From a virus: DNA of 52,403 nt. The notes beneath the pieces are model-generated. The model did no database searches, was not told where the DNA came from, and saw nothing but the letters and a program-made list of their open reading frames with translations. The first letter of the stretch is position 1. The number at the start of each line of letters is the position of its first letter. Positions 1 to 52,403 of this stretch are shown in pieces. The translations under genes were made by a program, and so were the position numbers. Location of the stretch: IMG/VR virus record IMGVR_UViG_3300032782_000001, positions 1 to 52,403 of that record; one strand, 5' to 3'.

Positions 1-117
1 CAACACCTTGAAACCTTCTCCGAGCTCCGTCCCTCCGTCTTCGGCCATCGCGCTCATCGCATCCGCAACGGCGTCCGCAACTTCGAAATTTTGCAAACGT
101 CCAGCAGATCGGCCCAT
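1..117 (-). CDS. hypothetical protein, N-terminal part only (gene runs off window)
   Basis: ATG near 117 preceded by GGAGGCGACGACC within the conserved upstream cassette; coordinates approximate. Confidence 0.35.
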   Translation of the reverse strand, partial: MGRSAGRLQNFEVADAVADAMSAMAEDGGTELGEGFKVL

Positions 118-165
118 GGTCGTCGCCTCCGTCCGCCAATACGACGGACGGAGGCGAATTTCCGA
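118..165 (-). promoter_or_regulatory. conserved upstream cassette, palindromic variant
   Basis: minus-strand reading GGAAATTCGCCTCCGTCCGTCGTATTGGCGGACGGAGGCGACGACC-ATG; 13-bp inverted repeat pairs the SD with an upstream CCTCC arm. Confidence 0.5.
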
Positions 166-402
166 TCACCCGTCGTCTTGCGCGTCCGCGGTCGCCTCTT
201 CTTCCGTGTCGAAGGGACCGTTCGGCGTCCCGTCAGGCACGCACCCGGGGAAGCAGGCCCACCAGTACCAGCCTGCAGCGAGCTTCTCGCCGTCTTCGGC
301 CTCCAGCTCACCTTCCGGGGCGTAGAAGACCTCGGCGTTCGGCAGAGCCGTCTCTTCGGTCTCACGGCTCTTGTCGGTGTAAATCTGCGGCATTGTCGTC
401 AC
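166..402 (-). CDS. small acidic hypothetical protein (78 aa)
   Basis: ORF track; GGAGGTGACGACA-ATG RBS directly upstream. Confidence 0.6.
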   Translation of the reverse strand: MTTMPQIYTDKSRETEETALPNAEVFYAPEGELEAEDGEKLAAGWYWWACFPGCVPDGTPNGPFDTEEEATADAQDDG

Positions 403-443
403 CTCCGATCTAGAGTACGACCGGAGGTGACGAACTTACGGCC
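403..443 (-). promoter_or_regulatory. conserved upstream cassette, palindromic variant
   Basis: GTCGTCACCTCCG..GAGTACGAC..CGGAGGTGACGAAC inverted repeat around a CGTAC/CGTAT core; CGTAAGTTCG box on the distal side. Confidence 0.55.
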
Positions 444-704
444 TTACGGCACCTGCCAAGTCCCGTCGCCTTCGTAGTAGAAGACAGACGCGCCGCTCGG
501 CAGCTCGACGAACGGGCAGTAACCGCCGCGGTCTGACCCTTCTGGGTGTTCGTCCACGTAGCCCTTGCACCCTTCCGGCAAGGGTACGTCCTGGTCTTCG
601 ACCCAGCCCTCCCCGCGGGCCACTTCCTTCGTCAAAGTCACCACGCCCTTGTGGACAGACGGGGTGCAGCCTTCGAGGTACTTGAGAAGCTCAGTCCTGT
701 TCAC
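444..704 (-). CDS. hypothetical protein (86 aa)
   Basis: ORF track; GTG start 5 nt after GGAGGTGA. Confidence 0.6.
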   Translation of the reverse strand: MNRTELLKYLEGCTPSVHKGVVTLTKEVARGEGWVEDQDVPLPEGCKGYVDEHPEGSDRGGYCPFVELPSGASVFYYEGDGTWQVP

Positions 705-750
705 GTCGTCACCTCCGCACCTGAGTACGCGCGGAGGTGACGAACTTGCC
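705..750 (-). promoter_or_regulatory. conserved upstream cassette, palindromic variant
   Basis: CGTCGTCACCTCCGCACCTGAGTACGCGCGGAGGTGACGAACTTGCCC. Confidence 0.5.
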
Positions 751-757
751 CTTTGTT

Positions 758-1012
758 TTACTTGGACTGGACAACCGTCACTTGGAACTCCGATCCGTCC
801 GTGAGACGGAGGACGAATCCGGCGTTGTTCGTGAGGACCATGGCCTCCTCGAAGGAGCGAAGGTCTGCACCGACCAGCACAGCCCCATCGTCCAAGCCGG
901 ACTCCACCTCGGTCGAAAGACCGATGGTCTCCTGAAGCAGAGTCGCCATTTCCATCTCGTCCATCGTAGCGATGACCTCACCGATCCGGGCCGTGTGTAC
1001 GCTCTTCGCCAT
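758..1012 (-). CDS. hypothetical protein (84 aa)
   Basis: ORF track 758..1072 trimmed to Met21, which follows GGAGGTGACGACG; the longer N-terminus is a read-through of the cassette. Confidence 0.6.
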   Translation of the reverse strand: MAKSVHTARIGEVIATMDEMEMATLLQETIGLSTEVESGLDDGAVLVGADLRSFEEAMVLTNNAGFVLRLTDGSEFQVTVVQSK

Positions 1013-1450
1013 CGTCGTCACCTCCGACTCTGGATACGACGATGGCCGGCGGATTTTCGCTCCGCCGGCCATCGAGACTGCACACCCGCGCTTGCCGGTT
1101 CTCCGGCTCTCAGCAAAGTTTGGAGGCGGCCACCAGCCGCCCGCTTTGACCCTTCCTCATCGGCCTCCTCACTTTCTGCGCCAGACCTCCGGTCTGGGAG
1201 AGCGTTGACCTCACCTATCCACGCCGTGCGAGTTGTCTCTTAACTGGGGGCCGGAGAACGGCAGCTTCGATCTCCCACCGCTAGCTGACGATCTTACCCC
1301 ACCCGGCGGCCGCAAGCCGCGCGATATAACGCAATCGGACTGCCTTTCCTTCGTAGGAGGTTGGTTTCTAGGACCTGTATGCCGCCGCGCGGTGGCCGGC
1401 CACCGCGCTCTCCCCGCTTGCGATCTCCGGTACGCCGCGCGTCGCCGAAC

Positions 1451-1585
1451 TTACGACCGGAGCAACGAGCCGATCGCCTCGCGCGTCTCCAGACAGATCG
1501 CCAGCTGCGCCTCGGTGATCTTGCCCTCGTCGTACCACGCGAGGATCTTCTTCACGCTGCTGAACCGCACGCTCTTCTTCGCCAT
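1451..1585 (-). CDS. small hypothetical protein (44 aa, MAKKSVRFSSVKKILAWYDEGKITEAQLAICLE...)
   Basis: hand-translated; GGAGGTGAGACCG-ATG RBS; below the ORF-track size cut-off; coordinates approximate. Confidence 0.4.
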   Translation of the reverse strand: MAKKSVRFSSVKKILAWYDEGKITEAQLAICLETREAIGSLLRS

Positions 1586-1640
1586 CGGTCTCACCTCCAC
1601 AACCGAATACGACGCGGATCGCCAGACTTACGACCGCGCC
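1586..1640 (-). promoter_or_regulatory. conserved upstream cassette
   Basis: minus reading GTCGTAAGTCTGGCGATCCGCGTCGTATTCGGTTGTGGAGGTGAGACCG-ATG. Confidence 0.5.
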
Positions 1641-1643
1641 CAC

Positions 1644-1684
1644 AATTCCCCTTTAAAATTGAACTGGGAATTTTAAAGGGGAAT
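1644..1684. promoter_or_regulatory. 16-bp inverted repeat (AATTCCCCTTTAAAATT / AATTTTAAAGGGGAAT) between divergent cassettes; operator-like
   Basis: near-perfect palindrome with 8-nt centre, lying exactly between the minus-strand cassette (1586-1640) and the plus-strand cassette (1690-1749). Confidence 0.45.
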
Positions 1685-1689
1685 CCCTC

Positions 1690-1749
1690 GCCCAGCGGGC
1701 GCCGCAAATCCGACAGGGCCCGTCGTATCCAGGGACGGAGGTGATGACG
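1690..1749 (+). promoter_or_regulatory. conserved upstream cassette
   Basis: GCCGCAAATCCGACAGGGCCCGTCGTATCCAGGGACGGAGGTGATGACG-ATG. Confidence 0.5.
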
Positions 1750-2115
1750 ATGACGACGAACAACGCAGCGAGCTACCCGTTCCTCAGCAAGGCCCAGATC
1801 AAGGATCGCCTGGCCCAAGACCCGGACTTCGTCCGGGAGTGCGCCCTGATCATGCAGGATCGCCAGACGGCCTACGAGCAGGCCACCCTCACCACGAAGG
1901 ACCGCAACCGCAAGGGCTGGATGAGCAGCCACGCCGTCAACGGCGGCAAGCTCACCGCCAAGCTCCGCCAGGGAGAGGCCCTCGAAGCCGAGGAGTGGCT
2001 CAAGCTCCAGGAGATGGTCTCGCACTACGGCAAGCAGCTCGCGAGCCACTTCCGGGAGGCGGCCATCGAAGCCAACCCGACCCTCAAGGCCGCGGCCGCG
2101 ATCTTCGGCGTCTGA
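1750..2115 (+). CDS. hypothetical protein (about 122 aa)
   Basis: ORF track 1741..2115; start ambiguous among three in-frame ATGs within or after GGAGGTGATGACGATG, and 1750 gives canonical spacing. Confidence 0.55.
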   Translation: MTTNNAASYPFLSKAQIKDRLAQDPDFVRECALIMQDRQTAYEQATLTTKDRNRKGWMSSHAVNGGKLTAKLRQGEALEAEEWLKLQEMVSHYGKQLASHFREAAIEANPTLKAAAAIFGV

Positions 2116-2123
2116 TCCAACCA

Positions 2124-2153
2124 GGCCCCGCCCGGGTTCTTCCGGGCGGGGCC
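2124..2153 (+). terminator. GC-rich perfect 12-bp hairpin (GGCCCCGCCCGG..CCGGGCGGGGCC)
   Basis: directly after the 2115 stop; no clear U-tract. Confidence 0.45.
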
Positions 2154-2164
2154 TGCCCGTCAAA

Positions 2165-2214
2165 GCGGCCGCAAATCTGATGCGGCCGCGCGTATTGACA
2201 TTCGGAGGGTAACG
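2165..2214 (+). promoter_or_regulatory. conserved upstream cassette
   Basis: CCGCAAATCTGATGCGGCCGCGCGTATTGACATTCGGAGGGTAACG-ATG. Confidence 0.5.
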
Positions 2215-2463
2215 ATGATCGACACGAGCTGCACGCTCACCGTGGGCGACTTGCTGGAAGCATTGAAGGCCGGTCGCGTGACCCCGGACACCTGCCTGGG
2301 ATACGCCGTTCGAGGGTTCCCGTCCGATGGCGTGGAGTCCATCTCTGCCATCAGCTTCCACAAATACGAGGACGGGACCCGGGTCCTCATCTTCTTGAAC
2401 GACGTTAACTCCCCACAAGTCGCTCGCGACGTCGTACCGCTGGAAGCCGAAGATTTGACCTGA
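2215..2463 (+). CDS. hypothetical protein (82 aa)
   Basis: ORF track; cassette upstream; hairpin AAGGCCGG..CCGGCCTT downstream at 2469-2501. Confidence 0.55.
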   Translation: MIDTSCTLTVGDLLEALKAGRVTPDTCLGYAVRGFPSDGVESISAISFHKYEDGTRVLIFLNDVNSPQVARDVVPLEAEDLT

Positions 2464-2509
2464 CCCCTAAGGCCGGGCTCGCGAAAGCGGGTTCCGGCCT
2501 TCGTCGTTC

Positions 2510-2731
2510 TTACTCTGATGGGATGTTAAATCCCTTGGGGTGACCTTCAGGAATATCTGCCAAGATATCTTTTGAAAGATCCCCTTTAAAAGCCAATCCA
2601 ATACACCCCTTTGAACAATAGTCCTTACGGATCGCCTTCAAAGACGAGTCCCCCTCTACTTTAAGGACTAGCCAGTTAGAAGGGATGGACTGCCCGACAA
2701 CCGATTTTCCGCAAGTATTACAAACCCACAT
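2510..2731 (-). CDS. Cys-rich small protein (CxxC...CxxxC), AT-rich island
   Basis: ORF track 2510..2785 trimmed to Met19; the track N-terminus translates the 2739-2777 hairpin. Confidence 0.4.
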   Translation of the reverse strand: MWVCNTCGKSVVGQSIPSNWLVLKVEGDSSLKAIRKDYCSKGCIGLAFKGDLSKDILADIPEGHPKGFNIPSE

Positions 2732-2738
2732 GAAGAAC

Positions 2739-2777
2739 AATACTTGGCAGGGGATCGTCGATCCCCTGCCAAGTATT
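2739..2777. repeat. perfect 19-bp inverted repeat AATACTTGGCAGGGGATCG/CGATCCCCTGCCAAGTATT (TGGCAGGGG hairpin family)
   Basis: read directly; same stem motif as 31395-31430 and 44086-44112. Confidence 0.7.
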
Positions 2778-2816
2778 TGTTTCAACCAGGGAATTTGCCC
2801 GTGTCGGGCCGAGCTT

Positions 2817-3272
2817 TCAAGATGGGACGACGAAATTTCCGCTTGAAAGAGCTGCCTGAAGGGACTTCATCATCACTTCCGGCGGGACGACACGCACGTC
2901 TCCCTCGACATCCGCGGCCATCCCAACCAGATCTTCCCAAGTGGCCGGAGGCGTCTCACCCTCCTCCAAATCCCACCCGACTTGGTCCCAAACCCCCTCC
3001 ATGTCGTCGTAAAGACCCATGGAGCCCCTGGTCCCACCCCCATGGATTTTCTCGTCAGCCGCTTCCACCGCGGCAGCCATCTCCGGAGTCCCTCCACCCG
3101 GAACTTTGAAAGCCTGCCATCCCCACGGCCCACTAACCGCCACATACGCGTCGCTCATAGCCGCCAGTACGCGGCGCAGCGCCGCACTTACGCGGACGCG
3201 ACTCGGTTTTTGACTGCGGTCAATTTTATCCGCAATTTGGCGCAAAGAAGCAGCAACCCGAGAAGGCGTCAT
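2817..3272 (-). CDS. hypothetical protein, paralog of 14874..15284 (shared N-terminal 40 aa PSRVAASLRxIADKIDRSxxPSRVRVS)
   Basis: ORF track trimmed to Met6 by comparison with the paralog; the shared 5' region contains an in-frame copy of the cassette at about 3150-3205. Confidence 0.6.
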   Translation of the reverse strand: MTPSRVAASLRQIADKIDRSQKPSRVRVSAALRRVLAAMSDAYVAVSGPWGWQAFKVPGGGTPEMAAAVEAADEKIHGGGTRGSMGLYDDMEGVWDQVGWDLEEGETPPATWEDLVGMAADVEGDVRVVPPEVMMKSLQAALSSGNFVVPS

Positions 3273-3414
3273 GCTTCTCTCCGTCAAAGGAGTTTTAGAA
3301 TCACGTCGCCACTTGCGTCAGCGGACCAAATTTTTGCCCCGCTTGCGTACGCGCGCGCAGGTATGGCAGGTATTTCTGCGATCCCTGCCAGGGATCGAGC
3401 CGATCCTTCTAGTT

Positions 3415-3585
3415 AGGTTCGCCTTTTTGGCGTTTCTTTACTGAAGAGCCAAGTCATTCCGAGCACGGTGGTCACCAACCCCACCAAGAAGTAAGGCGGC
3501 GGGTATTCGTAGAGAAGCGCACCCAGCAAAGTAAAGCTGAGTCCGGAGATCACCAGGGCGACGGGAAAAAGGCGAGGCTTCACGA
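3415..3585 (-). CDS. possible small 2-TM membrane protein (57 aa, GTG start)
   Basis: hand-translated; no SD; sits right after a terminator-like hairpin (3598-3646) followed by TTTTT; weak. Confidence 0.2.
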
Positions 3586-3659
3586 GTAAAAACCGGACCC
3601 TGGAGCCGCATGGTCGCCGGTTGGAGGTGACGACGGTCGGCTCCAGGGTCCCAAGGTGT

Positions 3660-3845
3660 TCAGTCGATGCGCCGCGCCTCCAAGCCCTTCTTCGTCGGAC
3701 GAAGGGTTCCGTCCACCTCGACGATGAAACCCTTCTTGACGAGGGCGAATCGCCGTCGACCGTCGATGGCGTGGGCCGGACACGGCTCCTTCACGTCGTC
3801 GCAATAGACAATTGAGAGCAGGGCCATCCAGGTTTCGAAAGTCAC
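3660..3845 (-). CDS. hypothetical protein (61 aa)
   Basis: ORF track; AAGGAGGAATCGCC-GTG start overlapping the upstream stop (GTGA). Confidence 0.5.
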   Translation of the reverse strand: MTFETWMALLSIVYCDDVKEPCPAHAIDGRRRFALVKKGFIVEVDGTLRPTKKGLEARRID

Positions 3846-4201
3846 GGCGATTCCTCCTTCTTAGAACGCTCTGCGTCAAGGACCTTCTTGGCCCGGACGA
3901 ACAACTCCCGCCAGTAGACGTGGCTGAAGTAAACGGAGATAGACGAGTTCTTCCCCGGATTGAGGCCCCGGAGGCACTCGAGCAAGTCAGCATCCGAAAG
4001 CCCGTTCGCCGTGGCGAACGCTGCCTCGTACTGCGCTTGAGGAACGAGATTGAAGAGCTGCTCCACGAGCGGAACCTTCTCAGGTAGGTCCGGCGGACCG
4101 TCGCTCGGAGCCGGCGCGTTGTCCTTCACCAGCTTGGCAATGGCCTGAAGCTGGGCCTTTGCCTCCTCGAGCTTGTGCTCAACTTTCTCGTCGGATCCCA
4201 T
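3842..4201 (-). CDS. hypothetical protein (119 aa)
   Basis: ORF track; GGAGGTTTTGATTAA-ATG. Confidence 0.6.
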   Translation of the reverse strand: MGSDEKVEHKLEEAKAQLQAIAKLVKDNAPAPSDGPPDLPEKVPLVEQLFNLVPQAQYEAAFATANGLSDADLLECLRGLNPGKNSSISVYFSHVYWRELFVRAKKVLDAERSKKEESP

Positions 4202-4245
4202 TTAATCAAAACCTCCGACCGATCTTACGTTGAAAAGCAGAAGGT

Positions 4246-4473
4246 TTACGACGTTTCGTAGACCTTCAAACTCTCCCACGCCGGGATAGCAAACTGCTCG
4301 TCGTAGTCCCGCTCCGTGTCGTTCATGTCCTGCCGCCAGTCGATCTCGTGCTGATAGCAGGACTTGCAAACGATGGCATTGGAATCGCCACCCGTCGGCA
4401 GAAGCCGGACTTCACCTTCGACGCAGATCCCGAGCTGCTTGTCACAGCGAGGATTGTTGTAATGAGTCGCCAA
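4246..4473 (-). CDS. Cys-rich small protein (75 aa, TTG start)
   Basis: ORF track 4246..4650 trimmed to Leu60 (TTG), which follows GGAGGTGACGAAC; the residues upstream (PEVTNL) are the cassette read-through. Confidence 0.5.
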   Translation of the reverse strand: MATHYNNPRCDKQLGICVEGEVRLLPTGGDSNAIVCKSCYQHEIDWRQDMNDTERDYDEQFAIPAWESLKVYETS

Positions 4474-4520
4474 GTTCGTCACCTCCGGATCCAAATACGA
4501 CCGGAGGTGACGAACTTGCG
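4474..4520 (-). promoter_or_regulatory. conserved upstream cassette, palindromic variant (17-bp arms AAGTTCGTCACCTCCGG / CCGGAGGTGACGAACTT)
   Basis: read directly; central TCGTATTTGGAT. Confidence 0.55.
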
Positions 4521-4528
4521 CCGTCGCG

Positions 4529-4999
4529 TCAGTCCAGACGATCGTCCTGACCACAACGAGGGTCGCACTGGCCCGGAGGCGCCCCGCACTCCTCGCAATC
4601 GTCCGAGTGGTCTTCCGGGTCGGAATTGTCATCGCAGATGGGAGTCCCACCCAAGGCTTCGAGAACCGCCGTCACCGTCTTGCAAACGGACGTCTCGGCC
4701 GTCCGAGGAGAACAGAGGGTCTCGCAAATTTTCCAAGACCGGACGTATTGCCAACCGTCGACGTAAGGAAGGGACAATCCCTCCCAACGGTCGTGACGCC
4801 AAGGGATCTCCCCGTGGTTCTCCTTGTCGATGTGCTTCGCCAACAGGTCGCAGACGACCCGGGCAAGCTCCTCCGAAGCACACAGGACCAAATGGTCCGT
4901 GTCCGGAGCCTCCCCGTCGTAATCGCCGTAGATCGCCCAGCAAGGCACGGCCAGAATCGGCTTGGCCAACTCGTAGATCTTCTCGAGGTCCTCAGTCAC
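4529..4999 (-). CDS. hypothetical protein, Cys/Asp-rich C-terminus (156 aa)
   Basis: ORF track; GTG start after GGAGGTGACGAC; cassette at 5000-5050. Confidence 0.6.
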   Translation of the reverse strand: MTEDLEKIYELAKPILAVPCWAIYGDYDGEAPDTDHLVLCASEELARVVCDLLAKHIDKENHGEIPWRHDRWEGLSLPYVDGWQYVRSWKICETLCSPRTAETSVCKTVTAVLEALGGTPICDDNSDPEDHSDDCEECGAPPGQCDPRCGQDDRLD

Positions 5000-5062
5000 G
5001 TCGTCACCTCCGCGATCGGATACGACGCGGCCCGGCGGATTTCTGCGATCGCGCCGAGTTCT

Positions 5063-5359
5063 TCAAAAACTCCCGGCGGTTGAGCTGCGGTCGAACGACA
5101 GGATCATGTCGTTCCCGAAGAGTTTCTCGGCCACCTTCCGGTTCTCCGTCGGAGTTCCTTCTTCCAAGGGATGGACTTTGGAAGCCGGCACCCGGACGTT
5201 CTCGTACATGGAGTGCCACTTCACGACGTACGTGACCCTTCCAATCCCCGGCTTCCGATTCGGGTCGAGCTCGTTGGAGACCACCTCGCCTTCCACGAGC
5301 CGTCCCTTGAGGACGAAACCGACCTTCGAACCCTTCGGAAGAACCTTGTAACCACTCAT
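5063..5359 (-). CDS. hypothetical protein (98 aa)
   Basis: ORF track; AGGAGGTGATGGCCGG-ATG; cassette at 5360-5410. Confidence 0.6.
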   Translation of the reverse strand: MSGYKVLPKGSKVGFVLKGRLVEGEVVSNELDPNRKPGIGRVTYVVKWHSMYENVRVPASKVHPLEEGTPTENRKVAEKLFGNDMILSFDRSSTAGSF

Positions 5360-5437
5360 CCGGCCATCACCTCCTGCCCCCGATACGCCGCGGAACCGCC
5401 AGATTTGCGCCCCGGCTTCAAAGGGGACCTTTAAAGA

Positions 5438-5638
5438 CTAACTCTTCATGACTTCAAGGATGATTTTCTCTTCGCAAGGGACCCACTCCGGAACGGGTCC
5501 AGTACCTTGGACTGGCACGTGGAGATTCCAAGGAGGCTTCCTGGAAGACCAGTGGACTCCTCCGCATTTGGAACACCTCCATTTTAGAGCTCCTTCGGGT
5601 TCTTCCTGGACCCAGACGTGCCCCGAATGTCTTCCCAT
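5438..5638 (-). CDS. small Cys-rich protein, tail ...ILEVMKS (V-[MH]-x-S tail family)
   Basis: ORF track. Confidence 0.5.
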   Translation of the reverse strand: MGRHSGHVWVQEEPEGALKWRCSKCGGVHWSSRKPPWNLHVPVQGTGPVPEWVPCEEKIILEVMKS

Positions 5639-5654
5639 AAGCTAAAACGTAAAT

Positions 5655-5692
5655 TCGAACCGGTCAGACGTATCCGGAATCAACAAACATAA
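5655..5692 (+). promoter_or_regulatory. orphan plus-orientation copy of the cassette boxes (CGTAAATTCG..GACGTATCCGG) without SD
   Basis: read directly; followed by G-rich degenerate repeats (GGAAGTTCCGG-like) antisense to the minus ORF 5716..6276. Confidence 0.35.
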
Positions 5693-5715
5693 ATGTACCG
5701 GAAGACGGGATCATT

Positions 5716-6276
5716 TCAACGAACGTCCGGTATTTCGGGGGGTTTGGAAGTTCCGGGTGATTGGGAGTTGGAGGTCCGGAAGTTCGGGGATTTGGAAGTT
5801 TCGGGAGGTTGGGGATGTTCCGTCGGCTCGTCGGGGTATGGGGCTGGTTCAGGCGTCGATTTCGGTCTTTGCCTCCAGCTCCTCCCAGTCTTCTGGCATG
5901 TGATCACCAGGTTTTGAAAATCCCGTTGTTTTCTCGGGATGGTCGGTGGCAGTCTTGCGGGTGTCCGGCGGCTCATTGGTTCTTGAGGGAGTATGATGGG
6001 TGTTTGGTACCTGTCTGTTCCCGGCATTTCAGTCTTTGGATCCTGCATGGCTGGCATTCCGTCTCTTGGGACGAAGCCCTTGTAGCCCAAGTCATGTTCT
6101 CTTGAGTCTGGCCCTGGAACGGGTCCTTCTTGCGTTCCGTTGCCCCTTCCTTCGTCTCGAACCAGTCTGACGGTCCTCTTGGGCCCTAGAACCTCCCCGA
6201 CGCCACGGAAAAACCGCTCCCTTTCGCGGGCGCCCGCGCAGGTGTGCCATATATTGGCCGAACTCCTGTCATACAT
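5716..6276 (-). CDS. hypothetical protein with Pro/Ser-rich low-complexity C-terminus
   Basis: ORF track; no SD or cassette; competing plus ORF 5693..5917. Confidence 0.3.
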   Translation of the reverse strand: MYDRSSANIWHTCAGARERERFFRGVGEVLGPKRTVRLVRDEGRGNGTQEGPVPGPDSREHDLGYKGFVPRDGMPAMQDPKTEMPGTDRYQTPIILPQEPMSRRTPARLPPTIPRKQRDFQNLVITCQKTGRSWRQRPKSTPEPAPYPDEPTEHPQPPETSKSPNFRTSNSQSPGTSKPPEIPDVR

Positions 6277-6432
6277 TTTCCTACATAATGAACAGGGATT
6301 CTGTTTTATGGTCTGTCGGGTCTATGTTAAGGCGTGTGGCCCTAGGGGTGTTGTTTTGAAATTTCCTTGTTGGACCGCCAAACTGGATTCCAACTTGTTA
6401 AAGGTGATCTTCCCCCTAGTCACCTTTCATTC

Positions 6433-6693
6433 TCAGCTCGACATGATGTTCCATACGACGAATTCGTTGAAGGAGATTTCACGGATGTCGGGTGGAAGAA
6501 TGGTTCCGTCGTCCATTCTTTTGTAGGTTTTGGAGACTCGTTGCCATTCTTCGGCGCAGGTTGGGCAGCAGCTGAAGGTGTTTTTGGTGGTCAGGCCTTG
6601 GAAGTAGACGGAGGTTGGGTTGGGGCAGGGTCCTTTGAAGGACAGGCAGGATTCTGGGTCCCAGGCGAAGTCTTTGGGGTTTCGGACGGTCAT
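6433..6693 (-). CDS. Cys-rich small protein, tail ...NEFVVWNIMSS (tail family)
   Basis: ORF track; ATGA overlap with upstream gene. Confidence 0.55.
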   Translation of the reverse strand: MTVRNPKDFAWDPESCLSFKGPCPNPTSVYFQGLTTKNTFSCCPTCAEEWQRVSKTYKRMDDGTILPPDIREISFNEFVVWNIMSS

Positions 6694-6947
6694 GCGTCCA
6701 TCACTTGGGCGACGAGGAATTCTGCTTCTGAGAGTTCTTCCACTTTAACCCATTGGCCAAGGAATTTCAGATATCGCGGTTTATCGGCGTGGGGGCTGAG
6801 GAATTGGAGTTTTCCGTGGGTGGGGCATCGGGCGAAGGTTCGGATGGTTCGTCCGAACAATGTACCTCGGAAGAATTTTGTGGCGGGTTCGCCGCATTCT
6901 TTTTCCGGGTCTAGCGGGTTTTCTGCGTAGTCGCAGGAGTTCTTCAC
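6690..6947 (-). CDS. Cys-rich small protein, tail ...EAEFLVAQVMDA (tail family)
   Basis: ORF track; GTGA overlap with upstream gene. Confidence 0.55.
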   Translation of the reverse strand: MKNSCDYAENPLDPEKECGEPATKFFRGTLFGRTIRTFARCPTHGKLQFLSPHADKPRYLKFLGQWVKVEELSEAEFLVAQVMDA

Positions 6948-7159
6948 GAGTCCATCACCTGTCGGCAGATGAATTCTTCTCGGGAGATTTCAATCGGCTC
7001 CATCGGAGCCCCGCGGATTTCCATCGGAAGCAGTCCGTTTAGGCAACATTGGTTACAAGTTCCCCATACGAACATTTTTCCTTCTTGGCGTTCGTACTGG
7101 AAGAATCGAGAGGCTTCGTTCTGGCAGTCGTCTATGCAGGGGATGGGTTCCGTTTTCAC
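6944..7159 (-). CDS. Cys-rich small protein, tail ...REEFICRQVMDS (tail family)
   Basis: ORF track. Confidence 0.55.
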   Translation of the reverse strand: MKTEPIPCIDDCQNEASRFFQYERQEGKMFVWGTCNQCCLNGLLPMEIRGAPMEPIEISREEFICRQVMDS

Positions 7160-7932
7160 GAGTCCATCACTTGGGCGACCAGGTACTCTTCCAGGGAGAT
7201 TTCCTGGATGTCATGTCCTGAATCTCGGGCGTGGTATCCGCATCGGGCCACGTTCAGGCGGGCGATCCTTCCTGAGAATTCGAATTCATCTCGGAAGAAT
7301 CGGACGGCCGGGTTTTGGCATTGTCCGGGGTCCAGTTTTTCCCAGTCGCATGGAATTCGGGGGTTTTCCGCGTCCCAGAGTTTTTGAAGCCTCTCCATTT
7401 CTTTCTGGAGGAGTGCTTGTCCGTCGAGTCCGTAGATCTGGTTGTCGAATTCGATGATTTTTTTCCGGTGTTCGGAGGGTCGGCTTGGGAGGCCCAGCGG
7501 GTTGACCATGAGCCAGTGCAGTTCTTTCGGAATCCGGTTTCCGGGGGAGGTGTCCAGGATGACCGGTTGTGGTCCTTCTCCGTCTTTCGGGTCTCCGTAT
7601 TCTTGACCGTCGTAGACGACCACGGGGAATGCGCCTTGGAGGTTGGGGAAGTGTGGGGAGTATTGGAAGATGTCAATTCGTCCGCATTGGAGCGCCATCC
7701 ATCGGCAGATGGTCCAGATGTATTCCCTTTCCAGGGAGCTACAGTTGTAGTCGAAGCCGATCCTGCACGGTCCGTCGTCGTAGGATAGGCTTTCGTTCGT
7801 CGGCAGTCCGTCTTCCAGTGGACCTCGGTAGTAGACTGGTTGGTCTGCCGGTTTTCCCAGGAGTTCGGGGAATTTCCGCAGGTTCTTTTCCAGGAAGGCG
7901 AGCATTCGCTTTTTGGCGATTTCGCTAGCCAT
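7156..7932 (-). CDS. hypothetical protein (258 aa), tail ...LEEYLVAQVMDS (tail family)
   Basis: ORF track 7156..7956 trimmed to Met9. Confidence 0.55.
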   Translation of the reverse strand: MASEIAKKRMLAFLEKNLRKFPELLGKPADQPVYYRGPLEDGLPTNESLSYDDGPCRIGFDYNCSSLEREYIWTICRWMALQCGRIDIFQYSPHFPNLQGAFPVVVYDGQEYGDPKDGEGPQPVILDTSPGNRIPKELHWLMVNPLGLPSRPSEHRKKIIEFDNQIYGLDGQALLQKEMERLQKLWDAENPRIPCDWEKLDPGQCQNPAVRFFRDEFEFSGRIARLNVARCGYHARDSGHDIQEISLEEYLVAQVMDS

Positions 7933-7959
7933 TGGCGCAGTAATGCTGTAGCCCACCGT

Positions 7960-8163
7960 TTAGCTCTCCATGACTTGTCGGACGACGAATTCTTCCAGGG
8001 TAACAAGTTTAGATTCCCATCCCTGGATGGAGTGAACTCGACATCTTGAAATGAATAGACGGGATGCTTTGAAGTAGTAGAAGTAAATGGATCTTTTACC
8101 GCACCTCGGTTCCTCGACAAGCCGGTCGGCTCCAGCATCGCACGGAATGAATTCGTCTCTCAT
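7960..8163 (-). CDS. Cys-rich small protein, tail ...LEEFVVRQVMES (tail family)
   Basis: ORF track 7960..8457 trimmed to Met99, which forms an ATGA overlap with the upstream stop; the track N-terminus is junk-like. Confidence 0.5.
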   Translation of the reverse strand: MRDEFIPCDAGADRLVEEPRCGKRSIYFYYFKASRLFISRCRVHSIQGWESKLVTLEEFVVRQVMES

Positions 8164-8348
8164 GATTCCATGACTTGTCGGATGACGAATTCTTCTCGTG
8201 AAATTTCTTTCGTATATTTTTCTCGCCGGCAGGTCGGGCAGTGTGAAGCGCAGCGTCCTTTCAATTTCCGGAATTTGGAGATTTGGAAGAATCGGATAGC
8301 TGGCAGTCCGCAGACGTATCCCGGTTGTGTGTAGTCGCAGGTGATCAC
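8160..8348 (-). CDS. Cys-rich small protein, tail ...REEFVIRQVMES (tail family)
   Basis: ORF track 8160..8753 trimmed to the GTG that overlaps the stop of 8345..8650 (GTGA). Confidence 0.5.
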   Translation of the reverse strand: MITCDYTQPGYVCGLPAIRFFQISKFRKLKGRCASHCPTCRREKYTKEISREEFVIRQVMES

Positions 8349-8650
8349 GGGTTTTCCGGCAGGAATTGCACGTCCACCAGGATGTCCGGGTCCACCCGAG
8401 CGTAGTACCCGTATTCGGCTTTGTCCAACCGATCGTCTCGAATCCCGATATCGCCAAAGCGGCTCACCGACGCGATCAGCACTTTGGAGCCGGCTTTCGC
8501 CATCCGCGTCGTCGTGTGTTCTTCCACCGGATGGGATCCATCCCAGATATGCATTTGGCAGTCCACCAGGAGGGTCGCGGTGGCGAAGTAGCCTTTGACT
8601 TCGAAAGTCGCCTTTCGCCGATACATCTCTTCCAAGATCTTCGCGTCCAT
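8345..8650 (-). CDS. hypothetical protein (101 aa), non-family gene inside the tandem array
   Basis: ORF track; cassette at 8651-8698 (GAAATCCG..GACGTATTGCG..GGAGGCGACG-ATG). Confidence 0.55.
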   Translation of the reverse strand: MDAKILEEMYRRKATFEVKGYFATATLLVDCQMHIWDGSHPVEEHTTTRMAKAGSKVLIASVSRFGDIGIRDDRLDKAEYGYYARVDPDILVDVQFLPENP

Positions 8651-8698
8651 CGTCGCCTCCAGATCGCAATACGTCTCGACCTTTCGGATTTCCGTCGA

Positions 8699-8947
8699 TC
8701 AGGAATCCATGACTTCGTGGATTACAAATTCTTCCAGGGTCACCTCGGTCCATCCGCTAACGCCATGTTCATCACATCTGGCGTTGCAGCCCGATCGGAA
8801 GACGTAAAACCTCGTCGCGTCTCGTCCGCACGTCTTATTCACGAGCCACGGATAAGACGTGCGGACGAGACGCGACGAGGTTTTACGTCTTCCGCACGTC
8901 TTATCCGTGGCTCGTGAATAGTGGTCACAAGGGATGAGCCTTGTCAC
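8699..8947 (-). CDS. Cys-rich protein, tail ...LEEFVIHEVMDS (tail family), carrying an in-frame palindromic insertion
   Basis: ORF track 8699..9409 trimmed to the GTG that overlaps the stop of 8944..9291; CDS contains the nested inverted repeat 8801-8917. Confidence 0.45.
   Translation of the reverse strand: MTRLIPCDHYSRATDKTCGRRKTSSRLVRTSYPWLVNKTCGRDATRFYVFRSGCNARCDEHGVSGWTEVTLEEFVIHEVMDS
8801..8917. repeat. nested inverted repeat: 38-bp perfect arms (8801-8838 / 8852-8889) around a 13-nt spacer, then a second copy of the arm end plus the inverted spacer (8892-8917)
   Basis: read directly: GACGTAAAACCTCGTCGCGTCTCGTCCGCACGTCTTAT-TCACGAGCCACGG-ATAAGACGTGCGGACGAGACGCGACGAGGTTTTACGTC-TT-CCGCACGTCTTAT-CCGTGGCTCGTGA. 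Confidence 0.75.
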
Positions 8948-9291
8948 TCCTGGTTGTACGGGTCCACTCGACATTCCAGCCTCGTCCACACGTCTTGGAA
9001 CCAGGTTTCCATCTTCTCGACCGAATCTCCCTCCCTCAACGATCGGGAGATGTCGAAAAAGTCGTCTTGGTTCCTTCGATAGAACCGGGCTTCGGCAGAG
9101 AAGGCGGTGTCTCCGCCGTAAGGCCGATGATCCCACCAATACACGTGAATGCAGTACAACTTCTTGACGTAGGTCGTGTCTTGGTCGAGGAAACTTCCTC
9201 GGATCCATTTGGACCACAAGCCGTCCGCCTTGTGAGGCTTGGATTCCCGGTACCCGGCTTTTTCGAGATCTGCTTCGGTGATCATCGTCAA
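8944..9291 (-). CDS. hypothetical protein (115 aa)
   Basis: ORF track; overlaps upstream gene stop. Confidence 0.6.
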   Translation of the reverse strand: MTMITEADLEKAGYRESKPHKADGLWSKWIRGSFLDQDTTYVKKLYCIHVYWWDHRPYGGDTAFSAEARFYRRNQDDFFDISRSLREGDSVEKMETWFQDVWTRLECRVDPYNQE

Positions 9292-9950
9292 ACCTCCACC
9301 ACTTGATATCCGATCTCGCGCGGTTGCCTTTCCTCGTCCAGATAAGCTGAATTGCAGAACTCCATCTCTTGGATGGTTTGGCGACCGAATCCGCCGTGCA
9401 CGTGTCCACTGAGCACGGCTTTCACTCGATGATCCGACTCGTAGAACAGGAAGTTGTACAGGTGAATGTTCCCCCTTTGCAGATCCAGGATCATGCTGGG
9501 CGGACAGTGGGCGAGCAACACGTCCGCCATTTTCAGCTCATCTTGGATCCAACGGAACTCTTGCCACATGTCTTGTGACCGACGTTCCCAGTTCCACTCC
9601 CCTTGAAGGTACGGGATGAAAGGGATCCCGTAGAACGTTCGGTCTTCCCACGTGATCAACTTCTTCGTCACGTTGACGGCGCGGATCCCGCCGGCTTTCA
9701 ACAGATCCTCGACGCGTTCCGGTTCCAGAAAGTCGTGATTTCCCGCCACGAACAGGAACGGCCGGTCTCCAAGCCATTCCTTCAATTTCTTCATCCTCCT
9801 CCGGAGCCAGTCCTCTTGGAACTTGGGCTCGACGGACCAGTCTCCACGCGTCTCGTTCGGCATGAAATCCCCCGAATGGACGACAGGCGCATCCAAATCC
9901 GGCAAATCCGGGAGCCTCCCATGCGTGTCAGAAACGTGGATGAGTTTCAT
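9288..9950 (-). CDS. calcineurin-like metallophosphoesterase
   Basis: motifs IHVSDTHG (DxH), GDF, GNHD, GHVH; ORF track trimmed to Met5 after GGTGAG RBS. Confidence 0.8.
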   Translation of the reverse strand: MKLIHVSDTHGRLPDLPDLDAPVVHSGDFMPNETRGDWSVEPKFQEDWLRRRMKKLKEWLGDRPFLFVAGNHDFLEPERVEDLLKAGGIRAVNVTKKLITWEDRTFYGIPFIPYLQGEWNWERRSQDMWQEFRWIQDELKMADVLLAHCPPSMILDLQRGNIHLYNFLFYESDHRVKAVLSGHVHGGFGRQTIQEMEFCNSAYLDEERQPREIGYQVVEV

Positions 9951-10000
9951 CTCACCAACCAATACGGCTCGACCCGTCGAATTTACGCCGACATCACTTC
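9951..10000 (-). promoter_or_regulatory. conserved upstream cassette
   Basis: minus reading GGCGTAAATTCGACGGGTCGAGCCGTATTGGTTGGTGAG-ATG; its TAA doubles as the stop codon of 9983..10237. Confidence 0.5.
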
Positions 10001-10237
10001 CCAGACGAGGAATTCTTCTTCAGTTATCCGGATCCATTTGTCTCCCAGGAACCCTGGTTTAAATCTGAGTGAATACTGATGTAGATTGCAAACAGCTGCG
10101 GCCCGATTCCCCGTAGGGCTCAATAGGAAGAAGTGTCTTGCAGGCCCGTTCGGCATCGACCCTTCTTCGCGTCTCTGCGCTTCGCACATCTCGCATTTTC
10201 GGACGCCACTTGTAAAATCTTCCATGTCGTCTGACAA
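9983..10237 (-). CDS. Cys-rich small protein, tail ...EEEFLVWEVMSA (tail family)
   Basis: ORF track. Confidence 0.55.
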   Translation of the reverse strand: MSDDMEDFTSGVRKCEMCEAQRREEGSMPNGPARHFFLLSPTGNRAAAVCNLHQYSLRFKPGFLGDKWIRITEEEFLVWEVMSA

Positions 10238-10442
10238 TCGGAAAGTTTGTCAGTCTAAACAACCACCCTGCAATGATCCGGCGGTCTTTGTCTATCACTA
10301 CTGGGATCCGCCTCCAGACCATCCCGGCTTGTCTCACCTGCCAAAAGACGACGAGGCCGCATTATGCGCGCGGTTACTGCAATCCCTGCTACCAGCGCGC
10401 CAAGCGGCCTTCAAGAGCTAAGTCGGCTTTCCGTGAGGAATT

Positions 10443-10724
10443 TCAAACCCACTCGAAGCCGAGACAGGAAAGGACGCTGGAAAGCCAGTCTCCGATGAGC
10501 TCCGGGTCCTGATCGGTGTCTCCCTCGAGGAGCTCGCCGTACTCCTTGTTGGCCTTTTGGATCTCCTCCCAGAGCTCGAACTTGTTGAGGGCGTCCGTGC
10601 CGATGCGCTTGTCGTTTCCGAAGTGGAACTTCCCGCCTCGGAGTTCTCCTTCCGCTTCCAGCTCATCCCAAGCCGCGTCGTACTGCTCGAACGTGGGGAG
10701 CTCGCCGTAGGTCATCGAGATCAT
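10443..10724 (-). CDS. acidic hypothetical protein (93 aa)
   Basis: ORF track 10443..10970 trimmed to Met83 after GGAGGTGACGCG; cassette at 10725-10790. Confidence 0.6.
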   Translation of the reverse strand: MISMTYGELPTFEQYDAAWDELEAEGELRGGKFHFGNDKRIGTDALNKFELWEEIQKANKEYGELLEGDTDQDPELIGDWLSSVLSCLGFEWV

Positions 10725-10915
10725 CGCGTCACCTCCGCGATCGGATACGCCGTGACTCGTTGGATTTACGATCGCGTTGTACGGTTCCCTAAGTGATCGT
10801 CCTTGACGATATTCCGACTTGCACTGCGGACCTCGGCGGTCTTTGGGATGATGAACCTCTTTGCAAGAATCCGGTCCGGTGGGTATTAGTGACACCCAAC
10901 GCTTGCCGACACTCC

Positions 10916-11032
10916 ATGGATGATTTTCCAGAGGGAGTTTGTGATGAGCATAAGATGCATCTGCGCCCAAGAGATGATCAAGTCATCCTGAGCGTAGAAG
11001 AATTCATCTGCTACGACGTCTCTACCTCTTGA
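10916..11032 (+). pseudogene. possible degenerate, inverted tail-family member (...SVEEFICYDVSTS)
   Basis: plus-strand ORF amid minus genes, no RBS, imperfect tail. Confidence 0.25.
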
Positions 11033-11035
11033 AAT

Positions 11036-11230
11036 TTATTCGCCGTGACGCGTGCTTTTCAGCTCCTGCATCTCGACATTGAGCGCCTTGAGTTCCTTGT
11101 AGAACCCGAGCTTCTTGGCGAGTGCTGCGATCTTCTTGAGATCCGATCGCTTCACGACCACGTGAGCTCGCATCCACTTCCGAGCGTCTTCTTCTCGGAA
11201 GATATCCTCGGTGTTGTTGATGTAGATCAT
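11036..11230 (-). CDS. hypothetical protein (65 aa)
   Basis: ORF track trimmed to Met8 after GGAGGG. Confidence 0.5.
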   Translation of the reverse strand: MIYINNTEDIFREEDARKWMRAHVVVKRSDLKKIAALAKKLGFYKELKALNVEMQELKSTRHGE

Positions 11231-11295
11231 TCGCCCTCCATCAACGTACACTTCTTTCCGGCTGAACCCTTGTAGGCGTGAAGGGAGTCGAACCC

Positions 11296-11514
11296 TTAAG
11301 ACATCATTACTTCATGGACGATGAACTCTGCTCGAGTGAGTTCCTGGACGAATCCCTTCTTGATTTCTTCCAAGAAAGTCGGATCCTCCGCGACGCATCG
11401 TTTGCAGCGGATAATGGGTCGCTTGCTGATGGTTCCTACAAAGAACCGGACGTCCTTGCTCATGCACATCGTGGTTTCCCACCCGAAGGGTACTTGGTTC
11501 TGGCAATAATCCAT
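11296..11514 (-). CDS. Cys-rich small protein, tail ...RAEFIVHEVMMS (tail family)
   Basis: ORF track 11296..11568 trimmed to Met19; cassette at 11515-11570. Confidence 0.55.
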   Translation of the reverse strand: MDYCQNQVPFGWETTMCMSKDVRFFVGTISKRPIIRCKRCVAEDPTFLEEIKKGFVQELTRAEFIVHEVMMS

Positions 11515-11590
11515 ACTAGTCCCGGAAACCAGCCAATACGACGACCGGCGAATTTGCGCTATTGCCAAGTATGGCTGAGGACAGTTTACA

Positions 11591-11667
11591 GGTGGACCGG
11601 AAGGGATTCGAACCCTCAGTTAGGAAGTTTTTAAAACCTCTGTGTCTGCCTTTTCCACCACCGGTCC
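11591..11667 (-). tRNA. tRNA-like gene, anticodon UAA (Leu-type anticodon but short variable arm)
   Basis: 7/7-bp acceptor GGACCGG/CCGGTCC, T-arm GAGGG-TTCGAAT-CCCTT, anticodon arm GAGGT-TTTAAAA-ACTTC, 3-bp D-stem, 77 nt ending ACC; coordinates approximate. Confidence 0.55.
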
Positions 11668-11687
11668 GGATTGGTTCCTTCTTCGGT

Positions 11688-11855
11688 TCAGTTTTCTTTG
11701 AGCCAATTACGATGACTGGCTGCTCGGAGTTTTTCCAGTTTTCGCAGTTCTTTTAATTCTCGTAGCCATTTTGCTAGTTGCTTATGATCTCTTCCGCAAG
11801 GAGTGTCCTCGGAGGATTTTTCTTCCGCATGTTTAATAGCTTCTTCGAGTCTCAT
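11688..11855 (-). CDS. small AT-rich basic protein (55 aa) upstream of the tRNA
   Basis: hand-translated; no SD; coordinates approximate. Confidence 0.3.
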   Translation of the reverse strand: MRLEEAIKHAEEKSSEDTPCGRDHKQLAKWLRELKELRKLEKLRAASHRNWLKEN

Positions 11856-11867
11856 CCAGTGTATCCT

Positions 11868-12098
11868 TTACGCTTCCGGCAGCTTCACATGGATCCAGCC
11901 GAGAGACTTCGAGTTGTTGAGGCTCGGCTTCCTCTCACCTTCTCGAGCTGGCTGAGTATCCCCGGCCTTACGTTCCAGAACATCGAAGTTCGTGGCAGCC
12001 GTGTTCTTCTGACGAATCTCGTTGAAGGCCATCTGAGCGGCCTCTTCCGGCGAATTGGCCTCGAAGTCCATGTCCCAGCGCACGCGGTAATTCTTCAT
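11868..12098 (-). CDS. hypothetical protein (77 aa)
   Basis: ORF track trimmed to Met34 after AAGGAGAAGCG; ATGA overlap with upstream gene. Confidence 0.55.
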   Translation of the reverse strand: MKNYRVRWDMDFEANSPEEAAQMAFNEIRQKNTAATNFDVLERKAGDTQPAREGERKPSLNNSKSLGWIHVKLPEA

Positions 12099-12469
12099 CG
12101 CTTCTCCTTCGGAGCCTTCTTTGCTGGACGAACACTCGCCTTGTTGAACCTTCCTGAGACGAGGCTGATGACGCCAAGGAGCGTGGCCTCCCCACAAAGG
12201 ATGGAGCCTTCCGCAGCGTCGTAGAGGTAAATGCCCTCGAAAGGGTGACTCACCAACCCGAGGTAATCCTCTTCGTATTCCTGGACGACCTTCCGGTCCT
12301 TCCAGAACTGTTGGGCGCGTTTGGTGGCGAGTTGGATGTCGGAGTATGCTCCGAGGATGACATCCGTTGTCTCGTCATCTTGGACGATGACGTCCGGATC
12401 TCCTTCACCGTCTTGGTCCGTCACCACGTCGTAGTTGTTCCAAACGGTTCCCAGGATCACAACTGCCAT
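12095..12469 (-). CDS. acidic hypothetical protein (124 aa)
   Basis: ORF track trimmed to Met4 after GGAGGTGACGACG; cassette at 12470-12525. Confidence 0.6.
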   Translation of the reverse strand: MAVVILGTVWNNYDVVTDQDGEGDPDVIVQDDETTDVILGAYSDIQLATKRAQQFWKDRKVVQEYEEDYLGLVSHPFEGIYLYDAAEGSILCGEATLLGVISLVSGRFNKASVRPAKKAPKEKR

Positions 12470-12520
12470 CGTCGTCACCTCCAGATCAGGATACGACGTG
12501 ATCCGCCGAATTTGCGCTGG

Positions 12521-12709
12521 TCAGGCCGACATCACTTCGTACACGAGCCACGAGTTTCTCTCTTCGGGGGACATGGACTGAATAACTTCATCCAAGTTTG
12601 CCTGAAGCCTTTGCCGAAAGACTTCACGTTTCTCTTCGGACCTGGTGTCGTTCGTCAGCACATCTTGCAGTTGAGCGCTGATCCAGAACGCATCTTGAAC
12701 TTTGCTCAT
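12521..12709 (-). CDS. small protein, tail ...SWLVYEVMSA (tail family)
   Basis: ORF track; ATGA overlap. Confidence 0.5.
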   Translation of the reverse strand: MSKVQDAFWISAQLQDVLTNDTRSEEKREVFRQRLQANLDEVIQSMSPEERNSWLVYEVMSA

Positions 12710-13029
12710 GATGCATGGACCGCCAAGATGGTCATCTGACGCTTCACACGTTCTTTGATTTCCTCGAGGGGTCCGAAGAAGATGCGAAACCCGACGCCAT
12801 CCTTCGTGTACCAGATCTCACGACCATTGGCCTCTTGGGCGATGTTCATCCCGATCTGGATGTACTCGTGGGGCTCCAAATCCTGCCCCACATAATCGAA
12901 ATCCGTGAGTCCACCCTCGGTGAAATCCCCATTATCCAACGGGAAGATCTCGGCGTCGTTCTCTCGAGCGACAATGAACTCGGCGACAAGCGCCTGGAGT
13001 TCCTCATCCTCCTTGAATTTCAGCTCCAT
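12706..13029 (-). CDS. hypothetical protein (107 aa)
   Basis: ORF track 12706..13182 trimmed to Met52 after GGAGGATGGCTC. Confidence 0.55.
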   Translation of the reverse strand: MELKFKEDEELQALVAEFIVARENDAEIFPLDNGDFTEGGLTDFDYVGQDLEPHEYIQIGMNIAQEANGREIWYTKDGVGFRIFFGPLEEIKERVKRQMTILAVHAS

Positions 13030-13229
13030 GAGCCATCCTCCAGCTTCTTCAGCTCCACGAGCGCCTTGGCATATGCCTCTTCGATCATCGACCGACGAGC
13101 CAATGCGAGGTGAGCTTTTTCGTGGTCGACGACTGCCTTCCGCTCGGACGCCGTGAGCTTCCGGATCATGCCGGGGTCCCAACAGACAGAACAGGTTCCA
13201 GCCTTGTAAACCATCTTAGGTTCGGCCAT
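13020..13229 (-). CDS. hypothetical protein (69 aa, CxxC)
   Basis: ORF track trimmed to Met4 after GGAGGTGACGATA; cassette at 13230-13280. Confidence 0.55.
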   Translation of the reverse strand: MAEPKMVYKAGTCSVCWDPGMIRKLTASERKAVVDHEKAHLALARRSMIEEAYAKALVELKKLEDGSWS

Positions 13230-13277
13230 TATCGTCACCTCCAGATCTGAGTACGTCGGCGACCGGCGAATTTACGA

Positions 13278-13841
13278 TCACGCCTCCATCACGTCGAACA
13301 CATAACATAACTGAAGGGCTTTTTCCTTGGAAATTTCCTCGAATTTCTTGACCTCTTTGGCAAGTATGCAGACTTCACAAAGTCCAAATGGAGGTTCTCC
13401 CTGGAAGAACTTCTTAGCCGGCTTCCGCTCGGCGGTTTTCCCGAGGTCTCTACCTTTGGAATCGTATTTTGAATGCATGTTCCTGCAAAACATCAGCATC
13501 CCGGAAGGAGGAAGTGGAGTTGATGATAAGAAGGCTTCTTGTTCGGGTAGTCCTGTGAGGTCGGATTTATTTATCGCTCCCGCTCCAAGCGCTCTTACCT
13601 GGTCGAGGACGTGCATGACCGATTGGTACTTGGTGAGACGCAGATCCTGAATGATTTCTGTACTGAGACCACTTTTGAGTAGCCTTTGAACCGAGCCCAC
13701 AGGCACGTGTTCCATCATGGAGCACACTTGCACATAACGCTCCGTGGCGTACCGCTTGTAGCCCTTTTCGTAAAGCCCTTTCGCCTCCAGCATGGCTTGA
13801 CGAATTTTGTCCATCAAAGCATTCAACGATATGTCGTCCAT
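13278..13841 (-). CDS. hypothetical protein (187 aa), tail ...LCYVFDVMEA (tail family)
   Basis: ORF track; stop lies inside the downstream gene's cassette. Confidence 0.6.
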   Translation of the reverse strand: MDDISLNALMDKIRQAMLEAKGLYEKGYKRYATERYVQVCSMMEHVPVGSVQRLLKSGLSTEIIQDLRLTKYQSVMHVLDQVRALGAGAINKSDLTGLPEQEAFLSSTPLPPSGMLMFCRNMHSKYDSKGRDLGKTAERKPAKKFFQGEPPFGLCEVCILAKEVKKFEEISKEKALQLCYVFDVMEA

Positions 13842-13849
13842 GATTCGAC

Positions 13850-14170
13850 CTAGCTATACATGACCGTCCAGACAGTCCACTCTTCGTCCGAAAGCTTGCG
13901 GATTTTCCCATGGAAGATGGTGTCTTCTCCCATAAAGCCCTTGTTCATGCACGACTTGCAGACGAGGAACATGGTGGCCCGGATCTTATCCAGCTTATCC
14001 AGACTCCCTACATTGGAATGCTGTTGAAGGTATTCTTCGGCGAAGACGAAAGCTGCAATGGGCTTCCCTGACTGAGTCCCCATGTGATTGGAACATGATG
14101 GGTCGCAGCAACGACCAGCTGTACCCCTCTTGGCCCTGGCCAGAAGCACCATCAGCTCTCGGTCGTTCAT
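13850..14170 (-). CDS. Cys-rich protein (106 aa), tail ...EEWTVWTVMYS (tail family)
   Basis: ORF track trimmed to Met10 after GGGAG. Confidence 0.5.
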   Translation of the reverse strand: MNDRELMVLLARAKRGTAGRCCDPSCSNHMGTQSGKPIAAFVFAEEYLQQHSNVGSLDKLDKIRATMFLVCKSCMNKGFMGEDTIFHGKIRKLSDEEWTVWTVMYS

Positions 14171-14172
14171 AT

Positions 14173-14325
14173 CTACTCCCAGTTCTCGACTTTCCAAGCG
14201 GACTGGCGCTCCTTGGCGCGTCGATCCGCTCGATGACGCATCTTCGCAGCCTTGCAGTTAAGAATGGCCGTAAGGCATTCGATGGAACGGGGCTTTTTAG
14301 GCTGCCGAGCCTTGCGAATCTTCAT
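14173..14325 (-). CDS. small very basic protein (50 aa, MKIRKARQPKKPRSIECL...)
   Basis: hand-translated; GGAGGTGACGACG-ATG; cassette at 14326-14380; not in ORF track (under 60 aa). Confidence 0.4.
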   Translation of the reverse strand: MKIRKARQPKKPRSIECLTAILNCKAAKMRHRADRRAKERQSAWKVENWE

Positions 14326-14372
14326 CGTCGTCACCTCCAGGCGAAAATACGCCGGGGGCTGACGGACTTCCG

Positions 14373-14787
14373 CTATGCGACTTGCACCTGCTGGACAATC
14401 CTCTTAGCGAGGTATACGTTGCATTCCGCGATGAAGGCATCGTTGATGGCGTAATATCGATTGTCGAGATCATCGGTATCCTCACCAGACACCGCGTCCG
14501 GGTCGAATTTCATCGCCAGTTGGACGAGCCGCAGAACTTTCGCGGACAGGTCCGTGTTCATCTGATTCAGGGCGAACTTCAGGAACGGAAACCCGACGTC
14601 GTAGCGGTTGCCGAGCCACTGGGAGAAGCCCCCCGTTTTGAACCTGATGGTTCAATTGCCCGAGAACGGCGGCGTCCCTTTGCAGAGGCTCGAGACTCAT
14701 GAGGAAGGTCTCCGTCGACCAATCACTGTGGTCTCGCCACAGGTCGTATGCCTCGTTCATGAGCCTCTGGTGCACGGAATCCGGCAT
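14373..14787 (-). pseudogene. single gene split into two ORFs by a +1 frameshift at a C6/G6 homopolymer (14637-14642)
   Basis: ORFs 14482..14787 and 14373..14561 read sensibly only when joined (...LNHQVQNGG / TGGFSQWLGNRYDVGFPFLKFALNQMNTDL...); run of six G on the coding strand at the junction. Confidence 0.5.
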
Positions 14788-14873
14788 ATGTCGCCTCCGG
14801 CACCGAATACGACGCGGCCCGGCGGACTTACGACCGGCCGGGCCCTAGACTTTCAAGCGTAATTGCTTTAACG

Positions 14874-15284
14874 TCAGCTTACGCCGAGGAAATCGGCGAC
14901 GGCATCCATTACGATCTGCTGGATCCCTTCGGGATCTTGCGTAATATCGAAACCCGGTTTCCCCTCAATGCTCCCGTTCTTCCAATCCCAACCGCCGACG
15001 TTGCCCGCATCGTCCAGCATCAAAATCATGACGCCAGCAACAGGGTTCCCATCGACCAGTCCTTGAAACTTGGCTGCAGGTTCATTTGGTTTCTTTGTAA
15101 CTTCCGTCATCTCTAGACGGTATCCGCCAGGCTGCATCGGATCGCCGGATTCCGCCTCGCCTTCGTTCATACTCGCGAGTACGACGCGGATCGCCGAACT
15201 TACGCGGACGCGACTCGGATTGGAAGATCGGTCAATTTTATCGGCGATCTCTCGCAAGGAGGCGGCAACCCGAGAAGGTATCAT
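14874..15284 (-). CDS. hypothetical protein, paralog of 2817..3272 (shared N-terminal 40 aa)
   Basis: ORF track; about 130-nt identity block with 3145-3290 including an in-frame cassette copy at 15165-15225. Confidence 0.6.
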   Translation of the reverse strand: MIPSRVAASLREIADKIDRSSNPSRVRVSSAIRVVLASMNEGEAESGDPMQPGGYRLEMTEVTKKPNEPAAKFQGLVDGNPVAGVMILMLDDAGNVGGWDWKNGSIEGKPGFDITQDPEGIQQIVMDAVADFLGVS

Positions 15285-15311
15285 GCCTCAATCCCTCAAA
15301 AGAGGGCTAGT

Positions 15312-15509
15312 TCAGTGAGGCCAGAGCGGAACCGAGAAGTATGCTTCAGGCGGAATACCAGGAACCGTTGCGGGGATGGGATCCACAATCGTGTTCGTGG
15401 GCTTCGGCACGTATTTGACGGGGTTATTGGTGGGTACGTATGAAGCCGGGTCAACCTTCGTCGACTGGGCCGTGAGCTGTCCGAGATCGGTGTATGCGAC
15501 GGTTGCCAT
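15312..15509 (-). CDS. Pro/Thr/Val-rich small protein (65 aa)
   Basis: ORF track; weak RBS. Confidence 0.35.
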   Translation of the reverse strand: MATVAYTDLGQLTAQSTKVDPASYVPTNNPVKYVPKPTNTIVDPIPATVPGIPPEAYFSVPLWPH

Positions 15510-15524
15510 ACAACCTTATCGCAA

Positions 15525-15749
15525 TTAAAGACCTTGCGATGCAACGAAAGACTCTTGGACGTCTTCCTTCCGAAGGACCATTCCACCCCCGTTCCAGCCG
15601 AGACTGTATGGGTGGTCTTCATGCCACTTCGTCCATCTTCCTTCACCTCCGTGAGGTGGGTGCTCTGTGATGGATAGTTTGAGAGTTAGTGGCAGTTCCA
15701 ACTCGGGAGAAAGCTTGGAAAGCACTTCCATGAGTTCACATACTTTCAT
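15525..15749 (-). CDS. hypothetical protein (75 aa)
   Basis: ORF track 15525..15803 trimmed to Met19; the longer N-terminus translates the 15769-15790 hairpin arm. Confidence 0.5.
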   Translation of the reverse strand: MKVCELMEVLSKLSPELELPLTLKLSITEHPPHGGEGRWTKWHEDHPYSLGWNGGGMVLRKEDVQESFVASQGL

Positions 15750-15768
15750 GGGTTCTCCACAGAATAAG

Positions 15769-15843
15769 AAGGCGCCTCGAGAAAGGGACCGTTCCTGAAC
15801 CATTTCTCAGATCCAGCTCCGGGTCCCTTTCTCGAGGCGCCTT
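15769..15843. repeat. 22-bp perfect inverted repeat (AAGGCGCCTCGAGAAAGGGACC / GGTCCCTTTCTCGAGGCGCCTT) with 31-nt spacer
   Basis: read directly; intergenic between two minus-strand genes. Confidence 0.7.
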
Positions 15844-15849
15844 CCTCCG

Positions 15850-16017
15850 TCAGTCCTTGTAACCGGTCGATACCTTCGGAATCGTTTCATCTCCGATGCG
15901 GAGCAGCTTCTTCGAGATGCGGCGGAACTCCTTGTGAGCCCGGCGCTTGTGCTCCCCCTTGGTTGCAGAGGATGCACGCTTGCACTGACGACAATTGCAC
16001 GAGTAGTAGACCTTCAT
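15850..16017 (-). CDS. basic zinc-ribbon protein (55 aa; MKVYYSCNCRQCKRASSATKGEHKRRAHKEF...)
   Basis: hand-translated in a frame different from track ORF 15887..16081; GAAGGAGGTTCTCG-ATG; coordinates approximate. Confidence 0.5.
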   Translation of the reverse strand: MKVYYSCNCRQCKRASSATKGEHKRRAHKEFRRISKKLLRIGDETIPKVSTGYKD

Positions 16018-16148
16018 CGAGAACCTCCTTCAATTCATCGCCAGCCTCCTTTCCGTGAGCTAGTTTAGCACTGTGTTTCACAGGTCAGCTCACTTCCACC
16101 TGTTTAGATCATTGTACTAGGCGTGGGCACTGATCTATTACCTGGGAA

Positions 16149-16358
16149 TCATCGTTTGGTCGTTCCAGTCGAGGACTCTAGATGAGCCCTAATAGCCGCA
16201 GCCCAATCCCGGAGTGCTGACGTATGAACGACTGAGAGATGCCCGGTGGCCGTATAAATGAGGTGGTTCTGTCCTTGTGGTAGAACCCAGCCGCCGCCAT
16301 CTCCGGTTTTGGCAGCTTCTTCGATACACTCGAGAACCTCATCTAACGGTCGGGTCAT
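16149..16358 (-). CDS. hypothetical protein (69 aa)
   Basis: ORF track; start 3 nt after upstream stop. Confidence 0.5.
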   Translation of the reverse strand: MTRPLDEVLECIEEAAKTGDGGGWVLPQGQNHLIYTATGHLSVVHTSALRDWAAAIRAHLESSTGTTKR

Positions 16359-16359
16359 T

Positions 16360-16611
16360 TCAATCGTCCCAACCTTCCGGCATCTTCTCTGAGACGTCCA
16401 GTCCTGCTTTCTCGAGGCTATCCTCGATGGACTGGTAGATTTCGTTGGCCGTCAACAAGGCCTTCCCCTCTCGAATCGAGAGAACGACATCTTCGAGGAG
16501 CGCGCGGACCTCCGCTTCGGAGAGATCCGCGATCGTCTTCTGGGCGACCGACTGCTTCTGAGCGGCTTTCTTCTGAGCGGCTTTCTTCTGAGCGGCTTTC
16601 TTGGTTGCCAT
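16360..16611 (-). CDS. small protein with N-terminal KKAAQ x3 basic repeats (possible DNA-binding)
   Basis: ORF track trimmed to Met9 after GAGGAGAGAACA; 15-nt tandem repeat x3 at 16553-16600. Confidence 0.55.
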   Translation of the reverse strand: MATKKAAQKKAAQKKAAQKQSVAQKTIADLSEAEVRALLEDVVLSIREGKALLTANEIYQSIEDSLEKAGLDVSEKMPEGWDD

Positions 16612-16621
16612 TGTTCTCTCC

Positions 16622-16957
16622 TCAGTCGAACACACCGCGCTGGCAAGCCTCCTCGAGGCTGTAATCTTCCTCGTCTTCCTCGTCTTCCTCGTCCTCGTCG
16701 CTCTCGTAGGCGACTTGCGGAAAGTACACGATGACGTCGCGACCCATCGAATCGCTGTGGGCTCCTTGCAATTCCTCCGCGATCGTCTGCATGTCGCACG
16801 AGACGTCGGCGGCAGCCTGGAAAAGTGCCCCGTAGATCTCGGTGATGCTGGACCCCTCGATGCCGAGGCAATCCTTACCGAACATGAACCGGCCGGAATA
16901 CGACCGGACGTGGAGCTCCGCGGCCTCGGCCAAATCTTGCAATGCGCTCTTCGTCAT
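16622..16957 (-). CDS. hypothetical protein with polyacidic C-terminus (ESDEDEEDEEDEED)
   Basis: ORF track 16622..17236 trimmed to Met94 after GGAGGTGACGAA; TCTTCCTCG x3 tandem repeat on plus strand; palindromic cassette at 16958-17010. Confidence 0.55.
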   Translation of the reverse strand: MTKSALQDLAEAAELHVRSYSGRFMFGKDCLGIEGSSITEIYGALFQAAADVSCDMQTIAEELQGAHSDSMGRDVIVYFPQVAYESDEDEEDEEDEEDYSLEEACQRGVFD

Positions 16958-17016
16958 TTCGTCACCTCCACGGTTCGATACGCGCGGAGGTGACGAATTT
17001 GCGCCGGCCGATCGAC

Positions 17017-17472
17017 TTATTCCTTCCGGATGCTCTGGATCATCTCCTTGGCATGCCGGTCGGCGTAGTTCGCGATGTGTCGCTGAATGTTGTCGAGGTC
17101 CCGGAAAGCCCGGTCCACCCGAGTGGCCAGGAAATCCTTCGTGGACTCCTTGGACTTGAAATCGATCTGGAGATCCTTTTTGATCGCCTCCATTCGATTG
17201 AGCGCGTCGACCAACATCTTCAGGCGCGCGTTGCAAACCTCATCGACCTTGGCGACCTGGCCGTTGAGCTCATCGATCCTCTCGGCCAACTTGATCACAT
17301 CGGGCTTCTGACGGGGTCGCTTGACGAGATACGCCCCGTGGAATCCGAACGGGCCCACGGAGGTCCGGTCGTCGACGAACTCCCATCCGTCAGACGTGTG
17401 CTTCTCGAGTTCGCTCCCGCGAACTTCCTTGAAAACGAAGCCTTCTCCGCTGGTCGCATTCGTGTCGGTCAT
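17017..17472 (-). CDS. hypothetical protein (151 aa, coiled-coil-like C-terminus)
   Basis: ORF track; GGAGGCGTT-ATG; cassette at 17473-17525. Confidence 0.65.
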   Translation of the reverse strand: MTDTNATSGEGFVFKEVRGSELEKHTSDGWEFVDDRTSVGPFGFHGAYLVKRPRQKPDVIKLAERIDELNGQVAKVDEVCNARLKMLVDALNRMEAIKKDLQIDFKSKESTKDFLATRVDRAFRDLDNIQRHIANYADRHAKEMIQSIRKE

Positions 17473-17529
17473 AACGCCTCCGACCTCCGATACGGCGCGA
17501 GCCGCCGAACTTGCGCCCGGCGGCTCGTA

Positions 17530-17644
17530 TTGAAGTGCAATAGTCTGGACCAGGTGATTGACTCCTGGATAGGAGCCGCGAAGATGGCCGAAATGGAGGT
17601 GACGACTTCTTCGAAGTCACCTGGTCCAGACTATTGCACTTCAA
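17530..17644. repeat. 28-bp perfect inverted repeat (TTGAAGTGCAATAGTCTGGACCAGGTGA / TCACCTGGTCCAGACTATTGCACTTCAA) flanking a 59-bp spacer
   Basis: read directly; lies between the 3' end of the lipoprotein gene and the cassette of 17017..17472. Confidence 0.75.
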
Positions 17645-17797
17645 CCTGATGGAGTGGAAGCGGCACCCGATGCGCCAGACCCCGCCGAAAGGCGAGTTCC
17701 CCTGCCAGGGCGGACGGTTTCAGGGAATTCGGTGGCAGCCTCTTGTCCCTTTGTCGCCCCTTACTATGGTCTGCTATCAGGCGCCGCTTTCACTCCA

Positions 17798-18214
17798 CTA
17801 GGGCTTCCTCCACTTTCCCTCGTACTCATCCCAAACCGCAATTTGCGCGCGAGGTTCGCAGAACTTTGCCTCCCTCACCGTAGCAAAAAAGATAAGCGCT
17901 GCAAAATCATCTCCTTCAGGAGTCCAAGTTCCCGTGGCGACTGGGCCCAACTGCCTGAGGAGCTTGCCATCGGCAGAATACACCGAACCGCGCGCCATGA
18001 CTCTCGCTGAATCACAGTCAACAGGCGGCTCGGCTCGCACGGACTCGGGCCGGTCGGCGCGCGCCAAGGGCCGCGACGGGGCGAGGAAGGGCCGCGACGG
18101 GGCGAGGAAGGGCCGCGACGGGCCGACCGATGCGCGCTCCACACAGCCGATGAGCACTACGCCGATCACGACGAGTACAGCACTTCGACCAGATTGGCTC
18201 CACACCTGGGACAT
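17798..18214 (-). CDS. predicted secreted lipoprotein (signal peptide with LIGC lipobox) with SRPFLAP x3 linker
   Basis: ORF track; GAGGAAGAAGGAAA-ATG; 21-nt tandem repeat at about 18065-18125. Confidence 0.55.
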   Translation of the reverse strand: MSQVWSQSGRSAVLVVIGVVLIGCVERASVGPSRPFLAPSRPFLAPSRPLARADRPESVRAEPPVDCDSARVMARGSVYSADGKLLRQLGPVATGTWTPEGDDFAALIFFATVREAKFCEPRAQIAVWDEYEGKWRKP

Positions 18215-18465
18215 TTTCCTTCTTCCTCTACCTTCTCATCACAAAATTTCTCATGCCATCCACAGTGGAACCCCTGTGCGATCAGTATATGAACACAAGG
18301 ACCTGGCTCTTCTCGGAAGGCAGCACAATTGCATGCATACCCGAACGGGATTCCCAATCTCGGGTCTGTAGGAGTGATGAGTTGGACCTTATAGGTCCTC
18401 CCTTCATCCTCCACGTCCTGTGACCACTTGGTCCAAGTTTCACAGGCTTTAACCAGCTGCCTCAC
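18166..18465 (-). CDS. Cys-rich protein (99 aa; CNC...C..HC..C..CPRCG)
   Basis: ORF track; GTG start with no SD; 49-nt overlap with the lipoprotein gene start; AT-rich palindrome CTTGTAAAATTTACAAG upstream at 18487-18503. Confidence 0.35.
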   Translation of the reverse strand: MRQLVKACETWTKWSQDVEDEGRTYKVQLITPTDPRLGIPFGYACNCAAFREEPGPCVHILIAQGFHCGWHEKFCDEKVEEEGKCPRCGANLVEVLYSS

Positions 18466-18514
18466 GTGAAAGTTTACATGGAATCTTGTAAAATTTACAA
18501 GATTTTACGCGTGT

Positions 18515-18814
18515 TCAGCGATATGGACTGTCGGCCTTCCTGTCGGGGAGTTCACGAATGGCTTGGACGACGAATCGATACTTGCCCTGGAAAATCAGGA
18601 TGGTCTGGTCATCTCCGTGCCACGTGAAATAAGTGAAATCCGTGTCCTTGTTCGCCCCGAGCTCCGCTCCCAGCTTGAAGAAGACAGCATCCCTTTTGCC
18701 GGCTCCAAGGTCTTGAGGTTGGATGACCCGGGTTGCTGCCTTGAAGAGCGCGTCGGCGTCCTTGGAGTATGCGATCTCTTCGAGGAAGGTGGAATATTCG
18801 AGCTTCGCATTCAT
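18515..18814 (-). CDS. hypothetical protein (99 aa)
   Basis: ORF track trimmed to Met26. Confidence 0.45.
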   Translation of the reverse strand: MNAKLEYSTFLEEIAYSKDADALFKAATRVIQPQDLGAGKRDAVFFKLGAELGANKDTDFTYFTWHGDDQTILIFQGKYRFVVQAIRELPDRKADSPYR

Positions 18815-18822
18815 GGATCGGA

Positions 18823-19212
18823 CTACGCCGAGCGGCGGCGAATTTGATCCGTCTCTATCCAACTTTGTTCTGGCGTGCAACGAATCCACGAACGATAGAA
18901 TTCATCGCTTTCCACCAGGAGTTTATCTCCAGCACACTCAATTTCAATCAGACCGAGGAGCCCATAGAGACCTTCATGGATGCTCAGGAAGCCGCCTTTA
19001 GGCCTGGCTGCCAAGATTTCCGTGATGTGAGACACGGTTCCCGGTGCCAAAAACTTAATGACAGCCGGATTCTTCCAGGATCCTTCGATCTCTTTGCGAG
19101 AAAGGGGCCTCACCCGAATCCAAGAGTCACCTATCTCGGTGCGCTTTCTCCGGCGATTATGTTCCAGAACGAAATTTCCGACTTCTTCCGAGAAGTCCCA
19201 TTCTTCCTTCAT
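18823..19212 (-). CDS. hypothetical protein (129 aa)
   Basis: ORF track. Confidence 0.55.
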   Translation of the reverse strand: MKEEWDFSEEVGNFVLEHNRRRKRTEIGDSWIRVRPLSRKEIEGSWKNPAVIKFLAPGTVSHITEILAARPKGGFLSIHEGLYGLLGLIEIECAGDKLLVESDEFYRSWIRCTPEQSWIETDQIRRRSA

Positions 19213-19224
19213 AAGAAACGTTAC

Positions 19225-19428
19225 TCAGGACTCCATAGTATCTACGACGATTTCCAAGTTCCTGGCGATCTGTAGCGCTTCGCTGTCAGTGTCGCACCTG
19301 ACAACTACTTCACCTCCCCATGGTGAATCACTCATACTCTGGACCTTCATAGGAATGAACTGCGGCTTCCCAGATCCAGGTATCCTTACGACTGCGTAGA
19401 ATCCTACTTCTTGATCGGAATTTTTCAA
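19225..19428 (-). CDS. small protein, tail ...EIVVDTMES (tail family)
   Basis: ORF track; TTGA stop-start overlap. Confidence 0.45.
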   Translation of the reverse strand: MKNSDQEVGFYAVVRIPGSGKPQFIPMKVQSMSDSPWGGEVVVRCDTDSEALQIARNLEIVVDTMES

Positions 19429-19628
19429 GATTCCATGACCAAGAAGACCAAGAATTCTTCCTTGGTCATCTTTAGAGAGACGCTCTGACGATAAAGAGGA
19501 ATTCCCATCCCCTCATGTTCAGAACACCGGCTTTGAAAAGGGAACCCGGCAACGCCGCGGTAGAAGTGGGTCCCATCACGTCCGCATATGACGCATTGGC
19601 ACATTTCTTCATCAGTTAGTGTGCTCAT
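19425..19628 (-). CDS. Cys-rich small protein, tail ...KEEFLVFLVMES (tail family)
   Basis: ORF track; ATGA overlap. Confidence 0.55.
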   Translation of the reverse strand: MSTLTDEEMCQCVICGRDGTHFYRGVAGFPFQSRCSEHEGMGIPLYRQSVSLKMTKEEFLVFLVMES

Positions 19629-20038
19629 GACTCCATGACTCCGCGCACCAGCTTTAGAGCTTTCCTCTTCTGCTTGATGGCTTTATCGTGCTTTTCGAAC
19701 CAATCGGTTCCCTTAATGATGAACCCGATTTCAGAATGCACTGCAGTCCAGAATTTCTCCCAGTCTACATGCCCATCCAACATTTTGTAGATATGGGCTG
19801 TGGCGCGATCTTCCAAGATATCTTCGAGAAACTTGTCTTTAGCCCAGGTTCCTTCCCCTACGAGGGTCAAGAACTCTTGGCCAATCGTGTGGGGGTTCTG
19901 ATTCAGGAACGCGCACGGATCGAGCGAAGGCAGTGTCTTGAGCACGAAATCTTTGGCCCAGAGAGCGAACCACCAGTCGATGAGACTGATGAAGACAGCT
20001 TCCGATCCGGAGATGATTCCCGAATGGATAGACCTCAT
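19625..20038 (-). CDS. hypothetical protein (137 aa), tail ...KLVRGVMES (tail family)
   Basis: ORF track trimmed to Met6 after GGAGGCAATA; cassette boxes at 20039-20085. Confidence 0.55.
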   Translation of the reverse strand: MRSIHSGIISGSEAVFISLIDWWFALWAKDFVLKTLPSLDPCAFLNQNPHTIGQEFLTLVGEGTWAKDKFLEDILEDRATAHIYKMLDGHVDWEKFWTAVHSEIGFIIKGTDWFEKHDKAIKQKRKALKLVRGVMES

Positions 20039-20102
20039 TATTGCCTCCATCATCCAATACGCGCGACCGGACCAAACTTGCCCGGCGACGCCATATTGTC
20101 GC

Positions 20103-20291
20103 CTACGACTCCATGACCTCGTAGATGAGGCACATGGCGATGAACTCTTCTTGAGAAATGCGTAGATCCATCAAGTCAGGATCGTTATCGATTCGGTTCC
20201 CGAAACAGTCAGCACACCATGCAAACGGCTTCCCGTCGAAGACGAATTCTTCCGCTTCGCGGAGACATTGCCTACAAGGAATAGTGTTCAC
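20103..20291 (-). CDS. Cys-rich small protein, tail ...CLIYEVMES (tail family)
   Basis: ORF track; GTG start 9 nt after the upstream TGA. Confidence 0.5.
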   Translation of the reverse strand: MNTIPCRQCLREAEEFVFDGKPFAWCADCFGNRIDNDPDLMDLRISQEEFIAMCLIYEVMES

Positions 20292-20300
20292 GATTTCTAA

Positions 20301-20846
20301 TCAAGATTCGTGGACTTCACGCACGGGATCTTGCTTGTAGATGACCTCGGCCCACCCCTCACCGAGGTAGATCTGACCGTGACCGTCTTCTTCCGTTCCC
20401 TCGCAGAGGGGACACGGGAGGTGTTCGTCCGCGTCCTCACACCCCTCCCAAGAACAAGCAGTCTCGCCAGAACTTGTGAAGTGTGCCACGCGATACCACT
20501 TCCCGTCCTCGTCTTCGATGACTTCAGGTGGAAGACCCCAAGAGCAATCTTGGACGATGGTCCGATATGACACATCGTAGAAATCCGGATAATCCCGCTT
20601 GGCGAGATAATCCGGGATTCCTTCGAACCAGAAAATGTACTGAGCCTGTCCACTCACCGTGTGATTGTTCGGGTCTGACGGGGTGCTGGTCTCGATGACC
20701 ACCCAAGGCTCGTCTTCGAGCTCTCCGCCCGTCAGACCGAAGACTTGCTCCACCCGCTCACGCTCAATGGCTGCGTCTTGGGCCTGGCGCTTACGCTCCA
20801 GTTCCGCCTCGTGATCCTCCACAGCCTTCAAATCCAGCTGCTCCAT
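20301..20846 (-). CDS. acidic, Cys-rich hypothetical protein (181 aa), tail ...DPVREVHES (tail family, His variant)
   Basis: ORF track trimmed to Met4 after GGAGGTGACGACG; cassette at 20847-20890. Confidence 0.6.
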   Translation of the reverse strand: MEQLDLKAVEDHEAELERKRQAQDAAIERERVEQVFGLTGGELEDEPWVVIETSTPSDPNNHTVSGQAQYIFWFEGIPDYLAKRDYPDFYDVSYRTIVQDCSWGLPPEVIEDEDGKWYRVAHFTSSGETACSWEGCEDADEHLPCPLCEGTEEDGHGQIYLGEGWAEVIYKQDPVREVHES

Positions 20847-20888
20847 CGTCGTCACCTCCGCGATTGAATACGACGCCGACTGCTGAAT

Positions 20889-21161
20889 TTACGTCGCGAG
20901 CGCTCCGGCTGCCCAGTGGAGCGTATCTCGAAGCTTTTCGGCTTCCTCCTCGTCTTGCCTATTGTATCCCCACTTGTAAAGCTGACTGTCAATGGCCGCC
21001 GCGAGAGTACCAGCCTTGTCACCTGCTTCATCGAGAAGCTGCTGGAGCCCGGGGCCGGGCGGCAAGACCTCGCGATCCTGAAGCTCCTCCCAAGCCTTTT
21101 GGATGATCTCCTTGAGTTGTCCGTCCGAGAGACTTTCGTAATTGGGTTGACTGGCGTCCAT
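20889..21161 (-). CDS. hypothetical protein (90 aa)
   Basis: ORF track trimmed to Met4; cassette at 21162-21205. Confidence 0.55.
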   Translation of the reverse strand: MDASQPNYESLSDGQLKEIIQKAWEELQDREVLPPGPGLQQLLDEAGDKAGTLAAAIDSQLYKWGYNRQDEEEAEKLRDTLHWAAGALAT

Positions 21162-21203
21162 ATACTGCACCTCCGCGATCGAATACGACGCGGATGTGCG
21201 AAT

Positions 21204-21416
21204 TTACGCCGCTGCCGTGTCCAAGGTTGCAGCTTCTTCTTTTAGAAGCGATGCGGCTTTTTCTGCTATGGTGGCAAGTAAAAGCATTTGCTCGGACGAA
21301 ATTCTCTCAAACCCCTGATTCGAAATTTCGTCTATGTCCCGATCAGGTACTAGCTTCAATACATGACCGGCCAAAAGCATGATCCTGACAAGACACACTT
21401 TGGAATCAATGGTCAT
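21204..21416 (-). CDS. hypothetical protein (70 aa)
   Basis: ORF track; AGGAGGGGGAGTC-ATG. Confidence 0.55.
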   Translation of the reverse strand: MTIDSKVCLVRIMLLAGHVLKLVPDRDIDEISNQGFERISSEQMLLLATIAEKAASLLKEEAATLDTAAA

Positions 21417-21427
21417 GACTCCCCCTC

Positions 21428-21584
21428 CTAAATTACTTCAATATTCGCCATCATCGTCGAGGACGACTACCTCTCCGGGCCCCAATTTCTGATTCGGCGA
21501 GTATTGATTCACGGCGGGTTCGTGAACAATAGGTGACGAATCAGCGTCAACGGGGTCTGAGATTTCCGAATGTGTGGTCTCCAT
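21428..21584 (-). CDS. possible small acidic protein (51 aa) at the edge of the divergence region
   Basis: hand-translated; no SD; coordinates approximate. Confidence 0.25.
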
Positions 21585-21759
21585 GAACTTACATCTCATT
21601 GAGAATTCACCAACGCCTTGCGCCGAGACTTAGGGAGAAGTATACTTTAGTAAAGGGACGAAACCACCGGCGGGAATCGGCATCCAATCAGACATCATCT
21701 GTAGGCAGACGATGAAAGTTTCGCGGTCCGGAACGTACCAGATCCTGGAGGGCGTGCGT

Positions 21760-22140
21760 ATGCGCCAGGAGATGAGAACGAAGCCGTCCGTGGAGGCCGG
21801 CATCAAGTCCGATTCCACGGACGGTCGAGCGCGTGTTGTCGACTACCAGCCGGGCAATGGTACGAGGTATGTCCTCGTTTTGACGAGCCTTTCAGGTCAT
21901 CCGAGCCAAGAGAAAGTTCTGACTCGAGAAGATCAGTGTGCTCTCGTCTGGGTTCAAAATTTCAAGCGTGGATGGATCGCTGGATTCGGCGGTACGAATC
22001 TCGTTCATTATTCTGACATCCAGAAGCATCTAGGTTGCTCCATCATGGATGCCGTCTCTTTGGCGGAAATTATTGGATTCCTTCTCAATCGACCGTGCGT
22101 TTCGGTAGATGATTTTCTCCGCGAAAAGAACGCCGTTTAG
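21760..22140 (+). CDS. hypothetical protein (126 aa)
   Basis: ORF track 21712..22140 trimmed to Met17 after GGAGGGCGTGCGT. Confidence 0.5.
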   Translation: MRQEMRTKPSVEAGIKSDSTDGRARVVDYQPGNGTRYVLVLTSLSGHPSQEKVLTREDQCALVWVQNFKRGWIAGFGGTNLVHYSDIQKHLGCSIMDAVSLAEIIGFLLNRPCVSVDDFLREKNAV

Positions 22141-22215
22141 GGTGGCATACCCCGTTCTAATCCCTGCCAGGGATTATGTAACCTGGTCCTAAGCTCCTTT
22201 TGAAATGCTTAGGGC

Positions 22216-22281
22216 ATGGCAGCTCAGACTGTTGCAATCACTTTCGGCACCACAGGACTCGGTCCGTATTGCAGGCCGTAA
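22216..22281 (+). pseudogene. 22-codon duplicate of the 5' end of gene 22426..22830 together with its leader (MAAQTVAITFGTTGLGPYCRP*)
   Basis: about 50-nt repeat CTCCTTTTG.GAAT..T.GGG..TATGGC.GCTCA.AC at 22186-22235 and 22395-22445; coordinates approximate. Confidence 0.4.
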
Positions 22282-22425
22282 ACATCGTTATGGGCTTAAC
22301 ATCCAAAGTGGAACAGAGTTTTATAAATATTTGAAACGAGAAAATTTCCCTGGAATCTTCCGGGTTCTTTGTTTTAATCATAACTGCGGCAAGCTTCACT
22401 AAACTCCTTTTGGGAATTTGGGTGT

Positions 22426-22830
22426 ATGGCCGCTCAAACGGTATCGATCTCGGTCGGATGTCAGTGGACGCCGCCTTTCGCGGTGCTCAACTCGGGCAAC
22501 AGCTCTTTCAACCTGAGCGCCCAGTACAACGCCCAAAATGTCGGGCAGATCGACATTCCTGGAGCAACGACTACGCCGACGGTCTTCCCGATTCCCTTTG
22601 GGACCGTGGCGAGTTGCAAGATGCTCATCATCAAGAACTGCATGTCGAGTGATATCGGCGTCCGATTCAATGGAGCAGTCGCAAATGAGTTCCAGGTGGC
22701 GCCTGGAGGTATGGTGATGGTTTCGATGCCGCAAGCACCTGTCACCAATCCTGTGACTTCAATTTCTGTCGTGACGACGTCCGTCCCCGGAGCGACCGAA
22801 TATGTCAGCTTCTGGGTTTTTGGCGACTGA
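22426..22830 (+). CDS. hypothetical Thr/Val/Pro-rich protein (134 aa), possibly structural or secreted
   Basis: ORF track; followed by a 9-bp hairpin AAGTGGCAG..CTGCCACTT at 22843-22871. Confidence 0.6.
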   Translation: MAAQTVSISVGCQWTPPFAVLNSGNSSFNLSAQYNAQNVGQIDIPGATTTPTVFPIPFGTVASCKMLIIKNCMSSDIGVRFNGAVANEFQVAPGGMVMVSMPQAPVTNPVTSISVVTTSVPGATEYVSFWVFGD

Positions 22831-22844
22831 AGTAAAGTGGCAGA

Positions 22845-23090
22845 GTGAAAGATCCTGCCACTTGTAACCATTTCTTTGAATGGGAGTTCAACCCTCCTCC
22901 GAGGTCAACTCTCACGCGGAAGGAAATCCGCGACTTGGTTCGTTCGGAAGAGGCTTTGAAAGCCTATTGCGAAAAGGACGCTGCGGAGTTTAAAGCCCGG
23001 GGTCCAGCTGATCCGAAGGAATTCGGTCGGATTCTTTGCAGGTGGTGTCGGAAAGAACGTCAAGACTCCGATTTCCAACGGTTAGCGTAA
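22845..23090 (+). CDS. hypothetical protein (81 aa); start uncertain because the first codons lie in the terminator hairpin
   Basis: ORF track. Confidence 0.3.
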   Translation: MKDPATCNHFFEWEFNPPPRSTLTRKEIRDLVRSEEALKAYCEKDAAEFKARGPADPKEFGRILCRWCRKERQDSDFQRLA

Positions 23091-23131
23091 ATTCGGCACT
23101 CCACCGCGTACTCGCGGTCCGGAGGTGACGA
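23062..23131 (+). promoter_or_regulatory. conserved upstream cassette
   Basis: CGTAAATTCGGCACTCCACCGCGTACTCGCGGTCCGGAGGTGACGA-ATG. Confidence 0.5.
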
Positions 23132-23731
23132 ATGTCACTTTCATGTGTGATAACTGTCAAAGGCCACGGACGAGATAAGCCTCAGCTGGGCTCGTTGAAG
23201 AACGACCAGACACGGGTTGTAAAGGACTTCATCAAGGGTGTCGATTCTTACTATCGGACCGTATTCAATCACGTCCAATCGTGCCCCAAATGCGACCCTC
23301 AAGAAGTCCTTGAGGCTTATCTCACGGATCGGAATCGTCCCAAGTTCGGCGGCCTGACTTCAGCGGGCTTGGCGAAACTTGCCCTGCGTTACGAGAAGAA
23401 TTTCGGCAACCGAGTGTCTCAAAAGACTGTGCGGGAATTCCTCTGGCGCGTCGGATCAGTTGACCGTTTGACAGAATTTGCATCCCGGCTCGAGCCAGAG
23501 GAAGTGGTCTCCGGCGTTTACCTCATGTTCCAGCGCTGGGTGAGTGAACCTAGCTCATTTAATGAGACTTGGGTTAACTCTTGTGTGGAGGCTTCCAAGA
23601 ATTTCCAGTGCCCCTACGCGCACATCTTCGAAAGTGTGTTCATTCTCAGGAAGAACGGGGTAACCGTGCTTCCACCCGAACGGGACGAGCTCATCAAGCT
23701 CGCGACCGTCGCTTTCGTCATGGACTGCTAG
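23132..23731 (+). CDS. hypothetical protein (199 aa), tail ...VAFVMDC
   Basis: ORF track. Confidence 0.6.
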   Translation: MSLSCVITVKGHGRDKPQLGSLKNDQTRVVKDFIKGVDSYYRTVFNHVQSCPKCDPQEVLEAYLTDRNRPKFGGLTSAGLAKLALRYEKNFGNRVSQKTVREFLWRVGSVDRLTEFASRLEPEEVVSGVYLMFQRWVSEPSSFNETWVNSCVEASKNFQCPYAHIFESVFILRKNGVTVLPPERDELIKLATVAFVMDC

Positions 23732-24174
23732 TGGAGGGGGACTTCAGTCAGCTCTGACATCTGGAGACGCATCCGTTCTACGTGATCTGAAAATGCGAGG
23801 TAATCACCTCGAGAAGCTGCCCAGCAAGCAGCTTCTCCCCAAAAAGCGCATGCCTCAAGAGCGAGGCGCCAATGGCGAGATGCTCGAGGTGCTTCATGGA
23901 CACGAATCCTTTGAAGAATTCTACATGCTGCTGCGAGGGTCCGTCGACATTCTACGGGGCCAAGTGATCGAAGATGGCCACTCATTTCAGGGAGACCAGC
24001 CGCATCAGTCATACACGGCATGAGTTGACGGACAACCGAATCAGCTTCAGGCAAGAGCTCCATGCTTTGGGAAGCACGCGGGTACAAAGACTTCATTCCA
24101 ACAAGTTACAACAGAGCCGCGAGCTCCGCAAATTCGACAGATCGGCACGTATGCAATTGTCAGGAGGTGCCGAC

Positions 24175-24801
24175 ATGTCGGACAACAAGAAGGGTTCGAG
24201 TTACGAGAGGATTTACCAAGCACTGCTGGACACGACGGAGGGCAAGGGGATCCAGGCGCGGGTGAAGCAGGCCATCGAGAACGTTCGGGTCACGGGCTAC
24301 CAGTTCAAGCTCAACAGCTCGGACGACGGACGGCCCGTCGCCGTGCCGCATTTCACGACGAACTGGGCGAAGGAACGGTCCTTCACGAAGAACAACATCT
24401 ACTGCAGCGTCTACGATCTCTTCACTACCGAAGAGTTCAATGCCATCGTGGAGGCCCACTTCGAGAAGGATGTGAAGACGTTCTTCTGCCGCAAGGACAC
24501 CGTGCTCAAGGGTTGCCGTGACGAGCGTGGCCGCAAGCACATCTCGTCGTTCGCTGCCTGGGCAGGGACTCAGATCGAAAATCTGACCGCCGACATCCGG
24601 GACGCAGCCGTCATCCGCCTCGAAAGTCAAGCTACGGAGCTTGCGTCCACCGCGGATTTCTTGCAGGACAGGCACAACGCGCTCCTGCGGTTCTGCCACG
24701 ACGAGGTGGTTCAGGTCATGTCGCGCTACGCGTTTCTCGGGACGGACGTCCTGAAGGGCGCACTCAAGGAGTTCTGCGTGGCAGATGTGATGGAGGCGTG
24801 A
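24175..24801 (+). CDS. hypothetical protein (208 aa), tail ...EFCVADVMEA (tail family)
   Basis: ORF track 23974..24801 trimmed to Met68 after AGGAGGTGCCGAC; cassette at 24125-24174. Confidence 0.6.
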   Translation: MSDNKKGSSYERIYQALLDTTEGKGIQARVKQAIENVRVTGYQFKLNSSDDGRPVAVPHFTTNWAKERSFTKNNIYCSVYDLFTTEEFNAIVEAHFEKDVKTFFCRKDTVLKGCRDERGRKHISSFAAWAGTQIENLTADIRDAAVIRLESQATELASTADFLQDRHNALLRFCHDEVVQVMSRYAFLGTDVLKGALKEFCVADVMEA

Positions 24802-24802
24802 C

Positions 24803-25360
24803 ATGACACGGGAAGACGTCTTGATGAGTCTATCGGTCAAGGCTCTCCTGGCCGTCAACCCGAACTTGAGGAATTCTGACACCTGGAAGGAGGACGTACG
24901 CAAAACCATTCGGTACGTCCTCCAATGCCAGGTGTCAGGGTCCCATTTCAGCGACACTGTGCCTCCCCTCCCTGTTGTCGTGCTCAAGAGCGGCAAAGGA
25001 GACAAGAAGTGCCATGTCGTTCCAGGCTCGGCAGTGAAAGCCATTATCCACGGAGGCACATTCTTCGAACCGGTAGGCCCTATCCGTGATGCCTGTCTGG
25101 AGGCGCTGTATAAAGTCTTGGAACCGGACGGGAAACGTGTAGAAACGATGGTGGTGGAGGCCGCTCAAAAACTACTGAACGACCCGGTACGGGTTCAAAA
25201 GAAAAAGGACCAGATCGCCAGCCAGAGGGCCGCTTACAAGGCCAAAAAGACCGAGCAGCTCCGCGGCGCGTTTCGCGACTACTTGAAAGATGGATGGACG
25301 GAGGAGGAAATCCTCCGAATCCTGCATGAAGCACAAGTGGCGGAGGTCATGGATTCTTGA
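24803..25360 (+). CDS. hypothetical protein (185 aa), tail ...EAQVAEVMDS (tail family)
   Basis: ORF track; start 1 nt after upstream TGA. Confidence 0.6.
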   Translation: MTREDVLMSLSVKALLAVNPNLRNSDTWKEDVRKTIRYVLQCQVSGSHFSDTVPPLPVVVLKSGKGDKKCHVVPGSAVKAIIHGGTFFEPVGPIRDACLEALYKVLEPDGKRVETMVVEAAQKLLNDPVRVQKKKDQIASQRAAYKAKKTEQLRGAFRDYLKDGWTEEEILRILHEAQVAEVMDS

Positions 25361-25414
25361 AGGACTTCTGGAGGCTCGTCCTCGCCATCGTCCGTTCGAA
25401 GGTGTCATGGAAGC

Positions 25415-25597
25415 ATGATTCATTGTTTTGAAGGCTGTGACAAACCAGTCATTGCTGGATATTCCGCTCAGGTTAACGATAGCCAGAGGCGCTTCCAATT
25501 TGTGTGTGAAGACCACGAAAAGCGATTCTTTCCGTGGGATGGTTGGATAAAACTGACCGATGAAGAGCTATTGGTTTACGAAGTCATGACATCATGA
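25415..25597 (+). CDS. Cys-rich small protein, tail ...DEELLVYEVMTS (tail family)
   Basis: ORF track. Confidence 0.55.
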   Translation: MIHCFEGCDKPVIAGYSAQVNDSQRRFQFVCEDHEKRFFPWDGWIKLTDEELLVYEVMTS

Positions 25598-25794
25598 CCA
25601 CCGTTATTCATTGCGAATACATGGAACCCGGAAAGTGTAAGCGACAGGCTAGAGTCGCTTATTGGGTTCCTTCTAGCAATGAAGTCTGGTTCAGGTGTAA
25701 TCGACACAAGCTCCATGTTCGGACTACGGAGACTTTATGGGCACGAAAAATTCCAATTTCGGAAGGAATTGTTCTTTCTGTCATGGAGTCGTGA
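25594..25794 (+). CDS. Cys-rich small protein, tail ...EGIVLSVMES (tail family)
   Basis: ORF track; ATGA overlap. Confidence 0.55.
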   Translation: MTTVIHCEYMEPGKCKRQARVAYWVPSSNEVWFRCNRHKLHVRTTETLWARKIPISEGIVLSVMES

Positions 25795-25891
25795 TCGACT
25801 GTAAAGTGCTCGGCCCCAACTTCAAAAGCAGTGCGGCGCGCAGCCGCAAATTCGCCGCTGCTCCGCGTATCGGGCAGTGGAGGTGACGCGA

Positions 25892-27001
25892 ATGCTCACG
25901 AACATCAACGAGATCGATCAAGAGACGCTCATGCGGGTTCTCCGCTTCACGATCAAGTCGGGGGGCAATCTCATGACCTTCGGGCCGGCCGGCATCGGCA
26001 AGACCGAGATGGCCATGCAGGCCTGCAAGGAGGAGGGTTACAGGTTCGTCTATCTGAACCTGTCCGTCCTCGAGGCTCCGGACATGGTGGGCCTGCCGCA
26101 GGTCCAGGATGGCAAGACGAGCTATGCTCCGCCGGAGACCATCCCGCTGCGCGACGACAACCAGAAGAAGGTGGTGCTGCTCGTGGATGAGGTCGACAAG
26201 GCCAAGCCCGAGCTGCAGAACCCCTGCCTCGAGCTCTTCCAGTTCCGCGCCATGAACGGTCGCGAGATGAACATCCACAGCGTCATCGCGACGGGCAACC
26301 TGCCCGACGAGGGCGCCTTCTCGCAGCCCGTCAGCCACGCGCTCACGAACCGGTGCCTCGTGTTCAGGGTCACTCACGCCTTCGATCCGTGGCTGCAGTG
26401 GGCGACCGGCCCCGCGGCGGTCCATCCTCTCATCGTGGGCTTCCTCAGCAAGAACCCGGAGTACCTGCTCATGCCGGATGCCTCGGGTGACACCACGGCT
26501 TACTGCCATCCGAGCCCTCGCCAGTGGACCCTCGCCGCGAAGGACCTGGAGCACACGTCGACGGCGGACCACATCGACTTCCAGACGCTCCTCATCGCGG
26601 GTCGCGTCGGGACGGCGGCCGCCGTCAAGTTCCGGGTCTGGCTGGAGCACTACCGCCACGTCGAGCCCCTCATCGAGGCGCTCGTCAAGAAGGGCGAGCA
26701 CCCGGACATCAAGAACATGGCGATCGACCGCCAGTTCGTTTGTGCCCTGAGCGCCGTGGGTGCCATCGCAGCCGAATGCCGCAAGACGCTCGCCCCTGGC
26801 AAGGACAAGGAAGAGCAGAAGAAGAAGACCCACAAGTACACGGAGAACGTCTTCACGTGGCTCGGGAAGCTCCCCTCGGAGTTCGTCATCGGGGCCGTCA
26901 AGACGGTCCTCAACATGAAGATGATCCAGGACTACGACCTCACGAAGATCGCTCCGTTCATGCAGGAGTACATGAAGGTCAGGCAGGCCTTCAAGGACTG
27001 A
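25892..27001 (+). CDS. MoxR/AAA_5-type AAA+ ATPase
   Basis: Walker A GPAGIGKT, Walker B VVLLVDEVDKA; ORF track trimmed to Met6 after GGAGGTGACGCGA; cassette at 25840-25891; 11-bp perfect hairpin CCGAGTCTGCG..CGCAGACTCGG at 27027-27083. Confidence 0.8.
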   Translation: MLTNINEIDQETLMRVLRFTIKSGGNLMTFGPAGIGKTEMAMQACKEEGYRFVYLNLSVLEAPDMVGLPQVQDGKTSYAPPETIPLRDDNQKKVVLLVDEVDKAKPELQNPCLELFQFRAMNGREMNIHSVIATGNLPDEGAFSQPVSHALTNRCLVFRVTHAFDPWLQWATGPAAVHPLIVGFLSKNPEYLLMPDASGDTTAYCHPSPRQWTLAAKDLEHTSTADHIDFQTLLIAGRVGTAAAVKFRVWLEHYRHVEPLIEALVKKGEHPDIKNMAIDRQFVCALSAVGAIAAECRKTLAPGKDKEEQKKKTHKYTENVFTWLGKLPSEFVIGAVKTVLNMKMIQDYDLTKIAPFMQEYMKVRQAFKD

Positions 27002-27154
27002 TCTAGTATTCTCATAATCTTGACAAACCGAGTCTGCGTTAAGTTGATCTTATGGAAACAGAAGATCCTTCGCAGACTCGGATCGACGTCTAATTTCAGG
27101 AAGGGCAATCAAGGACTGGCACGGAATACTCCAGGTAAGATGAGATGTAATTGA

Positions 27155-27379
27155 ATGCCTCATGCCTGGATGAAGTATGAATCTGCAAACGCATACCGTC
27201 CTTACGGAGAAATGACTGGCACATACTTCCGTTTTGTATGTGCAAATTGTGGCCAAACCAAGATGCGAACAGATTCTCCCGAGTCTGATGAACGTCTTTG
27301 GACCAGCCCTTCTTGGTCCCCAAATGCCGTCCTGATGTCTTGCGAAGAAATCGTAGTTCTTGCAGTCATGGACTCTTGA
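27155..27379 (+). CDS. Cys-rich small protein, tail ...CEEIVVLAVMDS (tail family)
   Basis: ORF track. Confidence 0.5.
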   Translation: MPHAWMKYESANAYRPYGEMTGTYFRFVCANCGQTKMRTDSPESDERLWTSPSWSPNAVLMSCEEIVVLAVMDS

Positions 27380-27465
27380 ATGGCAGACATTCAAGCCGTC
27401 AAGGATTGACTTAAATTCTGAGAGTCTCCACGTATGTAGGTTCCAGGCCTTAGGAGGGCCATCTA

Positions 27466-28428
27466 ATGACCAAGGCAGCCGCTAAGCAGTCCGTTGTCAC
27501 CAGCCTCAATCAACTCGAGCATCTCTTGAGGTCTCAGGAGACTTCCACTCCCATCACGGACGTAGCACTCTCGGCTGCCGCTGCCAGGGAGATCATCGAG
27601 AAGTGGGGCAAGGGAAACAGGCCTGTCTCGGATGTGACGGTCCAAAAATATAAGGGGGATATGGAGAACAACCGCTGGCGTTCCCATTCCCCCATCGGGT
27701 TCGGTGTGTTTCCGGACAAGATTCAGATTGGCGATGGGCAGCACAGGCTCATCGCACAGGACAAATCCTCCACCACGCAGGTCTACAGCGTTCAAGCATT
27801 CTCGGATAGTGACGAGTTCGAGGTCTTCGTCAAGACGGTGGACTCTGGGAAGCCCCGGAAGTTGTCGGATCTCTTCAGCATCCTCGAGACCTTCCCCCCG
27901 AATCAGTCCGCTCGGGCCCAGGCCATCACCAATTTCATGATGAAGTTTAGTGACATCAAGCTCACTACCGAATCTCAGCAGGACAAGGTGGACTATGCCA
28001 CTAGTCACCTCAAAGCCATCAGGTTCGCTTCCAGCCTGAACTCGAAGGAGTTCCAATCTCACGTCGCCGCGGCAATCGCCATCGCTCACAAGAAGCATCA
28101 GCGTGTTGTCGAAGCATTCGTGGATGCTGTTCACTCTGGTGTCGGCCTTGCAGCTGGTTCTCCAGCTCTCGTATTCAAGAATGCACTCAATGATTTGAAT
28201 TGTATCGCGCTGACCAACAAGAAGGAGGTCAAGCCTCGAGATCGTGCAATGGCAGTGACTTTGCGGGTGATTTACGACCACGCTCGCAACAAGAAGACTT
28301 CACACGTCAAAAAAACTCGCACGGACTCGAAGTACCTCCATGAGGTGATTACGTATTTCATCTCTTCGGATGTCGCTGACCAGTATCTGGCTCGGCATGC
28401 CAAAGAGGACACTTCTCACACTCCGTGA
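27466..28428 (+). CDS. ParB/Srx-fold protein with DGQHR motif (DndB-like family)
   Basis: IQIGDGQHRLIA motif; AGGAGGG RBS. Confidence 0.65.
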   Translation: MTKAAAKQSVVTSLNQLEHLLRSQETSTPITDVALSAAAAREIIEKWGKGNRPVSDVTVQKYKGDMENNRWRSHSPIGFGVFPDKIQIGDGQHRLIAQDKSSTTQVYSVQAFSDSDEFEVFVKTVDSGKPRKLSDLFSILETFPPNQSARAQAITNFMMKFSDIKLTTESQQDKVDYATSHLKAIRFASSLNSKEFQSHVAAAIAIAHKKHQRVVEAFVDAVHSGVGLAAGSPALVFKNALNDLNCIALTNKKEVKPRDRAMAVTLRVIYDHARNKKTSHVKKTRTDSKYLHEVITYFISSDVADQYLARHAKEDTSHTP

Positions 28429-28435
28429 GGTATTG

Positions 28436-29365
28436 ATGGACATCAGGCATGTTCCGATTGAGGTCGACGACATCGTCGTCGACCATGACGTCATGATCCG
28501 GGATCGTTTGGATGAATCCTGGGTAAGGGAGCTCGCTGCCCTTTACGAAGATCGTCATCAGATCGATCCGATTCTTCTCATGAAAGACAAAGACGGAATC
28601 ATCCGCTTGGTGCACGGATTCTATCGGGTGGCCGCGCTGAAAATGTGCGGCCATTCCGGTACAACTGCAGAGATCCGCGAAGGTTCAAAGGATCAAGCCA
28701 TTCTTGCTGCATGCAGGGTGGACCATCATGGGTTGAGGAGGACTATTCAAGAGCAAAAGAAGGCAGTATTTCGGGTGAAAGAATCAGCCGAAATGAAGAA
28801 TTCAAGTAATAGGGCCATCGGAATTTATTGTGGTATTCCGGAGTGGGCCGTCGTCAAAATTCTTTTGGGCGAGGAACCTATCCTTGGTCCCAGGGTTTGC
28901 CATGTTTCAGTTCCTGGCGAACTCCCTTTGAAGAAGAACTTGACTGCCCTCTACGCGAAAATCGACTCGGCTCTCCGAGCTAATCCGAGCATGAATAGCA
29001 CGGAAATCAGCAAACTCTTGAAGTGCAACAGGGCGCTCGTTGCGAAGAGGCGGATTGAGATCGGAGTTCCTCAGGCTAACTTTCCGGGAAAGGCAAAACC
29101 TGAAGCTCGAGCCAGTATCATTGAATTACTGAAAAATAACCCCAAAAGGACTCTGGCTTCTATTGCTGAAGAGGTGGGAGTAGCCCCGTCCACTGTCAGT
29201 GGGATTAGGGACAAGCTACTAAAGGAGAAGAAGGAACAAGACGAGAAAAAGAAGGAACAAGCCCCGGCTCCCTCTGATGAAATGCCTTCGGCTCCCTTCA
29301 GGAAGGGAGCCCAACCCGATCCTCGCCTTACGTTCCAACAGTATAAGGTACGTTCAGGATCTTGA
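28436..29365 (+). CDS. ParB-like N-terminal domain protein with C-terminal HTH
   Basis: ILLMKDKDGIIRLVHGFYRVAALK (ParB GxxR box), HTH-like TLASIAEEVGVAPSTVSGIR; ORF track 28370 trimmed to Met23 after TGAGGTATTG; 15-bp hairpin downstream at about 29478-29513. Confidence 0.65.
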   Translation: MDIRHVPIEVDDIVVDHDVMIRDRLDESWVRELAALYEDRHQIDPILLMKDKDGIIRLVHGFYRVAALKMCGHSGTTAEIREGSKDQAILAACRVDHHGLRRTIQEQKKAVFRVKESAEMKNSSNRAIGIYCGIPEWAVVKILLGEEPILGPRVCHVSVPGELPLKKNLTALYAKIDSALRANPSMNSTEISKLLKCNRALVAKRRIEIGVPQANFPGKAKPEARASIIELLKNNPKRTLASIAEEVGVAPSTVSGIRDKLLKEKKEQDEKKKEQAPAPSDEMPSAPFRKGAQPDPRLTFQQYKVRSGS

Positions 29366-29578
29366 TTCAAGACTGGTTGCAAATCAATGTATATCCGAAG
29401 TTACCGTCGATGGACGGTTCAAGGACTGACGATCCCCTGAGGATCGCAAAGGAGTGGCGTTCGCACGTCACCTCCGCTCGCCTCGGAAGGTCTGGAATGG
29501 GCCAGATCTTCCGAGGCTGAGCCTTGTCGTGTAAGATCGTTCCGATTATGCACAGGAGATTGTCTCCTCGGTGATGCC

Positions 29579-29833
29579 TTGAAGGTCTTTAGGGAGAAGG
29601 ACCCGAAATCGGTCCAATGTCACCACGTCTACACCACCTTTGAAGTGGTACGGGAACAAGGACGATGTAAATATAAGGCATCCCGGTTCTTCATGTTGAT
29701 AGCGCTGGGGGCGTACTACGGATTTTGTAGGAAACATTGGAATGATGGTGAGAGATTGAATTCACCAGGAGAAACTCGGGCCACGGAGATCACCCGAGAC
29801 CAATACGTCGTCCATGAAATCATGGACTCTTGA
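29579..29833 (+). CDS. Cys-rich small protein, tail ...RDQYVVHEIMDS (tail family)
   Basis: ORF track; start uncertain (TTG). Confidence 0.45.
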   Translation: MKVFREKDPKSVQCHHVYTTFEVVREQGRCKYKASRFFMLIALGAYYGFCRKHWNDGERLNSPGETRATEITRDQYVVHEIMDS

Positions 29834-29899
29834 AAGGCAATTTGGCGTCGATCCGCAAATTCAGCGATCCGACGCGTATCGATCTGTGGAGGTGACGAA

Positions 29900-31387
29900 A
29901 TGCAGATGTCCGATGTCTCCAGGCTGAAAGACCCGAAGCGGGTCTGCACGAAGGAGGACGGGTCTTACGACCACGCCCGTCTCGCCCTCTTGCAAAAGAA
30001 GGTTTCCGACTGCATGACGAAGATGTTCCGCAAGCCCGAGGGCGGCGGAAACCCCTTCCTCTACGCCCTCACCCTGCCCAAGCCGCACGAGCTCGCCATC
30101 GAGCTCCCCGGGCCCAATGGGAAGGACTTCCACACGGCTGCCACCGACGGCAAGAAGTTCTGGTGGCACCCGGACTTCCTCGAGAAGCTGGACTCGGAAG
30201 AGGTGCCCACGGTCATGGAGCACGAGGGTTATCACGTGATCCTCTTCCATCCGCAACGTGGCGTGGGGACCAACCCCCGCATCTTCAACTGGGCGATCGA
30301 CTACGTTGTCAACGCCATCATCGAGACCAATCACAAGCAGCTCAACCGCAAGGGCAAGCTTTGGGGCGGGAACCTCGGCGAGCCGCTCTCGTTCGCGGAT
30401 CTTCTCTCGTACATCGATGGAAATTCGGAGCTCCCGAAGGACAAGAATTCCATCTTCGTGGACGTCTCGCTTCACGGACGGAGTCCGGAGTCGATCTACG
30501 AAGAGATCATGGATCATTGGGACAAGAGTCCGCGCAAGTGCTCTCTCTGTACGTGCCTGTCCATCGATCCGAAGACTGGCAAGCCCATCCACGCCCTTCA
30601 CGGCAAGAGCCCAGTGCCGCCGGAGAAACCGCACGACCCCCACTGCGACGGGACCTGCTGTCCCAAGTGTGGCGTCAAGTCGGACCCGCTCGGGTCGATG
30701 GACGCTCACATCCCGGGCGCCCTGACGAAAGATGAGGTCATGGCGGATATCATGCGCGCCAGGGACCAGTCGACGGCCATGAGGGGCACCGTTCCCTCCG
30801 AAGTGGAAGATGCGCTCAAAGAGCTGATGAAGCCTACGCTGAAGTTCACGGACATCGTCAAGTCCTGCTTCATGCGCAAGATCCAGGATGCTGGGATGAA
30901 GAACGACTGGAAGCGCTGCCGACGCCGGTGGTTGGCCTCCAATCCCAAGCAGTATCTCCCGAGGCGCCACACTCATCGGCCCCGGTGGCTTGCGATGGTG
31001 GACACCAGCGGCTCCATGCAGGACGATGATCTCCTCTACGGAATCTCTCAGCTCAAGGTTCTGGGAGACAACACGGAAGGTTACGTCATCCCCTGCGACG
31101 CATCTCCGAAATGGGATGCCATGCAGAAGATCGACAAGGCCACGGACCTGCAGAGGACCAAGATCGTCGGGCGCGGAGGAACGGTCTTCGATCAGTTCTT
31201 CCAGGACTTCCCGAAGAAGATCGGGACGGACTTCGACGTGGTGGTCATCATCACGGACGGAGACTGCGGGACGATCCCCCTGCACCTCAAGCCGCCGTGC
31301 GATGTCGTCTGGGTCATCACCCGGACCATGAAGGAGTATAAGCCCAGCTTCGGACGCGTGGCCCCGCTCCGCCCCTCTCGGATGTGA
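29900..31387 (+). CDS. VWA-domain protein with N-terminal HExxH metallopeptidase-like module (DUF2201-like partner of MoxR ATPases)
   Basis: HEGYHV motif, MIDAS DTSGSM; GGAGGTGACGAA-ATG; cassette at 29850-29899. Confidence 0.75.
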   Translation: MQMSDVSRLKDPKRVCTKEDGSYDHARLALLQKKVSDCMTKMFRKPEGGGNPFLYALTLPKPHELAIELPGPNGKDFHTAATDGKKFWWHPDFLEKLDSEEVPTVMEHEGYHVILFHPQRGVGTNPRIFNWAIDYVVNAIIETNHKQLNRKGKLWGGNLGEPLSFADLLSYIDGNSELPKDKNSIFVDVSLHGRSPESIYEEIMDHWDKSPRKCSLCTCLSIDPKTGKPIHALHGKSPVPPEKPHDPHCDGTCCPKCGVKSDPLGSMDAHIPGALTKDEVMADIMRARDQSTAMRGTVPSEVEDALKELMKPTLKFTDIVKSCFMRKIQDAGMKNDWKRCRRRWLASNPKQYLPRRHTHRPRWLAMVDTSGSMQDDDLLYGISQLKVLGDNTEGYVIPCDASPKWDAMQKIDKATDLQRTKIVGRGGTVFDQFFQDFPKKIGTDFDVVVIITDGDCGTIPLHLKPPCDVVWVITRTMKEYKPSFGRVAPLRPSRM

Positions 31388-31394
31388 TTTGCTG

Positions 31395-31430
31395 ATATAT
31401 GGCAGGGGTCGTTACGACCCCTGCCATATA
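31395..31430. repeat. TGGCAGGGG hairpin family member (ATATATGGCAGGGGTCG-TTA-CGACCCCTGCCATATA)
   Basis: read directly; intergenic, followed by GGGGAGGT-ATG of the next gene. Confidence 0.7.
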
Positions 31431-31444
31431 CTGGGGAGGTAACC

Positions 31445-31741
31445 ATGGACGACGAAGAGGACTACAACTCGCAGCCTCCGCGTAATTTCCGTCAGCGTCT
31501 ATCGATGAAGATCGGTGCCTGGTCAGATGGGATGGACGGGATTCGGACTCGAATCTATCATTTCGAGTCTGGCTGTTTTCATAGACTGCCTTTGCCATCC
31601 AGGGCTGTAAGGTGGTTTCAGAACCTTCTCGTCCGAATTTCATTTGCAGTAGATGACATCTGCCCGGAGTGCCAATGTTCTCCGGGTCATTCACGCGAAT
31701 GTTCGAAATACTGCCCTGTCAAGTACGTGATGGAATCTTGA
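31445..31741 (+). CDS. Cys-rich protein (98 aa), tail ...CPVKYVMES (tail family)
   Basis: ORF track. Confidence 0.55.
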   Translation: MDDEEDYNSQPPRNFRQRLSMKIGAWSDGMDGIRTRIYHFESGCFHRLPLPSRAVRWFQNLLVRISFAVDDICPECQCSPGHSRECSKYCPVKYVMES

Positions 31742-31743
31742 AC

Positions 31744-32070
31744 ATGAACCTTGCAGGATCTCCCAAGCTTGTCGCCAGCCAGCTGCGCAAATTCTTATCG
31801 TCGGCGCGTATCGTTGCGTCGGAAGTTACTGATCCTGTAATCTGGGAGGCGGTCTGTAAGGACCCGAGCTTTTCGGGTCTCATTGAGACGGGTGCAGTAG
31901 CAAGTGCTTACCGGGCTCGGACCCAATTTCTTGGTAGGGACCGGAGGGATTTAACGGTTTACGTCTTCGTCAACTCTCTTACCTTGGATATTGTCGTCCA
32001 TTTCCGGACGAAAAATGCCATGCAAACCATCGTCAACAATGCGGTTATCCAATCCGTAATGGAATCCTGA
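31744..32070 (+). CDS. hypothetical protein (108 aa), tail ...NAVIQSVMES (tail family)
   Basis: ORF track 31669 trimmed to Met26, 3 nt after the upstream stop. Confidence 0.5.
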   Translation: MNLAGSPKLVASQLRKFLSSARIVASEVTDPVIWEAVCKDPSFSGLIETGAVASAYRARTQFLGRDRRDLTVYVFVNSLTLDIVVHFRTKNAMQTIVNNAVIQSVMES

Positions 32071-32072
32071 AC

Positions 32073-32426
32073 ATGACCATGAATCAAAGGGACTTCGCGA
32101 ATTCTGATCAACCCCAAGAGCCCCGGCTCCGTACCAGGGAGTACCAGCCCCGGGACCCCAACCGTCCTCAGGACGATCGTCCTCGTCCTCCTCGCAGGGA
32201 CAGCCAGATCATCCTCACCGCCCGCGCCATCGACACGCAAAACGGCGAGGCCATGGTGTTCGAGTTCAAGGTCTGGATGTTCAAGGTCTGCTGCATCGTG
32301 AACTTCCCTCGATACGAGGACGAGAAGACCGCTCCTGTGTACGTCCGGCTGAAGCCTCTTCATCGAATCGAAGCCGATGATGTGGTTCAGCCTTCGGACG
32401 AGTTCCACCTCGCTGAAAATGGCTGA
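32073..32426 (+). CDS. Pro/Arg-rich hypothetical protein (117 aa)
   Basis: ORF track. Confidence 0.5.
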   Translation: MTMNQRDFANSDQPQEPRLRTREYQPRDPNRPQDDRPRPPRRDSQIILTARAIDTQNGEAMVFEFKVWMFKVCCIVNFPRYEDEKTAPVYVRLKPLHRIEADDVVQPSDEFHLAENG

Positions 32427-32958
32427 ACCCTCTTGTTCCATCCATCCCGACGAGAAAAACTTCTACCTCTATGAGGGGAAGAAACCTCGTTGCAAGTCTT
32501 GCGTTCGGGATGGACTCAAGAGGTCTCGTCTAAAGAGGAAGCAAGCCGCCGCGTCCGCGGGGGTCTCGGCGGCGCCGGCATCGGCCGACGCCCCGGCCCC
32601 CGTGGCGCGGGCGCCACGCGCGGAGAAGCCCAAGCCCGCGCCCGCGCGGCCCCATCCGGCGGCCCCGCGGGCGCGCGGCTCGGTCCAATATCAAACCAAG
32701 GACCGGAACGCTCCTAACTATTGGAGCGTCACTTGGGGTAGACCTCCTGGAGGATGGCAGGGTCCTCCTTCTACGTCTCCGGACGCGTGGGGTCCATTCA
32801 AAGGGATGACGGACGACGAGATCCGTTATCGGAAGACCCTGCGCGGCCAGCCTTATCTGGCTCGGGGGTCAGCGTGGGTGTCTAAGGATGAATGGGACGC
32901 CCACGACAAATGGCTTGAGGAGTACAAAGTCAACCTTGCCAATAAGCACAATCGGTGA
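32419..32958 (+). CDS. zinc-ribbon protein with an 85% GC Ala/Pro-rich linker (179 aa)
   Basis: ORF track 32377 trimmed to Met15, which overlaps the upstream stop; CSIHPDEKN...CKSC. Confidence 0.5.
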   Translation: MAEPSCSIHPDEKNFYLYEGKKPRCKSCVRDGLKRSRLKRKQAAASAGVSAAPASADAPAPVARAPRAEKPKPAPARPHPAAPRARGSVQYQTKDRNAPNYWSVTWGRPPGGWQGPPSTSPDAWGPFKGMTDDEIRYRKTLRGQPYLARGSAWVSKDEWDAHDKWLEEYKVNLANKHNR

Positions 32959-33017
32959 GGTTGTAAAGCCGACAGAAATCGCCGGGCTCGGCGCGTATCA
33001 GACAGTGGAGGTGACAC

Positions 33018-33374
33018 ATGGCTCGTACGCATTCCGATCAGGCGAAGATGGCGGTGGTTCTCGACGTGATGGAGGTGTCGGATGCCTTGAAGGGCAAGTC
33101 CTTCTCCATCACCGGCCATCTCGGTCGTCCGCGCCCCGAAATCGTGGAGATCATCACGAGGGCGGGCGGTCGTTTCGAGGAGAGGCCCAAGAACCTCTGG
33201 GGTAAGGATGCCTATCTGGTCACCAACGCCGACTGGACGAAGAATTCCATCAAGGGGAAGGTCTCGTCCAAGTTCGATGAGGCCAGGCGCAACGGCATCA
33301 AGATCATCTCGGAGGACGAGCTCTACAAGATGATCATCGACAACGACCCCAACATGAAGGACGAAGCATCGTGA
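33018..33374 (+). CDS. stand-alone BRCT-domain protein
   Basis: GKSFSITGHLGRPRPEIVEIITRAGGRFEERPK...AYLVTNAD...FDEARRNGIKIISEDELYKMI matches the LigA-type BRCT pattern; GGAGGTGACAC-ATG; cassette at 32970-33017. Confidence 0.65.
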   Translation: MARTHSDQAKMAVVLDVMEVSDALKGKSFSITGHLGRPRPEIVEIITRAGGRFEERPKNLWGKDAYLVTNADWTKNSIKGKVSSKFDEARRNGIKIISEDELYKMIIDNDPNMKDEAS

Positions 33375-33745
33375 GACAATCCGATGCCGTCGCAGCAACT
33401 GTTTGCTGCTCGGTCGCCATCGGTTTCTTAGCGGGCACGTTCATCAATCTGGCAGGGAAGACCGACCGCGGCGATTTGCCTCCAGTGGCTTCGCACTTCG
33501 AAGTGCGAATCCATGTGGTCGTGGAGACTAATACCCACTACAAGAAACTGTGGGAGGAGGCTATGCGTGTCGTAGACGACTGCGTTGCTACTCCTCCGAA
33601 GAACAACCCGGTGAAGCTAGTTCTCATGGGAGACGGCGTACCGGAGAATCCTTGCGATAACGGGCGTCTTTACGGACGTCGGGACGGCAAGAAGGGCAGT
33701 TCTCTCTACATCTGCGAAGAAGGGAATTGGAGGCCAGTCAAATAA
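33371..33745 (+). CDS. small membrane-anchored protein (N-terminal TM helix)
   Basis: ORF track; GTGA overlap; perfect 10-bp palindrome AACTTGCATT-GTGAA-AATGCAAGTT downstream at about 33905-33930. Confidence 0.5.
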   Translation: MRQSDAVAATVCCSVAIGFLAGTFINLAGKTDRGDLPPVASHFEVRIHVVVETNTHYKKLWEEAMRVVDDCVATPPKNNPVKLVLMGDGVPENPCDNGRLYGRRDGKKGSSLYICEEGNWRPVK

Positions 33746-34015
33746 GCCTCAACTGACTTCCGCGAGGAGGACCGCGAGAACCCTCAACACCGCGAGGTTT
33801 GAGACTTAGAACCGGGTCAAGTCAAGAATACCGAACAACATCTACAGAGCATCGTAGGGGTCCGGTAAGTTGTTACGGCCAGCTAATTGTTGATGGCGGC
33901 CCGGTTAACTTGCATTGTGAAATGCAAGTTCCCTGTGACCTAATAAATAGTCCCAGGCGCCCGGCGTGACGTAAGTCCGCCGGGCTCGCGCGTATTCGGA
34001 TCCGGAGGTGACGTG

Positions 34016-34318
34016 ATGCGAGACACGACGCGAAGCTTCTTGATCATTGCGAAATGCGGGCGCTTCTATGCCTGGGACTACGGGTCCGGAAATACGCCCG
34101 AAGAAGCTGGAAAGGAATTCATCGGCATCCTCGAATGTGGGGGCGACATCTGGGAGACCGAAGACGGAAATCTTCCGGAATCTCTCATCAATGAGTTCTA
34201 CGAGATCATTGCTGAGGTAGACGTCACCAACCTCAGCCACGAGTCTATCGTGACTATGGCCGAATTTCTCAAGAAGATGTCTGACCTGAGCGTGGTCGAA
34301 CAGGTGATGGTGGCCTGA
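34016..34318 (+). CDS. acidic small protein, tail ...SVVEQVMVA (tail family)
   Basis: ORF track; cassette at 33968-34015. Confidence 0.55.
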   Translation: MRDTTRSFLIIAKCGRFYAWDYGSGNTPEEAGKEFIGILECGGDIWETEDGNLPESLINEFYEIIAEVDVTNLSHESIVTMAEFLKKMSDLSVVEQVMVA

Positions 34319-34368
34319 TCGACGTAAATTCAACAGGCTCGTGCGTATTGACACTCGGAGGTGATGCG

Positions 34369-34809
34369 ATGGCGCAGCGGAGCTTCGTGGATTTCCGTCT
34401 CGGACTGTCCGGTCAAGCTTGGGCAGTGCTCCATTTGTTGGATGGGGAACCGAGCTTTGCTCCATTCAACCTGACCACCCACGAGTACGAGCTCGAAATC
34501 AAGACTTCGGCCTTCTACAACGGTCGGGAACGCGGATTTGTGTTGGATGTTCAACACAGCTTCCTCGACAATCGGGATCACCTCTACGTGGTGTGCGCAA
34601 ACCAGCGTAGCTCGGACAGTCTCGTCATCTACAAGTGGACGGGTCCTCTACGCATGAACCCTCCCACTGTTGCCGACCTGACGGAACAGGTTTACAACGT
34701 TTTCTTGAACTCGCCCGAGGAAGCTGCTAAGCGCATTCGGGAGATCATCGGCGACTACTTGGACCGAGAATCGAAAGAAAAGACCGTCGCATCCGTCATG
34801 GAATCGTGA
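34369..34809 (+). CDS. hypothetical protein (146 aa), tail ...KTVASVMES (tail family)
   Basis: ORF track 34348 trimmed to Met8 after GGAGGTGATGCG; cassette at 34320-34368. Confidence 0.6.
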   Translation: MAQRSFVDFRLGLSGQAWAVLHLLDGEPSFAPFNLTTHEYELEIKTSAFYNGRERGFVLDVQHSFLDNRDHLYVVCANQRSSDSLVIYKWTGPLRMNPPTVADLTEQVYNVFLNSPEEAAKRIREIIGDYLDRESKEKTVASVMES

Positions 34810-34810
34810 A

Positions 34811-35245
34811 ATGGTCTCCGAAAAGAACAGGTGGACTCTCGATTGGGTCCGTGAGAGAGTGCGACAGAAACACCATCGCATCCTTACAAAGTATCTTTTG
34901 CGTCGCGACCAGGCTGTAGCAGACGATCACCTTGCAGCAGGATGGTCGACCGATCGCATCGTGCGAGAGGGATTCGACGTAAAAGAAGGACAGACAGCAG
35001 TGCCGCAAGCGGCAATCAAGTGCTTGAGGAATTGTTCTGACCTTGATCCTCGCGTCGTACGAGACGTTGTCTTGCAAAGCAAAGATTTCAAACAGCATTT
35101 GGCGTTTGAGGCCGCGCTGAAGAAACTGTTGTTGCCCACTACCATCGACACACGAGGCTATTCACCCGAACGTGTCTCTCTTTTGAGGGAAACATGGATC
35201 GAGATTCGGAATCGGAACACGATTCTTGAAGTCATGGAATCATGA
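34811..35245 (+). CDS. hypothetical protein (144 aa), tail ...RNTILEVMES (tail family)
   Basis: ORF track. Confidence 0.55.
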   Translation: MVSEKNRWTLDWVRERVRQKHHRILTKYLLRRDQAVADDHLAAGWSTDRIVREGFDVKEGQTAVPQAAIKCLRNCSDLDPRVVRDVVLQSKDFKQHLAFEAALKKLLLPTTIDTRGYSPERVSLLRETWIEIRNRNTILEVMES

Positions 35246-35294
35246 CCGGCGTAAATTCGATCGATTGCGACGTATTGGATCGTGGAGGTGACGA

Positions 35295-36020
35295 ATGGAC
35301 CCCGATGCGGAACGTAAGTATTCGTTCGTCGTAGACAGTGACTCGTCTGAGGAAGGAGCGCGCGATGCGCTTCTGAGTCTACGTCGTACGATTAAGCTCG
35401 GCAAGCTCGCTGAGCGCGCCCTGCTCAACATCAAGACTCACGGTCACCATAATGGCCGCGTCCTTGTCATGTCCGGCAAGCCCGGCTATGGGTCGGATAT
35501 CTCGGAGTACAGGTTCCCTCAATATATCAAACCGACGCGTGAAACGGTCCCCGGATACGGTCAATACGAAGTTATCCTCGGCAATCTTCATAACGGCATC
35601 CATGGCGATGCTGTTACGAAGGAAGTTCTCGTCATTCTGAAATGCCAGGGGTGGAGTGCAGGATCATGGGATCCGGTTCACCTCAAAGTCGGAAACGCTC
35701 GCGTCAAGACTTCTGACGAAGTGGTCTTTGTCCATGACCGAACGTGGGGACCCGACCTCCCAAACAACAGGACCATCTCCAAGCTCTACACGCGAGCCAC
35801 AACCGAGAAGGCTTTGGAAGCATACAAGGAGATCGCCGTAACTTTGGCTTGCAATATCATTCGCTTCAATCAAAATGACATCAGGAACCAATCCGTTCCT
35901 CAGGTCATCTTCGACACCCGGAAAATTCTCAGCCAGTGGCTCATCGAAGATGGTTTCATCGAGGAGTTCTGTCAACGCCTCCGCCGCACGGCACATGTGG
36001 CAATGGTAATGGATTCATGA
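35295..36020 (+). CDS. hypothetical protein (241 aa), tail ...AHVAMVMDS (tail family)
   Basis: ORF track; GGAGGTGACGA-ATG; cassette at 35247-35294. Confidence 0.6.
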   Translation: MDPDAERKYSFVVDSDSSEEGARDALLSLRRTIKLGKLAERALLNIKTHGHHNGRVLVMSGKPGYGSDISEYRFPQYIKPTRETVPGYGQYEVILGNLHNGIHGDAVTKEVLVILKCQGWSAGSWDPVHLKVGNARVKTSDEVVFVHDRTWGPDLPNNRTISKLYTRATTEKALEAYKEIAVTLACNIIRFNQNDIRNQSVPQVIFDTRKILSQWLIEDGFIEEFCQRLRRTAHVAMVMDS

Positions 36021-36310
36021 AACCGATACACAAACTCCACGGTCCTCGCCTAGAACGTCGTCAAGCCGAGAATCGGAAGTCGCTTCACAAGTTTCTGTCC
36101 AAACAACATCGGCCGATCCGTCGATATTTGACGGATGTATCCCCGGAACTTCTCTTCAAGGTCATCCGGTTCTTTGCATTGCATCCGGACCTGGCTTCTT
36201 CTTTCTCCGATTTCGTGAAGGAGGAGAAGCAACTCGTTAAAGATCTGGACGTGGAAGACGTAAAACACGTCCAGATGCTCATCATCGTGGAAGAAGTTCA
36301 GGAGTCCTGA
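36017..36310 (+). CDS. hypothetical protein (97 aa), tail ...IIVEEVQES
   Basis: ORF track 35936 trimmed to Met28 (ATGA overlap). Confidence 0.5.
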   Translation: MKPIHKLHGPRLERRQAENRKSLHKFLSKQHRPIRRYLTDVSPELLFKVIRFFALHPDLASSFSDFVKEEKQLVKDLDVEDVKHVQMLIIVEEVQES

Positions 36311-36311
36311 A

Positions 36312-36599
36312 ATGTCAGACGTCCCGAAACCAATCCGAAATGCGTGGAAGCGGATCAAGCAGGCTTGGGAATCCAGCCGCATCCACAGGCAAAGTCAACC
36401 GGGCGTCTGGACAATCTTCCATGTCGGAAAGAGGACTTATCGTTGTACGCAAACTGGCCTGAATACCATCGAGATCCAGTTTTTCGACAGCGGTGCCTTC
36501 AAGCAAGAAGTAGCCGGTCGTCTTCCGGAGAAGATCGATCTGCACGGCCTCCAGAAGGCTTTGGACCTTCTGGAGGTCGAACGTGTGATGACTGCCTAA
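36312..36599 (+). CDS. hypothetical protein (95 aa), tail ...LLEVERVMTA
   Basis: ORF track. Confidence 0.5.
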   Translation: MSDVPKPIRNAWKRIKQAWESSRIHRQSQPGVWTIFHVGKRTYRCTQTGLNTIEIQFFDSGAFKQEVAGRLPEKIDLHGLQKALDLLEVERVMTA

Positions 36600-36862
36600 G
36601 CAGCGTGCGCTTCCAGCCCGATGGCCTTCTTCATCGCCTTGGTCATCCAAGGAGCAGAGGCCAGATATGCCTGGAGTGCTTCGTTACTCGGCAGGTCCTT
36701 CACCTTACCTTCGCCCTTGATGATAGAGAGCACGATGCTATGAATCCTAGCATCATGTCCAGGTGCGAACCTGGAGCTCGTCTGCGCCTTGCAGCCACAG
36801 AGACAATGCTTGGAAGTCGCCTTGGTCGCAGTGACCTTGGTCGCAGTCTTCTTGGTCTTCAT
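36596..36862 (-). CDS. basic Cys/His protein (88 aa; MKTKKTATKVTATKATSKHCLCGC...), possible DNA-binding
   Basis: ORF track trimmed to Met18 after GGGAGGAAATACCCAT; convergent with upstream plus genes. Confidence 0.45.
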   Translation of the reverse strand: MKTKKTATKVTATKATSKHCLCGCKAQTSSRFAPGHDARIHSIVLSIIKGEGKVKDLPSNEALQAYLASAPWMTKAMKKAIGLEAHAA

Positions 36863-36943
36863 ATGGGTATTTCCTCCCTTGAGGAAACTAAACCCATCTT
36901 GGAATTCGCACAAGTTCGGAGAATCCCGAACCCGACGTCGGAC

Positions 36944-37336
36944 TCACCCGAGGTCGTCCATGTCGGGCGGACCCGCCGGTGCTGGGTGTGTGCCGGCGTC
37001 GGCGGGCTCGGGCGCGGGCTCGGCGCCCAGCTCCTCCTCACCTCGCGCCTCCTCGATCGACCCCGCCAGCTCCGCCGCCTCTTCGGCAAGCTTCTCAAGC
37101 GCTGCCTTTCCGAAAATGACTTTGAAAGCTTCGGCGTCCACTTCTTGAGCCGTGTCAACCCGAGTCACCTTTTGGACGTCGAAGGTCTCCACTGAACATT
37201 CTACTTCGTATTCTACGGCCTCTCCCGATCCATCAGCTAGGACAGCCATAACCTTCACCTCGGAAGGTGCGCCAGTCTCAGCCGCACGACGCGACTTGGC
37301 GGCGAGGATGTCCCTAGCGATCTTCAGGAAATTCAT
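36944..37336 (-). CDS. hypothetical protein with acidic Pro/Ala-rich C-terminus (130 aa)
   Basis: ORF track. Confidence 0.5.
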   Translation of the reverse strand: MNFLKIARDILAAKSRRAAETGAPSEVKVMAVLADGSGEAVEYEVECSVETFDVQKVTRVDTAQEVDAEAFKVIFGKAALEKLAEEAAELAGSIEEARGEEELGAEPAPEPADAGTHPAPAGPPDMDDLG

Positions 37337-37409
37337 ACTCCTTGAAGGTTACCAAAGTCTTAGACTGGCTTCAAGGATTCCCTGTATTTGCTATCCCAGG
37401 CGTGAGGTT

Positions 37410-37661
37410 TCATGATTCCATGACCTCTTGAACGACGGCCTCTTCCAGTGACATGACGACGTAAGTCCTCGGGAAGATGAAGTCCCCGGCGCACAATCGA
37501 CACACGGGATATGCCTTCTTTTGGGATGCGTTGAATAACGCGGAATGAACTTGTCTTGGACAATCGAATCCGAACCGGACCTCAGTATAACTGATCGAAT
37601 TGAATTCGCGGACTTCATGAAGGCTCGGGTGAGCGCATTTCATGTGGTCTTGAATGGACAT
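37410..37661 (-). CDS. Cys-rich small protein, tail ...LEEAVVQEVMES (tail family)
   Basis: ORF track trimmed to Met30, 4 nt after the upstream TGA. Confidence 0.5.
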   Translation of the reverse strand: MSIQDHMKCAHPSLHEVREFNSISYTEVRFGFDCPRQVHSALFNASQKKAYPVCRLCAGDFIFPRTYVVMSLEEAVVQEVMES

Positions 37662-37665
37662 GGAG

Positions 37666-37935
37666 TCATGACTCCATGACTTCTCGGACGAGAGCTTCCT
37701 CCGGATCCATTGGGGTAAATAGACTACCGAGAATAGCAGACTTGTCACATTGGAAACAGAGGAAATATGCCTTCTTTTCTTCTTCGTGGTATACGGCTGA
37801 GAACACAGGGTTGTAGCAACCGGAAAGCATCCTGATCCTGTTATGGATCACGGTTGGTTGACAACACTTCAGATGGTGAAGCCGACGCTTCTGAATCCTG
37901 ACGCACTCCTTTTCAGACTTTCCTACGAGTTCCAT
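37666..37935 (-). CDS. Cys-rich small protein, tail ...PEEALVREVMES (tail family)
   Basis: ORF track 37666..38244 trimmed to Met104; the track N-terminus is junk-like. Confidence 0.5.
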   Translation of the reverse strand: MELVGKSEKECVRIQKRRLHHLKCCQPTVIHNRIRMLSGCYNPVFSAVYHEEEKKAYFLCFQCDKSAILGSLFTPMDPEEALVREVMES

Positions 37936-37972
37936 CTGAGTGGTTGCCTCCGTAGATGACAATCTCAAATAA

Positions 37973-38443
37973 CTAGGATTCGTGGACGTCCCGACATTTA
38001 TTGAGTTGACACTCCGTCCCATGTCCTGGGTTGGCATGACGGTTCTTGTTCTCAGCGTGTCGCCCACACCGAGGGCAAATACCGCTTTTGTTGATGCCCC
38101 TCTTCCCGAACCGACGGTAACTCGTCGACGGAACATTCGGCCTCGTTGCAGGTGGAGGGGACTGCCGGCGAATGATATAGGTCGTTCCAACCAATCGGAG
38201 GTGCTCGTAATGCACCAATTCTTCGATGGTGGCTTCAGCGTCATTCATGCTTGCCGTTGGCCAAGCTTGCTGGAGAATGAAGAACACTTGCTCCGTGGAG
38301 ATCTTCTCGATGTGACTCCATCGCGAATCCCCGAATGTGGAGAATCCAAGACCCTTGGGTCGAGCGTGCTTGCCGAATGGATCGACCGTGCACATGATGA
38401 GAGCCGGCATGTCCGTTCGATGCGACTCCTTTCGAAATTCCAT
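37973..38443 (-). CDS. zinc-ribbon protein (CX2CX18CX4C), tail ...KCRDVHES; tandem paralog of 38445..38945
   Basis: shared C-terminus GICPRCG..NKNRHAN.GHGTEC.LN; ORF track. Confidence 0.55.
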   Translation of the reverse strand: MEFRKESHRTDMPALIMCTVDPFGKHARPKGLGFSTFGDSRWSHIEKISTEQVFFILQQAWPTASMNDAEATIEELVHYEHLRLVGTTYIIRRQSPPPATRPNVPSTSYRRFGKRGINKSGICPRCGRHAENKNRHANPGHGTECQLNKCRDVHES

Positions 38444-38444
38444 A

Positions 38445-38945
38445 CTAGCTCTCCATCACCTGCCTAACGCGATTCAATTTGCACTCCGTCCCATGCCCCG
38501 AATTTGCATGACGGTTCTTGTTTTTGGAATATTCACCGCATCGGGGACAAATTCCGGCGTGCGGATTTTGACTGTTGTATCGAGATGGGATCAACGGAGT
38601 TTCTGGGAGATCCGGGAGACTGAAGGCCCGGAAACTGTCTTCTCGAAGGAACCCCTCTGCAAGAAGGATTTCGACGGTGGACTGGACTTCCTCTTGGGAG
38701 ATCTTCTCCCATTTCTCTTCCAAAACCTTGGTGATTTCGGCGAGAGTGACCTTCGAAAGCCGAGCTCGTCGCATCCTTTCATCTTCACGCCTGAGATTTT
38801 CTTCCCAGGGCAGGCGCATTTTGTTTGTCTCTCGATACCTGGCACGACGCTGCGCCGCGGTCGGCCGGAAGGTTACACGAACGTGCTCCGGCATGTCAAA
38901 CTGATGCTGAAGTTTGCGAAAAGCCACAACATCCTCACAATACAC
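38445..38945 (-). CDS. zinc-ribbon protein, tail ...NRVRQVMES; tandem paralog of 37973..38443
   Basis: ORF track; GTG start right after the hairpin CCCGGA..TCCGGG at about 38950-38971. Confidence 0.5.
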   Translation of the reverse strand: MYCEDVVAFRKLQHQFDMPEHVRVTFRPTAAQRRARYRETNKMRLPWEENLRREDERMRRARLSKVTLAEITKVLEEKWEKISQEEVQSTVEILLAEGFLREDSFRAFSLPDLPETPLIPSRYNSQNPHAGICPRCGEYSKNKNRHANSGHGTECKLNRVRQVMES

Positions 38946-38988
38946 GAGAGCCCGGAAGATTTGGCCTCCGGGCTCTCGGGAAGTGGAA

Positions 38989-40059
38989 CTACTTGGTGGA
39001 CTTCACGGTCACCCGGACGCAACCCTTCGGCGTCTTGGCGAAATAGTCCTTGTAGTGCCGAAGGAGCAGGTTCCAAATGATCCGCTTGTGCGTCTCTTGC
39101 TCGCCGGTCGTCGGGTCACGACCCATCAGAGGGCGCTGCTCCTCCCGCACCTCACTCCCGATGTCCACCCGGACAATCTTGTGGAGGGGAACGACCGTCG
39201 CGCGCAGCGGCTTGCTGAAGAAGGCACCCTGGAGGTACTTCAGGGAGTTCGTGAACTGCCACTTCCAATCGGCCTTCTTGCACCAGATCTCGACCGAGCC
39301 GGGGTATTTCTCCGACTCCTTGATCTCGACGACGCAGAGGCTCTCGCGCAGGAGGGAGGCCAGCATCCTGTAGCCGAGGCTCTCGATGGCGTCGGTGCAC
39401 GCCTTGTGGACCTCGCTCTTGCGATTGAGGCTGCAGACGCGGACCAGACCGTTGACCATGCCCCGAATGCCCTGCGGCTTGTAATTCTGGACCAGGAACT
39501 CCACGAGTTCCGGGTACTCCGCCAGATCGATCATGGCCTGCATCTCGTCGCCGTCCTTCGGCTCCTCGAAGTAGCCCTTCTTGCTGCAGATCGGCCCGAG
39601 ACCGCGCTCCACGGACTCGGAGTCCGTCAGCTTCAGCGCGCAGTGGGCGCAATGCGTGCACACGCCCTCGAGGATGAGCTGCCCATGGCGCTGCTTCTGC
39701 TTCAGGACGCCGCCGACGATGCCGTTCTGGGGCAGGTTCAACTGCGCCATCTGCGAGACCAGGACGGGCTTGGGGCCGCTTTCGGGCGCGGGCTCCTCCT
39801 TCGCGGGGTTGCCATCGTTCGACTCGGACGGGTACTCGTCCCGAGCCGAATCCGGCTCGGAATCCATCTCGGCCTGGTAAGCCGCTCGCTCTTGCTCGGC
39901 CTCCTGGCGACCGAATTCGTTCTTCATCGCGATCCAATCTTGCGCTGCTTGATCCATCGTGTCACCTCCATCGTCCGATACGCCGGGAGGCGCCGAATTT
40001 GCGGCTCGCCTGTCGGCTTCTTCTTCAATGCGAAGGAGGAATTCCTTGAGTTTGCTCAT
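38989..40059 (-). CDS. hypothetical Cys/His-containing protein; two candidate starts (40059 coupled by ATGA overlap, or 39957 after the in-frame cassette)
   Basis: ORF track; the cassette (GCAAATTCG..CGTATCGG..GGAGGTGACACG-ATG) lies in-frame at 39958-40015 and encodes ...AANSAPPGVSDDGGDT-M. Confidence 0.55.
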   Translation of the reverse strand: MSKLKEFLLRIEEEADRRAANSAPPGVSDDGGDTMDQAAQDWIAMKNEFGRQEAEQERAAYQAEMDSEPDSARDEYPSESNDGNPAKEEPAPESGPKPVLVSQMAQLNLPQNGIVGGVLKQKQRHGQLILEGVCTHCAHCALKLTDSESVERGLGPICSKKGYFEEPKDGDEMQAMIDLAEYPELVEFLVQNYKPQGIRGMVNGLVRVCSLNRKSEVHKACTDAIESLGYRMLASLLRESLCVVEIKESEKYPGSVEIWCKKADWKWQFTNSLKYLQGAFFSKPLRATVVPLHKIVRVDIGSEVREEQRPLMGRDPTTGEQETHKRIIWNLLLRHYKDYFAKTPKGCVRVTVKSTK

Positions 40060-40745
40060 GACGACATCACTACTTCCGTAAGGGCTTCACGTAGGATGGT
40101 GACCATCTCATCGAAGTCACCTCCGTGTTGGAATGCGTGAATTGCGCCTTCCTTCAAGACGCTGTATGCACGTTTGGTCTGATGCTTGGAGAATTTCTTG
40201 TTCAGGCCGCCGTTTTGAATGAATTGGAATGCTTCGGATACGGCAGCATCAATTGCGTTTGGCTTTCCTGCAAGTAGAACTTCCAGATCCATCAGGAAAC
40301 GAACTTCCCAAGAGACATGGTGAATGTACACAGTCAAACCTAACTTGGATTCAACATGATTTTTCTCAACTGCTGCAGTCTTTAGGAATTGAGCAATCAA
40401 GTCATTCTTTTGGAAGAAGCTCTTAGCGAATGACTTCATGGCCTCTTCTTTCATGAGGCCAATAGTCCGGGGCTCACGTCGGCCTTCGTACGGACAGAAA
40501 TGAAGTGTGTACTTGACGTCCCCTACTTTCACCTGTACGTCTGCTTTATTTCCTGTAGGATTGGGACGCGCTCGACCAGGAACCGCTTTCATGAGTGCAG
40601 TCGCAGCCGATTGCACGGAATCTGCCCAAAGAGGCTTCCTAAAGACGGATTGGATGACAAACTCCGCCGCCCGTTCATAATCAGAAGCCGGCGGGGAGGT
40701 ATGTTGGTAAGTCCGGAGATAACAAGCAGGTTTCGTGCTGTTCAT
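40056..40745 (-). CDS. hypothetical protein (229 aa), tail ...LTEVVMSS (tail family)
   Basis: ORF track; GGAGGGTAAGGA-ATG; cassette at 40746-40805 is about 94% identical over about 50 nt to the one at 39958-40015. Confidence 0.6.
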   Translation of the reverse strand: MNSTKPACYLRTYQHTSPPASDYERAAEFVIQSVFRKPLWADSVQSAATALMKAVPGRARPNPTGNKADVQVKVGDVKYTLHFCPYEGRREPRTIGLMKEEAMKSFAKSFFQKNDLIAQFLKTAAVEKNHVESKLGLTVYIHHVSWEVRFLMDLEVLLAGKPNAIDAAVSEAFQFIQNGGLNKKFSKHQTKRAYSVLKEGAIHAFQHGGDFDEMVTILREALTEVVMSS

Positions 40746-40892
40746 TCCTTACCCTCCATCCGGTCTATACGCCGGGAGGCGCCGGATTTGCGGCTCGCCT
40801 GTTGGACTCTTCAATTCGAATTCTTTGAATTTCCCCAAAGCGGTGTACGCTGGGATTAGCTCATCTGCGAAAATTTCAAGTCAAAGGCGATC

Positions 40893-41723
40893 ATGGCGAA
40901 GATTGACGACATTTTGAAAGAAATTCAAAAAAATTTCGATAAAAGTATTTTTGGACCCCCTGAACCTGGATCGCTCCGACTGGGAAGGAAACCAATGGTT
41001 TCTACCTACGAAGCCATGCAACCATTGGTTCAAGTTCGGTCTAACTGGGATGCCTTTGTCAGTTTTATTCGGAAAGCAGAAGTAGTCGTCAGGGCACCCA
41101 AGTTTCTCAGGAAATCTAAAGGTATTTATTATGGCCACATCAACGTTGGAACCGGACGAGGGATTTTTCCTCAAGTGTTCTTGAAAGTCGGGACTAATGA
41201 AATCCAAGTCCCAACTCCAACTAGCCTTGACACATCCTTGATGCGTTCCGATAAATTGGTTGTCTACCAACTACCGGGGATTGGATGGCTTCATGGATGC
41301 AAGCTCCAGTTGGGTCACATTCCGGAAGGTGTCAGCGGCGACCATAAACAGAAGATTTGCGAACTTCTCGTTGAAGATTGTGGGGAGGAGAAATATGCGT
41401 CCTTGAAGGCGCGGATTCAGTTCGAATGGGATGCGGTTCAAAAGAATGCCGATGAGCTAATGAAGGCCCACCTTTCAGGCAGTCAGTCTCATAAAGAACG
41501 GGATAGCTTCGTAACGAAGCTATCCAACCTTTTAGCAAAAAGTCCAGATCTAATTGAAGTCGACCCTGACGTTGTATTGACCATCTTCCAAATGGATCCG
41601 AAGGAATTGGAAAAGATGATCGGATTTATGAAGCGGAATGTGGCAGATATTGACGTGATCGTAGAAGAGGATGTGAAGAAAGCCCAAGACTTGGCGAAAG
41701 TGCAATCTGTCATGGAGAGTTGA
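40893..41723 (+). CDS. hypothetical protein (276 aa), AT-richer gene, tail ...KVQSVMES (tail family)
   Basis: ORF track; no cassette; palindromic AATTCGAATT in the divergent intergenic region. Confidence 0.55.
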   Translation: MAKIDDILKEIQKNFDKSIFGPPEPGSLRLGRKPMVSTYEAMQPLVQVRSNWDAFVSFIRKAEVVVRAPKFLRKSKGIYYGHINVGTGRGIFPQVFLKVGTNEIQVPTPTSLDTSLMRSDKLVVYQLPGIGWLHGCKLQLGHIPEGVSGDHKQKICELLVEDCGEEKYASLKARIQFEWDAVQKNADELMKAHLSGSQSHKERDSFVTKLSNLLAKSPDLIEVDPDVVLTIFQMDPKELEKMIGFMKRNVADIDVIVEEDVKKAQDLAKVQSVMES

Positions 41724-41788
41724 AGATAATATGACAACACGGCGCAAATTCATCTGATCACGGCGTATCGGCCGGTGGAGGTGACGCC

Positions 41789-42097
41789 ATGATGAATTCC
41801 GAGCAGATGGTGAACACGTTGAAGAACGTCCCTGAGGGAGCGCTCCTCTTCGTCAGTTACATCGCCGGCCGTGAGCCCACCGAGCGCGCCATCCAGGAGG
41901 CGAAGCCTCACACGGAGAACCCTGCGCGCAGTCGACGCCACTTCGTCGGCACCCTTTCGCGCGTCTGGACTGCCCGCAACGGTGACCCCATTCTCACTAT
42001 TCACGCACACAACCGCAACACGGGCGACAAAGCCGGGGGTTACCGGTCTTTCAATCCGAGCCTCGGTCAACTGCTCGCCGTGCAGGTTCTCTCATGA
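41789..42097 (+). CDS. hypothetical protein (102 aa)
   Basis: ORF track; GGAGGTGACGCC-ATG; cassette at 41738-41788. Confidence 0.6.
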   Translation: MMNSEQMVNTLKNVPEGALLFVSYIAGREPTERAIQEAKPHTENPARSRRHFVGTLSRVWTARNGDPILTIHAHNRNTGDKAGGYRSFNPSLGQLLAVQVLS

Positions 42098-42480
42098 AAT
42101 TCATCCGCCAACAGGTCAGTGATAAGGGAATCGTTACGGACTTCTACTGGAAGACGTGGCGGCATCACAAGATCATCGTGGCATTCGAGTATGAGCTCTC
42201 ATGCGATGCCCACTGGGATGGCGACGAACCTATTCCTGATCATTACGAGTGCTACGATATCCTCGTGAAGGCCAGGTTCCAAGGTCACGAAGGAACTGCC
42301 AGTCTCTGCAATAGTTGGATTGATCCACGCACGGAAGGTCGGCGCGGCTCCAACTATCTCTATACTGTGGCCTGCGACCTCCTGGAGGAAGCTATCCACG
42401 AAATGGGAAAAAAGCTCATCCAGAGCGGTCACGTCTGCAAGAACAAACTCTGCATCGTCGAGTCCGTTCACGAATCTTAA
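42094..42480 (+). CDS. Cys-rich hypothetical protein (128 aa), tail ...CIVESVHES
   Basis: ORF track; ATGA overlap; 7-bp hairpin downstream. Confidence 0.55.
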   Translation: MKFIRQQVSDKGIVTDFYWKTWRHHKIIVAFEYELSCDAHWDGDEPIPDHYECYDILVKARFQGHEGTASLCNSWIDPRTEGRRGSNYLYTVACDLLEEAIHEMGKKLIQSGHVCKNKLCIVESVHES

Positions 42481-42627
42481 TAGGACCCGGCCAGTAGAGT
42501 CCTTCATGGGACTCTGGACGATCTATTGTCATACTGTATGTCGGGTTGACAAAACAAACTTTGGCGAAGAGGTGGAAGAACCACGTCAACGCAGCCAAGT
42601 TGTCCAAAGGACGATGGCATTTCCCGA

Positions 42628-42852
42628 ATGCCATTCGAAAATATGGAGATGTGGCGTTCTCGCATGAAGTGCTGCTTCACGCTTTGTCCCCGAGATGCTT
42701 GTCTGGTCTTTCATGACTCAAATCATGAGTGGCCTATGTGCAAAGAGCACGAGGAAGAAGGAGAAAAGGACCTGAAAGCTCAATTTGAGGACAATCCTAT
42801 TCAGGTTATTTCCGGTCCTGAATTTCTTGTTTGGGAAGTCATGGAGTCATGA
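42628..42852 (+). CDS. Cys-rich small protein, tail ...PEFLVWEVMES (tail family)
   Basis: ORF track. Confidence 0.55.
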   Translation: MPFENMEMWRSRMKCCFTLCPRDACLVFHDSNHEWPMCKEHEEEGEKDLKAQFEDNPIQVISGPEFLVWEVMES

Positions 42853-42853
42853 A

Positions 42854-43063
42854 GTGAAATGCGGATTCGGAACCGAGAAGGACCCGGAATTCTCTTGCCC
42901 AAAAGCAGCCACTGTCGGGTTGCAATCTCGAACGCATAGAAATCACATTTTTATTCGTTGCAAAGAGCACTCCCTGGAACTTATCCTTCGGGGATTGTAC
43001 GACGTCATCGACCTGGAAGATGCCGAAAATTTCACTGTCGTCTATGAGATCATGAAGTCCTGA
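42854..43063 (+). CDS. Cys-rich small protein (GTG start), tail ...FTVVYEIMKS (tail family)
   Basis: ORF track 42785 trimmed to the GTG just after the upstream stop. Confidence 0.45.
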   Translation: MKCGFGTEKDPEFSCPKAATVGLQSRTHRNHIFIRCKEHSLELILRGLYDVIDLEDAENFTVVYEIMKS

Positions 43064-43139
43064 TCTGTTGTAAATTCTGCAAGGCCCGTCGGATCCGCAA
43101 ATTCGGCGGGCCGCGACGTATCTGGATCTGGAGGTGACT

Positions 43140-44084
43140 GTGCGCGATCTATCGAGGCTCAGGTATTTGCTTAGGTGGGCCCAACTCAATAAGACCTTCG
43201 AAAGGGTCCCGGCCAGTGGAATCCATGTTCCGCTTCGCGACAGTGTGACCCGGTATCAAATCCCAGTGGCCGGGGCCGAATTCCGTCGTGTGAACAATCC
43301 GCACGGGAATCCCGTCGCCAAGCTCCTCGTGGGCTCTCAGGAGATCCAGATCGGAGCCGAGGGATTGGACGACGCCGAGAAGCTGGAAATTGCCCTGGAA
43401 ACTCTCTTCCAGGAGAGGCCGCCAGTGTGGGAATCTCCAGATCTTTCGGACGCCATTCAGCAGGCGTTGTCCCACGCTCGACGAGATGACGTCAAATCCC
43501 GTTTCAATAAGGTCGTCACCGGTCCCATGGACACCGATGAATATACCCATTGGATGAATTTCACCCTTGGTTTGGCTGAGGGGGAGTGTTCGAAAGAATC
43601 TCGAACGGAAATGGTCCTGGGCCATTACATCACCACGACTTATATCTTCAAAGGAACGGAAGCTCAAGCCATTTCCAGCTTGGAAGGACTCCGCGACGTC
43701 AAGCGAATGCCGACTCCGCGTCGTGTGCTCGTCAAAATGGTGCATCTCCGGATGTCGAAGATGCGCAAGGAAGTGGAAGAAGAGAACAATCGTCGGAGGA
43801 AGCAAAGGGCCGAAGACGCATTGCAAGCCAGCCTTCCTCCCAATGATCCGAACAAGCAGAAGAATTACCACCCTAGTGGTAAACCCGACGTCATTATTGG
43901 AGATCTGGATAACCGCGCCAATTGCAAGATGTCAGCATCCAAAGCCAACTATGACGCTGGGTACTGGACCATCCGGCGGGAAGCTGAAAACCTGATGAAA
44001 TGTCTGCAGCGAGAAGACATTGACGATAGCATTATTCACGATGCTTGGAAATTGTATCTCGTCGGCGATGTGATGCAATCATAA
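43140..44084 (+). CDS. hypothetical protein (about 314 aa), tail ...LVGDVMQS (tail family)
   Basis: ORF track; cassette at 43085-43139; start GTG ambiguous (43134 or 43140). Confidence 0.6.
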   Translation: MRDLSRLRYLLRWAQLNKTFERVPASGIHVPLRDSVTRYQIPVAGAEFRRVNNPHGNPVAKLLVGSQEIQIGAEGLDDAEKLEIALETLFQERPPVWESPDLSDAIQQALSHARRDDVKSRFNKVVTGPMDTDEYTHWMNFTLGLAEGECSKESRTEMVLGHYITTTYIFKGTEAQAISSLEGLRDVKRMPTPRRVLVKMVHLRMSKMRKEVEEENNRRRKQRAEDALQASLPPNDPNKQKNYHPSGKPDVIIGDLDNRANCKMSASKANYDAGYWTIRREAENLMKCLQREDIDDSIIHDAWKLYLVGDVMQS

Positions 44085-44085
44085 C

Positions 44086-44112
44086 TGGCAGGGGTTTACT
44101 AAACCCCTGCCA
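44086..44112. repeat. TGGCAGGGG hairpin family member (TGGCAGGGGTTTA-C-TAAACCCCTGCCA)
   Basis: read directly; intergenic. Confidence 0.7.
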
Positions 44113-44128
44113 CATATCTGGAGAAATT

Positions 44129-44581
44129 ATGTACGGGAGTGGCTCTTCCAATGAGCAGATGAATACGTTGCTGGCCGAGCGCATCTTCAAGTGGTTGCTC
44201 GACCGTGGTGATTTCATTGAATGGCTGGACCGCCAGCTCATGGACCAAGGATTGGAACTCTTCGCTCAATTGGACTCTCTCACCGCCATGGATGTTGGCC
44301 GAGTCCTTCTCGGCATGCCCGAATGGATTAAAACGAGGTACCGGACCGTTGGAGGTGGTGGCTCCGACGTCCCAACTTTCTTCACGGAGCGCGTGAAGGA
44401 AGAAGTGGCGAAAGATTCCTTCCTCGAGTCATGTGTTGGTAAGTCCGTCCCTGTGACCGCCGCCTGTTTGTCGATGGTCGGTGAGGCTGTCAAACGGACG
44501 AGGTTCTACACGGAGAATGCAACCGAGATGCGACGTCGGATCCGCCATACTAAGGTTGTCCGCCACGTCATGGACTCATGA
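44129..44581 (+). CDS. hypothetical protein (150 aa), tail ...KVVRHVMDS (tail family)
   Basis: ORF track 44045 trimmed to Met29 after TGGAGAAATT. Confidence 0.55.
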   Translation: MYGSGSSNEQMNTLLAERIFKWLLDRGDFIEWLDRQLMDQGLELFAQLDSLTAMDVGRVLLGMPEWIKTRYRTVGGGGSDVPTFFTERVKEEVAKDSFLESCVGKSVPVTAACLSMVGEAVKRTRFYTENATEMRRRIRHTKVVRHVMDS

Positions 44582-44919
44582 GCGTACTTTCCCTCGTGAG
44601 CAATCCATTCCAAAGCCTCGACGAGGCCTGTACGCGAGTTCTTGAACACCTATTTCCGGAGAACAACCGGACTGAAATCGTCATGGACTTATCCTATGAT
44701 GAGCAGGAACTCCTCAAGAGTGGCTGGGTCCGAGGTCTCAACGATTGGTGGCGTCATCCTGATGCTCCACTGGATGAGAGCATGAGTCTCTTCTTTGCGA
44801 AGAAGGTGCAAAGGAAGATCGCTCAGTACGACATGCGGAAAGACCAGGAATGGCGGAAAGACTACACGTCCTACCGCATGGCCGTGTCTTCAGTCCACTT
44901 CGACACCTTTACTGACTAA
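44578..44919 (+). CDS. hypothetical protein (113 aa)
   Basis: ORF track; ATGA overlap. Confidence 0.55.
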   Translation: MSVLSLVSNPFQSLDEACTRVLEHLFPENNRTEIVMDLSYDEQELLKSGWVRGLNDWWRHPDAPLDESMSLFFAKKVQRKIAQYDMRKDQEWRKDYTSYRMAVSSVHFDTFTD

Positions 44920-45016
44920 ACACCCCGCTTTCAAACAGACCGAAAGGCCCCGATAGAGCATGCCGTGGCGGCGTAAATTCCCATCGATCGGCCGTACCGA
45001 TCGGTGGAGGTGACAC

Positions 45017-46285
45017 GTGTCCGATCTCATCGAAGGTCAGATCCAATACGTCCAAGGGAGTGGGAAGAAGCCTTATGAGCTCCAGCTCAAAGGCGGCGTC
45101 TACAGCTGCTCTTGCATGGCTTGGCGCAACCAGAGCATCCCCATCAACAAGAGGACGTGCAAGCATCTCAAAATGGTGCGCGGAGACGCCGCCGAACAAG
45201 TGCGCGTCTCCGGAACTTTCCATCAAGCCGGCGTCACGTCGGGCCGCATTCAAACGGCAGTTCCCAACCAGACCAAGCCGCCACGCACCGACCCTGATTA
45301 TGAATTCACGCCGCAAGAAGACGGCCGCATCCCGATCATGACGTCGGACGAGTACGTGGCGGCGCAGCGACAGGCATTGACCCTTCTTGCAGAAGGGTCC
45401 TTTCGGGACAAGGAGTCCGTTCTCGCAGACGCCGAGCTGAAGGCCGGTCGCAAGCTTCGCCCCGACGAGAAGACCAAGCTCTTCGGGCCGCCCGTGCTCC
45501 TCGCGCATCCGTTCGAGGACGCCGAGGGCGTGGACCCGACGGGCTGGTGGATGTCCGAGAAGCTGGATGGGGTGCGCGCTTACTGGGACGGCAAGCAGTT
45601 CCTCTCGCGCCAGGGCAATGTCTTCCACGCGCCAGATTGGTTCAAGGCGGGTCTGCCGGACCATCCGCTCGATGGCGAACTCTGGACGGACCGTCGATCC
45701 TTCCAGCAGACCATCAGCATCGTCAAGTCGATTGATGCGGGTGAGAGGTGGAAGGCCATCAAGTACATGGTCTTCGATCTCCCGCACCTGACCACGCATT
45801 TCGAGCACCGGTACGAGCAGCTCGACAATCTCATGCTCGCCTCCACGAGCAAAGTGCTCAAGATGGTACAGCAGCGCTCATGCACGAGTCTGAACGACCT
45901 CAAGCAGGAACTCGAAAGGGTCGTCAAGCTTGGAGCCGAAGGGCTCATGATCCGCAAGCCCAAAAGCATGTACGAAGCGGGCCGAAGTTGGTCCATCCTG
46001 AAGGTGAAGCCATGGCGTGATTCCGAAGCCACCGTCGTTGGCTATGAGGCCGGAAAGGGTCGTCACAAGGGCAGGACGGGCGGGCTTATCGTCCGGCTCG
46101 ATGTCCCCTTCACCGACCCTCGTCTGAAGCGCGGCGCTGAATTCAATATCGGCACGGGCCTCTCGGACGAAGACCGCCGCAACCCTCCGGCCATTGGGAA
46201 GGTAGTCACGTTCCGCTACATGGACACCACCGATGCGGGGGTCCCGAAGGGCGCCAGCTTCGTCTCAGTGCGGGATTACGAATGA
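45017..46285 (+). CDS. ATP-dependent DNA ligase with N-terminal SWIM-type zinc finger
   Basis: SWIM-like CSCMAWRNQ...CKHL; ligase motif I EKLDGVRAY, motif III LDGELW, motif V EGLMIRKP..ILKVK; GGAGGTGACAC-GTG; cassette at 44955-45016. Confidence 0.8.
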   Translation: MSDLIEGQIQYVQGSGKKPYELQLKGGVYSCSCMAWRNQSIPINKRTCKHLKMVRGDAAEQVRVSGTFHQAGVTSGRIQTAVPNQTKPPRTDPDYEFTPQEDGRIPIMTSDEYVAAQRQALTLLAEGSFRDKESVLADAELKAGRKLRPDEKTKLFGPPVLLAHPFEDAEGVDPTGWWMSEKLDGVRAYWDGKQFLSRQGNVFHAPDWFKAGLPDHPLDGELWTDRRSFQQTISIVKSIDAGERWKAIKYMVFDLPHLTTHFEHRYEQLDNLMLASTSKVLKMVQQRSCTSLNDLKQELERVVKLGAEGLMIRKPKSMYEAGRSWSILKVKPWRDSEATVVGYEAGKGRHKGRTGGLIVRLDVPFTDPRLKRGAEFNIGTGLSDEDRRNPPAIGKVVTFRYMDTTDAGVPKGASFVSVRDYE

Positions 46286-46512
46286 CTATGGGCAGTCAAA
46301 AAGCCCCTACCGTGAAATCGACTATTAGGTCCTCTCCACGAGGAGGGAATCAGAACAAGACCAGCACGTTCGTCAACGAACCGGCTGTGGAGATCACCTT
46401 GGCGAATTACCGGCATTCTCAGGTGCTATCCATCAAACAGGCGGAAGTTCTCGCCAAGAAACTCATGAAACTCGTCAACGAACACAAGGTCCGGGAGGTC
46501 ATGGAATCATGA
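46282..46512 (+). CDS. hypothetical protein (76 aa), tail ...HKVREVMES (tail family)
   Basis: ORF track; ATGA overlap. Confidence 0.5.
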   Translation: MTMGSQKAPTVKSTIRSSPRGGNQNKTSTFVNEPAVEITLANYRHSQVLSIKQAEVLAKKLMKLVNEHKVREVMES

Positions 46513-46664
46513 GGCGCGAAGAAGACTGTTACCACGACTGGGAGCTCACCTACGCCGACGGCCCGCTCGATACTTCCGACTGGAAGTGCAAATGCTGTGG
46601 GAAGCATGTCGTCGGACAACGAGGGCAAGAGCCTCCTCCTGCCCGCGACAACGAGGAGTCATGA
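46509..46664 (+). CDS. small Cys-rich protein (51 aa; ...WKCKCCGKH...)
   Basis: hand-translated; ATGA overlaps at both ends; below ORF-track size cut-off. Confidence 0.4.
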   Translation: MRREEDCYHDWELTYADGPLDTSDWKCKCCGKHVVGQRGQEPPPARDNEES

Positions 46665-46897
46665 AAGCGATTGCTCCCGAGAGCCTCACGGAGTCTCTCA
46701 ACGAGATCATCTCTACATGCATTCACGGACCTGGAGGTGACCCTGACCGTTGCCATATGAGGGCCGCCGCTAAAGCATTCGTCCTCCTGCGGCGCATGGG
46801 ACTCCCCATCCATGGGGAGGAGGATTATGAAGATCAGCTGAGGAAGTGCAATGCCTCGGAAGTTGACTTCCTGGCAGAAGAAGGGCTCCCCGAATGA
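46661..46897 (+). CDS. hypothetical protein (78 aa)
   Basis: ORF track 46586 trimmed to Met26 (ATGA overlap). Confidence 0.5.
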   Translation: MKAIAPESLTESLNEIISTCIHGPGGDPDRCHMRAAAKAFVLLRRMGLPIHGEEDYEDQLRKCNASEVDFLAEEGLPE

Positions 46898-47328
46898 AAT
46901 TCTTCGTTCCTGCCTGCGGAGATCGCATCATCCTCATGAAGCCATGGACCTTCCCTCTCTATCTGGAGAAGCGGAACATGCAATTCGCCAAAGTCCGCGG
47001 CTTGGTGGACGCCAAGGCGGATAATTGGATGGGCGTCAGGGAAGGTGATCGTTGGACTGGCAAGTACAAATCTGTAAGCATCACGCTCGGAGCCGGCACG
47101 ATCATCGAGTGTGATCGCATTTATATCCGCACTTTCAACAAGTCCCGGATCCATCTGGAAGAGGATTACGACAGCATTACCTGGAAAGTGACTAATAACG
47201 GGAAAGCCGTTCGACATGGTCGTTTCTGGGTGAAACTCCCAGATTGCTACAATATTGAATTCGAGCTCCAGGTAGACTCTCTCTATCGAGATCGGGTCAA
47301 GGTTGTCAAGGAGGTTATGGAATCGTGA
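46894..47328 (+). CDS. hypothetical protein (144 aa), tail ...VKVVKEVMES (tail family)
   Basis: ORF track. Confidence 0.55.
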   Translation: MKFFVPACGDRIILMKPWTFPLYLEKRNMQFAKVRGLVDAKADNWMGVREGDRWTGKYKSVSITLGAGTIIECDRIYIRTFNKSRIHLEEDYDSITWKVTNNGKAVRHGRFWVKLPDCYNIEFELQVDSLYRDRVKVVKEVMES

Positions 47329-47603
47329 AGCTGTTTCTCCCAACGGGTCGGAGATGCAACTTCAAGGTAGCTCGTGATTCCTCCAATCCACCTTCGAAAC
47401 ATGACGTAAAACTTTGCGGTGAACCAACCATTGCGTATTGGTTAACTAAACCAGATGTTATACCGTTTGACGAACATCATCAATTGGTTAAACGGTGTGA
47501 GGAGCATACTCCTAATACTCGCCATTGGATGAGCTCTCGAGGAGAGTGGTGGTCCGAGATTTCTGAACAAGAACTGATCGTATTGGAGGTGATGGAATCA
47601 TGA
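47325..47603 (+). CDS. Cys-containing small protein, tail ...QELIVLEVMES (tail family)
   Basis: ORF track; GTGA overlap. Confidence 0.5.
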   Translation: MKLFLPTGRRCNFKVARDSSNPPSKHDVKLCGEPTIAYWLTKPDVIPFDEHHQLVKRCEEHTPNTRHWMSSRGEWWSEISEQELIVLEVMES

Positions 47604-47830
47604 TCAAAGGCAGCCAAATCAATACCGCGTCTCAAGTCGCCCGAGATCTGGAAGAGATCAAGATGAAGATCCGTGATCTCCAGAAGAAACTCGGTTCTGC
47701 GCAGTTGAACGACGACGCGTCGAAGCTTGGCGGTCTTGCCGAGCACTGTTGGGAAATTTCTCATGGTCTCGAACGCAAGGCTCTTGAATCGTTCTTGGCA
47801 GCTCGTCGTGGAGAGGAGCTGCCGCAATGA
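47600..47830 (+). CDS. hypothetical protein (76 aa)
   Basis: ORF track; ATGA overlap. Confidence 0.5.
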   Translation: MIKGSQINTASQVARDLEEIKMKIRDLQKKLGSAQLNDDASKLGGLAEHCWEISHGLERKALESFLAARRGEELPQ

Positions 47831-48009
47831 CCAGGAGCCGTCTAGATGATGCTAATGCCTCAAGGCAACGAATGAGTGATGCTGCCAAGAAGGCATTTCT
47901 CGCACGCTTCCGGAAAGAGTGTGTTCGAGGTCTCCGAGGTGGAGTGACCTCAGAAGAGCTGCAACAAGCTCTCGACATGGCCCTTGTCCAAGACGTCCAC
48001 GAATCATGA
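47827..48009 (+). CDS. small basic protein, tail ...LVQDVHES (tail family, His variant)
   Basis: ORF track. Confidence 0.5.
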   Translation: MTRSRLDDANASRQRMSDAAKKAFLARFRKECVRGLRGGVTSEELQQALDMALVQDVHES

Positions 48010-48242
48010 GCGATTCCGATAATGTCCACTACGTCTATCGACTGGAGGATGTGTATTATTCAGATCGGATCTTTCATCCTGAGATTCTCGTAGAGAGGAA
48101 GGACGGTCTTTACGTCTACAATGGTGACACCTGCATCCAATCCCACTTCTTGGCTGAACTCTGCGGTCGAGATCTGACTTGCCGAGAAGCCAACATAATG
48201 AAATCTCGACTCCAACAGGTTGCTGACGTTCAGGATGCCTGA
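48006..48242 (+). CDS. hypothetical protein (78 aa)
   Basis: ORF track 47919 trimmed to Met30 (ATGA overlap). Confidence 0.5.
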   Translation: MSDSDNVHYVYRLEDVYYSDRIFHPEILVERKDGLYVYNGDTCIQSHFLAELCGRDLTCREANIMKSRLQQVADVQDA

Positions 48243-48326
48243 TGTATGGCATGGATCAGCTTTATCCTTGTCATATATTTTGTAAAGCTATGTCATAGAT
48301 CTTGGAAATTATGAGATTCTGAACCC

Positions 48327-48557
48327 ATGTCGAATTCCAAAAAATCTCACCCATTTTACGTCGCTCGGAGAGCGTACATATATGAGCCAGGGAAACGCTC
48401 TCTACCTGAATATCTCGTAATTCATACCTCTCAGGAATATTGCATCGGGTGTTTCACGCGATCAGGTTATGAAATTGTCAGCGTGAAGCTCGGAATGCGA
48501 CACGCAAAAAGATTAGCTGGCAAGCTAAACGACGTTCGGAAAATCATGGATTCCTGA
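48327..48557 (+). CDS. small protein, tail ...NDVRKIMDS (tail family), AT-rich
   Basis: ORF track; AT-rich leader with TGTCATA direct repeats. Confidence 0.5.
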   Translation: MSNSKKSHPFYVARRAYIYEPGKRSLPEYLVIHTSQEYCIGCFTRSGYEIVSVKLGMRHAKRLAGKLNDVRKIMDS

Positions 48558-48977
48558 ATGGATGATCTGGAGATTCAATCAAGAATAACTTCTCTTCAAG
48601 AATCCAAGCGGATCACATCTGCGGTGGAGGCCATATTGAATGAGGTAAATCTTGGAGAGATATTCCAGTTTATCCAATTGGGAGTCATGGAATCTGTCGA
48701 TCAAGGGCCGCTTTTAACTGCCATCTGGTCTGTGCCTAATGCGGATGACTTGAGCACGACAATGAAATTCCGGGCTGTCACTGAAATTATGGTCAAACCG
48801 GAAGACTCGGATTTCGTTCCAACAATCCATAAAACGTGTCGAGCCTTAGTGTTTCATGTATTGGCTCATGAACTACATGAATTTTATCAGTACCAAGGGA
48901 AAAGAGTATTTGAGCCTCATCCCACAGGCAACGTGAGCCCATTCATCATCCGATGGATGATGATACCTATACCATGA
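48558..48977 (+). CDS. hypothetical protein (139 aa)
   Basis: ORF track. Confidence 0.5.
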   Translation: MDDLEIQSRITSLQESKRITSAVEAILNEVNLGEIFQFIQLGVMESVDQGPLLTAIWSVPNADDLSTTMKFRAVTEIMVKPEDSDFVPTIHKTCRALVFHVLAHELHEFYQYQGKRVFEPHPTGNVSPFIIRWMMIPIP

Positions 48978-49029
48978 AGTAGCAGGAATTCTTACGATTC
49001 TGACGTACAGATATGTGGAGGCAATTCGA

Positions 49030-49725
49030 ATGAAGGACAACGAGGAACGGAGCACGCACGAGAGTTACGGGATGGTGAGCTTCAGCCGGCGCACCGGGAA
49101 CCCGGGACGCTTGTTTGGTTCTCCACTCAATCAGCACGAAAGTTACGTTTGCCTCTCCATCCGCAAGTCGGAACTCATCCGAGATGGCCTCCATGATAGG
49201 ACATACGGCTCGATTCGGGGTGACCTCATTGAGGTGGACATGTCGGCAGCGCAGTTTGCCGAACTTCTGACGACCATGAACGTTGGCATGGGAGTCCCAT
49301 GCACGATTTCCAGTTTCAACGGGCGTCAAATGGAAAGGCCCCCGGAGATCGAGCATGAAGTGGAGAAGGTTCGCACGACCTTCAAGAAGGAACTTTCCAA
49401 TCTTGTCGCAGAGACCAAGAAGAACACCAAAGAAATTTGGGACCTTTTGGACACGAAAGGTTCTCTCTCGAAGGCTGACCGCGAGAAGATCAAAGCTCAT
49501 TTGAGTCACATCAGTATGGAGCTGGAAGCCAACATGCCTTACACGTTGGATATGTTCCGAGAAGCGACCGAAAAGGTCGTCGTTCACGCGAAAGCTGAAG
49601 TGGACGCGTTTGTGACGGCAAACGTCGTCCAAACCGGTCTTCGGACCCTCATCGAACAATCCCAGAAATCTCAGACTCCAGCACTGCCTGCACCGGAGGA
49701 CGATGAGACGGCCGGAGACCGTTGA
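49030..49725 (+). CDS. hypothetical protein (231 aa)
   Basis: ORF track 49015 trimmed to Met6 after TGGAGGCAATTCGA. Confidence 0.55.
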   Translation: MKDNEERSTHESYGMVSFSRRTGNPGRLFGSPLNQHESYVCLSIRKSELIRDGLHDRTYGSIRGDLIEVDMSAAQFAELLTTMNVGMGVPCTISSFNGRQMERPPEIEHEVEKVRTTFKKELSNLVAETKKNTKEIWDLLDTKGSLSKADREKIKAHLSHISMELEANMPYTLDMFREATEKVVVHAKAEVDAFVTANVVQTGLRTLIEQSQKSQTPALPAPEDDETAGDR

Positions 49726-49755
49726 GATCTAATCTTCCCAACGTACGTTCGGTTC

Positions 49756-49884
49756 ATGGCTAAAAAATCTAAGCCTTGTTGCCCCAAGTGCAAGTCGAAG
49801 GACTTGAAGGTATATCAAGTCGTCCACAACGTCCCGCACTATCGCTGCCAGGGATGCAACTGGGAAGGCCGACCGAAGAAGTAA
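49756..49884 (+). CDS. 4-Cys zinc-ribbon mini-protein (42 aa; CPKC...CQGC)
   Basis: hand-translated; below ORF-track size cut-off; no SD. Confidence 0.4.
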   Translation: MAKKSKPCCPKCKSKDLKVYQVVHNVPHYRCQGCNWEGRPKK

Positions 49885-49916
49885 ATGGGAGACAAGATAA
49901 TAGTCTTGTCTCCCAT
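49885..49916. terminator. bidirectional rho-independent-type terminator (12-bp stem ATGGGAGACAAG..CTTGTCTCCCAT, T-rich tail)
   Basis: read directly; sits between convergent genes 49756..49884 (+) and 49951..50169 (-). Confidence 0.6.
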
Positions 49917-49950
49917 TTCCGTATTTGTATGCATTTGTGTTTGTTCGGCC

Positions 49951-50169
49951 CTAACGAACGTGAACAGGTCCAATGACTGGGCCTCCCCCAATCCCTCCAA
50001 GGATTGAGACGAGCCATATAATCAAAAAAATCGCGCAGATAACCAGAACCGCGATCCGTGCAAAATTCTTGATAGCCGGATCGATGGGCAGGAGAGATAC
50101 TACGTAGAGCAAAAGCCCTACGATAATCGCAATCACGATGGCGTAGATTAGCAACGCAACAAGCGACAT
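49951..50169 (-). CDS. small hydrophobic membrane protein (2 TM, 72 aa)
   Basis: ORF track; AGGAGGTTGAGTT-ATG. Confidence 0.55.
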   Translation of the reverse strand: MSLVALLIYAIVIAIIVGLLLYVVSLLPIDPAIKNFARIAVLVICAIFLIIWLVSILGGIGGGPVIGPVHVR

Positions 50170-50217
50170 AACTCAACCTCCTAGGGAACGGGGCTGTTAG
50201 TGTGGCGCTTGTGTTGG

Positions 50218-50448
50218 CTAGGCTGCCACGGGTGGGACGATCTTGTATTCCCGCTCGGGATGAACGATTTTGAGTTCGTCCACTTTGGCAGTGGCTTCTT
50301 CAGCAGTCGCGAACTCTCCCTTCAACGTCTTGTACTCAGACTGGCCTGCGGTGTTGTCACGCCATTGGATGACGAACAGGAGCCGATGTTTCCCGGATTC
50401 GGGGGCATTCGTATCTTCTACGTTGGACTGGGTGTTGTGCTTTGCCAT
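50218..50448 (-). CDS. hypothetical protein (76 aa)
   Basis: ORF track; AT-rich upstream region with perfect 15-bp palindrome AACCTGATACAGGTT at about 50508-50522. Confidence 0.5.
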   Translation of the reverse strand: MAKHNTQSNVEDTNAPESGKHRLLFVIQWRDNTAGQSEYKTLKGEFATAEEATAKVDELKIVHPEREYKIVPPVAA

Positions 50449-50733
50449 AAGAATACTTTTAGCAATATTTGTTCCATATTGGTGAATTCATTCTAACGGT
50501 TAAGTGTGCCAACCTGTATCAGGTTGAATATGACTAATAATAATGTATATCATGATTCTTCCAAGAACACTCGTTCCGACCGATGGAAATTCTGGTGTCA
50601 GCAGGGTACCGATTTTAGGAACAGACCTCAGGAATCCTGGTAGGTTACGCTAAATGGCACCTCTCCGAGGTACTATTTAATAGCCCCGGTTCTTGAGAAG
50701 GTCCGGCTTTTTAGGATCGGGGCTGTTAAATAC

Positions 50734-51120
50734 ATGTCGGACTGTCCCAAAGACTTGGTGTTTCCGTTCCATTATGAGAGCGGTGGAATTTCTTGGCACT
50801 TGGAACGGCCCCTCCGTGAAGGTGGTCGGTTTTCAACATCGGTCAACGGGATAACATCTGAATTCTGGCTGACGGGATCTGAACGTTGGTCCGGCCGACG
50901 CCGGATTCTTCCTGGTTTAATCCGTCGTTTTGTTCGAAAATGCCGGAAACTTCGGCCTGGTCACATATGGTCAGTCCAGTCTCTAGATTTCGGGACTTGG
51001 GGAGTCTCGTGTGTCCATTGTGGACTCAATCAACATTGGGTTCCAAGATTCCGTGATGTCCCTGATCTCGGTACCCTGAATTGCAGAATGCGTCAGGTAT
51101 CTCAAGTGATGGAGAGTTGA
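50734..51120 (+). CDS. Cys-containing protein (128 aa), tail ...RMRQVSQVMES (tail family)
   Basis: ORF track. Confidence 0.5.
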   Translation: MSDCPKDLVFPFHYESGGISWHLERPLREGGRFSTSVNGITSEFWLTGSERWSGRRRILPGLIRRFVRKCRKLRPGHIWSVQSLDFGTWGVSCVHCGLNQHWVPRFRDVPDLGTLNCRMRQVSQVMES

Positions 51121-51130
51121 CGGAGGGCTA

Positions 51131-51415
51131 ATGACCTCTGTAATCGGAATCGAACAAGTTATTGCTTGCCTCTGTCAAAGGAAAATTTCTTTGGTCGATG
51201 AAATTCATCAGCGGGACGAAGCCGATATGGCTCTGGCGGATCTCTTCGGGGGATCCGAAATCATGTTGGACCTTTCTAAAGAATTCCGATCAGATGGTGC
51301 CTGGTTGATTGTCACCTGGTGGTTAGAAACTGAAATGGAACAATCTCAATTTGAGGTTCCTGTGGAAATGCTTTGTCCTGGAAACGAATCTGTTTTGATT
51401 GTTATGCTTTCTTAA
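51131..51415 (+). CDS. acidic hypothetical protein (94 aa)
   Basis: ORF track; ACGGAGGGCTA-ATG. Confidence 0.55.
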   Translation: MTSVIGIEQVIACLCQRKISLVDEIHQRDEADMALADLFGGSEIMLDLSKEFRSDGAWLIVTWWLETEMEQSQFEVPVEMLCPGNESVLIVMLS

Positions 51416-51496
51416 ATATATGGCATATATTAAAACGACCCTTCTGCCATATATTCACGGTATGCCACATATTTAAACGATCCCTGCCATGCGTCC

Positions 51497-51925
51497 ATGC
51501 GATTTCAGTTCTTGAGCGTAAGATCTGACGTGGGGCAATATCGTATTGACCCGTCTCTCTTACCGGATTTGAGTGAGTTTGATACTACTAAGCCCGAACT
51601 TCAAACCCCTGCTCTTCCATCAGAGCACGTTTCGATCGTCTCAGACGGTATATTAGGTGAAGAATTCGGTGGTTGTTGGACGGTCGTTGACCGAGGGGAG
51701 CGGAGACCTCCAGGACAAAAACGATATGGGGTTGTGTCGTTTGATCATCAGCCGGCTAGGGTAATCATTCGCCCAGATCCATGGCGAGCAAAGAACGGAG
51801 CCAAGATCACTGTCGATCCCTCATCTCCTCCTGTTATTCTTTCTGAAGGAGGCCCTATGACGTATGAAGAAGCGTGCGAATCTGCTCGCCGCATGAATGA
51901 GATTTTGGAAGTTCACGAGTCTTAA
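51497..51925 (+). CDS. hypothetical protein (142 aa), tail ...NEILEVHES (tail family, His variant)
   Basis: ORF track; preceded by degenerate TGCCAT repeats at 51420-51490. Confidence 0.5.
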   Translation: MRFQFLSVRSDVGQYRIDPSLLPDLSEFDTTKPELQTPALPSEHVSIVSDGILGEEFGGCWTVVDRGERRPPGQKRYGVVSFDHQPARVIIRPDPWRAKNGAKITVDPSSPPVILSEGGPMTYEEACESARRMNEILEVHES

Positions 51926-52134
51926 TGCAATTTGAACGCTTCTGTACTCATTATTCCACTAATGACGCCCGGGCTCCTTGCGGTTCTCTAGCGATTTGGG
52001 CTTATGTGAATATGGATGCACCACACCCTTTACGAACTGTCAGTTTCCGCTGTGGTCTACATCTTGTGGATAATACGTTTTTCAGAAAACTTTCCATGGA
52101 AGAATGGCTGATTTTGGAAGTCCACGAATCCTGA
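51925..52134 (+). CDS. Cys-rich small protein, tail ...EEWLILEVHES (tail family)
   Basis: ORF track; TAATG overlap. Confidence 0.5.
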   Translation: MQFERFCTHYSTNDARAPCGSLAIWAYVNMDAPHPLRTVSFRCGLHLVDNTFFRKLSMEEWLILEVHES

Positions 52135-52400
52135 TGGGCCGATATAACCTTCGCAGCTTTTCTCCGGACGTTCCTGCTTGCTGCGGGGCTCCAGATGACG
52201 ATCCTTGCGGAGAACCATCTTCCGCATTCTTTATTCAAGAAGTTCCTTTAAGGAGTTTTTCTCCTAGGACCACTGCATGGTTCGGTGTATGCGCCGTTTG
52301 TTCATTCAAATGGCGACGCCTGATCGAGAATGAGAAAAAGCTTCGAATTAAAGAAATTTCCTACGAAGAATATATTGTCTACGAGGTCATGGCGTCATGA
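52134..52400 (+). CDS. Cys-rich small protein, tail ...EEYIVYEVMAS (tail family)
   Basis: ORF track 52104 trimmed to Met11 (TGATG overlap); the next gene begins with an ATGA at 52397. Confidence 0.5.
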   Translation: MGRYNLRSFSPDVPACCGAPDDDPCGEPSSAFFIQEVPLRSFSPRTTAWFGVCAVCSFKWRRLIENEKKLRIKEISYEEYIVYEVMAS

Positions 52401-52403
52401 AAT

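What the first reader, a model, noticed from the sequence alone, without database searches (positions are those of the whole stretch)
33018..46285. SWIM-type zinc finger fused to an ATP-dependent DNA ligase, plus a stand-alone BRCT protein
ORF 45017-46285 has canonical nucleotidyltransferase motifs (KLDGVR, DGELW, EGLMIRKP) preceded by a CxC...CxH SWIM-like finger. BRCT is normally a C-terminal module of NAD-dependent ligases. Here it is a separate 118-aa gene 12 kb away (33018-33374) with its own cassette.

This suggests an unusual split or alternative targeting of the ligase, for example to modified or nicked DNA.
Basis: partly seen in the sequence, partly recalled or inferred. Interest (0 to 1): 0.55.

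Follow-up and report, generated by a model that had tools for sequence, protein, structure and literature searches.

The report
Zinc-finger DNA ligase plus separate BRCT gene
A large phage-like genome encodes an ordinary ATP-dependent DNA ligase from a widespread but little-described family carrying a small SWIM-like zinc module, and separately a small BRCT protein predicted to bind DNA ends. The two genes travel together in one group of huge phages, but nothing shows they are halves of a split enzyme.

Summary
Both ORFs exist as described. ORF 45017-46285 is a complete ATP-dependent DNA ligase with a Lig E-type NTase+OB_2 core and intact motifs I, III, IIIa, IV and V. Its N-terminal 65 aa carry an invariant CxC...CxH pattern.

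The N-terminal module resembles SWIM but does not reach Pfam's cut-off. Relatives score 9-15.5 bits against a 19.6-bit threshold, and the window copy gives no hit. Six of the top eight Foldseek matches among viral structures are SWIM-type proteins.

The fusion is not unusual. All 120 best database relatives have it, and at least 544 loci in Planctomycetota, Myxococcota (including M. xanthus) and Verrucomicrobiota encode it. Half of the 80 loci examined add a C-terminal WGR domain.

ORF 33018-33374 is a true stand-alone BRCT of the LigA/RFC1/PARP1 class. It keeps the T-G-R-K 5'-phosphate pocket.

BRCT and ligase share a contig in 13 of 18 informative cases, all huge-phage-like. Spacing is 4-38 kb, and order and strand vary. 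The ligase family mostly lacks any BRCT, and the BRCT's steadiest neighbours are other genes.

A "split ligase" is not supported, and cooperation in trans stays untested. I file it as a new member of a known kind, of moderate interest.

The parts
45004..45016 (+). Strong Shine-Dalgarno-containing leader GTGGAGGTGACAC directly before the ligase start codon
   Evidence: The exact 13-mer occurs only here and before the BRCT gene. With up to 2 mismatches there are 11 sites against 1.2 expected, lying before several conserved genes, so it is a general strong ribosome-binding consensus.
45017..46285 (+). ATP-dependent DNA ligase gene, 422 aa: SWIM-like module, tether, helical segment, NTase and OB_2 core
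45017..45211 (+). N-terminal SWIM-like zinc module (aa 1-65). Predicted ligands are C31, C33, C48 and H50 (nt 45107-45166).
   Evidence: G14, S15, P19, Y20, C31, C33, W36, C48, K49 and H50 are invariant in 42 relatives. AF2 gives pLDDT 88.6 alone and 88-96 in the full-length model, with a beta-beta-beta-alpha...alpha layout. Pfam SWIM is hit in 27 of 42 relatives but below the cut-off. Foldseek against BFVD puts SWIM-type proteins at ranks 1, 2, 3, 5, 6 and 8.
45218..45292 (+). Disordered P/T/Q-rich tether (aa 68-92). It is the core of a linker whose length varies across the family.
   Evidence: pLDDT is below 50 for residues 68-92. Alignment occupancy is low, and the distance from CxH to KxDG ranges from 54 to 200 aa in relatives.
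45344..45484 (+). Helical segment (aa 110-156) that includes the conserved basic motif GRKLRPDEK (aa 144-152, nt 45446-45472)
   Evidence: Helices at 110-125, 129-143 and 149-156. L147, R148, D150, E151 and K152 are at least 90% conserved. The motif is present in most long-linker relatives and absent from the Myxococcota copies.
45488..46276 (+). Lig E-type catalytic core (aa 158-420). NTase motifs are I (K182), III, IIIa, IV and V, followed by OB_2.
   Evidence: pLDDT exceeds 90.
33005..33017 (+). Identical Shine-Dalgarno-containing leader GTGGAGGTGACAC before the BRCT start codon
33018..33374 (+). Stand-alone single-BRCT protein, 118 aa, of the LigA/RFC1/PARP1 class. Predicted phosphate pocket is T32, G33, R39 and K85.
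   Evidence: Pfam BRCT is above its cut-off. The family profile hits the LigA BRCT 1l7b at E 1.8e-11 and the RFC1 BRCT 2ebu/2k6g at about 2e-9. The pocket residues are invariant in 35 relatives. The equivalent Rfc1 residues bind a 5' phosphate (PMC9359705).

Best explanation
These are two separate, individually ordinary DNA-metabolism genes in the early or replication region of a huge-phage-like element. They are not a split enzyme.

(1) ORF 45017-46285 is a cytoplasmic ATP-dependent DNA ligase.
- Its Lig E-type NTase+OB_2 core performs the standard three-step nick sealing: adenylation of K182, AMP transfer to the 5' phosphate, then attack by the 3' OH. This is shown by homology.
- Minimal Lig E-type cores lack a dedicated DNA-binding domain. 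This family has instead acquired an N-terminal Zn(Cys3His) SWIM-like module on a flexible tether of variable length, plus a short basic helical segment.
- I infer that this appendage increases affinity for, or recruitment to, nicked or broken DNA. That would parallel the N-terminal zinc finger of ligase III and the WGR domain that half of the examined cellular homologs add at the C-terminus.
- Alternatively, it docks the ligase onto a partner protein.

(2) ORF 33018-33374 is a stand-alone BRCT of the LigA/RFC1/PARP1 subclass with an intact T-G-R-K phosphate pocket. I infer that it binds 5'-phosphorylated DNA ends, nicks or gaps, or possibly a phosphoprotein.

The BRCT belongs to a conserved gene block: AAA_5 ATPase, DUF2201, BRCT, a 241-aa ORF, DUF6011, and further on the ligase. 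This block is found in one clade of huge phages. Co-residence with the ligase reflects this shared block, and direct cooperation is possible but unproven.
For: Ligase identity and intact motifs.

No signal peptide: the N-terminus is hydrophilic, with a maximum 12-aa Kyte-Doolittle mean of 0.76.

The module is invariant in all 120 best relatives.

The module tracks ligases:
- It is fused to a Lig E-type core in 79 of 80 cellular loci.
- It is fused to a Lig E-type core in 23 of 23 strong viral loci.
- It is also fused to a different, diverged ATP-ligase in L108-L111.
- 39 of the 80 cellular copies add a WGR domain.

SWIM likeness.

Architecture (confident module, disordered tether, helices, core).

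BRCT class and pocket: with PMC9359705 read.

Conserved block and variable BRCT-ligase geometry.

Huge-phage context:
- The identical BRCT protein lies on a 436-kb contig.
- Related IMG/VR contigs are 193-527 kb.
- PHROG hits occur on neighbouring genes.
Against: - The window's own module has no Pfam SWIM hit, and relatives stay below the 19.6-bit cut-off.
- PDB fold searches found nothing.
- The BFVD matches have weak E-values, 0.012 to 0.5.
- Zinc binding and DNA binding by either module are inferred only.
- No model coordinates were available, so I could not check the ligand geometry.
- The high same-contig co-occurrence (13 of 18), and the exact identity of the 13-nt leader only at these two genes, leave room for a functional link that I could not test.
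- Only 52 kb of an element of at least 102 kb was visible, so other ligases or partners may exist.
Confidence: 0.6

Rival explanations
1. Trans-acting pair. The BRCT protein is a non-covalent subunit of the SWIM-ligase. BRCT binds the 5'-phosphate at a nick and hands it to the ligase, possibly by contacting the SWIM module. Together they would recreate a LigA- or Lig III-like ZnF+BRCT enzyme from separate genes.
For: - The two genes share a contig in 13 of 18 informative BRCT contigs.
- The BRCT is of the ligase/RFC1 DNA-end-binding class.
- The exact 13-nt leader occurs only before these two genes.
- In LigA, the BRCT enhances nick joining (PMC10386641).
Against: - The two genes are never adjacent. 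Spacing is 4-38 kb, with both orders and both relative orientations.
- None of 80 cellular loci has this BRCT within 3 kb, and most viral SWIM-ligase loci lack it within 10 kb.
- BRCT loci L152, L153 and L158 show no ligase within 10 kb.
- The steadiest neighbours of the BRCT are DUF2201, DUF6011 and the 241-aa ORF.
- The leader is a general ribosome-binding consensus with 11 sites in the window.
- Co-occurrence is confounded by shared ancestry within one phage clade.
Confidence: 0.15
2. The BRCT works with its immediate conserved neighbours (the 241-aa ORF, the MoxR-like AAA_5 plus DUF2201 pair, and DUF6011) in a process unrelated to the ligase. One example would be marking or protecting phage DNA ends or replication intermediates.
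For: - A homolog of ORF 35295-36020 was found in 18 of 48 BRCT loci and starts right at the BRCT stop in several of them (L135, L136, L137, L152, L158).
- DUF2201 lies 2-4 kb upstream in 25 of 48 loci, and DUF6011 is nearby in 24 of 48. Most remaining loci are too short to tell.
Against: None of these neighbours has an assignable function. In the window itself the 241-aa ORF lies 1.9 kb downstream and is not adjacent.
Confidence: 0.2
3. The BRCT is a host-directed decoy that mimics the C-terminal BRCT of host LigA. It would compete for 5'-phosphate ends or for LigA partners, inhibiting host repair or shielding phage DNA ends from host nucleases.
For: - The closest sequence relatives are LigA BRCT domains.
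- A precedent exists for stand-alone ligase accessory domains in jumbo phages that are proposed to engage host ligase (PMC7824862).
Against: There is no direct evidence. The family carries a roughly 10-aa insertion (TNxDW...) that LigA and RFC1 lack, so it is not a close mimic.
Confidence: 0.1
4. The N-terminal module is not a DNA-binding SWIM finger but a protein-interaction or regulatory zinc knuckle. It would tether the ligase to a replisome or repair partner such as a clamp or polymerase.
For: - SWIM domains are described as mediating either DNA or protein contacts (general knowledge of the family, not tested here).
- The module sits on a long flexible tether, as recruitment modules often do.
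- Formal Pfam membership is not met.
Against: - The module is fused to ligases of two different lineages and is often paired with WGR, a nucleic-acid-binding domain.
- It is conserved from Myxococcota to phages, which have very different replisomes.
Confidence: 0.3

Closest known systems
Lig E minimal ATP-dependent DNA ligases (Psychromonas 4d05, Alteromonas 6gdr, Neisseria gonorrhoeae 8u6x; NCBIfam PRK09125)
   Same: Both have the NTase + OB_2 two-domain core, with all catalytic motifs and no large alpha-helical DNA-binding domain. Matches are E 8e-61 to 2e-51 over residues 158-419 and 321 bits to PRK09125.
   Different: Canonical Lig E has an N-terminal periplasmic signal peptide, no appended domains, and a proteobacterial distribution (PMC8455567). 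This protein has a hydrophilic N-terminus bearing a zinc module, a tether and a helical segment. It is phage-borne, with cellular relatives in Planctomycetota, Myxococcota and Verrucomicrobiota.
Bacterial 'NT-OB_2(-WGR)' ligases, also described as the 'leader-less Lig E cluster c' of Myxococcales (Williamson and co-workers, PMC7470946 and PMC8455567), e.g. M. xanthus DK1622 Q1DEP0
   Same: This is the same family. It shares the invariant N-terminal CxC...CxH module and the same core, and 79 of 80 cellular loci have the fusion.
   Different: The phage copy lacks WGR and has a much longer tether: 131 aa between CxH and KxDG, against about 60-70 aa in Myxococcota. It also has the GRKLRxDEK helix, which the Myxococcota copies lack. 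The cited papers do not mention the zinc module.
Human DNA ligase III-alpha (N-terminal zinc finger as nick sensor, C-terminal BRCT)
   Same: The logic is analogous: an ATP-dependent ligase core combined with a zinc finger, and a BRCT present in the same system.
   Different: The Lig III finger is PARP-type, not SWIM-like, and no zf-PARP hit was found here. The Lig III BRCT is fused to the enzyme and binds XRCC1 (PMC10386641). Here the BRCT is a separate gene of the LigA/RFC1 class. This is an analogy only, not membership.
BRCT domains of NAD-dependent LigA (1l7b, 1dgs) and of RFC1 (2ebu, 2k6g/2k7f)
   Same: These are the best sequence matches (E 1.8e-11 to 1e-7). The aligned T-G...R...K residues, which in Rfc1 hold a 5' phosphate, are conserved.
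   Different: Here the BRCT is stand-alone at 118 aa. It has an invariant N-terminal MAR...VMEV segment and a roughly 10-aa insertion after the third strand (TNxDW...), and it is not attached to any enzyme.
Stand-alone ligase DNA-binding domain in subgroup 2.1 jumbo phages (Iyer et al. 2021, PMC7824862)
   Same: This is a precedent for a ligase accessory domain encoded as a separate phage gene.
   Different: That case involves the alpha-helical DBD in phages that lack any ligase, and it is proposed to recruit a host ligase. Here the domain is a BRCT and the phage has its own ligase.

Membership tests
ATP-dependent DNA ligase (covalent nucleotidyltransferase superfamily) | Motif I KxDGxR with the adenylated lysine, plus motifs III, IIIa, IV and V in order | tested here: met
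   KLDGVR 182-187, DGELW 219-223, YMVFD 250-254, EGLMIR 308-313, LKVK 328-331. K182, D184, G185, R187, D219, G220, E221, E308, G309, K329 and K331 are invariant in 54 relatives.
ATP-dependent DNA ligase (covalent nucleotidyltransferase superfamily) | Pfam adenylation domain and OB domain above their gathering scores | tested here: met
   PF01068 scores 50.9 bits (cut-off 26.2) and PF14743 scores 75.5 bits (cut-off 28).
ATP-dependent DNA ligase (covalent nucleotidyltransferase superfamily) | Nick-sealing activity with ATP | not testable with these tools
   Requires biochemistry.
Lig E (sensu Williamson et al.) | Minimal NTase + OB_2 core closely related to characterised Lig E enzymes | tested here: met
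   PRK09125 scores 321 bits against a cut-off of 200. 4d05 matches at E 8e-61.
Lig E (sensu Williamson et al.) | N-terminal periplasmic signal peptide | tested here: not met
   The N-terminus MSDLIEGQIQYVQGSGKK... is hydrophilic, with a maximum 12-aa Kyte-Doolittle mean of 0.76. It is occupied by the zinc module. No dedicated signal-peptide predictor was available.
Lig E (sensu Williamson et al.) | No appended domains | tested here: not met
   A 157-aa N-terminal extension contains a folded module and helices.
SWIM zinc finger (Pfam PF04434) | CxCxnCxH signature | tested here: met
   C31-x-C33-x14-C48-x-H50 is present in the window copy. The pattern is present in all 120 relatives and invariant in the 42-sequence alignment.
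SWIM zinc finger (Pfam PF04434) | Score at or above the Pfam gathering threshold (19.6 bits) | tested here: not met
   The window copy gives no hit at E<=10. 27 of 42 relatives hit SWIM, with a best E of 0.0053. In ten relatives examined individually the hits scored 9.2-15.5 bits over the metal-ligand core, profile positions 9-30 of 38.
SWIM zinc finger (Pfam PF04434) | Fold similarity to recognised SWIM domains | tested here: inconclusive
SWIM zinc finger (Pfam PF04434) | Zinc binding | not testable with these tools
   Requires metal analysis.
BRCT domain (PF00533), LigA/RFC1/PARP1 single-BRCT subclass | Pfam BRCT above its gathering score | tested here: met
   39.3 bits against a cut-off of 21.3, covering profile positions 3-78 of 78.
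BRCT domain (PF00533), LigA/RFC1/PARP1 single-BRCT subclass | Closest to the LigA, RFC1 and PARP1 BRCTs, with a conserved T-G...R...K phosphate site | tested here: met
   PDB profile hits are 1l7b, 2ebu, 2k6g, 1dgs, then TopBP1 and PARP1. T32, G33, R39 and K85 are invariant. The role of the equivalent residues comes from PMC9359705.
BRCT domain (PF00533), LigA/RFC1/PARP1 single-BRCT subclass | Binding of 5'-phosphorylated DNA ends | not testable with these tools
   Requires EMSA or fluorescence anisotropy.
NAD-dependent DNA ligase LigA (as the supposed parent of a 'split') | NAD-type adenylation domain with Ia, OB, Zn and HhH domains somewhere in the pair | tested here: not met
   The ligase is ATP-type. 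LigA models match only the BRCT ORF, at 11.5-16.6 bits against cut-offs of 369-1051, and only over their C-terminal BRCT region. No ORF in the window other than the AAA_5, DUF2201, DUF6011 and ligase ORFs (plus one overlapping, likely spurious ORF) is long enough to encode a LigA core.

The most novel reading that the evidence does not exclude
The SWIM-like module, the C-terminal WGR of cellular homologs and the separately encoded LigA/RFC1-type BRCT together form a prokaryotic or phage counterpart of the PARP1/Lig III break-sensing toolkit (zinc finger + BRCT + WGR), built around a minimal ligase. In this huge-phage clade the BRCT protein would act in trans. It would capture the 5'-phosphate at a nick or gap and deliver it to the tethered SWIM-ligase.
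Probability: 0.12. Interest if true: 0.6.

Novelty: new member of a known kind. Interest (0 to 1): 0.35.

Why it matters
How Lig E-type ligases engage DNA without a DNA-binding domain is an active question in the ligase field. The cytoplasmic 'leader-less' and NT-OB_2-WGR relatives have no assigned role.

Essentially all members of that large family examined here, including the *M. xanthus* copy and those of many huge phages, carry a conserved Cys3His module on a flexible tether. This gives a concrete, testable candidate for their DNA-targeting or partner-targeting element.

The small stand-alone BRCT family, with its intact 5'-phosphate pocket, is a compact candidate DNA-end binder from phages.

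Neither gene changes current concepts. The specific 'split ligase' idea is not supported.

Tried and rejected
- **Pfam on the N-terminus alone** (73 and 166 aa) gave no SWIM hit.
- **A profile of the module against PDB sequences** gave only chance-level hits, such as uL4 and C2H2 linkers.
- **The afdb50 library** was unavailable.
- **PHROGs on the module** gave no meaningful family.
- **Database names**, checked as an independent SWIM test, were uninformative. RefSeq and UniRef members are called only 'DNA ligase'.
- **Literature searches** for SWIM with DNA ligase or WGR, and for phage BRCT, returned nothing relevant.
- **The shared 13-nt leader** was considered as a co-regulation signal and rejected.
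- **The BRCT neighbours** (241-aa ORF, DUF6011 protein and others) gave no Pfam, PHROG or PDB assignment.
- **A zinc-site geometry check** was not possible, because model coordinates are not exposed.

Full report
**Observation**

Both ORFs exist exactly where stated: 45017-46285 (+, GTG start, 422 aa) and 33018-33374 (+, ATG start, 118 aa). The larger protein matches several ligase models:
- Pfam DNA_ligase_A_M (residues 172-331) and DNA_ligase_OB_2 (346-419), both above their gathering scores.
- PHROG 114, 'ATP-dependent DNA ligase', E 2.6e-60.
- NCBIfam PRK09125, 321 bits against a cut-off of 200, over residues 155-420.

Its best solved relatives are the Lig E enzymes 4d05, 6gdr and 8u6x, at E 8e-61 to 2e-51. 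The nucleotidyltransferase motifs are intact: KLDGVR 182-187, DGELW 219-223, YMVFD 250-254, EGLMIR 308-313 and LKVK 328-331. Their key residues are invariant in 54 relatives. The small protein matches Pfam BRCT at 39.3 bits against a cut-off of 21.3.

**The N-terminal module**

Residues 31-50 read CSCMAWRNQSIPINKRTCKH, a CxC-x14-CxH pattern. All 120 best database relatives carry the same block, G....qGSg.KPYeLKN.gG.v.SCsCPaWRNq...id.rTCKHl. In an alignment of 42 copies, G14, S15, P19, Y20, C31, C33, W36, C48, K49 and H50 are invariant.

Is it SWIM? The evidence is mixed.
- Against: the window copy gives no Pfam hit, even alone at E<=10.
- For: SWIM (PF04434) is by far the commonest family hit among relatives, at 27 of 42 with a best E of 0.0053. 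The next families have 2 hits each.
- Limit: in ten relatives examined individually, the hits align the metal-ligand core to profile positions 9-30 of 38. They score only 9.2-15.5 bits against the 19.6-bit cut-off.

AlphaFold2 models the module confidently (pLDDT 88.6) as three strands, a short helix and two further helices. PDB sequence and fold searches were uninformative. Foldseek against predicted viral structures was more helpful. Proteins that UniProt names 'SWIM-type' sit at ranks 1, 2, 3, 5, 6 and 8, with probability 0.85-1.00, TM 0.51-0.60 and 21-28% identity. The E-values are weak, at 0.012-0.5.

I conclude that this is a SWIM-like Cys3His module. That is probable homology, but formal Pfam membership is not met.

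**How common is the fusion?**

It is very common.
The best 80 come from Planctomycetota (Gemmata, Paludisphaera, Pirellulales), Myxococcota (*Myxococcus xanthus*, Archangium, Corallococcus, Pyxidicoccus), Verrucomicrobiota and others.
- In 79 of those 80 loci the module is followed, after a short linker, by the Lig E-type core. 39 of them add a C-terminal WGR domain.
- RefSeq and UniRef call these proteins simply 'DNA ligase', for example *M. xanthus* DK1622 Q1DEP0 / ABF91525.1.

The ligase literature knows this group under two names. One is the NT-OB_2-WGR cluster of delta-proteobacteria and Planctomycetia (PMC7470946). The other is the 'leader-less' Myxococcales cluster within the Lig E network (PMC8455567). 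Neither paper mentions a zinc or SWIM module, and full-text searches found no description of one.

In IMG/VR, 23 of 23 strong hits have the same fusion, on contigs of 20-527 kb. Four weaker hits (L108-L111) carry a CTCPAWRNQ...CPH module fused to a different, diverged ATP-ligase with motifs KMDGHR, DGEFV, EGAILKR and LKVK. The module therefore tracks ligases across lineages, which argues that it serves the ligase reaction or its targeting.

**Architecture of the window's protein**

The full-length model has pLDDT 87.5. It shows four parts:
- a confident module, residues 1-65;
- a disordered P/T/Q-rich stretch, residues 68-92, with pLDDT below 50;
- helices at 110-125, 129-143 and 149-156;
- a core with pLDDT above 90.

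The distance from CxH to KxDG varies from 54 to 200 aa among relatives, and this region is poorly occupied in the alignment. It behaves as a flexible tether. Just before the core lies a conserved basic element, GRKLRPDEK at 144-152, which is at least 90% conserved. The Myxococcota copies lack it. The N-terminus is hydrophilic and has no signal peptide. Unlike canonical periplasmic Lig E, this enzyme should therefore be cytoplasmic.

**The BRCT protein**

Only 36 relatives were found in the large protein database. All are stand-alone proteins of 102-123 aa. A further 6 viral and 41 metagenomic loci encode it.

A profile of the family hits several solved structures:
- the *Thermus* LigA BRCT (1l7b), E 1.8e-11;
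- the RFC1 BRCT (2ebu, 2k6g/2k7f), E about 2e-9;
- full-length LigA (1dgs);
- then TopBP1 and PARP1.

T32, G33, R39 and K85 are invariant. They align with the Rfc1 residues (yeast Thr166, Gly167, Arg174, Lys209) that hold a 5' phosphate. That BRCT prefers dsDNA with a recessed 5'-phosphorylated end and forms a subclass with the ligase and PARP1 BRCTs (PMC9359705).

The family also has an invariant N-terminal MAR...VMEV segment and a roughly 10-aa insertion (TNxDW...) that LigA and RFC1 lack. PHROGs already contains phage proteins with such BRCTs: phrog_3498, 3869 and 3989. I infer that this is a DNA-end, nick or gap binder, and that inference is untested.

**Are the two genes linked?**

The window is part of a 102-kb metagenomic contig. 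The identical BRCT protein also lies on a 436-kb contig. Relatives sit on IMG/VR contigs of 193-527 kb. The best GenBank phage hit for the ligase is a 485-kb uncultured phage. Neighbouring genes have PHROG hits for an ATPase, a DUF2201-type protein and a ParB-like protein. The element therefore looks like a huge phage.

Of 18 BRCT contigs with a useful view, 13 also carry the SWIM-ligase:

| Contig | Position of ligase relative to BRCT |
|---|---|
| Window | +12.0 kb, same strand |
| L003 | +7.4 kb |
| ERZ1426819 | +4.3 kb |
| L112 | +5.6 kb |
| L119, L120, L126, L127 | +7.1, +5.1, +5.8, +5.8 kb |
| Ga0326727_10001207 | about +16 kb |
| IMGVR_3300012980_000004 | about 19 kb |
| IMGVR_3300028920_000001 | about 38 kb, opposite strand |
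| L115 | 7-8 kb upstream, opposite strand |
| L116 | 5 kb upstream, same strand |

Five contigs show no ligase in view: L117, L143, L152, L153 and L158.

In the other direction, none of 80 cellular SWIM-ligase loci has this BRCT within 3 kb. Only 4 of the 23 viral SWIM-ligase contigs carry it, two within 10 kb and two further away.

The genes most consistently near the BRCT, over 48 loci many of which are short, are as follows:
- DUF2201, 25 loci;
- DUF6011, 24 loci;
- homologs of ORF 35295-36020, 18 loci, often starting at the BRCT stop;
- the ligase, only 9 loci.

The picture is one of a conserved gene block in one phage clade: AAA_5, DUF2201, BRCT, the 241-aa ORF, DUF6011 and, further on, the ligase. 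It is not an operon-like BRCT-ligase pair.

The identical 13-nt leader GTGGAGGTGACAC before both genes is a strong Shine-Dalgarno consensus. It is also found, with 1-2 mismatches, before the AAA_5, DUF2201, 241-aa and other ORFs: 11 sites against 1.2 expected.

**Interpretation**

The 'split ligase' reading fails on lineage. The catalytic gene is an ATP-dependent, Lig E-type enzyme, a family that never carries BRCT. The BRCT's relatives are the C-termini of NAD-dependent LigA. The fusion is also not unusual.

The most likely account is two independent functions.
- The ligase is a cytoplasmic nick-sealing enzyme. Its minimal core is supplemented by a tethered zinc module and, in cellular homologs, by WGR. 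I infer that the module works as a nick- or end-sensing or recruitment device, by analogy with the Lig III zinc finger and the PARP1 ZnF/WGR pair.
- The BRCT is a separate small protein that binds 5'-phosphate ends and belongs to the phage's early or replication gene block.

Trans cooperation between them cannot be excluded, and I estimate it at about 0.15. The jumbo-phage literature offers a precedent for stand-alone ligase accessory domains (PMC7824862).

**Novelty and score**

The ligase is a new phage-borne member of a known, annotated family. The zinc module on that family appears undescribed in the literature I could search, and that is the most useful by-product of this check. The BRCT is a small stand-alone family of a known subclass. 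I rate interest at 0.35.

Noticed in passing
L110 9938-11026 (+); also L108, L109, L111 (IMG/VR contigs): A 362-aa protein in which a CTCPAWRNQ...CPH module is fused to a different, diverged ATP-dependent ligase (KMDGHR, DGEFV, EGAILKR, DWLKVK). The module-ligase association therefore extends beyond the Lig E-type core.
   Followed up: partly
L094 / L095 9842-13115 (IMG/VR 3300009175_000009 and 3300025316_000590): A ligase locus broken up by mobile-looking ORFs. A truncated SWIM module plus the start of a ligase lies at 9842-10378, and an unrelated 216-aa ORF at 10474-11124. An intact 340-aa SWIM-ligase follows at 11172-12194. Last comes an ORF whose HNH-like N-terminus (CHHCDNRGC) is fused in frame to the C-terminal OB part of a ligase (12474-13115). 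This may be homing-endonuclease invasion or duplication.
   Followed up: no
window 1588-1600(-), 10726-10738(-), 16959-16971(-), 25877-25889, 29886-29898, 33005-33017, 35282-35294, 39959-39971(-), 41775-41787, 45004-45016, 46731-46743: An extended Shine-Dalgarno consensus GTGGAGGTGAC(A/G)C has 11 sites with up to 2 mismatches, against 1.2 expected. It lies directly before the starts of the conserved block genes (AAA_5, DUF2201, BRCT, the 241-aa ORF and the ligase). It suggests that these genes are strongly translated. The mechanical ORF start at 25877 is probably this motif itself, with the true start just downstream.
   Followed up: partly
window 25877-40059; L003; ERZ1426819 contig; L112-L158: A conserved gene block runs: MoxR-like AAA_5 ATPase, DUF2201 (DUF2201_N + DUF2201; its PHROG hit is labelled 'HNH endonuclease'), BRCT, the 241-aa ORF (35295-36020, no known domain), and a DUF6011 protein. 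It recurs across huge-phage contigs, and its function is unknown.
   Followed up: partly
window 33371-33374: The BRCT stop codon overlaps the GTG start of the downstream ORF 33371-33745 (GTGA), which suggests translational coupling. L003 has the same 4-nt overlap with a non-homologous 68-aa ORF.
   Followed up: no
L023 3001-3192 (MAG labelled uncultured Bifidobacteriaceae, CAYWMD010000031.1): This is the only one of the 80 cellular loci where the zinc module has no detectable ligase core downstream. It could be a stand-alone module, a different fusion or a frameshift.
   Followed up: no
window ~22000-24000: The AT skew changes sign here, and the coding strand seems to switch from mostly minus (1-22 kb) to mostly plus (23-52 kb). 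This looks like a divergent transcription point or a possible origin region.
   Followed up: no
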